Assembly (NCBI RefSeq): GCF_004010195.1
Contig: NC_057718.1
Span: forward strand, 8,793,181 to 8,842,570
Direction: 5' to 3'
Source: Chiloscyllium plagiosum
Lineage: Eukaryota
Length of the DNA stretch: 49,390 bases
The notes under the pieces were generated by a model that did no database searches, was not told where the DNA came from, and saw only the letters and a list, made by a program, of their open reading frames with translations. Each line of letters begins with the position of its first letter. The first letter of the stretch is position 1. Below, piece after piece: positions 1 through 49,390 of this stretch. Made by a program: the position numbers and the translations under genes.

Positions 1-480
1 ACAAGCAGAAAAGATCAGCAAGAATTGATTTGCATTAATTTGTGTTTCAAATTCTGCAATATTCTGCTTTTGTTACACTGACTTTAGGCAAATTGCACTC
101 AAGAAAGCCAACGCAAGTTAATCAGTGAACCCTACCTCATCCAGCGTTCAGTGGGAACAATGCTGTTCAGATATCTATCTCGTCAGATGCTTTAAATGTA
201 ACTTCTGAATTGGCAGGAAATTATATTTTCGCTTTCAGAGTCCAGAAGTGAAAAGAACAATGCACACTCATATCATGTCTGGATATCACAGCAACACATA
301 AAGGCTATCGCCTGTGAAAAGCTATCCTTGAATAATGTGCAATGATTATTAGCAATGTGCCTTAAAATATCACTGTCCCTTCTGTGCCAGATTTTCAATA
401 TGTTTCTGGAAGTGCTGAGAAATAAAAGCTTTGTTTTGCTGCATAGAATGCAAGGGATGGTCTGAGTTGTGGGGGAAATA

Positions 481-623
481 CAGAGGAACCTCGATTATCC
501 AAACGACATAGGCGGGGAGTATTTTGTTCGAATAATCGAATGCCGGATAACACTATTTAGCCAAGCATCGGGACCTTCTGACCTTGTTCGAATAATCCAA
601 AATACAGATTTGAGGTTCCTCTG
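481..623. mobile_element. Tigger/pogo-like (Tc1-mariner superfamily) MITE, family A
   Basis: Terminal inverted repeats CAGAGGAACCTC / GAGGTTCCTCTG flanked by TA (479-480, 624-625); homologous copy at 26646-26811. Confidence 0.85.
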
Positions 624-687
624 TAAACGGAGTATCTCCAGGAGCTCTGGTGTTTCTGGACACAGGCAGTTTTTCTGCTTGTCAGCT

Positions 688-1045
688 ATGGGTCAGCGGG
701 CAGCACTCCCATCTCATCACATCAAGGATCTGGGTTCCAATCCTACTCCAGGGCTTGAGGATAAGGAATTGAGGCTGAAGGGTGTACTGGAGGGAATGCT
801 GCACAGTGGAGGTGCTGTCTTTCAGGTGGGATGTTAAATTGTGACTCAGTGCTGGGTAAACATAAAAGACTCCATACCACAAATGTGAAAAAGGGTGAGA
901 GCACCGATTGCATCGGTTCAGCACACCATCTAGAGACCTGAGTATACAGTACAGACTTACACATCAAGTGATGGGATGGCAGTGTCAGGTGAATAATAAA
1001 CTGAAGCTTAGCTGCCTTTGCAAATGAATATAAAAGATCCCTCAT
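688..1045 (+). mobile_element. Degenerate Deu-domain SINE (SacSINE1/AmnSINE1-like) fragments
   Basis: tRNA-like head with B-box-like GGTTCCAATCC followed by Deu-like 'gtactggagggaatgctgcacagtggaggtgctgtctttcaggtgggatgttaaa...aaaagatccc'; similar to 20085-20750 and 42785-43070. Confidence 0.6.
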
Positions 1046-1084
1046 TGTCATGGTGGCTATACTTCAATCGTATATAAGCAACGT

Positions 1085-1170
1085 ACTGGAGACATGAAAT
1101 AAAACCAGAGGTGAAGGGGGAAATTCAGCAGGTCTGGCAGTACCTGCTAGAGAGAGAATTAGAGTTGACA
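1085..1170 (-). mobile_element. PLE terminal-repeat fragment, family 2
   Basis: 'aaattcagcaggtctggcag...gagagagaattagagttgac' matches copies at 6360-6915, 17325-17515, 20800-20920. Confidence 0.55.
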
Positions 1171-1399
1171 TTATATCATGTGGTTTGATATCAAATTACG
1201 CTGTTGGGGTTTGAGACAGACTTACTAAGGAGGAGACAAAGTCAAGAACTGTCTTTCGGCATAGACTTCAAAGTGACCCACTTTATTATGCGTTAGTAAT
1301 AAATACTGCGTGGTACACATGTATACTAGAGGATGGCTTCCAACTGCATCAGATAAGGTCTACTCTGTCATCTTCTCCTGTCCATGTCCATGTTGCAGT

Positions 1400-1780
1400 C
1401 AGGTCTGGTGTGTCTCATGTCCAAACACCACCCACCGGCGTTGGAGTTGAGTTTGGGCAGGTGCTGTACCCAGTGGCATCAGTGGCGTTGGCATTGCCGA
1501 GGACTCATATGGCGAGGAGGTACGATGGTGCTGATGAGTGGACGGCTTTCATTCTAGTGACGGCACAGTGTGGGGGCTCGTGATTGGAGGAGAACTTCAC
1601 AAGGAGGACTGTACAGTTGAACACTTTTTCTTTATCTCTTTATTCCTCTGCCTTTATATTCCACGTTTTGGTTTAATTATCTATATTTTGAGATGGCGCT
1701 GAGAGTGGGGATATGATACAACACGTTTCACTGTATTTTGTCACAAAATACATGTGACAATCAATAAATCAAATCAAATC
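1400..1780 (+). mobile_element. Non-autonomous retroposon with Rex1/Babar-type 3' tail
   Basis: 1600-1780 aligns with 37700-37883; ends TTTCACTGTA..TACATGTGACAA..(AAATC)n like the Rex tails in this window; 5' boundary uncertain. Confidence 0.6.
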
Positions 1781-1909
1781 AGACTGCTCTAATTATGCAC
1801 AGTGTTGCACAGCTCCATGACATCATCGTAAGACTGCTCCAGAGTCACGTAACAATTTCAAGTCCAATATGACTCTCCTTACTTGACGAAGGATATATTG
1901 AATTGAATT

Positions 1910-1986
1910 ATACAGCCATAGAGTCATAGAGATGTACCGCATGGAAACAGACCCTTCGGTCCAACCCGTCCATGCCGGTCAGATAT
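1910..1986 (-). mobile_element. CR1/HER1 LINE 3' tail fragment
   Basis: 'catagagtcatagagatgtac..gcatggaaacagacccttcggtccaac' is the same type as the 3' end of the 18918-19882 copy. Confidence 0.8.
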
Positions 1987-1988
1987 GC

Positions 1989-4140
1989 TGAATTTGTTGT
2001 CATGTGCACCGAGGCACAGTGAAAAGCTTTGTCTTGTGAGCAATACAGGCAGATCACGTAGTGAAATAGCATAGATAAGTAAATAATAGGTAAACAGCGG
2101 CAAAAACAAAAACACAGGTACAGGCGAATGTTAAGAGTTTGTGAGTCCATTCAGTATTCTAACAACAGTGGGGTAGAAACTGTTTTGAATCCGGCTGGTG
2201 CGTGTGTTCAGGCTTCTGTACCTTCTCCCCGATGGTAGAGGTTGTAGAAAAACATTGCCAGGGTGGGATGGATCTTTGAGAATGCTGGTGGCTTTTCCTT
2301 GACAGCGGGCCTGGTAGATGGATTCTATAGATGGGAGGTAGGCCTTTGTGATTGTCCGGGCCGAGTTCACCACTCTCTGTAATCATCTCTGATCTTGAAT
2401 GATCCAGTTGCCGTACCAGGTAGTGATACATCCAGACAGAATGCTCTCGATGGCGCACCTATAAAAGTTGGCAAGGGTATTCGCCGTCATGCCAAATTTC
2501 CTCAGTTGTCTGAGGAAGAAGAGCCGTTGTTGGGCCTTTGTAACCAATGCATCCACATGAAGGGTCCAAGAAAGCTTGTTGTGGATGGCCACTCCCAGGA
2601 GTTGACACTCTTCACTCGTTCCACCTCTATGCTGTTAATGTGCAGGGGGACATGAGTAATATCCCGCTGAAAGTCAATAATGAGTTCCTTGGTTTTGCTG
2701 GCATTGAGAGCTAGGTTGTTCTCAGTGCATCATTTTTCCAGGTCTTCCACCTCCTGTCTGCAGTCTGTTTCGTCACCGTCTGAGATTCGACTGACTATGA
2801 TGGTGTCATCAGTGAACTTGTAAATGGCATTAGTCTGGTATTTGGCGACACAGTCATGGGTATACAGGGAGTACAGTAGGGGGCTGAGTATGCACCCCTG
2901 GTAGGCTCCAGTATTGAGTGTCAGTGAGGATGAAATATTGACCCTAATCTTTACTGATTGTGATCTGTGGGTCAGGAAACTGAGGTTCCAGTTGCAGAGA
3001 GTGGGGCTTAGTCTGAGATCACTAAGTTTAGTAATCAGTCTCGAGGGGTAATAGTGTTGAAGGCTGAGCTATAGTCAATGAGTAGGATTCTTACATAGCT
3101 GTTCTTGGTGTCAAGATGTTCTCGGGAGAAGTGAAGGGCAAGTGATATGGCATCTGACATGGATCTGTTGGTCCGATAGGCAAATTGGAGTGGGTCAAGA
3201 GTAGTGGGGAGACTGGAGTTGATTAATGCCATAGAGGTAAAAACAATGACTGCAGATTCTGGAAACCAGATTCTGGATTAGTGGTGCTCGAAGAGCACAG
3301 CAATTCAGGCAGCATCCGAGGAGCTTCGAAATCCATGACCAGCCTTTCAAAGCACTTCATGACCAGCCTTTCAAAGCACTTCATGACCACTGAAGTTAGG
3401 CCCACTGGGCGGTAGTCATTGAGACATGCTGCATGAGCCTTCTTAGGCACAGGGATGATGTTGGCCCTCTTGAAACAGGTAGGGACAGTGGCCTGTTGCA
3501 GAGAGAGGTTGAAGGTGTCTGAGAAGACCTCTGCCAGTTGATCTGCGCATGCCCTGAGTGCACGGCCTGGTATTCCATTTGGTCCCATTGCTTTCCTTGG
3601 ATTCTCACAAAGGAAAACTGATCTTACCCCTGATGCAGTGACTATTGTGATTGGTTTGTCAGGACTTGTCAGAATAGGTGTTACCTCTCCGCCGAAACTC
3701 TGCTCAAAGCGAGCACAGGAGCTGTTGAGACGATCTGGGAGGGATGTGTCATCATCTGCTATCTTACACTGTCTCTTTTTAGAAGCTGTGATGTCATTCA
3801 GACTTTGCCATAGTCGACGGGTGTCTGTCTGGGTCTCTAGTTTGGATCGGTATTGGTCCTTGACTCTCTTAATGGCTCTGTAAAGGTCATACCTGGGTTC
3901 CTTATATTTGATTGGGTGTCCTGATCTGAAGGCCTCATGCCTGGTTTTTAGCAGGTTCTGTATGTCCTGATTCATCCAGGGTTTCCTGTTGGGGAACACC
4001 CAGATTGACTTCCTCGGTATGCAGTTCTCCACACACTTGCTGATAAAGTCTGTGACGGTTGTGACGTACTCGTCCATGGTACCTGCGGACAGTTAGAACA
4101 TTGCCCAATCAGCCAATTCCAGACAGCACCAGAGCTGATC
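1989..4140 (-). mobile_element. Rex1/Babar-clade non-LTR retrotransposon, 5'-truncated, frameshifted RT
   Basis: ORF pieces 3223-4077, 3035-3232, 2383-2592, 2131-2373 give [100 protein letters not shown], typical of Rex1/Babar ORF2. Confidence 0.9.
3233..3333 (-). mobile_element. PLE terminal-repeat fragment (family 1) inserted in the Rex element
   Basis: 'gtggtgctcgaagagcacagcaattcaggcagcatccgaggagc' matches the terminal repeat at 9643-9700; interrupts the RT frame. Confidence 0.75.
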
Positions 4141-4652
4141 TGCTTTGGAGGCAGTGCAAAGGAGGTTCCCCAGGTTGATTCCAGAGATGGGGGGGTTACC
4201 TTATGAGGAGAGGTTGAGTCGCTTGGGACTGTACTCGCTAAAATTTAGAAGAATGAGAGATGATCTTATAGAAACATATAAAATTATGAAAGGGATAGAT
4301 ACCATCGAGGCAGCCAAGCTGTTTCCGCTGGTGGGTGAGACTAGGACTAGGGGACATGGCCTCAAGATTAGGGGGAGTAGATTTAGGACAGAGATGAGGA
4401 GGAAATGCTTTTCCCAGAGAGTAGTGAATCGATGGGATTATCTGCCTCAGGAAGCAGTAGAGGCAACTTCATTAAATATATTCAAGACACAGTAGGATGG
4501 GTTTTTGCATGGTAGGGGAATGAAGGGTTATGGGGATAATGCAGGGAGGAGGAGCAGAGACGATGGATAGATTGGCCATGATCTTAATGAATGGTGGAGC
4601 AGGCTCTACGGGCTAAATGGCCTATTCCTGCTCCTGTTACTGTGAAACTATG
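4141..4652 (+). mobile_element. CR1 LINE 3' fragment
   Basis: ORF 4145-4495 EAVQRRFPRLIP..YEERLSRLGLYSL..RTRGHGLK..FSQRVVNRW, followed by a CR1-type 3' UTR. Confidence 0.9.
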
Positions 4653-5959
4653 ATGCTTCTTCAAAACTCCACAGGCACTTTCAAAATTTCTCCAGCACAT
4701 TTTTTTTAAACTTCAAAATGTGAAGTGCTTTGGCAGAGAGAAAAACACGAAATAAATGTAAACTATTCTATTTATTTTTGCCCTTGGTGGCCACGGAATT
4801 GTTTTATTAAGAGTGTGCGTTGGTGACAGTTGTGCAGTTGCTTTGCACATGTCTCTTTGCTCCCAACACTAGGGACACGTACTTTAAAGTGGGACACTAT
4901 TTAAACTTGGAATCTTCAAAACAATTAATGTTGCTGAAACCAGCTCTGTCAATGTGCTTTTGTGTGCATTGATGAGCCAGTATAAAGGTAGCAGGTGTCA
5001 TATGCATAGTCCAGGCTTCTAATCTTCAGGCAACCAAACAAGCTGTGAGCAGAATTGGTTCAAATTAATTTTGATGCTGTTCAGAATCATTTAACATCTG
5101 CAATAACAGTTCTGATCATTCCTCCCTTGGGGCTTGGGGGTGGGCTGGGGGGCCACCATTTTGTCAGGAGCCTCCAGGAATAGTCAGAATTTGAAAAGCT
5201 AATTCAAATTCAAAAGCCAAAGATGTAGAGAAGCATCAATACTCGTGTCAAGTTCAGGTAGGATAGCAGCGCAGAATTATTATCTCCTGCGATAGCTCTG
5301 CTTTTCTGGGGGCGACTAAGTCAAGTCTATCTTCATGCAGAAATGTGAAGTAATCACAACATGTCTTGTCGAGATGACTAAACATCCGACACCAACTTCT
5401 CAAGATATTCAGCAATTGTGAACTCGGTATAGTCCGTATTAAGCAATGTCACCCGACTCACAGGAATCACAAAAGGAGCTGTGAATCTTCTTCTATGATT
5501 AATTACGGGCAATGGACTTTCTTGAGATGGAGGAGTGCACAGTCCATCTGTAACTGGGTCACAGCTGATCTGTCAGTATTTGCATTTGCTTTACTTTGTG
5601 CCCTTTCTCTGTGTACTTATACCTGTTACTGAGCTATTTGGGGTGATACTACGCTCTGACTAACCCGTGCTGCACCCAACTGTGGTCACCTAAACTGAGA
5701 ATCCTTAGAACTCAATTGGTTTTCTCAACTTTAGGCATTCAGGTATCTTCTTCAATAGTTCTTTGAGATTGTTGCAGGTGAACAAAGCCTTGGTTCCAAC
5801 ACTTCTCTAGAAAGTCATGTCTCCTACTGTATAAACCACGCTATGCGTTGTCTATACACAACCATTAGTGGTCTTATAAATGGAGTCATTGCGAAGAAAA
5901 CAAGATGCAGTAAACCTTTAGAAAACAGATTAAGCTTCAGCCAAGGCATTATGTTCCTC

Positions 5960-7130
5960 CAGGGGTTAACTGGGATTTATTGCTAAAGGAATAGAGAACA
6001 AAAGTAGGGAGGAGTTGCTGCAACTGCACAAGACATTAGTGAGACCACATTTGGAGTACTGTGGACAGTTTTGCTTCCCTTACTTTGAGGAGGGTTGTAT
6101 TGTATTGGAGACAGTTCAGAGGAGATTCACCAGATTGATTCTAGAGGTGAGAGATTTATCTTATGAAGAGAGATTGAGCAGTTTAGGCCTCTCCTCTCTC
6201 ATGTTTATAAGAATGAGAAATTTCATTGAGGTATATAAACTCCTAAAGACGATTGACACAGTAGATGTAGAGAGGACAGTTTCTCCTGTGTGGAAATCTA
6301 GAATGAGAGATCATAGCTTTAGGATAAGTGGGAGCTGAATTAAACAGGGATGAGAAGAAAGTAAAAACTGAAAGAAATCAGAGCAAAAGCAAAAATTGCC
6401 GGAAAAGTGGAGTAGGTCTGACAGCATCCATGGAGAGAAATCAGAGCTAAAGTTTCAGATCCACTGCCCTGTCTTCAGAAACTGATAGTAATGAGGAAAA
6501 TGTTGTCATTTAGACAAAAGATGAGGTGGGGGGAGGGGGTAGAAGAGTAAACATAAGGTGGAGATAGAGCCCAAAGAGAGAGAGAGAAAAACAGTTGGGC
6601 AGACAAAGGAGTGATTTACAGGGGTGAACACGCAAAAAGATTGGAACAAAATTCCTGTCGGAGTGAGAAGCAGGATTCTTTCAGGATGGGCATACCCAGA
6701 CGAGATGTGGCAGAGTTAAATACTAAACAAAAAAAAATTGGAAAGAACTACAAATGCTGGAAATCAGAAACGAAAACAGAAATTGCTGGAAAACAAGTCT
6801 GGCAGCCGTCTGTGAAGATAAATCACAATTAACGTTTCAGATCCAGTGGGCCTGCTTCAGAATTGATGGTAGCTCGGAAAAGGTTGGTATTCCACACTGA
6901 ATATAGGGTGGAGGGATTACTTCTGTCAAAGGGTCATGAATCTGTGAAATTCACTAGCTCAGAGTGCAGTGGATGCTGGGTCATTAAAGAAGTTTGAGTA
7001 AGGGACAGGCAGATTTTTAATTAGTAACAAGTTAATAGGTCACAGGAAGCCAGCAGGAAAGTGGAGTTGAGGCCGAGATGAGATCAGTCATGATCATATT
7101 GAATGGTGTATTCCTGCTCATATTTATTAC
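5960..7130 (+). mobile_element. CR1 LINE 3' fragment interrupted by PLE repeats at ~6360-6915
   Basis: ORF 6015-6338 LVRPHLEYC..VQRRFTRLI..SYEERL; CR1 sequence resumes at ~6915 ('ttacttctgtcaaagggtcatgaatctgtg'). Confidence 0.85.
6360..6915 (-). mobile_element. Two direct copies of PLE terminal repeat family 2
   Basis: Repeats at ~6360-6610 and ~6735-6915; both carry a degenerate CTGAAG(A/C)..GAAAC motif on the minus strand. Confidence 0.6.
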
Positions 7131-7149
7131 ATTGTTATCTCTTAAAGCC

Positions 7150-8680
7150 TCAGACATGCTGCAGTGGAGACTTAGCAGAATGCTACCAGGTCAAGCAGAG
7201 TGTCTATTTAAACAAAGATTTGTTGTCTTCAATCTAATGGAGCTGTTCAATAGGTATGACAGCGTGAATCAGGCTGAACCAGGAGGTGAAATGCCAGGAG
7301 GGCTGGGCACCAGAGGGCACAAGTTGAGAGCAAGTAACAAAAGAACTGAAGGCAAGAGGAGGAGAACGCTTTGACGCACTGGGTGGTTGAAATCTGGAAT
7401 GCAGTGCCTGGAAGGAAATCAACAGTCGCTGATTAGTATGTTTGCAGACGATACAAAGATCGGGGGAGCTGCGGTTACTGAGGAAGATTGCCAGAGGATA
7501 CAGCAGGATATAGATAAGCTGGAGATATGAGCTGAGAAATGGCAGATGGAATTTTAATCTTGACAAATGTGAAGTGGTGCATCTTGGAGGTCAAATTTCT
7601 TTTATTCCTTCGTGGGATAAGAGTATCGCTGGCTAGTCTAGCATTTATCATCTATCCCTAATTGCCCAGAGGGCAGTTAAAAGGCAACTAAATTGCTGTG
7701 GGTTTGCAGTCACATGTCAGACCAGGTAAAGATGGCAGCTTCATTCACTAGAGGACATTTATGAACCTGGTTTTTCCAACGATCGACAATGGATTCATAA
7801 TCATCATTAAACTCTCAATTCTCGACTTTATTGAATTCAAATTGCACCATCTACTCTGGCAAAATTCAAACTAAGAACATTGCCAGGGTTTCTAGATTAA
7901 CAATCCAGTATTAATACCACAAGGCCATTGAATCTTCCACTGCAGAAGGACAGTCTACAGTAAATGGTAGCTTGCAAAAGGTTGGTAGTCATACAGAATA
8001 TAGGGTGGAGGGATTACTTCTGTCAAAAGGTCATGAATCTGTGAAATTTACTTCGTAGCATTGACATACAGAGGATGTACAGGTCTTCAGCTCCTGAGAG
8101 TGGCATCACAAGTGGATAGTGTGATCAACAAGGCACATATTACTCTACATGTTGCAGCTGTATAGAACTTATTTAGGCCATATTTTGGAATATTGCATAT
8201 AGCTTTGGTCATCGCACTACCAGAAGGATGAGGAGGCTTTGGATAACTTACAGAAAAGATTTATCTGGATGTTGCCTGGTTTGGAGGGTATTAGCTGTGA
8301 GGAGAGATTGGATAAATTTGGTTTGTTTTCAGCTGAATGTTGAAGGATGAGGGGTGACCTGATAGATGTTCACAAAATGATGAGAGGCATGGATAGAATT
8401 GATAGTCAGAGTCTTTTTCCCAGGGGAGTAATGTCAATTACTAAGGAACATAGGGTTAAGGTAAAAGGGGGAAAGTTTAAAGGAGATGTGAGAGGCAAGT
8501 TTTTACACAGAGAGTAAATGCCTGGAATGTGCTGGCCCAGGAGGTGGAGGTGAATAATAGGAACAGAGATCAGAGTGATATGGACCACATACAGACAAAA
8601 GATTTTCAGTTTAGAAGGGAGCCCTGCATCAGTATAGTCTTGGTAGGCCGAAGAGCCTATTCCTGTGCTTTTGTTTTTTC
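7150..8680 (+). mobile_element. Old CR1 LINE fragments (RT C-terminal region and 3' UTR), interrupted by a SINE
   Basis: 'tttgcagacgatacaaagatcggggga' = FADDTKIGG at ~7441; 'aaatggcagatggaattt'; LEYC/QKRF-type sequence at 8180-8300. Confidence 0.75.
7600..7937 (-). mobile_element. tRNA-derived SINE family B
   Basis: Full-length similarity to 18289-18620, 28057-28387, 28653-29021, 43953-44205. Confidence 0.75.
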
Positions 8681-9642
8681 CTCAGGTACAACGACAGCTT
8701 TCAAAGGAAGATTGTACACATCCTAATAAACAAAGCAGTTTAGGACTCTGGGGAAGGAGCAATGGGGTGTCCAAAGATACTAACTGTGTAATTCCATCAA
8801 AGAGATGTAGCCAACACAATGGGCCGAATGTCCACTATCTGTGTCAACTGAATCGACAATTTATTTTCCACAAGACCAGCAAAAGTATAAATCAATGGAG
8901 GATTGATGATGAATAAGTCCCTCAGTGCCGTCAAGTCCCTTCGGTGACACTCAGTACCGTTTCCCTGGAGAGTTGCTGCTGCTGCTGATGAATTGCAGTG
9001 GTCACTTTAACCCAATCCTGGGCTGCTCACAGCGTTCTCGTTTAAAATTCCCATCCACACTCAGATGGACAAAAATTCAGCAGCTGAGATATTGAGAATG
9101 GATTCCTCTGAGATTTTGCAAGCACACGTTCAGCTCACTGCATGGTAATGAAGAGCAGTGAACAACAATCCTGAATCTCCAATAACCTCCTCTTTGGAAG
9201 CAGCGATGTCATCGAGGAACTGGAGATACTGTAGCTTGGGTTTTCAGGAATTATCATGTGCAAAGACTCAGAAACATCCAGTTATCTTCCATGATTTTCA
9301 CCTTTCCTGTGTATTTTCCATCTAATTCAGAACAAAAGGGCTATCGCAATACATGCACATACTATAAAAGGAGTTACATTTAAAGGCATGCTGACTATTT
9401 TGAAGACTTCAGAATTGACCAGAAGCTTGTTGTCACTTGTTGCTGACCAGCAGAGCTGTAGAAATAAGGCACTTTAATTTGAAAAGTCACTTGGTAACAT
9501 CAAACCTATGTATTGCTGAAAAAGAGACATGCTTGCACTCATCAAGAGTGTCAAATTTCAAAGGGAACAACAATTTAAATTGCCTGTGAGATGGGTGCTC
9601 ATTGGTTGGTAAGTTGACACTGATGGGTTGAGGATTTTAACA

Positions 9643-10960
9643 TGTGGCGCTGGAAAAGCACAGCTGGTGAGGCAGCATCCGAGGAGTAGGAGAGTCAATG
9701 TTTCGAGCATAAGCCCTTCATCAGGAATGTGAGAGAAAGGGGAGCCCAAGGAGGCTGAGAGACAAATGGGAGGGGGTTGGGTCTGGGGAAAGGTAGCTGT
9801 GTGAGTATGATAGGTAAATGAAGGTGGGATATAATGGTGATAGGTCGGAGAGGAGGGTGGAGCAGTTCATAGTAAGGAAGATAAACAGATAGGACAGTTC
9901 AAGGGAGCGGTGCTAAGTTGGCAAGTTGGATCGGGGAAATGTTGGGGGGAGGGGAGATGAGGAAAATGGTGAAATCAACATTGATTCCATGTGGTTGGAG
10001 GGTCCCAAGGCGGTACATGAGGTATTCTTCCTCCAGGCATCGGGTGGATAGAATTTGGCGGTGGAGGAGGCCAAGGACTTGCATGACCTTAGTGGAATGG
10101 GAGGGGGAGTTGAAGTGTTTGGCCACAGGGCAATGGGGTTGATTGGAGTGTGCGGCCCAGAGATGTTCTCTGAAACATTCCACAAGTTGGCCTTCTGTCT
10201 CCCCAACGTAGAGGAGATCACATCGAGAGCAACAGACACAGTGGATGAGGTGTTTGGATGTGCAGGAAAATCTCTGCCGGATGTGGAAAGATTCTTTGGG
10301 ACCTCGGATGGAGGTGAGGGGTGAGGTGTAGGTGCAGGTTTTACACCCCTTGTGGTAACAAGGGAAGGTGCTGGGAGTGGAGGATGGGTTGGTGGGGGGC
10401 ATGGAACTAACAAGGGAGTCGCGGAGAGAATGGAGTCTGTGGAACACAGATGTGACAGGGAGGCAAATATATCATTGGTGGTGGGGTCTGACTGTGGGTG
10501 GCAGGAGTGGCAGATGATGATGTATTGTGTCTGTAAGTTGGTGGGGTGGACGTTGAGGGTGGGAGGGTGGTTCCGTCTTGTTGCAATTGGAGAGGTGGGG
10601 CTCAAGGGCAGAGGTGCGGGAAGTGGAGGATATGCATTGTTGACCATGTGGGAGGGGAAACTGCTGTCCTTGAAGTAGGAGGCCATCTGGGATGTTCTGG
10701 AGTGGAATTGGACCTCCTGGGAGCAGTTGCAGCGGAGGCAGAGGAATTGGGAGTAAGGGATAGCGTTTTTACAGGAGTGGTAACGGGAGGAGGTGTGGTC
10801 CAGGTAGCTGTTGGAGTTGGTGGGTTTGAAGTAGAGGTCTGTGTTAAGTTGGTCACTGGAAATGGAGATGGAAAGGTCCAGGAAGGGGAGGGAGGTATCC
10901 GGGATGGTACAGCTGAACTTGAGGTCAGGGTGGAAGGTGTTCATGGAGTAGATGAATTGG
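9643..10960 (-). mobile_element. Penelope-like element arm: RT C-terminus, GIY-YIG endonuclease and terminal repeat
   Basis: ORF 9913-10992 PFLDLSI..TDLYFKPTNSNSYLDHTSS..KNAIPYSQFL; ORF 9899-10447 CKTC..FSCTSKHLIHCVCCSRCDLLYVGET..L...FREH..PVAKHFN..E...YRLGTLQPHGIN, the PLE GIY-YIG pattern; frameshifted. Confidence 0.9.
9695..9728 (-). ncRNA. Minimal type I hammerhead ribozyme motif (PLE-associated)
   Basis: Minus strand reads attc-CTGATGA-a-GGGC-ttat-GCTC-GAAA-cattga; core boxes intact, stem III altered. Confidence 0.7.
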
Positions 10961-11893
10961 ATACAATGCATCATCCTCACAATTTCCAACATTCATGAAC
11001 AGACCCCACCACCAGGGATATATTTCCCTCCCAGCCTTATCTGCTTTCCGCAGAGATCATTTCCTCTGTGATTCCCTCGTTAAGTTCATGTCCCCCACCA
11101 ACCTACCCTCCACTCCCAGCACCTTCTCTTCTCACCACAAGAAGTATAAAATTGACACCCATTAAACCCCCTCATCCCAATCCAAGGCCCTAAAGCATCC
11201 TTCCACATGTAGAAGAGATTTTCCTACACATCCAAGCACCTCATCTACTGTGTCTGTAGCTCTTGATGTGGTCTCCACTACATTGGGGAGACAGGATGCC
11301 AACTTGTGGTACATTTCAGAGAACATCTCCGGGCCACATACCCCAATCAACCCCATCGCCCTATGGCTGAACACTTCAATTCCCCCTCCCACTCCACCAA
11401 GGACATGCAAGTCCTGAACCTGCTCCACCGCCAAATTCTAGCCATCTGACGCTTGGAGAAAGAACACCTCACATTCCACCTTGGGACCCTCCAACTACAC
11501 AGGATTAATGTTGATTTCACCAGTTTTCTGATCTCTCCTCTCCTGACCTTATCCCAGATCCAATCCCCCAACTCAGCACCTCCCTCTTGACCTGTCCTAT
11601 CTGCCCATCTTCCTTTCCACCTATCTGCTCCACCCTCCTCTCCAACCTATCACCTTCACTTCCACCTTCATCCACCTATTGCACTCTCAGCTACCTTCCC
11701 CCCAGCCCCAACCCCCCTCCTATTTATCTTTCCGGACCCTTGCACCCATCTGCCCACCTCACATTCCTGATGAAGAGCTTATGCTCGAAACGGCAACTCT
11801 CCTGCGACTCGGATGATGCCTGACCAGCTGTGCTTTTCCAGCACCACACTTATTGACTCTGAACTCCAGCATCTGCAGTTCTCTCTTTCTCCT
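10961..11893 (+). mobile_element. Penelope-like element, inverted second arm (GIY-YIG region plus terminal repeat)
   Basis: Reverse complement of ~9643-10530; ORFs 11162-11434(-) and 11347-11571(-) mirror 10055-10324(+) and 9918-10142(+). Confidence 0.88.
11763..11796 (+). ncRNA. Minimal type I hammerhead ribozyme motif (PLE-associated)
   Basis: attc-CTGATGA-a-GAGC-ttat-GCTC-GAAA-cggcaa; perfect 4-bp stem II. Confidence 0.7.
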
Positions 11894-12361
11894 AAGTGGT
11901 TGGTTGAGGTGTTGCCATAGAGAATGAACCAGGGAAGTACTGCCTGCATGCACCCCCTCCCATCCACCACTATCACGCTTTTGTTTAACTAATGCTGCTT
12001 TCGCAGAGGTAAAGTCCATGTGTATGAATATCAACACCTTTCAACAAGGACAAATGGGCCACATTGTGAGGAAGACTGTCATCTCAAATTAGTTGTTTAT
12101 GCAATTCCTGACACATTCTGGGTTGGTCAGCAACTGATGTCCAACTGGAGAATCCATTAAATAGTACCTTTCATAGCCTCAGAATTGGGGATGATAAAGG
12201 AGCAGGAGGAATTGGAGAGCACTGAAATTCCTAACAAGCAAATAGATGACCAATAGAGGTTGAAGAGAAATTGAGTGATAACACATTGACTTTGAGGCAA
12301 TGATACAGAGATTATTCTAAAGTACTTTACAGTCAATTCTGTACTTTTGTGGCCTTGTTGC

Positions 12362-12567
12362 TCTGGATGTAGGTTTGCTCACTGAGCTGGAAAGTTCATT
12401 TTCAGACGTTTTGTCACCATGCTAGGTAACATACTATGCTTCGTCCGGAGGCTCACTGAAGATGCTACCTAGTATGGTGACAAAACTTCTGAAATTGAAC
12501 CTTCCAGCTCAGCGAGCAAACCTGCATCCAGAACCTCAACCTGAGCTACAAATCTTCTCAAAACTCA
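12362..12567. mobile_element. Short palindromic PLE-type terminal-repeat insertion (family 3) with hammerhead-like motif
   Basis: ~70-bp inverted arms 12362-12432 and 12462-12532; direct repeat CCTTGTTGCTCTG at 12353-12365 and 12568-12580; CTGAAGA-t-GCTACC-tagtat-GGTGAC-aaaac at 12456-12486. Confidence 0.7.
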
Positions 12568-12659
12568 CCTTGTTGCTCTGTTAGGGAACACAGCAACAAA
12601 TTAACACCTGGTAAGATCCAATAAACAGCACTCTCTAAATTTAAATAATGCTGATTTTG

Positions 12660-12822
12660 CTTTGTTCACCTCCTGTACAGTGAAACTTTGTGTGCCTTGC
12701 TCTGTCTAAGCACCCTATGATCGCTATGTCTTTGTTTGCTATGAGCTGCCTACACTGCTCACAAAACAACACTTTTCACTGTACGTTGGTACATGTGACT
12801 GCAACAAAATCAAAAATCAAAT
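12660..12822 (+). mobile_element. Rex1/Babar 3' tail fragment
   Basis: 'ctgctcacaaaacaacacttttcactgtacgttggtacatgtgac...aaatcaaatc' matches 17880-18038. Confidence 0.75.
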
Positions 12823-12948
12823 CTGATGAAGGGCTTTTGCCCAAAACATCAATTTTCCTGTTCCTTGGATGCTGCCTGACCAGCTGTGCTTTTCCAGCAC
12901 CACTCTGATCTTGACTCTAACCTCCAGTATCTGCAGTACCCACTTCTG
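12823..12948 (+). mobile_element. PLE terminal repeat family 1 with decayed hammerhead motif
   Basis: CTGATGA-a-GGGC-tttt-GCCC-aaaac followed by 'gatgctgcctgaccagctgtgcttttccagcaccac'. Confidence 0.8.
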
Positions 12949-14279
12949 CTGAGTTGGACCGAAGGGTCTGTTTCCGTGCTGTGCATCTCTATAACTCTGT
13001 GACTTTATGACCACCTCACTCCAGTGAAAACCATAACAAACTCAGTGGGACAAAGAATTTAGTACTGAAACAATAATAGGTGTACTGAGTGGCTGAGATG
13101 TAAAATGAGGTGTGTGCATTGATTGAAAAAATGTGTATTATTTCTGAGACATTCACTCATACTAATACAAGAACATCACGCAGATGGTGAAAGCATGTTC
13201 AACAGGTGATAAGTGGAATGTTGAGCATCTCAATAGTTCGGAACGTATTTTACTTCAGAGAACATTTCAGCCAGCTGTTCCTGAAATGGCTGTTAATGCA
13301 CAAAGGTTAATCAAAAATCCATTTTGCTCTTTGCTATGAGATAGACCCTTGTAGGGGGAACCTTTGGTCTCTGGAGTGAAGCCAGCTGGAGAAACAATAG
13401 TTGACTTTGTGGATGGGATGTGAAAAACGATTTTTCCAACGAGACACATAGTCATCATTTGTCCTGAGCTAAGATAAAACATTCCTGTTGAAACTATCCT
13501 TAAAATAGCTACATTTTCTGCTGTTGGAGCATGTCCCATTACTTCTGCCTTTCTGACGCCATCCATTACTTGTTGCAAATTGCCTGATTGCCAGTATTAA
13601 CTCATATTGATATAATGTTGGCCACCTTTCTGCAAAAACAACATTTGTTTTCAGTGTGCATTCAGAGAACAAAGGACCTATGGCTCATTGAATCTCATCT
13701 CGACAGAATAGTGATCCGACTGTGTTTTCGGTGCAGCCTTTGTAATCCAGCTTGATTTATTTCAGGACTGATACCAATAAATTTACACTTCTTAAAAGTA
13801 TTAAGGAATGTGGAGATAGTGCAGAAATTGGTATTGAAGTAGAGGATCAGCCATGATTTCATGGAAGAGCTCAGAACGCTAAATGGTCCACGTCTGCTTG
13901 TCTTCCCTATGTTCCCTGCTCTCTCCTGAAGCATGGTTCCTCATTGAGGCACTGAAGTGTCACCCACATTGGTGGGGTTCAAGGAGAGCATGGCCTTGGG
14001 TCCACAAGAGCATTAGGAAGAGGATGAGACCACTCAGCCCCACCAACCTGTTCTGTCATTAAATCGGATAGTGTATGATCTCCACCGCATCATTTTCCCG
14101 CTTTTGCTCCCTACCACTTGACACTCATATCCGTCATAGTAATCTATCATTCTCACCCTTGTAAGTTCCATAGCCTTTTGGGAGAGATAATCCCAAATTC
14201 CCACGCTCTTTATGATCTCAGGATATCCTAAAGCACTTTACAAGTTATTTTCTTTTCAGTGTCAGCATCGTTATGGAAT

Positions 14280-14885
14280 CATAGAATCTTACAAAGAATA
14301 AACAAAGACCAAAGAAAGTTACAGCACAGGAACAGGCCCTTCGGCCCTCCAAGCCTGCGCTGATCCAGATACTCTATCTAAACCTGTCGCCTATTTTCTA
14401 AGGATCTGTATCCCTCAGCTCCCTGCTCATTCATGTACCTGATCAGGTACATCTTAAGTTGTGCTATCATGCCTGCCTCTACCATCTTCACTGGCAACGT
14501 GTTCCAGGTACCCATCACCCTGCGTGTAAAGAATTTTCCACACATATTTCCCTTAAACATAGGCAAAGTTTTTTCCCTGGGATCGGGGAGTCCAGAACTA
14601 GAGGGCATAGGTTTAGGGTGAGAGGGGAAAGATAAAGAAGATACGTAAGGGGCAACTTTTTCACGCAGAGGGTGGTACGTGCATGGAATGAGCTGCCAGA
14701 GGAAATGGTGGAGCCTGGTACAATTGCAACATTTAAGAGGCATTTGGATGAGTATATGAATAGGAAGGGTTTGGAGGGATATGGGCCGGGTGCTGGCAGG
14801 TGGGACTAGATTGAGCTGGGGTATCTGGTCGGCATGGACAGGTTGGACCGAAGGGTCTGTTTCCATGCTGTACATCTCTATGACT
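14280..14885. mobile_element. Two CR1 3' fragments joined back to back (minus ~14280-14558, plus ~14559-14885)
   Basis: Minus part FKGNMCGKFFTRRVMGTWNTLP; plus part 'ggcaactttttcacgcagagggtggtacgtgcatggaatgagctgcc' ending in the ctctatgact tail. Confidence 0.8.
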
Positions 14886-14899
14886 ATAACTGCAGAGCA

Positions 14900-15850
14900 A
14901 ACATGGATTTACCTTCAAATAGCTGTTCCCAATCCACATTCCCCAGCTCCTGCTGAATTTTGCTATTGTTGGCCTTTCTCCAGTTTAGCACTTTTCCTTT
15001 AGGACCACTCTTGTCTTTGTCCGTGAATATTCTAAAACTTACGGAATTTTGATCTCTATTCCCAAAGTAATCCCCTACTGAAATTTCAAGCGCCTGACCC
15101 GGTCTCATTCCCCAACACCAAGTCCAGTATGGTCCCTTCCTGAGTTGGACTATTCATATTCTGCCTAGAAAACCCTCCTTGATGCTCCTTACAAATTCTG
15201 CTCCATCTAAACCTCTAACACTAAGTAAATCCAAGTCAATGTTGGGAAAATTAAAATCTCCTATCACCACCACCCTGTTGCTCCTAATCTTTCCATAATC
15301 TGTTTACATAGTTGTACCTCTATCTCATGCTCACTGTTGGGAGATCTGTAGTACAGCCCCAACATTGTTACCGTACCCTTCCTATTTCTGAGTTCTGTCC
15401 ACAATGCCTCGTTGGCTCAAGTCCTCCATTGTGCCCTCCTTCAGCACAGCTGTGATATCCTCTCTGACCAGTAATGCAACTCCTCCACCCCTTTTACGTC
15501 CCTCTCTATCCTGCCAGAAGCATTGATATCCTGGGATATTTAGTTGCCAATCATGCCCTTCCCTTGACCAAGTCTCAGTAATAGCAATAACGTCACACTC
15601 CCAGGTACTAATCCAAGCCCTAAGTTAATCTGCCTTACCTACACTTCTCACAGTAAAACAAATACACCACAGACCACCAGTCCCTTTGTATTCGTCATCT
15701 GCTCTCTGCCTACTCTTCCACTTAGTCATGCTGACTTCATTATCTAATTCCTTACAGGCTTTAGTTACTACCTCCTTCCTGCCCACTAATGCCCTCATTT
15801 GGTTCCCATCCTCCTGCCATATCAGTTTAAGCCCTCCCCAAAAGCATTAG
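14900..15850 (-). mobile_element. CR1 ORF2 N-terminal (APE endonuclease) fragment
   Basis: Minus strand encodes LRAWISTWECDVIAITETW..GHDWQLNIPGY, a YYR-P-type motif and a GDFNFPNIDL motif. Confidence 0.8.
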
Positions 15851-16028
15851 CATTCATTCATTCGTTCATTCACTGTACAGTGGGAAAGTAGTACATTCAG
15901 TCAATCGAGTCCACACTCACCCTCCAAAGGGTATCCCACCCAGACCCATCCCCCTACCCTATCCCTATAACCTTGCACTTGCCATGGCTAATCCAGCTTG
16001 CCTACACATCCCCAGAACTACAGGCAAT

Positions 16029-16338
16029 TTAGATTTTAGATGTTTTAGATTACTTACAGTGTGGAAACAGGCCCTTTGGCCCAACAAGTCCACACCGACC
16101 CGCAACCCACCCAGACCCATTCCCATACATCTAACACTACGGGCAATTTAGTGTGGCCAATTCACCTAACCTGCACATTTTTAGACTGTGGGAGGAAACC
16201 GGAGCACCCGGAGGAAACCCACGCAGACACGGCGAGAATGTGCAAACTCCGCACAGTCAGTCGCCTGAGGCGGGAATTGAATCCGGGTCTCTGGCACTGT
16301 GAGGCAGCAGTGCTAACCACTGTGCCACCGTGCCACCC
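16029..16338 (-). mobile_element. HE1-type V-SINE (tRNA-derived), nested in an older HE1-like copy (~15880-16390)
   Basis: GGGTGGCACGGTGGCACAGTGGTTAGCACTGCTGCCTCACAG..GGATTCAATTCCC head, V-domain GGAGTTTGCACATTCTC..GGGTTTCCTCCGGGTGCTCCGGTTTCCTCCCACAGTC, CR1-type tail. Confidence 0.9.
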
Positions 16339-16894
16339 GTTTAGGATGGCCAATCCACCTAACTTGTGTATCTCTGGACTGTGGAAGGAAACTGTCGTAC
16401 CTAAATGAAGGAAAACATGACTCCCAATCTGCGCACAGCAAAATCCTGGAAGCTGCAGTGAGATGAAAGGTCTTGTTATTTGTTTTAATGGAATTGAACA
16501 GGGAAGACACCCCTCCACTTTGAGTATTGCTTTAGAATCTGCTGTATCCACCTGCGAGGGTGGGTGGGGCCTCTGATTAATAGAAGACGGTATTGCATGT
16601 GTACCTCATCTTTACAAGAGTTCAACATTAAGACTCCATGCGCTGTTCATATACAATGTTGTGACTTTGCCTGGTAACTGGTGTACAAACTTCACTCCCA
16701 CAGAACTCAACTGGTTTGTTGCAATATTTGTTTCATAACTTGTGATGTGTTTCACTGCTTTTAATAAACTAACCCACTGAGTCAATTAATCACTAATGAG
16801 TGACTGATTTTTAGATTATTAGCATGACAGATGACACCTTACACTGCGTAGCGTTCCCTCAACGCTGCATTGCAGGATGGGCCTAGATACTCGT

Positions 16895-17285
16895 TTTTAA
16901 ATCAGTCTGTACAGGCGGGTTATTGCACATCTCTGGAGGAGATGGTAATTGAACCCAGGCTCTCCTGGTTCAGAGGTAGGGATACTACCACTATACCACA
17001 CACTCCTTTCATGCCGCTAGTCTTGTGTTTTTAGTGAATGGTGCACTGACTACTGGATCACCACTTCTGCATCAGCACCAGCCATGGTAATGTGGTCAAG
17101 TTCCTTATTGGCATGAATCCACATGTGGCACCTGATACCACTTAATAATTTCTTAAGGGTAGTGCTTTCTCAAGGGTCCTCTTGTGGCACAGTGGTAGTG
17201 TCCCTGAACCAGGAGACCCAGGTTCAAGTCCACCTGCCCAACAGGTGTGTAATCTCATCTGTGAACAGGTTGATTCAGAAAAAAA
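16895..17285. mobile_element. Two divergent short tRNA-like SINE heads, family C (minus ~16895-17000, plus ~17175-17285)
   Basis: 'gtggcacagtggtagtgtccct..gaaccaggagacccaggttcaagtcc' with A/B-box-like motifs; same family as 44900-45215. Confidence 0.55.
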
Positions 17286-17324
17286 GTCACATTTTCTCTC
17301 CAATCTAATTGAGTTACAGATTTA

Positions 17325-17515
17325 AAAAAAAAAGAACTGCTGGAAATCACAAACAAAAACAAAAGTCGCTGGAAAAACTCAGGAGGTCTGGCAACATTTG
17401 AGGAGGGAAAGTAGAGTTAATGCTTTGAGTCCAGCAACCCTGGTCTGAATTCGGATTTCTCTCGACAGATGCTACCAGACCTGCTAAGTTTAAAGCAATT
17501 TCTTTTTTTTTCAGA
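17325..17515. mobile_element. Inverted pair of PLE terminal repeat family 2 fragments
   Basis: 'gctggaaaaactcaggaggtctggcaacat' versus 'gatgctaccagacctgctaagttt'. Confidence 0.55.
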
Positions 17516-17659
17516 CTGATCACTGTAGTTTAGCTTGTAAACATCCTGCATGAAAAGAAGAGCACTGCTCCTTTAAGTGGTCCACCAGGCAGAGTCACAC
17601 ATTAAGAATACCACTTGATAAGAAATGCAAACATATGTCATCAATAAAATGCATAGTCC

Positions 17660-18038
17660 ATCCATGGACTCCATTTACCCATCTCATTGCCGCAGAAAAG
17701 CTGTCAACATCATCAAAGATCCCTCCTAACCCGGTAATGCTCTCCGACAACCTCTTCCGTCAGGCAGAAGATACAGAAGCTTGAACACGTGCACAAACAG
17801 GTTCAAGAACAGCTTCTTCCCTGCTGTTATGAGACTGTTGAATGGACCTCTCTAAATTCAAATAATGTGGATCTTGCTTTGTGCACCTCTTGTACAGCTG
17901 TAACCCTGTATACCTTGCTCTGTCAAGCACCCTCTGCTCTGTATTTCCTTGCTTACTATGATCTGCCTGTACTGCTCGTAAAACAAAACTTTTCACTGTA
18001 ATTAGGTACATGTGACTACAATACATCAAATCAAATCA
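17660..18038 (+). mobile_element. Rex1/Babar 3' fragment
   Basis: Encodes NIIKDPS..LPSGRRYRSLNTCTNRFKNSFFPAVMRLLN; ends in (AAATC)n. Confidence 0.88.
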
Positions 18039-18288
18039 GAAGTGACAAACTGTTGCTTCATATTGCTCTAACTCAGCACACACTTAGTATGAAGAACATC
18101 ACTGCAGTATGCAATTCCTTATGCACCATTATTGCTCATCTGGCAGATGAGGATAATTTCCAAAATGAACATTATTTTGAAGAAATAATGATGTTTAGTT
18201 GCACAGTTCCTCACTGGACATCAGAAAGCACCAAGCTGCTTAACCCTGAAATCATTGCTGTGGCTTGGGATACACAGCAGCCAAATGG

Positions 18289-18620
18289 GAAGGCACCAGC
18301 CTGTGGCATTACTGCTTGACTGTTAATCCAGAGACCCAGGGGCTGGAGATCTGGGTTCGAATCCTGTCATAGCAGAGGGTGGAATTTGAATTCAATAAAA
18401 ATCTGGAATTAAGGGTCTAATGATGACAATGAAGCCATTGCTGATTGCTGTAAAAGTGCATCCAGTTCAGTGGAAACTGCCATCCTTACCTGGTCTGGGC
18501 TGCATGTAACTCCAGAACCACAGCAATGCAGTTGATTCCTAATTGCTTTCATGGTAATTAAAGATGGGCAATAAATGCTGGCCTTGCCAGTGACATGTTG
18601 AACCCATGAATGAATTTTTT
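18289..18620 (+). mobile_element. tRNA-derived SINE family B
   Basis: B-box GGTTCGAATCC at ~18354; 3' end 'gatgggcaataaatgctggcc...atgaatgaat'. Confidence 0.75.
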
Positions 18621-18917
18621 TAAAATTACACACAGCAAGATGCCAGGGACAGTAACATGACAATGGCCTAGTAAATGAACATTAGCAGTGCAGTTAGAGA
18701 GAGAACTTTTCTCCAAGATCCAGGAAAGAACCTCCTGCAGTGGGTGTTGGGGAAGGGTGGGAGGGAGTAGACGTTGTTTTTGAAGTGTTAGCTCCATCAT
18801 TCCTGTGCCTTCTGACTGCCTTGTTTACATTCCTCTCCCTTTTCCACCATCACTGCTCATGGCTTTAATCATCAAGACCAGTAATTCCTGGAAAGACCTT
18901 CTGCACAGACCGTTTCA

Positions 18918-19882
18918 GTCATAGAGTCATAGAGTCATAGAGATGTACAGCATGGAAACAGATGCTTCGGTCCAACCCGTCCTTGCCGACCAGATATCCC
19001 AACCTAATCTAATCCCACCTGTCAGCACCCAGCCCATATCCCTCCAAACCCTTCCTATTCATATCCATCCAAATGCCTTTTAAATGTCGCAATTGTACCA
19101 GCCTCCACCAATTCCTCTGGCAGCTCATTCCATACACATACCACCCTCTGCGTGAAAAAGTTGCCCCTTAGGTCTCTTTTATATCTTTCCCCTCTCACCC
19201 TAAATCTATGCCCTCTAGTTCTGGACTCCCTCACCCCAGGTCTATTTATCCTATCCATGCCCCTCATAATTTTGTAAACCTCTATAAGGGCACCCCTCAG
19301 CCTCCGACGCTCCAGGGAAAACAGCCCCAGCCTGTTCAGCCTCTCCCTGTAGCTCAGATCTTCCAACCCTGGCAACGTCCTTGTAAATCATTTCTGTACC
19401 CTTTCAAGTTTCACAACGTCTTTCCAATAGGAAGGAGACCAGAATTGCACGCAATATTCCAACAGTGGCCTAACCAATGTCCAGGACAGCCGCAACATGA
19501 CTTCCCAACTCCTGTAATCAATACTCTGACCAATAAAGGAAAGCATACCAAACGCCTTCTTCACTATCCTATCTACCTGCGACTCCACTTTCAAGGAGCT
19601 ATGAACCTGCACTCCAAGGTCTCTTTGTTCAGCAACACTCCCTAGGACCTTACCATTAAGTGTATAAGTCCTGCTAAGATTTGCTTTCCCAAAATGCAGC
19701 ACATCACATTTATCTGAATTAAACTCCATCTGCCACTTCTTAGCCCATTGGCCCATCTGGTCCAGATCCTGTTGTAATCTGAGGTAACCCTCTTCGCTGT
19801 CCACTACACCTCCAATTTTGGTGTCATCTGCAAACTTACTAACTGTACCTCTTGTGCTCGCATCCAAATCATTTATGTAAAT
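18918..19882 (-). mobile_element. Young CR1/HER1 LINE, 5'-truncated
   Basis: ORFs 19388-19867 ([32 protein letters not shown]) and 19055-19375; (CTATGACT)n tail. Confidence 0.95.
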
Positions 19883-20157
19883 GACAGTCTTGTCTCCCAG
19901 TCCTTCAGAGACCTTCTCAAACCTCTCTCAGTGGAAATGCTGTCGTGATTCTCCTTCTCCTACATGGTTACTGCTTAACATTCATTCCACCACTCTGCAG
20001 ATCCTTCTGAATTTTTACATGACAGATACACTACATACGAGATGCTACAAACAAACGAGTTGTCAGTGCAGGCTGATGTCTACTGTGACTCAGTGGATGG
20101 ATGGTACTTTCACTTCTCAGTCAGAAAGTTTTGAGATCGAAAGTGACTCCAGTGACT

Positions 20158-20245
20158 TGAAGGGCTTTTGCCCGAAACATCGATTCTCCTGCTCCTCAGA
20201 TGCTCCCTGACCTGCTGTGCTTTTCCAGCACCACTCTAATCTAGA
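20158..20245 (+). mobile_element. PLE terminal repeat family 1 fragment
   Basis: tgaa-GGGC-tttt-GCCC-GAAA-catcgattctcctgctcctcagatgct; 5' core box truncated. Confidence 0.8.
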
Positions 20246-20374
20246 ACAAAATCTAGTCTGACATTCTAGCGAGGTGCTGAGAGAGTGCTGCACTATTCGA
20301 GTTGCTATCTTTCACGTGAAAGTTGAAATCAGGATGGTGTTTGCCATTTCAGATGAATGGAAAAGGTCCCATCG

Positions 20375-20593
20375 CAGTCGGTTCTGCTATAACACACAGT
20401 TCTTCAATGCGAATTGGCAATAACGCGATTGAAGCATTTAGACCATTATTTGTAGAACGTGAATTGTCCATACCAGTATTGGCTATAATATGATTCCAGC
20501 CCCACTAGTTTAAATGGTGCTGCTATTACGCGATTTTCTTATAATACATAGTTGCATAGGAATGGAACTGTCACATTATATCTGAACCGACTG
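20375..20593. mobile_element. Tigger/pogo-like MITE, family B
   Basis: TIRs CAGTCGGTTC..TATAA / TTATA..GAACCGACTG; TA duplication not preserved. Confidence 0.75.
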
Positions 20594-20799
20594 AAGTCAA
20601 ATAACAGCAAGAGTTTCTTCCCTGCACTTTGGACAACATCTATGCCTCAATTAACGTCACAGATAAAGAAAGTATGCAGATTATCTGATCAAGTCTCACC
20701 TTGCTGTTTGTGAGATCTTTCTGTAGACAAATTGGCCACCACTTTTAGACCTCTAAGAAAATAGTTCATGACTCACAACGAAGATATAGCCCCTCCAAA

Positions 20800-20920
20800 A
20801 AAATCCCAAAGGATGCTGGAAATTAAAAACAAATTCAGAAATCTGCTGGAAAAGCTCAGCAGGTCTGGCAGGGGAGAGAACAAAGTGAACCTTTTGGGTC
20901 CAGTGGCCCTTCCTCAGCAC
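20800..20920 (-). mobile_element. PLE terminal repeat family 2 with hammerhead-like motif
   Basis: Minus strand CTGAGGA-a-GGGCC-actg-GACCC-aaaa at 20892-20917. Confidence 0.6.
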
Positions 20921-20937
20921 TGAGTGATATCACAGTG

Positions 20938-21420
20938 AGGAAGATTTACAAGGATGTTGCCAGGATTGGAGGGTTTGAGCTATAGGGAGAGACTGAATAG
21001 GCTAGGGCTATTTTCCCTGGAATGTTGGAGACTGAGGGGTGACCTGATAGAGGTTTATGAAATCACAAGGAGCATGGATAGGGTGAATAGCCAAGGTCTT
21101 TTTTCCCAGGATAAGGAAGACTAAAACTAGAGGTTAAGATTTCAGGTGAGAGGGGGAAAATATAAATGGGACCGAAGAGGCAACTTTCTCATGCAGAGGA
21201 CAATAAGTGTATGGAATGAGCTGCCAAAGGAAGTGGTGGAGGTTGGTACAATTAAAATATTTAAAAGGCATCAGCATATGTATATTAATAGGAAGAGTTT
21301 AGAGGGATATGGACCAAATGCTGTCAAATGGGACTAGATTAATTTGGAATATCTAGTCGGCATAGACGAGTTGGACTGAAGGGTCCTTTTCTGTGCTGTA
21401 CATCTCTATGACCCTAAGAT
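20938..21420 (+). mobile_element. CR1/HER1 LINE 3' fragment
   Basis: RFTRMLPGLEGLSYRERLNRLGLFSLE; ORF 21146-21337; CR1-type tail. Confidence 0.9.
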
Positions 21421-21785
21421 TCTAACCATTCTAGGAAGGGGCTAAACCAATCATGACTAACCAGGGGAATTAAGAATGGGATCAAATTGAAAGGAAAAAA
21501 ATAAACAACATTGCAAAGATTTGTTGTAAGGCAGGGGTTTGAGAAAGTTCTAAACATCTACAAAAGATGGCCAAAAAAAGCAGCAAATAAAGATTGAGGA
21601 TAAAATAAGCAGGTATGATAAAAATGGATAGTAAGAGCTTCTTTGAACATCTAAACAAAAGGAGAGGTCAAAATAGGTCCTTTAGAGAATGGAGCTGTGG
21701 AAATAGTGAAGTGGTTTTTGGAAGTGGCCAAAGCATTGAATAACTACTTTGTATCACTCCTCACAGTCGAATATTTTAAAAATAC

Positions 21786-22000
21786 GGTAAAAGGTAAAGT
21801 TACCACAGGCCTACTCTCTCATTAGAAAGAGAGAGAAAGAGAGGTCACTGGTGGAGAGTTTATCCTGTAGTCACCATGCCTCATGCAAATGGTGAGATTG
21901 AGAAGATGAGACCTTCACAATGACCTCAGTCAGTACAGGAATTGAACCTGCACTGTTGGCACCACAAACCAACTGTCCAGCCAACTCAGCCAAATGACCC
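21786..22000 (-). mobile_element. tRNA-derived SINE family D with ACCTTT-type tail
   Basis: Minus strand 'gggtcatttggctgagttgg..gcaggttcaattcctg' head; ends 'aactttaccttttacc'. Confidence 0.55.
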
Positions 22001-22010
22001 TCAGCAGTCA

Positions 22011-22306
22011 GGGCAGCATGATGGCTCAGTGGTTAGCACTGCTGCCTCACAGCACTAGGGTCTCAGGTTTGATTCCAGCCTTGGGCGACTGTCTATGTGG
22101 AGTTTGCACATTCTCCCTGTGTCTGCGTGAGTTTCCTCGGGTGCTCCAAAGATGTGCGGGTCAGGTGAATTGGCCATGGTAAATTGCCTATAGTGTTAGG
22201 TGCATTAGTCAGAGGGAAATGGGTCTGGGTGGGTTACTCTATGGAGGGTCGGAGTGAACAGGTTGGGCCTAAGGGTCTGTTTCCACACTATAGGGAATCT
22301 AATCTA
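22011..22306 (+). mobile_element. HE1-type V-SINE
   Basis: GGGCAGCATGATGGCTCAGTGGTTAGCACTGCTGCCTCACAG head, V-domain, AATCTAATCTA tail. Confidence 0.9.
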
Positions 22307-22734
22307 AAAAATCAGTCATTAAATAAAAATGTTCGGAAAATACTAAATAATCAAGGGGCAAAAGTGGGGAGGAAATAAATGCAATAAATATCATGAGAGA
22401 AAAAGCATTAGGAAAATATTATTATTAATAAACTGGAGACAGTTCAGGAAAAAAAAACTTACCAGGATATTGCCAGGAGTGGAGAGTTTGAGTTACAAAA
22501 GCTGACTAGGGTGAGAATTTTTTCACTGGAGCATCAGAAACTGAGGGGTGGTTTTGTACAGGTTTATCATGAGGGGCATAGATAAGGTGAATAGCATTGG
22601 GCCTTTTCCCTCGGGTGGGGGAGTTCAAAATTAGGGTGCATATTTTCTAAAGTGAGAGGAGAAGGTTTTAAAAAGAACATGATGGACCAAACAGTCTGTT
22701 TGCGTGCTGGATGAATCTATGATTCTATGAGTAA

Positions 22735-22870
22735 GCAACTGAAGATGGTTGGGACAAAGACACTACCCTGAGGAACACCTGCAGAGATGTCCTGGAGTTG
22801 AGATGATTGTCTTCAGGCAATCACAACCATCTTCCTTTCTGCCAGGCGTGACTCCAAACAATGGAGTCAT
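22735..22870 (-). mobile_element. Old CR1-clade RT fragment (LINE family B)
   Basis: Minus strand encodes LAERKMVV..SSQLQDISAGVPQGSVFVPTIFSC. Confidence 0.7.
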
Positions 22871-23341
22871 TGGGCCAACAATGAGCTATTGACAGCAATA
22901 AAGGATGCTCCACGCCATTCTTTCCCACTTTCACCACCTGTCATTGGTGTGTGTTGGCAAGATTTGCAAGTCAATAGTCAACCTATATGGCTGCATTATG
23001 AGCACACTTTCATTGGTCATCGGGCCCTGGGACAGGACTTGAACATGGGGTTTCTAGTTCAGAGGCAGGGTCACTACAAGGCCGTAAGACATATCTTCAT
23101 GTGGCATATAATTGGGTGTGGAATTTAAGGTCATAATCTGAATCTGTACCCAGGAATTTCTCTTTTTATTTAAATATTAATAATTGCTTAGGTTATTAAG
23201 AAGACATATGGTGTGTTGGCTTTTATTAGCAAGGGGATTGAGTTTAAGAGCCACAAGGTTATGCCAGAGATTTATAAAGCCCAGTTTAGACCACACTAGG
23301 AATATTGTGTTCAGTTCTGTTCACCTCATTACACGAAGGAT

Positions 23342-24003
23342 TAGATTAGATTAGATTAGATTAGATTCGCTACAGTGTGGAAACAGGCCCTTTGGTCCAA
23401 CTAGTCTACATTGACCCTTCGTAGAGTAACCCACCCAGACCCATTCCCCATATCTACCCCTGACTAATGCACCTAACTCTATGGGCAATTTAGCATAGGA
23501 GAAAGTGAGGACTGCAGATGCTGGAGTTGAAAAATGTGGTGCTGGAAAAACACAGCAGGCCAGGCAGCATCCGAGGAGCAGGAGAATCGATGCTTCAGGC
23601 ATAAGTCCTTCTTCAGGAATGAGGCTGGTGTGCCAAGCGGGCTGAGATAAAGGGTAGGGGGGAGGGGCGCTTGGAATACGATAGGTGGAAGGAGGTGCAG
23701 GGCAGAGGAGATGATCTGGGGGGTGCAGTGAGAGAGGGACTCACTGAGATCCTTATAGACGGAGGAGGAGAGCTTCTTCAAGATAGGCATCCTTTTCAAG
23801 AGGATTCGCAATTTAGCATGACCAATTCACCTTACCTGTACATCTTTGTACTGTGGGAGGAAACCAGAGCACCAGGAGGAAACCCACATAGACACAGGGA
23901 GAATGTGCAAACTCCACACAGACAGTCGCCCCAAGGCTGGAATTGAACCTGGGTCCCTGGTGCCGTGAGGCAGCAGTGCTAACCACTGAGCCACCGTGCT
24001 GCC
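23342..24003 (-). mobile_element. HE1-type V-SINE interrupted by a PLE fragment
   Basis: (TTAGA)n tail at the left, head at ~24000; flanked by AAGGAT on both sides. Confidence 0.9.
23497..23807 (-). mobile_element. PLE 3'-terminal fragment (family 1 variant)
   Basis: Flanked by 12-bp direct repeat GCAATTTAGCAT (23485-23496, 23808-23819); minus-strand CTGAAGA-a-ggac-ttat-gcct-gaag degenerate hammerhead. Confidence 0.85.
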
Positions 24004-25754
24004 TCAAGGATGTGGAAGCTTTAGAGAGGGTGCAGAGGAGATTTATCAGGATGCTGCCTGGACTGGAGGGCATGTCTTATGAAGAAATGTTGAGGGAGCT
24101 AGGGCTTTCGCATTGGAGTCAAGAAGGATGAAAGGTGACTTGACAGAGGTATACAAGATGATGAGAGGCATAGATAGAGTGGATAGCCAGAGACTTTTTC
24201 CCAGGGCGGAAATAGCTATCATGAAGGGTTTTAACGTGATTGGAGGAAGGTTTACACAGAGAGTGGTGGGTGCATGAAATATACTGCCAGCAGTGGTCGT
24301 AGAGTCTGATACATTTGGGATACTTAAGCGACTCTTGGATTGGCACATGGATGATAGTAAAGAGTATGTCGGTTATTTTGATCTTTGAGTACAGCACAAC
24401 ATTGAGAGCCGAAGGGCCTGTGCTGTACTGTACTGTTCTATGTTCTAATATCAAATAATTCACATCAGTTGCATTCAAATGCAATGTTAATGTAATGTAA
24501 TGTTAATGATTTGATGACAATGAATTCGGACAACTTAGATTAGCTGAATGATTAAATGGTTTGGTGACTTAATTAATATAATGGATTGATCTAGATCATG
24601 CATGAAAAATTAAACCTCCTTATTGTTTGGTGCTAATCAGAGGTTGTATAAAGCTAAAGACATTGATCTTTGGTTGTAGACGCATATCAAATGAGCAGGG
24701 CATGCCCAGTGGGTGAGCTGCTAAATCAATAGAAAAAATAAGAGAATGGTCTGAAATCAAGTAATAATTAATAAAGCCAAAGATCCTCATTGCTCCAACC
24801 TGGACCGTTGGAAGCTTCCAGTTTGATAGCCAGCACATTCTCTGGGCTGAGCAAGAAACTGCCTTGCCTCTTACTCCATCCCCAACCACCACTCCCCCCG
24901 CCACCCAAACTAACTTTTCACCCCACCCACCTCATTTTCCTATCAAAAAGAGTTCACGCAGCCTGATTCTGGAATGATAAATCTGGTTGAAATCTGTACC
25001 ATTAACAAATCTCTGTGTGAATTCTCCAGCCTCCACTGAACTATCTTGGATTTACAAAGTGAAAAGCAGCCCAGTTCCATTCCTTGCATGACAGAGTAAT
25101 CACTCCTCAAAGTAATCTGTTTTATGTGAAACATTTCAGAAACACGATAAGCTGTCCTTTCTTTTTGACAGCCCATTTCATCGAAGTGAATGTTATTTAA
25201 GGTCTTACGTGTTTCTTGCATTTCAGTATGTCCTGATGCTTGAGCTGTAGATTATGATCTCATTTTCACCCATGGAAATGTTAATCTGTTTAATGTTTAC
25301 ACAGCATCTCTACCCTACTCATTATTTGCAGAGTGCAGCACTTCACTCAGTCCAAATGTCAACATTTTTCAAGCTATCCTTTCTTAGAAGAGTTCAATCT
25401 TCATGAAAACTAATGTTCAGCAAATGTTTCTACTCAAACATAATGCCAATGAACAGAACAAAACATTCACCTCCATTGCAGTAACCAATGACATCAAGGA
25501 AACTCATTTACGTGCACATGCTGAGATGTTTCTGACTAATATGATCAAGGATTATATATTTCTCAGGCAATGGCATAACGATTATCTGGACAGAATTAGA
25601 TAAAACATTTATTGCAAATCATGACATCAGCTACTGCTTTGTGATGGCAATGCACATAGAATATCACAATTCATAACAAAGGCATAGATAAATGTTAAAA
25701 TGAGTGTAAAGAATGAAATAAGTTTGCCATTTTGAAAATTACAGTGCACAAATA

Positions 25755-26525
25755 CATAAGAAGTAGGAACAGGAGTAATCTATCTGGCCCCTTGAGCCTG
25801 CTCCACCATTCAGTAAGATCATGGACTCAGCTCCACCTACCCCCAGCTCACCATAATCCTGATCATAGAATCCAGAAGCAGGCCATTCGGCCCATTGAGT
25901 CCACACTGACCCTCCAAAGAGCATCCCACTCAGACCCACCCTATCCCTGCATTTCCCATGGCTAAACCACCTCGCCTTCACAGCCCTGGAAACTATGGGG
26001 CAATTTAGTATGACCAATCCTTAGACTGTGGGAGGAAACCGGAGCACCCTGAGGAAACCCACGCAGACACAGGGAGAATGTGCAAACTCCACCTAGATAG
26101 TTGTCCAAGGTGGGAATCAAACCCGGGTCCCTGGCACTGTGAGGCAGCAGTGCTAACCACTGAGCTACCCTGTTGCCCTATTAATTCTTTTACTGTTAAA
26201 AAATCTATCCATCTTTGCCTCAAAAACATTCAACAAGGTAGCCACAAATGCCTCACTGGGCAGGGAATTCCACAGATTCACAACCCTTTTGGGTGAAAAG
26301 GTTCCTTCTCAACTCAGTCCTAAATCTGCTCCCCGTTATTTTGAGGCTGTGCCTCCCAATTCCAGTTTCACTCACCAGTGGAAACAATCTCCCTGCTTTT
26401 ATCGTATCTATTCCCTTCATAATTTTATCTGTTTCTGTAAGATTCCCCCTCATTCTTCTAAATTCCAATGAGTATAGTCCCAGACTACTCAATCTCTCCT
26501 CATTAGTCACCTCTCTCAACTCCAG
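25755..26525 (-). mobile_element. CR1 LINE 3' fragment with nested HE1 SINE (~25865-26178, minus)
   Basis: ORF 26253-26519 EERLSSLGLYSLEFRRMRGNL..FRTELRRNLFTQ; HE1 head at 26140-26178. Confidence 0.88.
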
Positions 26526-26645
26526 AACTGACCAATACAGGCTTCCTTAATTTTCAGAATAGAAAAATGTTTCTATCAGTCTGCATTTTGAATTAAAGTC
26601 TATCAATCATACATTGTGACATTACGTTCATTATATTCACAATTA

Positions 26646-26811
26646 CAGAGGAACCTCGGTTATCCAAATGACAAAGGTGGGGAGTATTTTGTAGGATAAT
26701 CAAATGTTCGGATAATTGAATGCCGGATAACACAGCTTAGACAAGCATCAGGGCCTTGCCAGTTAATCCAAAATTCGGATAATTGAATGCTGGATAATCG
26801 AGGTTCCTCTG
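26646..26811. mobile_element. Tigger/pogo-like MITE, family A
   Basis: TIRs CAGAGGAACCTCGGTTATCCA / TGGATAATCGAGGTTCCTCTG; TA on the left; homologous to 481-623. Confidence 0.88.
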
Positions 26812-28056
26812 AATTTGTGATGTCATTTGTGTTTTTCTGAACGTTAGCCCCGTGTAAGATATGCCGTAAAGAGTGCCTTGTGAGACAGATGTCTAGAAGT
26901 TTATTTACAGCACTAATTATTTTCAAGGTCATAGCATCACACACTTGTATACCTCTGAGCTTATGGATGTTACTGTATATTTGTCCTGTTCAAGTTGGGA
27001 TAACTGCACACTAACTGATTACGTTCTTGTATATTTCCAGGAATGCAACCTGCACATGGATTATGACTGTGACGGAAGGAACATACATTTACTCCAGCAG
27101 TTTAACTATCAACATAAATGCGTTCGTTCAAATACCAAAATGCAAATGATTCTTTTATTGTATTACTATCCAGATTGAAAGATGCTTTCATTAGGTTTCT
27201 TTGTTGAACTCAAAATAATAAATTTATCATAACAAAAAAAACTTTTTCTTAAAACAAGTGTCAAACATTGGTTTGTATTGAAATTATAATCCAGAATTAG
27301 AATTATATTCCCTCAATCATAAATACAGTGCACTCACACATTACAAAAGATGGCATTCTCTGCAGAGACGATCTTTCAAAAACAAGTCAAAAGAGAACCA
27401 ATCCTACTGCTGAGGCTTTGAAAACATAGAATAGAATTCCATGACTTCTCCAAATCCACTGAGTTTCCTGTTGATGAAATCAAATTGCTGACCTGTGAAC
27501 TGATGGAAGATCCTCAGTTTGGATTGAAATCAAGCTGGATTTGAGACTTGGGAAACTAGTCCCAGTTTCTGAGATTGATCAGATTGTTAGAAATACTTAC
27601 ATTATCAGAGAGAGAGAGAGACAGAATGAGAGTAAGTGAGAGAGAGATTGTAAATTTAATAATCATGGAGTTTACAGTAAAAACAGTATGAGACCATGAG
27701 GATAATGTGGAGAAAAGGTAATATATATAAAACATAACATTTCCTGCACAAATCCTGGAAGGCTGACTAATATACTGTGGACCATTATTGGACCTCAATG
27801 TGTTGAGGTACATCAAACATACTTAATATAGTGGTCAATGTGTCAACAACCACTGCAAGAGTGGCATTCTTGATTGGATGTACTGAGGGAATTCGGAGAA
27901 ATGGTCATTTGGCAGAATGTAACTGTGTCTTTGGACATGGAAAATATCAGTCACAATCTTTACATCAGAAGAAACCGTGTGTGGAAGGAGAGTTTCTGTT
28001 GATTGTCGTCATTGATTGAATTGACATATTTCACACACACCTTGACCAGTTTCTCC

Positions 28057-28387
28057 TTTATTCCTTCACAGGATGAGGGCACCACTGACCAGGCCAGCAT
28101 TTATTGCCCATAGAGTAGTTAAGAGTCAACCACATTGCTGTAGGTCCAGAGTCACATGTTGGCCAGACAGACTAAGGACTGCAGTTTCCTTCTCTAAAGG
28201 ACACTGGTGAACAAGATGGGTTTTTCCAACAACTGACAATGGCTTCATGGTCATCATTAGACTCGTAATTCCAGATCTTTATTGAATTCAAATTCCACCA
28301 TCCACTGTTTGAATCCAGTTTCCCGAACGTTCCCCCCGGGTCTCTGGGTTAACAGTCTATTTACAATACCACTAGGCCATCACCTCC
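28057..28387 (-). mobile_element. tRNA-derived SINE family B
   Basis: Full-length similarity to 7600-7937 and 43953-44205. Confidence 0.8.
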
Positions 28388-28652
28388 TCAGTTGGTCGAT
28401 GTTTTCATTGATACCAGGACATTCCATTCTTGGACAGTACCAGTTTAGCTCTGAATGACCAAACAGAATGGATTAGTTTGGGGACCTTTTGAATACAATT
28501 GCCCAGAAGAATACTTCCTAATGATGATCTTCTTGAGCTGTTGTAGTTGGTCATCATCTGAAATAGTTGTCTCAAAGTGCTCCGCTCAGCTGTGACCAAC
28601 AGCTATGAGATTGGTGTTGAGACTGATGTTTAGCACAGATTTCAATAACCAC

Positions 28653-29021
28653 GGGGAGGTGATAGCCTCGTGGGATTGTCACTGGACCTAGTAATCCAGA
28701 GACCCATGTAGTGTTCTGGGGATCCGGGTATGAATCATATCATGGAAGATGGTGAAATTGGAATTCAATTTTTAAACAAAATAAAGCCTGGAGTTAAAAG
28801 TCTAATGGTGACCATTGTTGTAAAAACCCATCTGTTTCATGAATGCTCTTCAGGGAAGGAAACACCTAATCTTACCAGGTCTGGCCTACATAAGATTCCA
28901 GACCCACACCAATGAGGTGTACTTTTTACTAACTTCTGAAATGGCTTAGCAAGCCACTCAGTTGTACCCAAAGGCATCTAGGGATGGGCAACAATATTGA
29001 CCCAATGAACAATGAATAAGA
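28653..29021 (+). mobile_element. tRNA-derived SINE family B
   Basis: 'ggaggtgatagcctcgtgggattgtcactggacctagtaatccagagaccc' head; 'tagggatgggcaacaa' tail. Confidence 0.7.
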
Positions 29022-29344
29022 AGGGCATTGTTTGGGAAATGTCATGAATCAATAAAATAATCGCAGAGTATCTTTGTTCCCAGTGAGGCTTGGAATTTGG
29101 CTAAAATATTGGAAATAGACATTTGGAAACTTCTAAGTAGTACCCTACATGGATCTTTGGAGGGAGACATTGTAGTTGGTATGTGCACTTCTCAAAGGTA
29201 TTCCCCAGATCACTTCTAATGGTTTGAGGTTGATGTGAGCAATAATGTGCTCACTAAATAATTACGTATGAAACCATTGCATATCCTGAAAACTAGAGCA
29301 AGAATCTGTCTTTCAATATTGGAGTAATCTTGTTTTACTAAACC

Positions 29345-30365
29345 AGAGGGTGTAGGCAATGCTGGTTGATCCAGCATTTATTGCCCGTCCCTAATTGCCC
29401 TTTGGAAGATAGGGGTGAGCTGCCTTCTTGAACTGTTGCACCCCACATGCTGTAGGTATACCCATAATGCCCTCAGGAACAGAATTCCAGGGTTTTTGAC
29501 CCAGTGACACTGAAGGAATGGTGATACATTTCTAAGTCAGGATGCTGAGTGGATTGGAGGAGAACTTGCAGGGGATGGTTGTGGGTTTGGAAATTCCTGT
29601 CTATGTGAATTTCTGCGGTGCATCCTGTAGATGGCACACACTATGGCTACTAAGCATTGGTGCTGGAGGGAGTGGATGCTTGTGGATGTGGTGCCAATGA
29701 AATGATCTGCTTTGTCCTGGATGGTGTCATGCTTCTTGAGTGTTGCTGGAGCTGCACCTATCCACTCCTGACGTCTCCCTTGCAGATGGTGGACAAGCTT
29801 TGGGGGAGTAAGGAGGTGAATGATTTGCTAAGAATCTCAGCCTCTGATCTATTTTTGTAGCCACTGTATTTGTCCAGTTAGTCCAGTTCAGTTTCTTGTC
29901 AATAATAACCTGCAGAATATTGATAGTGGCGGATTCTGAGGTGGCAGTACCATTGAGTGTCAAGAGGTGGTGGAAATAGTCAATGCCTGGCATTTGTGGT
30001 GTGCAAGTGCTAAATACAACTGAGCCTATTCTGGATGTTGTGCAGGTCTTGCTACATGTGCCGGTTGGGTGTATTGGCCGCTCTAAATTGCCCATAATGT
30101 TCAGGGATGTATCAGTTAGGTGCATTAGTCAGGGGCAAAGGTAAAGTGATAGGGCAGGGGAATGGGTTTGGGTTGGTTATTCTTCGGAAGATCGGTGCGG
30201 ACTTGTTAGTCCAAAGACCTGTTTCCACACTGTAGGGATTCAATGGTTCTATGATTCTATAATAATGGTGCTGAACATTGTGCAGTCATCAAGGAACATA
30301 ACCACTTCTGATCTCCTGATGGAGGGAAGGTCACTGATGAAGAAGCTGAAGATATTTGGGCCAGT
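29345..30365 (-). mobile_element. Old CR1-clade LINE family B (RT to 3' end), interrupted by an HE1 3' fragment at ~30055-30260 (+)
   Basis: 30260-30365 minus encodes GPNIFSFFISDLPSIRRSEVVMFLDDCTMFSTI; ORF 29727-30125 INILQVIIDKKLNWT..QRL. Confidence 0.75.
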
Positions 30366-30701
30366 GTAACTTTTGCACTGAGGTATTCTTATTTTCAAAT
30401 TTACATCTCTGCTTCCATTGTTAAGGAACGTTTGCCACTGATCAATATGTCATGTTTTTATGTATTGGATTTCAATTCACTTGTAATTACAGACCAACTT
30501 ACCTACCTTTCCCTTATCCAGCTTACTGTTGCTCAGAGTCACATGACAGCTGCTCACATGCTGTCAGTCTGGTTTTTGTCTCATTAACATACTCAGCTCT
30601 TAAAGCAGTACTACAACAAATACCTCATCGACGCACAAGCAATTCTAATATCTACAGCTGGTCAAAAGTGCGAAAGAAAGGGAATTCTTTTCTATATAAA
30701 T

Positions 30702-30867
30702 CAGGAGCATTTCAGACATCAGCCCTTCATCAGGAATTTTCCAATGAAGAGCTTATGCCCGAAACATTGATTCTCCTGCTCCTCGGATGCTGCCTGACTG
30801 GCTGTGCTTTTCCAGTACCACTCTCCGGACTCTGATCTCCGGCATTTGCAGTCCTCACTTTCTCCTA
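30702..30867. mobile_element. Inverted pair of PLE family 1 terminal repeats
   Basis: Minus motif 30710-30733 and plus motif 30741-30764; near-direct repeat CTA(T/C)ATAAAT at 30692-30701 and 30865-30874. Confidence 0.75.
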
Positions 30868-31119
30868 CATAAATGCAGCTCAGTCTTTCATGTTTCTATT
30901 ATTGTGTTTCAGAACGTTCTGAAAAATGATCACTGGACTTGAAACAGTAACTCTGCTTTCTCTGTACAGGTGCTGCCAGAACTGCTGAGTTTCTCCAGCA
31001 TTTTCCATTTTCCATCTGTTATTAATGGCCAGAAGTCACGTACAAAGTGTAGACTTCTTGGTACAGCTACCTCAGTAATAGCACCAACAATGTGGTTTGA
31101 TCTATATACTCCCATTCAC

Positions 31120-31325
31120 TCACCTGACTTGGAACTATATTGCCGTGTCTTCAATGTCACTGGGTCAAAAATCCTGGACGTTCCTCCCTGCAGGGATTGT
31201 GAGTCAACCCAGAGTAGGTGGACTGCAGTGGTTCAAGATGGCAACTCACCACCACCTTCTCAAGGGGTAACTAGGGACGGGCAATAAATGCTGGCCTAGG
31301 CAGCGACACCCATGTCCGATGGGTG
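31120..31325 (+). mobile_element. LINE family B 3' end
   Basis: 'gtcactgggtcaaaatcctgg..gttcaagatggcaactcaccaccaccttctcaaggggtaactagggacgggcaataaatgctggcc'; also at 45558-45680. Confidence 0.7.
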
Positions 31326-31759
31326 ATAAAAATGGTTGCCCATGTGACATTTCTACTTCCTATAGCTTGAGTGCAGAGAGCTCCTTGAAAGGGATGGACA
31401 ATTTATTGTCAACAATTCAAACCTTTCTTTGTGCTGTGGAGTCACATCCTTCTGGTATTTGTGTTGACAGATTCCCAAATCAGTGAGGATCCTTAGAGAA
31501 TTGAATTAATGTTTCTGGTAGTTCTCTGTGAAATTTGTTTGGCCAGTGTTTCTCTGTGCATCAATAGCTCATTGAAATAACAGACCCGTTGACAACTGCA
31601 CGTAAATAGCACACAAGAGACTCTGTACAAAACCATTCATCATAATTTGATCAAGTGATGTTAAACTCATCAGGCAGATATACTACCCTCTATCATGCCT
31701 CTCCATCACTGTTAGGCTGAGTCAGATTGCTATTGTCTGATTTTAGTCTTTTATAAAGA

Positions 31760-33080
31760 AACGTAGAAAATAGGAGCAGGAATAGGCCATTCAGCCCCTC
31801 AAGTCTGCTCTGCATTCAATATGGTCATCCAATTCAATGCCTTGTTCCTTCTTTCTCCCTATAATCCTATGATCTTTTAGCCCTAAGGATGATATCTAAC
31901 TCCTTCTAGGATTCATTCAATGTTTGGCAACAATTGCACAGAGAATCCCACAGACTCCTCACTCTCTGGGAGGCGTGGGGGAAGACATTTCTGTTCATCT
32001 CAGTCCTAAATGGCCTACCTCAAGCCCTTATACTATGACTCCTGTCTCTGGACCATCAGGAGCATATGTCTACCCTGTCCAGTCCTGTTAGAGTTTTATA
32101 GGTTTCCCCTCTTCCATTCTTTCACACTCCCTTGAATATAGAACATAGAACATTACAGCACAGTACAGGCCCTTCGGCCCTCGATGTTGCACCGATCTGT
32201 GGAACCAATCTGAAGCCCATCTATCCTACACTATTCCATTTTGTGTATATGTTTATCCAATGACCATTTAAATGCCCTTAAACTTGGCAAGGTCACTACT
32301 GTTGCAGGCAGTGTGTTCCATGCCCCTACTACTCTCTGAGTAAAGAAATTACTTCATCATTCCTGATGAAGGGCTTATGCCCAAAACATCAATGCTCCTG
32401 CTCCTCAGATGCTGTCTGACCTGCTGTGCTTTTCCAGCACCACACTCTCAACAACTACCTCTGACTTCTGTCCTACATCTATCACCCCTCAATTCATAGC
32501 TGTGTCCCCTCGTGCTAGCTATCACCATCCGAGGAAAAAGGCTCTCACTGTCCACCCTATCTAACTCTTTGATTATCTTATATGTCTCAATTAAGTCACC
32601 TCTCAACCTTCTTCTCTCCAATGAAAACAGCCTCAAATCCCTCAGCCTTTCCTCATAAGACCATCCCTTCATACCAGGCAACATCCTGGTAAATCTCTTT
32701 GTATCCCTTTCCAAAGCTTCCACATCCTTCCTATAATGCAGTGACCAGAACTGTATGCAATGCTCCAAGTGCAGCCGCACCAGAGTTTTGTATAGGTGCA
32801 GCATGACCTCGTGGCTCTGAAACTCAATAGTTCAAACAGATCTGGCGCTTCTTCATCCATCAGTCCTGCCATCCCAGGGATCAGTCTGACCAAATTTTGT
32901 TGCACTCCCTCCCTAGCCAGAACATCTTTTCTCAGATTTGGAAACCAAAACTGCACACAATACACTGGGTGTGGTCTCCCCAAAGCCGTGTCTAATTGCT
33001 GCAAAACCGTTGTGCTCCTTTACTCCAATCCTCTTGCTGTGAAGGCTGATACACTATTTGTTTTCTTTGGCATGTGTTGC
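31760..33080 (-). mobile_element. Nested CR1 3' fragments (younger copy ~32140-32825 inside an older one), with a PLE fragment at ~32352-32450
   Basis: ORFs 32448-32804 and 32669-33004 (LVRLHLEHC..RFTRMLPG); CTGATGA-a-GGGC-ttat-GCCC-aaaa at 32363-32386. Confidence 0.85.
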
Positions 33081-34999
33081 GCTTACAACACCTAGTTATC
33101 CAGCATTACCTCACATCACCTTCATCTCCACACTTGCATCAAAAGGTGCCATTGGATGCTACAGGTATGCTGAGAACTATCAGCTCGCAATTGGCGCTTG
33201 TTAAGGGTTTTTGGAATGGTATCCATGAGAAAGCAGCTTGATTATACTCCCTCCCACCATTTACAAGATTCATAGATGGAATCCCAACTGTGTGGAAACA
33301 GGCCATTCAGCCCACACCGAGCATCCCATCTAGACCCATTCCCTACCCTGCATTTCCCATGGCTAACCCACCAAGCCTGCACATCCCTGAACACTATGGG
33401 TGATTTATTTTCCTACATCACTGATGCTCAGGAGCAGCAGTGTGTACTATCTACAAGATTCATTGCAGAACTTCACCAAAGATCAAAGCACTCCTGCTGT
33501 CGCTGGCACATGCTCGGGAATCAGGCACAGTCAATAAAGATGGTGGCTGGTTCCTGGTGTCTCAAGCTCGGAGCCGAGACACCAACAGTAGAGGCTTAAA
33601 GGTAGTTCCCATCAAACCTCTGCTGTACTTACTGCCTGTTGCTGGTGTGTTTTGAAAGGCTTTGTAAGTTGCTAATGAGTTTGTTTCACTGTGTTACAAA
33701 AGCACCCTCCCTGACACGATTATTAACCATTGATAGCATTCCCTTCCCTGGGTTTTCCCTGGTAACATATTCAGTCTGTGCCTAACTATCTTATGAAAGG
33801 TCAAGAAGGAACAGACCACAATATTCACGTTAAATTTAAAATATCGGGTAAAATTATTGAGAGAGGTTTCACTGTTTCTTTCCGCTGCAGAGCACAGTTG
33901 TGGTGTCTAACCTACAGAGAGAGGAGGCAATTTAACAAGAAAAAACATTGTCAAACAATTTTGAGGACATGTTGGCAGAAAACCTTCAACAGTAACAAAA
34001 GCAACTGCCTGGATTTATAAAGCCCCTTTAGTGTAGTGAAACCTCCTCAGGCGATAATTAGTACTATAAATTAACAACATTTGGCAGCAACCCAAAAGTG
34101 GAGATAGCGGAGATGATAGCTGATGCTTGATCGAAGAGTGATTCAGATTATTAAGCAAGATGTGATAAAGATGAAGATATTTGTTTCAGAGCTGAGGCTC
34201 CCAGGCAGCTGAAGATATGGCCACTGATGAGGAAGCAATGAAACTCAGAGAGGCGGGAAATTGGAGGAGTTTAGAGATCTCGAAGAATCTCAGGATTGGA
34301 GATAATTACAGAGAGCGGAAATTGATCTGCAATCAACAGAGAGATTTAATATTGAAGAGTGATTCAATCAGAGCCAACTTAGATCAGCGAGCACAGGTAT
34401 GATGGACGTAGGGAGAGGCACAGTAGCAGGGTTTGGGCTGAGCTTGACATTAATGGAGGGTGAAGGGTAAAAAGGAAGCAAGCTCCTGATAAGTTTCAAA
34501 TCAAAGAAAACTGAGTTGTTCAAAATACAGACTCACTCGATTGCAAACATGAAGAACTCAACTCCTTGTCCTTGATCACCAATGATTATTCTCTTCTCCT
34601 GTCATCAGTTGCAAAACTAACAATGAAACATCGTTCAGTGAAGTCCTGTTTACCACACACAGAGATGACATGCAGTAATCTATTTACCTTACAGCCAATT
34701 TTCTCCGAACTTCAAACACACAGCAACATCACAAAACCGAGAAGCGATTGACAGATATACCAATTGAAGAGCTATTCAGCCAAACATCAGAACCCATTAG
34801 TATAAGGGCAAAGTGACTGAAAGGGCTCAGCATGTTTATATATTATAAATCAAAGTGCTGCAGAAACTCAGCATTTTGCAGAGAGAGAGACATAGTTATC
34901 GTTTCGGGTACAGTATGGCTCTTGCTCAGAGCTCCTCTGGTTTCATTTCAGATTTCTACCATCCGCTGTTTTTGGCTTTTATTTTATTTTCATTCACTC

Positions 35000-35750
35000 A
35001 TGGATCATGAGTGTACTGCCCGTCCCAAACTGTCCTGGGCAGCTGGTGGTATTCTGCCTTCCTGACCTGCTGCGGTCCATTTGGGTGTATGTAGGTCCGC
35101 AACGCTGTTAGGGAGGGAGCTCCAGGGCTTTGACCCAGTGACACTGAACAATGATGTATTTTCAAGTCAGACTGATGTATGGTTCGGAGGGGTATTTGTA
35201 GGTGGTGGTTCCCATGTAGCTGCTGCCCTTATTCTTCCAGATATCATGGGCTGTATGTTTTGAAGATTCTGTTGAGTGGTATTCAGTGCGTCAGATACAT
35301 CATACAGACCATTACCACTTGGCGTTGATGGGGTTGAGGGAGTGAGTGTTGAAGGTATTACATGGGTGATTCATCCTGGATTGTGTCAAGCTTCTTGAGT
35401 GTTGTTGGAGCTGCCCCCATCCAGGCAAGTGAAGAGTATTCCGTCACACTCCTGACTTGTGCCTTGTAGATGGTGGATGGGCTTTGGGGAGTCAGGAGGT
35501 GAGTCACATACTGTAGGATTTCTAGCCTCTGGCATTTCTTTTATTCAGTCATGAGATAGGGGCGTCATTAGATGGGCAAGCATTTATTGCCATCCCTAGT
35601 TGCTCTTGAGAAGGTGACAGTGAGCTGTGCATGTAGCTGCTATGTTTTTATGACTGGTCCAGGTGAATCTCTGCTCAGTGGTAACCCCCCAGGATGTTGA
35701 TAGTTGGGGGATTTCAGTGATGTAGACTTTCTCAATGAAATCCTATTGTT
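35000..35750 (-). mobile_element. Old LINE family B fragments
   Basis: Aligns with 29370-29950 (e.g. 'tttgacccagtgacactgaa', 'gcttcttgagtgttgttggagctgc', 'gccttgtagatggtgga'). Confidence 0.65.
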
Positions 35751-36185
35751 GCCATGAACCTGAGGATTTGAATCTGAAAAGCAGTAGATGCTTGTTTCCC
35801 CGAACCTCTCTGTTCTGAAAGAACTCACATTTGTGTGTATAATTCTATGTAATTATTAAAGTGAGAGCGCGATAGTTGTTGGGAAAATTAAGGCTTTTTC
35901 TTTCCATTTTAGTGAGGAGTTGACAACCGTGAACATTTCCAACTGAGTGGAGCACTGGAATAGCTTTTGCCATTGTGCATGTGTTGCTGAGGTTTCTCCA
36001 AACAGGTTATTTAAGACAAGGTTATAAATTGTGCATTCTATAATCTGACATGTAAAATCCAGGGCTTCTGAGTCAAGGGCTTGTCTTCTCCATCAGCTTT
36101 TCTTTTTGTTTCTTTTTGATTGTTTTTCTCTCTTCTCTTGTCTTTCTTTTTCTTCAATTTTATTTACTAACCACTTGGCATGGTC

Positions 36186-37703
36186 TTGAGTGGGCCCAGC
36201 AGCATGGACTCGAGTGGGCCCAGCAGCACAGACTCGAGTGGGCCCAGCAGCGTGGACTGGAGTGGGCCCAGCAACACAGACTCGAGTGGGCCAAGCAGTA
36301 TGGACTCGAGTAGGCCCAGCAGCACAGACTCGAGTGTGCCCAGCAGTGCGGACTTGAGTGTGCCCAGCAGCACGGACTCGAGTAGGCCCAGCAGCGCGGA
36401 CCCGAGTAGGCCCAGCAGCATGGACTTGAGTAGGCCCAGCAGCACGGACCCAAGTAGGCCCAGTAGCACAGCCTCGAGTGGGCCCAGCTGTGCAGACTGG
36501 AGTTGACCCAGCAGTGCAGACTGGAGTGGGCCCAGCAGTGCGGACTGGAGTGGGCCCAGCAGCACGGACTCGAGTAGGCCCAGCAGCACGGACCTGTGTA
36601 GGCCCAGCAGCACAGACTTGAGTAGGCCCAGTAGCACGGACCCGAGCAGGCCCAGCAGCATGGCCTCGAGTGGGCCCAGCTGTGCAGACTGGAGTGGACC
36701 CAGCAGTGCAGACTGGAGTGGGCCCAGCAGTGCGGACTGGAGTGGGCCCAGCAGTCCAGACGTTGAGTGCACCCTGCAATACAGACTTGAGTGGGCCCAG
36801 CAGCACAGTCTCGAGTTGGCCCAGCAGCACAAACTCAAGTAGTTCCAGCAGTACGGACGTGAGTGGGCCCAGCAGCACGGACCCAAGTGGAACCAGCAGC
36901 ACAGACTTATGTAGACCCACTAGTACGGATTTGAGTGGGTCCAGCAGCACGGATTTGAGTGGGGGTCCAACAGCACAGACTTTAGTGGGCCCAGCAGCAC
37001 AGACCCGAATAGGCCCAGCAGTGTGGACTGGAGTGGGCCCAGCAGCACAGTCTCAAGCCAATCCAGCAGCACGCAGTTTATTGGGCCCAGTAGCACAAAC
37101 TCAAGTAAGTCCAGCAGTACGGACGTGAATGGGCCCAGCAGCACAGACTCGAGTAGGCCCAGCAGCACGGACTCAAGTAGGCCATCTAGTACGGATTTGA
37201 GTGGGTCCAGCAGCATGGACTCGAATAGGCCCATTAGTATGGATTTGAGTGAGTCCAGCAGCACGGACTTGAGTGATCCCAGCAACTTGGACCTCAGTAG
37301 GCCCAGCAGCACAGACCCGAGTAGGCCCAGCCGCACAGACCTGAGTAGGCCCAGCAGCACGGACTCGAGTAGGCCCAGCAGTGCAGACTGGAGTGGGCCC
37401 AGCAGCACGGACTCAAATAGGCCCAGCAGTGCAGACTGGAGTGTGCCCAGCAGCACGGACTCGAGTAGGCCCAGCAGTGCAGACTGGAGCGGGCCCAGCA
37501 GCACGGACTCGAGTAGGCCCAGCAGTGCAGACTGGAGTGGGCCCAGCAGCACGGACTCGAGTAGGCCCAGCAGTGCAGACTGAAGTGGGCCCAGCAGCGT
37601 GGACCTGAGTAGGCCGAGCAGCACACACCCCAGTAGGCATGGCAGCATGGACTCGAGTGGGCCCAGCAGCACGGACACGAGTAGGCCCAACAATGCAGAT
37701 TTG
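36186..37703. repeat. 24-bp GC-rich minisatellite, about 63 units, consensus GAGT(G/A)GGCCCAGCAG(C/T)(A/G)C(G/A)GACT(C/G/T)
   Basis: Direct tandem periodicity; 8-residue repeats in all ORF frames (SGPSSTDS, LLGPLQSA, AAGPTRVR). Confidence 0.97.
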
Positions 37704-37883
37704 AGAAGGACTATAAAGTTGAATACTTGTTCAATTTCTTCATTTGTCTGCCTTTATATTCTATGCTTTGGTTTATTTTTCTCTGTTTCCAGATGGCGCC
37801 AGAGGGTGGCGACACTATTCAATGCTTTTCACTGTATTTTGTAACAAGATGCATGTGACAGTAAATAAATCAAATCAAATCAA
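37700..37883 (+). mobile_element. 3' end of a non-autonomous retroposon with Rex1/Babar-type tail, contiguous with the minisatellite
   Basis: Homologous to 1600-1780; TTTTCACTGTA..TGCATGTGAC..(AAATC)n. Confidence 0.7.
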
Positions 37884-37887
37884 ACTC

Positions 37888-38240
37888 CATAAGACCAAGA
37901 ACTAGGAGCAGGAGTAGGCCTTGGGCCTGCTCTGCCATTTAATACAATCATGGCTGATCTCAACTCAGCCTTAACCCCACTTCCCTGCCTGCTCTCCATA
38001 ACTCTCCAACTTGTTACTGATTAAAAATCTGATTATCTCTTCCTTAAATTTACTCAATGTCCGAGCATCTTCCACACTTTGGGGAAGTGAATCCCACAGA
38101 TCCATGACCCTTTGAGAGGTCATTTCACCCCACATCTGATTTAAATCTGCTGCCCCTTATCATAAAACGATGACCTCTCACTCTAGATTGTCTCCCATGA
38201 GGAAACATCCTCTCTGCGTCTACTTTGCTAATCCTCATCA
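37888..38240 (-). mobile_element. CR1 LINE 3' fragment
   Basis: 'ctaggagcaggagtaggcc..' tail; similar to 25755-26400. Confidence 0.75.
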
Positions 38241-38244
38241 GCAG

Positions 38245-38367
38245 GGAGAAAGGGAGGACTGAAGATGCTGGAAATCAGAGTGGAGAGTGTGGCGCTGGAA
38301 AAACACAGCAGGTCAGGCAGCATCCGAGGGGCAGGAGAATCAACGTTCGGGCATAAGCCCTTCATCT
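38245..38367 (-). mobile_element. PLE terminal repeat family 1
   Basis: Minus strand cagatga-a-GGGC-ttat-GCCC-gaa-cgttga; 'gctggaaaaacacagcaggtcaggcagcatccgagg'. Confidence 0.8.
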
Positions 38368-38369
38368 GG

Positions 38370-41300
38370 TTTGTTACCCACGTGCTAGCGAGGCAACCAA
38401 TAGGCAGAGAGAGGAGTTGAACATGTGACTATAGGGATGGTGCAGGAGGGAGGGTTTGACATACCTGGATAATTGGGGCTCATTCTGGGGTAACTAGAAC
38501 CTCTATAAACAAGATGGTCTACACCTGAACCAGAGGGGAACCAATATCCTGGAGACAGAATTTGTTCATGCTCTTCAGTGGGTGGGGGCGGGGTTCAACT
38601 AATTCAGTAGGAGGATGAGAACCTGAATTGTAGTTCCGGTGTCTGGGAGGGTGAGAGTAGTGAGGTCAGAAATCAGGATTCATGATCGCAAGAGTGCACT
38701 GGCAAGCAGGAAGGTGGTTTGAAATGCATCTACTTCAACGCCAGGAGCATCCAGAATACTGTCGGTGAACTTGCAGCATGGGTTGGTACCTGGGACTTCG
38801 ATGTTGTGGCCATTTTGGAGACATGGAAAGAGCAGCGACAGGAATGGTTGTTGCAGGAACTGGGATGTAGATATTTAGTAAGAACAGGGAAGGTGGCAAA
38901 AGGAGGTGGGAGTGCAGGGTAGTGGATTGTTAATCAAGGGCAATATGACGGTGGCAGAAAGGACATTTGAGGACTCGTCTACTGCGGTAGTATGGGCTGA
39001 CGTTAGAAAAAGGAAAGGAGAGGTCACCCTGTTGGGAGTTTTCTATAGGCCTCCGAATAGTTCTAGGGATGTAGAGGAAGGCATAGGAAAGATAATTGCT
39101 GTGGAAAAGGATATGGAAGATATAGACTGTAGGGAAATAGATGGTGACATCTTGAAAAATGTCCATATTACAGAGAAGGAACTGCTGGGATGTTTTGAAA
39201 TGCATTCAGGTGGATTAATCCCCAGGACGTGATCAGGTGTACCCTAGAACTCTGTAGGAAGCTAGAGAGGTGATTGCTGGGCCTCTTGCTGAGATATTTG
39301 TATCATCGATAGTCACAGGTGAGGTGCCGGAAGACTGGAGGTTGGCTAACGTGGTGCCACTGTTTAAGAAGGGCGGTAAGGACAAGCCAGGGAACTATAG
39401 ACCAGTGAGCCTGACGTCAGTGGTGGGCAAGCTGTTGGAGGGAATCCTGAGGGACAGGATGTACATGTATTTGGAAAAGCAAAGACTGATTCAGGATAGT
39501 CAACATGGTTTTGTGCATGGGAAATCATGTCTCACAAACTTGATTGAGTTTTTGAAAGAAGTAACAATGAAGATTGATGAGGCAGTGCGAAAGATGTGAT
39601 CTATATGGACTTCAGTACGGCATTTGCCAAGGTTCCCCAAGGCTAGATCTCATGGAATACAGCGAGAACTAGCCATTTGGATACAGAACTGGCTCAAAGG
39701 TAGAAGACAGAAAATGGTGGTGGAGGGTTGTTTTTCAGACTGGAGGCCTGTGACCAGTGGAGTGCCACAAGGATCGGTGCTGGGTCCAATACTTTTCATC
39801 ATTTATATAAATGATTTGGATGTGAACATAGGAGGTATAGTTAATAAATTTGCAGATAACACCAAAATTGGAGGTGTAGTGGACAGCGACAAAGGTTACC
39901 TCAGATTACAACAAGATCTTGATCAGATGGGCCAATGGGCTGAGAAGTGGCAGATGGAGTTTAATTCAGATAAATGTGAGGTGCTGCATTTTGAAAAGCA
40001 AATCTTAGCACAATTTATACACTTAATGGTAAAGTCCTAAGGAGTGTTGCTGAACAAAGAGACCTTGGAGTGCAGGTTCATAGCTCTTTTAAAGTGGAGT
40101 CACAGGTAGATAGGATAGTGAAGAAGGCGTTTGGTATGCTTCCCTTTATTGGTCAGAGCATTAAGTACAGGAGTTGGGAGGTCATGTTGCAATGTACAGG
40201 ACATTGGTTAGGCCATTGTTGGAATATTGCATGCAATTCTGGTCTCCTTCCAATCAGAAGGATGTTGTGAAACTTGAAAGGGTTCAGAGAAGATTTACAA
40301 GGATGTTGCCAGGGCTGGAGGATCTGTGCTACAGGGAGAAGCTGAACAGGCTGGGGCTGTTTTCCCTGGAGCGTCGGAGGCTAATGGGTGACCTTATAGA
40401 GGTTTACAAAATTATGAGGGGCATGGATAGGGTAAATAGGCAAAGTCTTTTACCTGGGTTGGGGGAGTCTAGAACTAGACGGCATAAGTTTAGGGTGAGA
40501 GGGGAAAGATGTAAAAGAGACCTGAGGGGCAACGTTTTCACACAGAGGGTGGTACGTGTATGGAAGGAGCTGCCAGAGGAAGTGGTGGAGGCTGGTACAA
40601 TTGCAACATTTAAAAGGCATCTGGATGGATATATGAATAGGAAGGTTTTAGAGGAAAATGGGCCAAGTGTCGGCAATTGGGATTAGATTAGGTTGGGACA
40701 TCTGATTGGCATGGACGAGTTGTACCAAAGGGTCTGTTCCCATGCTGTACATCTCTATGATTCTATGATGTTATTATTCTGGATCGAATTGAGAGTAACA
40801 GGGTAGTTGTTATGGGATCTTTAACTTGGTAAATATTGACTGGAAATACTATAGTTCAAGTACGCCAGATGGGTCAGTTTTTGTCCAACATGTGCAGGAA
40901 AATGTCCTGACACAGTATGTAGACAGGCCAACAAGGGGCAAGGCCACATTGGATTTGTACTGGGTAATGAACCTGGCAAGGTGTTAGATTTAGAGGTAGG
41001 TGTGCACTTTGGTGATAGTTTACTTTAGCAATGGAAAGGGATAGGTATATACCACAGGGCAGGAGTTTGAGCTGAGGGAAAGGCAATTATGATGCAATTG
41101 GGCAAGATTTAGGATGCATAGGATGAGGAAGGAAACTGCAGGGGATGGGCATAATAGAAATGTGGAGCTCATTCAGGGAGCAGCTACTGCAGATCCTTGA
41201 TAAGTGTGTACCTGTCAGGCAGGAAGGAAGTGGTTGAGTGAGGGAGCCATGGTTCACTAAGGAAATTGAATCTCTTGTCAAGAGGAAGAAGATAGCTTAT

Positions 41301-42512
41301 GTTAGGATGAGATGTGAAGGTTCAGTCAGGGCGCGTGAGAGTTACAAGCTGGCCTGGAAAGACCTAAAGGGAGAGCTAAGAAGAGCCAGGAGGGGACATG
41401 AGAAGTCAGTAGTAGATAGGATCAAGGAAAACCCTAAGGCTTTCTACAGGTATATCAGGAATAAAAGAATGACTAGATTAAGATTAGGGCCAATCAAGGA
41501 CAGTAGTGGAAAGTTGTGCATGGAGTCCAAGGAGATAGTAGAAGCACTAAATGGGAATGATTTGTCAGTATTCACACTGGAAAAAGACAACGTTGTCGAA
41601 GAGATGCTGAGGTACAGTCTACTAGGCTAGATGGGATTGAGGTTCCCAAGGAGGAGGTGTTAGCATTTCTGGAAAGTATAAAAATAGCTAAGTCCCCTAT
41701 GCCAGATGGGATTTATCCTAGGATTCTCTGGGAAGCCAGAGAGGCAATTGCAGAGCCTTTGGCTTTGATCTTTATGTCATCATTGTCTATAGGAATAGTG
41801 CCAGAAGACTGGAGGATAGCAAATGTGGTTCCCTTGTTCAAGAAGGAGAGTCAAGACAATCCTGGTAATTATAGACCAGTGAGCTTAATTCGGTTATGGG
41901 TAAAGTGTTGGAAAAGGTTATAAGAGATAGGATTTATAATGATTTATAATCATTATGATCATCTAGAAAGGAATACATTGATTAGGGATAGTCAACATGG
42001 TTTTGTGAAGGATAGATCATGCCTCACAAACCTTATTGAGTTCTTTAAGAAGGTAACCAAACAGGTAGAAGAGGGTAAAGCGGTTGATGTGGTGTATATG
42101 GATTTCAGTAAGGGGTTTGATAAGGTTCCCCACAATAGGCTATTGCACAAAATACAGAGGCGTGGGATTGAGGGTGGTTTAGTGGTTTGGATCAGAAATT
42201 GGCTAGCTGAAAGATGACAGAGGGTGGTGGTTGATGGAAAATGTTCATCCTGGATTTCAGTTACTAGAGTTGTACTGCAAGGATCAGTTTTGGGGCCACT
42301 GCTGTTTGTCATTTTTATAAATGACCTGGATGAGGGCATAGAGAATGAGTTAGTAAATTTGCGGATGACACTAAGGTCAGTTGAGTTGTGGATAGTGCTG
42401 AAGGATGTTGCAGGTTACAGAGGGACAGGGATAAGCTGCAGAGCTGGGCTGAGAGATGGCAAATGGAGTTTAATGCAGAAAAGTGTGAGGTGATTCACTT
42501 TGGAAGGAGCAA
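38370..42512 (+). mobile_element. Long decayed CR1 LINE (ORF1 esterase tail, APE endonuclease, RT) split by a younger CR1
   Basis: DGLHLNQRGTNIL at ~38513; KCIYFNARSI..DVVAILETW (38719), GVFYRPPNS (38906); resumes at ~40772; [55 protein letters not shown]. Confidence 0.92.
39097..40770 (+). mobile_element. Younger 5'-truncated CR1/HER1 LINE (RT to 3' tail)
   Basis: ORFs 39270-39599, 39624-40040 (GVPQGSVLGP..KFADNTKIGG), 40174-40686; 'ctctatgattctatga' tail. Confidence 0.95.
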
Positions 42513-42784
42513 TATTTTGGGTGTAACTCTTCTTCAGGAGAGGCACATTTACTCAGGCCTTGATGGGTTTGTGCTGTGGGGAGATGCTCAGGTTGGAATT
42601 CTAGAAACAGAAGGCTGATAAGGCTAAGGGGATCTTTCATACTTCAGTAATTACGTTGATGTTAAATATTGTTTTGATGCCTTCTCTGTGATATTAATCC
42701 ACAGGAGCTGGGTGTGGCGTTGTTTGGCAGCGTGAGGGTAGATGGAGGCCCCTTTACGACTTCTGAACGTGAGCACAGAAATCA

Positions 42785-43070
42785 AGGTACTCCAGTGAGG
42801 GCTTGCTGCCGTGTTGGAGGTGTCAGCTTTCCAATGCACCGTTAAACAATGGCCCTGCCTGTTCTCTCAGGTGAACATAGACAATCCTGCAGTCTGATAC
42901 ACCAAAGAAGATCAGAGGAGCTCTCCCCTTTGTTGTGGACAACACTCTTCCTTCAATCAATGCCACAAAACCTGACGATCTGGTCATTGTCACATCGCTG
43001 TCTGTGGGATCTTGCTGTGTGCAAATTTCCTTCTGCATTTCCTACATTACCACAGCAACCTGAATTCAAG
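42785..43070 (+). mobile_element. Deu-domain SINE fragment
   Basis: 'ttggaggtgtcagctttcc..gttaaacaatggccctgcctgttctctcaggtgaac' and tail 'gatctggtcattgtcacatcgctgtctgtgggatcttgctgtgtgcaaatt'. Confidence 0.65.
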
Positions 43071-43952
43071 ACTTATTGCTGTAGAGCACTTTTATTGTGT
43101 GGTGACCATAAAAGGCACTATATAAATGCTCTGGTGTTATGGAGCGATCCACATAGGCTCTACTTAATCCAGGTAACAGTAAAGATTTTAGTTGATACAC
43201 TTCAGTTTAATAAATGGATTCAGACAGAGAAGGATTTAACTTCAATCTTTTCACCTGCAGATCAGAGCTCCACAAAATGCACAAGGCATGAACAGAAAGT
43301 TAAGCAAAAGAGATTCACGAACTAAAGGGACTGATAGGGCTCAGCAACCTTTCAATCAGGTTTTGAACATTACACACCACATTGATGTGGTGTATGAGAT
43401 GGGAACTGCTGGTTAAAGGATTAAAACAGTGTAGTCAAAAGGTACAGAAAGAGGCCATGTGGTCCAAAATGTCAGATCCTCCCAAACCTAACTATGGAGA
43501 CCCACATTGACCAGTCTGTCTGTAATGGTTACTTCATCTTCACTTCATTGCAACTCTCCGACTTCTCCCCTTACCCCAGCTCCTGGCCCACTCTAATATT
43601 GTACCAGGGCCATTTCTTCTTTAATCCCAGCAGCAAACCCATCTACAAAGGGTTCATTTATTCCCAAATCCTCTTCATCCTCTTTAATCCTCTTCCACCG
43701 GCTCTGTGCGTCACATAAGCTACTAAGCTTCCAGCCCTGCACTGACTCCAATTATTCATCAAGCTTAGGTCATCTTTATTGAATATCAGATTCATCAGTC
43801 TCCTGCAGCAGTGGTTCTAATTCCACCATATCCTCTCCAATTCAATCATGAGACAGAAGCCATACTCTTGAGATGTAGTTTTTTTCCAGAGTTTCTTTTT
43901 GTTAATTCATTTCAGCTTTGCATTGATCGGAACAAGGTGACATAACTTATTG

Positions 43953-44205
43953 GTATTCATTCACAGGATGTGGATGTCACTGACTTGACCTGTATTTATT
44001 ACCCTTCCCTCATTGCCCATTGGGATTAGGACTCAACTACATTGCTGTGGGTCTGGAGTCACATGTAGATCAGACCAGGTAAGGATGGCAGATTTCCTTC
44101 CCTAAAGGACATGAGTGAACCAGATAGGTTTTCCCAACGATTGACAGCGGTTTCATGGTCATCATTAGAATCTTAATTCCAAATGTTTATTGAATTCAAA
44201 TTCAA
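43953..44205 (-). mobile_element. tRNA-derived SINE family B, head missing
   Basis: Matches 28057-28300. Confidence 0.8.
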
Positions 44206-44899
44206 ATGCTGACGAGACAATCCCTTCATAGTGGGAATCATCCCTTAGTGAACCTTCTAATTAGTTATCGTGATGTTTACAATGTACCTGGGACATCTTT
44301 ACTGGACCAATCTGCAAATGTGCTGTATGGACCTTGACAAACTTAAAACAATGCTGGTGGGTGAGGCAAGATGGCTGGTGCCAATGGTTAGAAAAGGCAG
44401 AGGCCATTCGGCCCTTCAAGCCCAGTTGCTAGGAATACCACCATTTCAATTCCTCACCTCCCCTTTTCTCTATATGAGTTATTCTTCGATGGATTTCTTC
44501 ATCATTGTACTTTCCTTTACCCACTTCAATCTCACAAGTGTTAATTGGTCATCATTGTTGTTTAAATCCATTTTGCTTTGTCTTACTCAGACTCCAGTAA
44601 TTGCCTTTCCCACGTCATATGTTAATATTTTGAATCAGAGTCATGGTAAATTCTGAATGAAATATAAATCCTGAACCTCAGTGTGTGCAGTCAGTGTGGT
44701 GTCAGTGCACCACCTAGTGACTTTCAGCATCAGTACAATCACAGTCAGCATCTTGAACATCATAAGAGTGAACAGTTCAGACAACAGACTTGGCTTTCTG
44801 CTCATTGTTTGCCAATTGTCAAAGGAACAGAACTTAATTGAGGGATTTAGAGCATCTAATGGATACCTTGCTGTGATTTATTATATTTTCTAATCAAGC

Positions 44900-45215
44900 T
44901 GTTGCTACACGCCTGTACAGCAGGTAGGACTTGGACCTACACCTCCAAGATTAGAGGTAGGGACACTGCCAATGCACCAAGACATCCCTCAAATTGTAGA
45001 TATTTCTGTTCAGACGGATTATGATGCACCTATGGAGCAAGTAGGATTTGAACCCAGGCCTCAGGTAGTGATACTATCACTGCACCACAAGAGTAGTGCT
45101 AATTGTAGGTATTTTTAAAGCAACTTGTCAGAAATGTTATCACACACGACTGAAGCAAGTGGGACTTGAACTCAAGTGTCCTGGCTCACGGTGTGGGACA
45201 CTACCACTACACCAG
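44900..45215 (-). repeat. Three tandem diverged tRNA-like SINE heads (family C), period ~110-125 bp
   Basis: Repeated 'agca(g/a)gt(a/g)gga(c/t)ttg(a/g)ac..g(g/t)ga(c/t)act..cactgcacca' with spacer 'aattgtag(a/g)tattt'. Confidence 0.6.
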
Positions 45216-45776
45216 AGATGTCCCAGATGGGCTTTAATCTAATGCAGGGCTTCAGATTTACACAGCTTTCAGGATCTCAGGGTATCTCAGAGTACTTTGA
45301 TGGAGGATTTCTTTTGAAGTGTAGCCGCTGTTTTAAGGTAGGGGAAATGACAGTCAATTTACACACAGAAGAATCACACTGAAGGCAACATGATAATGAC
45401 CAGATTGTGTTTATAGTGAACTTGGTCAGAACTCTGCTGTGATGTGTGGTGAGGCTCAACACTCTCTTAAATAGATTCCTTTCTGGTCAACCAGGCAAGA
45501 TATTCTGACATGTTATGACACACTCTGAAGCAGGTGAGACTGGAACCATGTTGTTTGTTCACTGTCACTGGGTCAAAATCCTGGAATTCCTTCCCTAACA
45601 GCATTGTGGGTAACTGCAGCAGTTCAAGAAGGCAGCTCACCAACACCTTCTCAAGGGGCAACTAGGGACGGACAATAAAAACCACCAAGCTGTAATGGTA
45701 TGTTGTGAATGGCATTAAACAGGAAATCTGAGATGTATGCAGTAAAGGAATATTTGTAATTATGGGTGACTTTAAT

Positions 45777-46070
45777 AGTCATAGAGTCATACAGCATGAA
45801 AACAGACTCTTCAGTCCAACCAGTCCATGCCGACCATAACCCCAAACTAAACTAGTCCCACCTGCCTGCTCCTGGCCCATATCCTCCAAACCCTTTCCTA
45901 TTCACATACTTATCCAAATGTCTTTTAAACGTTGTAACTGTACCACATCCATCACTTCCTCAAAATGTTCATTCCACACATGAACTACCTTCTGTGTAAA
46001 TAATTTTCCCCTTATGTCTTTTTTAAATCTCTCTTCTCTCACATTAAAATTGTGCACTCTAGTCTTGAAA
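45777..46070 (-). mobile_element. CR1/HER1 3' fragment nested in the older CR1
   Basis: 'agtcatagagtcatacagcatg' tail; ORF 45902-46105 ERFKKDIRGKLFTQKVVHVWN. Confidence 0.85.
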
Positions 46071-47771
46071 TCTGTACGTAGGTTGGGTGAAATCAAATTT
46101 GTCACAAAACGATAGAGAAGGAATTCCTAGATTGTATACAGAATGGATTTCTGGATCAATACTGTGAGGAACCAACTAGAGAACAGGTTATTTTAAACAG
46201 GGGATTATGTACTGAGCAAAGAGTAATTGGTGATTTGTTTGTGACAGACACCTTAGGAGTGAGTGACCATGATATGATACAAGTTTTCATGAAGGTGGGA
46301 AGTGGGGTAGCTAATTCTGAGATTAGGGTCCTGAATCTTAATAAGGGAAACTATAATGGTATAAGGCATGAATTGGTAATGATGGATTGGGAAATATTAT
46401 TGAACGCAAGAACAACGGATAGACAATTGCAAACATCCAGAGAGCAAATGGGTGAGCTACAAAAATTGTTTATTTCTGTCTGGCGCAAGAATACAAAGAG
46501 GACAGTGGTTAACCCATGGCTTATGAGGAAAGTTAAAGATTGCATTAGATGCAAAAAAGAGGCACACAGATTGGCAATAAAATAGAGCTAAGGATTGGTA
46601 ATTATTTAGAAATCAGCAAAAGGAGAACACAGGGATTGATTAGGAATGGGAAAATGAAGTATGAGAGTAAGCTTGGGAGGAGAACTAATTGTAAACATTT
46701 CCATAGGTATGCAAAGAGAACAAGGTTGGTGAAGGCTAATGTAGGACCCTCACAGTCAGAAACAGAGGGAATCTATAATGGGGAACAAAGGAATAGCTGA
46801 TGAACTAAGTGCACACTTCACTTCCCTTTTCACAAAAGAAAGAGACGAATAAGAGACGAATACCAGAAATGATGGGGAACACAGAGATTACTGAGAGGGA
46901 GGAACTGAAGAAAATTAGTATTGATGAAGAAATAGTATTGGCGAAATTGATTGGATTGAAGGCTGATGGATTCCCAGGTCCTGATAATCTACATCCCAGA
47001 GGATTTAAGGAAGTGGCTGTCGATGTCCTGGGCAAGATTTCATAGACCTGGACCAGTTCCTCTTGACTGGACGGGAGCTAATGTAACCTGTCTGTTTAAA
47101 AAGGGCATCAGAGAGAAAACAGGGAATCATAGACTAGTCCATTATCAAGGATTTTACAGCAGAGCAATTAGAAAATAGTGATAGAATCAGACACAGTCAG
47201 AATGGATTTATTAAAAGCTAAATCTTGGTTAACAAATCAACAGGAATTCTTCGAGGGTGTAACTAGTGGATCGGGAGTGTCAGTGGATGTGGTTTACTTG
47301 GACTTTCAAAAGGCCTTCGATATAGTCCCACATCAGAGATTAATGTGTCAAATTAAAGTGCATGGGTTTGGGGATAGATTGGTGAGATGAATAGAAAATT
47401 GGGTAGCAGACAGGAAATGAAGAGTAGGATTAATTAGATCTTTTTCTGAATCATAGGCATTGACTAGTGGGGTACCACAGGGATCAGTACCATGTCTCCA
47501 GCTATTCACATTATAGGTGTTAGAGGAGGGAACTAAATGTAATATCTCCAAGTTTACAGGTGACACAAAGCTGGATGGGAGAGTGAGCTGTGAGGAGGAT
47601 GCAGAGAGGTTGCACTGTGATTTGGACAGACTGAGGGAGTGGGAAAATGCATGGTGATGGAGCATAATGTGAGTAAATGTGAGATTACCCACTTTGGTAG
47701 CAACGGTAGGAAGGCAGATTATGATCTGAATGGCTGTAAATATAGAGGGAGGGAACTGTTCAATGAGATCT

Positions 47772-48063
47772 GGATGGCACAGTGGCACAGTGGTTAGCAC
47801 TGCTGCCTCACAGCGCCAGAGGCCCGGGTTCAATTCCCACGCACATTCTCCCTGTGACTGTGTGGGTTTCCTCCAGGTGCTCCGGTTTCCTCCCACAGTC
47901 CAAAGATGTGCAGGTCAGGTGAATTGGCCATGCTAAATTGCCCATAGTGTTAGGTGAAGGGATAAATGTAGGGGAATGGGTCTGGGTGGGTTGCATTTTG
48001 GTGGGTCAGTGTGGACTTGTTGGGCCGAAGGGCCTGCTTCCACACTGTAAGTAATCTAATCTA
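47772..48063 (+). mobile_element. HE1-type V-SINE
   Basis: GGCACAGTGGTTAGCACTGCTGCCTCACAGCGCCAGAGGCCCGGGTTCAATTCCC head, partial V-domain, GTAAGTAATCTAATCTA tail. Confidence 0.9.
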
Positions 48064-48199
48064 GGTGCCTCAGGCACTAGTCACTGAGACTCAGTGTGCA
48101 AGTGCAGTAGGAAGTGACGAAGGCAAGTGGCAGGTTGACCTTTATCAGGAGAGGATTCAAGTACAACAGCAGGGATGTCTTGCTGCAGTTATATAGGGT

Positions 48200-48424
48200 C
48201 GAAGAGTGTGGTGCTGGAAAAGCACAGCAGGTCAGGCAGCATCCAAGGAGCAGGAGAGTCAACCTTTCGGGCACACGCCATTCATCAGGAATTCATCAGT
48301 CCTGATGAAGGGCTTCTGCCTGAAACATAGACTCTCCTGCTCCTCAGGAGAGCTGACCTGCTGTGCTTTTCCAGCACCACACTCCTCAACTCTGATCTCC
48401 AGTAGCTGAAGTCCTCATTTTCTC
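48200..48424. mobile_element. Inverted pair of PLE family 1 terminal repeats, with TSD
   Basis: Arms ~48200-48290 and ~48300-48424; direct repeat CTGCA(G/A)TTATA(T/C)AGGGT at 48183-48199 and 48425-48441; CTGATGA-a-GGGC-ttct-GCCT-GAAA at 48302-48325. Confidence 0.85.
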
Positions 48425-48869
48425 CTGCAATTATACAGGGTATTGGTGTGGCCACACCTGGAATATTGCGTGCAGTCTTGGTCTCCTTATCTGAGGAAGG
48501 ATGTTCTTGCACTACAGGGAATACAGTTTTTGCCCCTTCAGCTAAGGGGAATGTCTGCTTTACACACCTCGATCAAGACCCTCACTAAGCCTCCTCTACT
48601 CCAAATAAAACAGCAGTCACTGAAGTGCTCCGCCCAGACAGTAATCTGGTGAATCTCCTCTACGCCCCCTCCAATGCAATCACATCCTTCACAACAGTGC
48701 GGTGACCAGAACTGCTCACACAGTACTCCACCTGTGACAGTTTTATAGTTAACCAGGAGAGGAGTTGCTGATTTTTTTCTGGCTACTTACTTTAGCCAAT
48801 CAGAACCATCCAGAGTCCCTACCTCAACAGCTCGGATTTGGAAAGCTTTGCTGATAGCGTGTGGATTGT

Positions 48870-49390
48870 TGACTGGGGGAATCTCCACATGGTGCACATC
48901 TGAGAGACCCTGAGGGGCCTCCTTCAGTCTCGGAATTCCTGGAGGCTGGAGGATCTGGATCCCAGTCTTAGTGTGGGAAAGAGGGATTCCACTTCATGGG
49001 GCATTGGCATCAGTTTTGGAACAGGGGGATCTGTACCGTTGGGACGGTCTCCACCTGAACCGATCAGGTACCAATGTTCTAGCGAAGAGGATAAATAGGG
49101 TGGTCAGTAGGACTTTAAACTTCTGAGTTGGGGGGAAGGGAAAGTGAAAGCAACAGGGAGTATGGAGGTAAATGGCAAGATAAGCAGCAGGATAGCATGT
49201 TTCCAGGCAGATTTAAAATTGAGGCAGACTGAGAATACAGTAAAAAGCAAGGATAACTTAGGACATATGACTTCCAACATCTTTAATGATAAGGAAGTTA
49301 GCATTAAGGCACTTTACCTGAATGCTCGTAGCATACATAACAAAGCCGATGAACTAATGGCACAGATAATAGTGAATAATTATGATGTAG
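48870..49390 (+). mobile_element. CR1 ORF1 esterase tail and ORF2 start, running off the window
   Basis: DGLHLNRSGTNVLA at ~49043; ALYLNARSIHNKADELMAQIIVNNYDV at the window end. Confidence 0.88.

Follow-up and report, generated by a model that had tools for sequence, protein, structure and literature searches.

The hammerhead-like sites scattered over the window, the whole 49,390-nucleotide stretch of Chiloscyllium plagiosum DNA that was analysed, are most probably (probability about 0.82) copies of a 3'-terminal RNA module of endonuclease-bearing Penelope-like elements (PLEs), headed by a complete minimal type-I hammerhead. The motif is a small dimer-type hammerhead of an already described kind and lies at the start of a ~130-base PLE tail module, whose self-cleavage is putative. 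This reading is founded on the anatomy of the motif, its PLE context, two 3' ends of the module, target-site duplications, inverted pairs and the pattern of conservation, all of them observed.

Counted from the C of CTGATGA, the module starts at -4 and ends near +95 or +130. Its consensus (AUUC-CUGA(U/A)GA-A-GGGC-loop-GCCC-GAA-ACGU-C-GA, with the putative cut between C and GA) consists of the 5' strand of helix I (AUUC), the core CUGA(U/A)GA, a bulged A, helix II (GGGC-loop-GCCC), GAA, the self-complementary ACGU that occupies the place of a helix III hairpin, the cleavage-site C and the 3' strand of helix I (GA(U/A)U), followed by block 46-81, which is conserved and contains an AC-rich stem-loop. 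All published hallmarks of PLE minimal hammerheads are present in this consensus, including the G10.1-C11.1 pair and the palindromic 15.2-16.2 stretch, along with single dispersed motifs and opposite-strand pairs (Cervera and De la Pena 2014, PMC4209133). The module boundary coincides exactly with the helix I strand: A occupies position -4 in 25 of the 29 solo copies and in 13 of the 14 inverted ones, and position -5 is mixed. Helix I has 2-4 bp, mostly two consecutive pairs (C-G, U-A, then U.U, then A-U; 51 of 77 copies), with at least four pairs in 13 copies and 0-1 in another 13. The GAAU subfamily has four Watson-Crick pairs in helix I (AUUC/GAAU), and the minimum-energy fold of its 40 nt is the hammerhead secondary structure; for the TTTT-loop subfamily, the predicted minimum over -12 to +45 is a closed hairpin (UGAUG with CGUCG) of -11.4 kcal/mol.

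Conservation was scored in 74 copies chosen independently of their hammerhead. Core box 1 (positions 1-4, 6 and 7) is 95.9% conserved, and both box 2 (22-24) and U16.1 reach 98.5%, compared to only 50.9% for the upstream flank (-10 to -5); the core boxes are the best-kept positions. The catalytically free positions are the most variable (N7, 53%; loop II, 74.6%), and block 46-81 stands at 92.1%. The bulged A8, the one unpaired nucleotide before helix II, is found in 98.4% of 64 copies. The proposal that the decayed bases after GAAA go back to an ancestral GAAACGTCGA through CpG decay is borne out by the majority bases C25 (83%), G26 (72%), T27 (98%), C28 (67%) and G29 (87%), the minority bases being the decay products T and A. 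Moreover, the pairing of helix II is maintained as claimed: 33,722 genomic copies keep GGGC/GCCC, 1,276 and 1,209 carry either single change, and 1,214 carry the compensated GAGC/GCTC, against about 46 expected from two single changes. These changes are at the level of lineages and thus represent few independent events.

In family 1, A15.1-U16.1 is kept, the palindrome is ACGU and H17 is C. A second family of 10,053 copies retains the core and A8 but has a different helix II (GGAGC/GCUCC); there, GCTA follows GAAA in 91 of the 100 matches listed, giving an AGCU palindrome with H17 as A, a form that breaks three of the five pairs of the rival closed hairpin.

It is improbable that the hammerhead-like words are kept as an RNA structure that binds the PLE protein or stops reverse transcription, the motif itself being a non-cutting relic or mimicking a hammerhead in structure only. 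With 92.1%, block 46-81 comes close to the core (96-98.5%), so the conservation could serve protein binding rather than catalysis, and the weak helix I points the same way. RNA ends do not pile up at the predicted cut among 2,176 reads over the module, on both strands, from one poly(A) single-cell run (about 2% read), a library poorly suited to such ends. In PAc, a Poseidon element of Anolis carolinensis, hammerhead mutants had no effect on insertion in vitro, and RNA-seq ends were likewise absent at the site (Frangieh et al. 2024, PMC11167929). In addition, the truncated arms of inverted pairs frequently start at positions 20-21 and 26-27 (by hand tally), resembling stops at a folded structure rather than at the cut site. 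However, lineages differ at exactly those positions on which a hammerhead sets no constraint (N7, loop II and the sequences of the helices). Every nucleotide of the core, the bulged A, G10.1-C11.1 and a self-complementary tetramer at 15.1-16.1 are retained by both families despite their different helices; the simple closed hairpin is not conserved between the two.

In the window, the pattern CTGAWGANGRGCNNNNGCYCGAAA with at most two mismatches gave nine matches against 0.01 expected, a number reached by none of 100 shuffles. BLAST and nhmmer identified the sites at ~20158(+) and ~23592(-) as copies of the same repeat, so that all 11 hammerhead sites of the original prediction exist; every listed variant of stem II (GGGC/GCCC, GAGC/GCTC), of its loop (TTAT, TTTT, TTCT) and of the bases after GAAA (CATTGA, CATCGA, CGTTGA, CGGCAA, CATCAA) was also observed. 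A profile search of the window recovered 12 module copies, two of them old and degraded additions (3234-3360(-) and 20811-20925(-)), and did not report the 28-nt inverted stub (Table 1). Under a strict descriptor that demands both core boxes intact and a helix II of at least 4 bp, four window sites pass, compared to a shuffle mean of 0.04, none of the four retaining ACGU-C after GAA; the whole 30-nt motif is kept in none of the 12 window copies. The description of present copies as mostly damaged is therefore correct for the window. It fails genome-wide, as the full 30-nt motif occurs exactly in 79,576 copies in the 3.56 Gb searched.

Table 1. Copies of the module and adjoining PLE sequence in the window, with matches to the pattern.
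Feature	Positions	Strand	Pattern match	Remarks
Old module copy	3234..3360	-		Hammerhead part past recognition; profile search E 6e-20
3' module of 5'-truncated PLE copy	9642..9731	-	9701-9724	Core at pattern match; short 3' end (about +83); GAAA then CATT (decayed)
Body of first PLE copy	9732..10959	-		About 200 nt of 3' UTR, then ORF remnants
Body of second, inverted 5'-truncated PLE copy	10981..11759	+		ORF residues 472-664 and 3' UTR
3' module of second copy, full tail	11760..11895	+	11767-11790	Core at pattern match; compensated helix II GAGC/GCTC; GAAA then CGGC, hence U16.1 lost
Solo module (-4 to +131)	12818..12953	+	12823-12846	TTTT loop; GCCCAAAA, by CpG decay
Module truncated at position 5 (5' side)	20158..20246	+		Short 3' end (+93)
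Old divergent copy	20811..20925	-		CTGAGGA...; profile search E 2e-10
Module with upstream PLE 3' UTR	23495..23626	-		CTGAAGA variant (N7 = A); full tail
Inverted 28-nt stub of module head	30710..30733	-	30710-30733	Head to head with 30738..30870 copy
Module, full tail	30738..30870	+	30741-30764	Core box 1 decayed to CCAATGA
Module from ATTC (-4)	32355..32469	+	32363-32386	GCCCAAAA
Module, full tail	38245..38378	-	38345-38368	CAGATGA and GAAC (one base lost)
Head-to-head module pair, left arm	48183..48297	-	48265-48288	Pattern and profile searches
Head-to-head module pair, right arm, full tail	48293..48428	+	48302-48325	Pattern and profile searches

The motif lies 160-360 nt past the stop of an ORF encoding a reverse transcriptase (RT) and a GIY-YIG-like endonuclease in 12 of 13 loci with readable downstream DNA. 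The same order is seen in the window, where two PLE copies (9642-11895) join head to head near 10960-10981, each with the module downstream of RT/GIY-YIG-like ORF remnants. The remnants of the first copy comprise the C-terminal part of the RT and the endonuclease, corresponding to residues 319-663 of the 674-aa L052 ORF; Pfam gave no match on these decayed ORFs. The PLE ORF itself matches RVT_1 with 31.0 bits (cut-off 29.6) and GIY-YIG with 21.4 bits (E 3e-4), which is below the cut-off of 22.6 and makes the endonuclease call borderline by Pfam's own threshold; the motif LLYIGETGR can be discerned, and PF01541 is present in some homologues. Among 1,945 homologues, the best come from Chiloscyllium, Rhincodon and Stegostoma, and the endonuclease part has 141,629 first-look candidates in the genome. 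A single ORF with the RT followed by a C-terminal GIY-YIG-like endonuclease, borderline as the latter is, has the layout of endonuclease-bearing PLEs. The traits of PLE insertion are present as well: an inverted 5'-truncated copy at the 5' side, an optional 30-40-bp tail and variable 5' truncation. The CX4CxxC linker between RT and endonuclease, seen in the window as C-YHKG-C-KT-C in the first copy, suggests a Neptune-type element, not one of the Poseidon type like PAc.

Genome-wide, a 25-mer with at most one mismatch gave 82,350 hits (control, 0), and a 33-mer taken from the module outside the hammerhead gave 87,781. The 3' ends are bimodal, clustering near +89-104 and +127-133. Target-site duplications of 9-18 nt flank 10 of 36 solo candidates and place the 3' end at +92/93 in three copies and at +126-134 in seven; an empty-site form that skips 136 nt is present in reads and contigs. 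Fifteen of 92 copies have a head-to-head inverted partner within 80 nt, and junctions with one truncated arm number 1,025. The original prediction had placed the motif in Penelope-like terminal repeats. Its PLE context holds, whereas the motif lies in a 3'-terminal module and a direct terminal repeat upstream of the ORF was not found: sequence shared with other copies follows none of 70 complete-tail modules, a small sample with few full-length copies. The sole direct-repeat candidate, L063, turned out to be a separate insertion.

Could the ~130-nt solo units be an independent SINE-like family, with its own (e.g. Pol III) promoter and a PLE-shared tail, owing nothing to hammerhead function? 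They are discrete, measure about 92 or about 126-130 nt and are flanked by target-site duplications, and 36 of 92 evaluable copies begin at the hammerhead head, some of these being misfiled longer copies. This origin is nevertheless very unlikely, as no tRNA-, 5S- or 7SL-like match overlaps any module in the window, ORF-bearing copies end in sequence co-linear with the entire unit from -4 on, and extra head sequence is absent.

The PLE module shares several features with PAc (PMC11167929). In both, the hammerhead has an AC-rich stem-loop about 100 nt downstream of it, the internal starting point of reverse transcription in PAc, and two alternative ends lie 30-40 nt apart, delimiting a "tail". 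Both have an ATT motif at the cleavage or junction site, here ATTC at -4 to -1. PAc also cuts and extends both DNA strands, which is consistent with the inverted pairs here. However, the PAc ORF begins inside the hammerhead, compared to a motif well past the ORF stop here; as read from the sequence, the frame opened by the ATG in CTGATGA runs for only 17 codons.

If these PLEs work like PAc (Frangieh et al. 2024), their protein would bind the module and initiate reverse transcription internally at one or other of two sites that delimit the optional tail. Priming on both DNA strands would yield the head-to-head copies, and severe 5' truncation or short transcripts may account for the abundance of solo modules, about 95 or 130 nt long. 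Two module RNAs could then pair via ACGU, forming a putative helix III in trans, and each may cut after GUC, probably only helped by the protein of the element; old copies, the window's among them, would be inert. Dimer cleavage of PLE minimal hammerheads is credited to Lunse, Weinberg and Breaker, as cited in PMC6765202. A dimer in cis is rare, as only 88 pairs of tandem heads lie 120-150 nt apart, besides a few micro-arrays, against 33,722 exact heads. PLEs without hammerheads are described in PMC8557442 as proliferating well.

Animal non-LTR retrozymes are likewise short and non-autonomous, carry a type-I hammerhead and have a relationship to PLE termini; they have been reported in vertebrates including one chondrichthyan (Cervera and De la Pena 2020, PMC7229834; Li, Clavereau and Pollet 2026 preprint). 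As described there, retrozymes are head-to-tail tandem arrays that give rise to circular RNAs, whereas the units here are dispersed monomers with target-site duplications; the scarcity of tandem heads speaks against a retrozyme identity.

Hammerhead families in Rfam include Hammerhead_1, Hammerhead_3, Hammerhead_II, HH9 and HH10. They share the core boxes with the minimal hammerhead here, which has neither a helix III hairpin nor a long helix I. A search of the window with the Rfam hammerhead models returned no hammerhead hit at the gathering score nor at E<=10, and 221 nt around an intact copy gave nothing at E<=10. CUGANGA and GAAA are short and the Rfam models give no score, but a chance resemblance within a common repeat has a negligible probability in view of the excess of strict sites over shuffles, the presence of every published extra hallmark, in the consensus too, the second family with covarying helices, and a PLE context as published for other animals (PMC4209133).

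Compared to metazoan PLE minimal hammerheads, the motif has the same type-I layout, full catalytic core, single unpaired nucleotide before helix II, G10.1-C11.1 pair and palindromic 15.1-16.1 stretch without a helix III hairpin, and it likewise occurs as many dispersed single motifs from truncated PLEs together with opposite-strand pairs. It differs in that no direct flanking repeat was seen in our sample (0/70). Helix II is 4-5 bp here, shorter than the 6-8 bp in Schistosoma and D. virilis, and helix I measures 2-4 bp, compared to 4-5 bp in Schistosoma and 2 bp in D. virilis (PMC4209133). The 79,576 intact motifs also far outnumber the approximately 4,000-9,000 described in coelacanth and Xenopus.

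The minimal hammerhead motif was predicted to be dispersed through the window, and this was borne out by direct search: CTGAWGANGRGCNNNNGCYCGAAA, with at most two mismatches, has nine matches, against a mean of 0.01 in dinucleotide-preserving shuffles, none of 100 of which reached nine. BLAST and profile searches revealed that two more predicted sites, one near 20158 and the other near 23592, also belong to this repeat. The profile search detected 12 copies in the window of the module (the 3'-terminal unit of Penelope-like elements, PLEs, that starts with the hammerhead), including old copies at 3234-3360 and 20811-20925 beyond those originally listed. Eleven window copies align from about 4 bases 5' of CTGATGA, the C of which is counted as +1, to a shared end about 130 bases on, and part of them end early, near +85-95. 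Only four window sites (shuffle mean 0.04) satisfy a stricter descriptor, which requires two undamaged core boxes and four or more base pairs in helix II. At none of these four is ACGU-C kept after GAA, in agreement with the supposed damage of present copies.

Genome-wide search (3.56 Gb, 101,977 contigs) yielded 41,351 + 40,999 matches to the motif 25-mer with at most one mismatch (control 0), and 43,794 + 43,987 matches to a 33-mer taken from the unit outside the hammerhead. All 30 nt of the motif, with either base at N7, are present verbatim in 79,576 copies, and the PLE endonuclease part alone gave 141,629 first-look candidates. With 12 copies in the 49 kb of the window, and 25 met incidentally in about 104 kb of flanking DNA, extrapolation would put the total perhaps of the order of 10^5 to 10^6 modules. 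Recent activity is indicated by the tens of thousands of copies that are still intact and rich in CpG. Module words are also present in sequencing runs under four organism labels (20 rows, eight studies), which is only a hint that relatives share the module.

The anatomy of the unit was derived from the window and 63 further loci (279.5 kb, including 16 kb of N) searched with the unit profile, which gave 139 matches and, after dropping 18 duplicates from overlapping loci, 121 unique copies; census-type numbers thus rest on a small sample partly picked for containing a module copy. Among them, 11 were chosen by hammerhead and left out of the conservation figures, 36 were chosen by the 33-mer, and 74 are motif-unbiased (12 from the window, 25 incidental and 37 in ORF-bearing loci). 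By majority, the head reads AUUC CUGA(U/A)GA A GGGC-NNNN-GCCC GAA ACGU C, followed after the predicted cut (the C28-G29 bond) by GA(U/A)U. Among the 74 unbiased copies, conservation over the whole unit is highest in the core boxes (95.9% and 98.5%), with U16.1 kept at 98.5% and the bulged A at 98.4%, and positions 46-81 form the next best block (92.1%). The most variable positions of the head in the same copies, N7 (U 53%, A 42%) and loop II (74.6%), are those that a hammerhead leaves free. The six CpG positions are 80.9% kept in these copies; because the alternatives are T and A, the proposed reconstruction by CpG decay, GAAACGTCGA, is right, and it occurs verbatim in the genome. Helix II, claimed to keep its pairing through sequence change, indeed does so: the compensated GAGC/GCUC form occurs in 1,214 genomic copies versus about 46 doubles expected by chance, alongside 1,276 and 1,209 copies with single changes and 33,722 of the unchanged form. 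These doubles represent a lineage of their own, mostly with a TTAT loop. All four extra hallmarks of minimal hammerheads described by Cervera and De la Pena 2014 (PMC4209133) are present in the module. Altogether, we consider its hammerhead homologous with the minimal hammerheads of PLEs, with a probability of about 0.9.

In the window, two inverted elements, both truncated at the 5' side, meet near 10960-10981, and the module copies at 9701(-) and 11767(+) form their outer ends. The bodies of these elements contain decayed ORF remnants; Pfam search of four decayed window ORFs returned no family. A better copy elsewhere in the genome (L052) has an open frame of 674 aa, which matches RVT_1 at 31.0 bits (cut-off 29.6) and GIY-YIG at 21.4 bits, below the cut-off of 22.6 (E 3e-4). 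This ORF contains the strings YIDD and LLYIGETGR, and a C-x4-C-xx-C stretch separates the reverse transcriptase from the endonuclease; such a linker is a mark of the Neptune and Nematis clades according to the accessible text of Craig et al. 2021 (PMC8557442). The ORF has 1,945 homologues, the best being uncharacterised proteins of Chiloscyllium, Rhincodon and Stegostoma, and the host is accordingly elasmobranch-like. Among 14 ORF-bearing loci examined (L051-L064), one of which has masked downstream DNA, 12 of the 13 with readable downstream DNA have a co-oriented module 160-360 nt 3' of the ORF. N stretches of 23 to 1,485 bases lie within or beside the element ORFs in 11 of the 14 loci; ORF lengths spanning them are not real, and the N-free parts hold open frames of 600-893 aa. 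The module is the 3' end of PLEs, with discrete ends. The original assignment to PLE terminal repeats therefore stands for the 3' end, but not as far as a direct pseudo-LTR is concerned: none of 70 module tails is followed by sequence common to other copies, and therefore no direct pseudo-LTR was seen, nor did any hold up in self-comparison of the 14 ORF-bearing loci. An apparent one at L063 proved to be a separate insertion plus an internally deleted copy.

The shared 5' boundary of the unit is at -4, the first base of the helix I strand AUUC: head-starting copies have A at -4 in 25 of 29 cases and mixed bases at -5, and those with an inverted partner have A at -4 in 13 of 14. The 3' ends of the 121 copies are bimodal, at about +89 to +104 and about +127 to +133, and those defined by target-site duplications (TSDs) fall at +92/93 in three copies and at +126-134 in seven. 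The 5' side was judged in 92 copies (8 of 100 were not judgeable), 41 of which extend upstream into the 3' UTR of the element, 15 have an inverted copy within 80 nt, and 36 begin at the head, a few of the latter being misfiled longer copies. TSDs of 9-18 nt surround 10 of these 36. The module thus inserts with duplications, often as inverted pairs. For one solo unit (L002:1487-1624), RNA reads and contigs of two other runs also contain the empty site, in a form lacking 136 nt and with 16 letters shared; it may represent paralogues, not polymorphism, since the flanks are themselves a high-copy repeat. In addition, a few copies at inverted junctions (e.g. junctions CCTGATGATTTTCC) have lost an internal stretch precisely, from about position 6 to 29; the deletion takes out helix II and the cleavage site, with GA common at the joint.

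In PAc, a PLE of Anolis carolinensis, reverse transcription begins internally on the RNA, about 110 nt 3' of the hammerhead, at a stem-loop rich in AC, with two start sites 30-40 nt apart that give an optional "tail"; each of the two DNA strands is cut, at ATT, and then extended (Frangieh et al. 2024, PMC11167929). The anatomy of the shark module fits that of PAc, and also the "inverted 5'-truncated copy" of PLE insertions in the accessible text of Craig et al. 2021 (PMC8557442). On the model of PAc, the PLE protein would bind the block 3' of the hammerhead, cDNA synthesis might begin at either of two internal sites, on both strands, and solo units would arise from synthesis covering only the last 95-130 nt. 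Two unit RNAs could putatively pair via ACGU and then be cut after GUC.

A second family of modules, with other helices, has 10,053 exact genomic copies, and no match in the window at up to three mismatches. It retains the core and the bulged A, has a helix II of GGAGC/GCUCC, and reads GCUA after GAAA in 91 of the 100 matches listed, so that the palindrome is AGCU and the base at the cleavage position is A. This C-G to G-C swap leaves the tetramer self-complementary, which is a requirement of the dimer model, and disrupts three of the five pairs of a closed hairpin preferred by ViennaRNA for one subfamily of family 1. The palindrome is followed by GUGUGCUUCC..., as seen at L051:3434-3720 and L036:2812, and the copies often lie head to head in pairs, 40-120 nt apart. 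When the whole family 1 unit is folded in silico, GAUGCUG at positions 47-53 is predicted to pair with CAGCAUC of the tail at 105-111, for example window 11813-11819 with 11871-11877 (coordinates estimated from the module start). Family 2 has different complementary strands at matching places, CUGGUGUUG with CAACACCAG, as read by eye. These pairings are hints of a conserved long-range stem in both families that would enclose the first 3' end and use the tail.

Evidence bearing on self-cleavage was collected at several levels. A search for Rfam hammerhead models gave no match in the window at gathering score or E<=10, and nothing was reported for 221 nt around an intact copy; we take this silence as a limit of the models, which is no proof against the motif. 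The supposed weakness of stem I is real: 51 of 77 copies have two pairs, then U.U, then A-U, and 13 of 77 have at least four pairs. Four Watson-Crick pairs in helix I are found only in the subfamily with GAAU after the cut, for which the predicted minimum-energy fold of 40 nt adopts the hammerhead layout at -7.2 kcal/mol. Tandem heads 120-150 nt apart number only 88 in the genome, so a dimer would form mostly between two RNAs. In one poly(A) single-cell RNA run under the same species label, of which about 2% was read, the unit is covered on both strands by 2,176 reads, and 97% of these continue into other flanks, which shows that many module copies are co-transcribed. The read ends expected at a cut site did not pile up anywhere on the unit in these reads, from a library that cannot be expected to show cutting. 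Internal truncation affects 21 of 121 copies, six of which begin at 27-34, a number too small for a judgement. Of 1,025 inverted junctions, the 100 listed were tallied by eye with approximate boundaries; their starts fall at 26 (14), 27-28 (7), 29 (7-9) and 29-31 (5, ambiguous), as well as at 20-21 (10), 32-38 (23) and 39-45 (15). They are in excess around 26-31, and since the peak lies at 26, 3 nt 5' of the predicted cut, and not at 29, there is no clean cleavage signature. The hammerhead of PAc cuts only with protein present, and is dispensable for insertion in vitro (PMC11167929). Whether young copies really cleave themselves in vivo we regard as an evenly balanced question.

The 5' edge of the unit may also be read as a transcription start. 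The initiator element has the consensus YYANWYY; TCATTCC around -4 in long copies, noticed post hoc, fits it, with A at -4. The module would then be a self-contained minimal retrotransposition cassette with the hammerhead at its exact 5' edge, a putative start at A(-4) and SINE-like amplification, which we consider improbable. Transcripts from A(-4) would open with the helix I strand, and reverse transcription would start internally at +95 or +130, so that a short transcript of the 3'-terminal module would give a TSD-flanked solo unit without 3' processing. Cleavage after GUC would rid the template of a capped leader, its first 32 nt, and would leave a minority of copies starting at positions 26-31. 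If true, PLEs would be a source of SINE-like amplification, and each solo unit would be the copy of a short transcript.

Hammerheads in PLE termini have been published for fishes, coelacanth, frogs and reptiles (Cervera and De la Pena 2014, PMC4209133), and the module belongs to this known kind. Their dimer mode is cited in the accessible text of PMC6765202, the accessible part of a preprint (Li, Clavereau and Pollet 2026) has PLE-derived retrozymes in vertebrates including one chondrichthyan, and the accessible part of the whale-shark genome paper gives Penelope among the repeats. No description of the shark module, its two families or its solo units was found in the main texts of openly accessible papers. 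Our results put cartilaginous fish firmly in the group of animals in which PLE-borne minimal hammerheads fill the genome, here in numbers about tenfold those published for coelacanth and frog. The intact copies and the two covarying families are natural material for the role of weak dimer-type ribozymes in their elements, and for how PLEs set the two ends of the copied sequence.

Other structured features in the window
Feature	Position	Strand	Details
tRNA-like match	21927-21999	(-)	32.1 bits, above gathering 29
tRNA-like match	18279-18366	(+)	21.4 bits
Long near-perfect hairpin, UUUGCUCACUGAGCUGGAA ... UUCCAGCUCAGCGAGCAAA	12374-12520	(+)	about 80 nt between arms

The tRNA-like matches are probably heads of tRNA-derived SINEs, unrelated to the module. 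The hairpin has a weak mir-750 score (27.6 bits versus a gathering score of 60), and looks like the inverted ends of a small element. Elsewhere in the genome, head-to-tail micro-arrays with a unit barely exceeding the hammerhead head are found at C15:55272602-55273117, C39596:327-517 and C10:65700987-65701186 (contig:positions), with periods of about 72, 45 and 47 nt, respectively; they are retrozyme-like micro-satellites of the motif.
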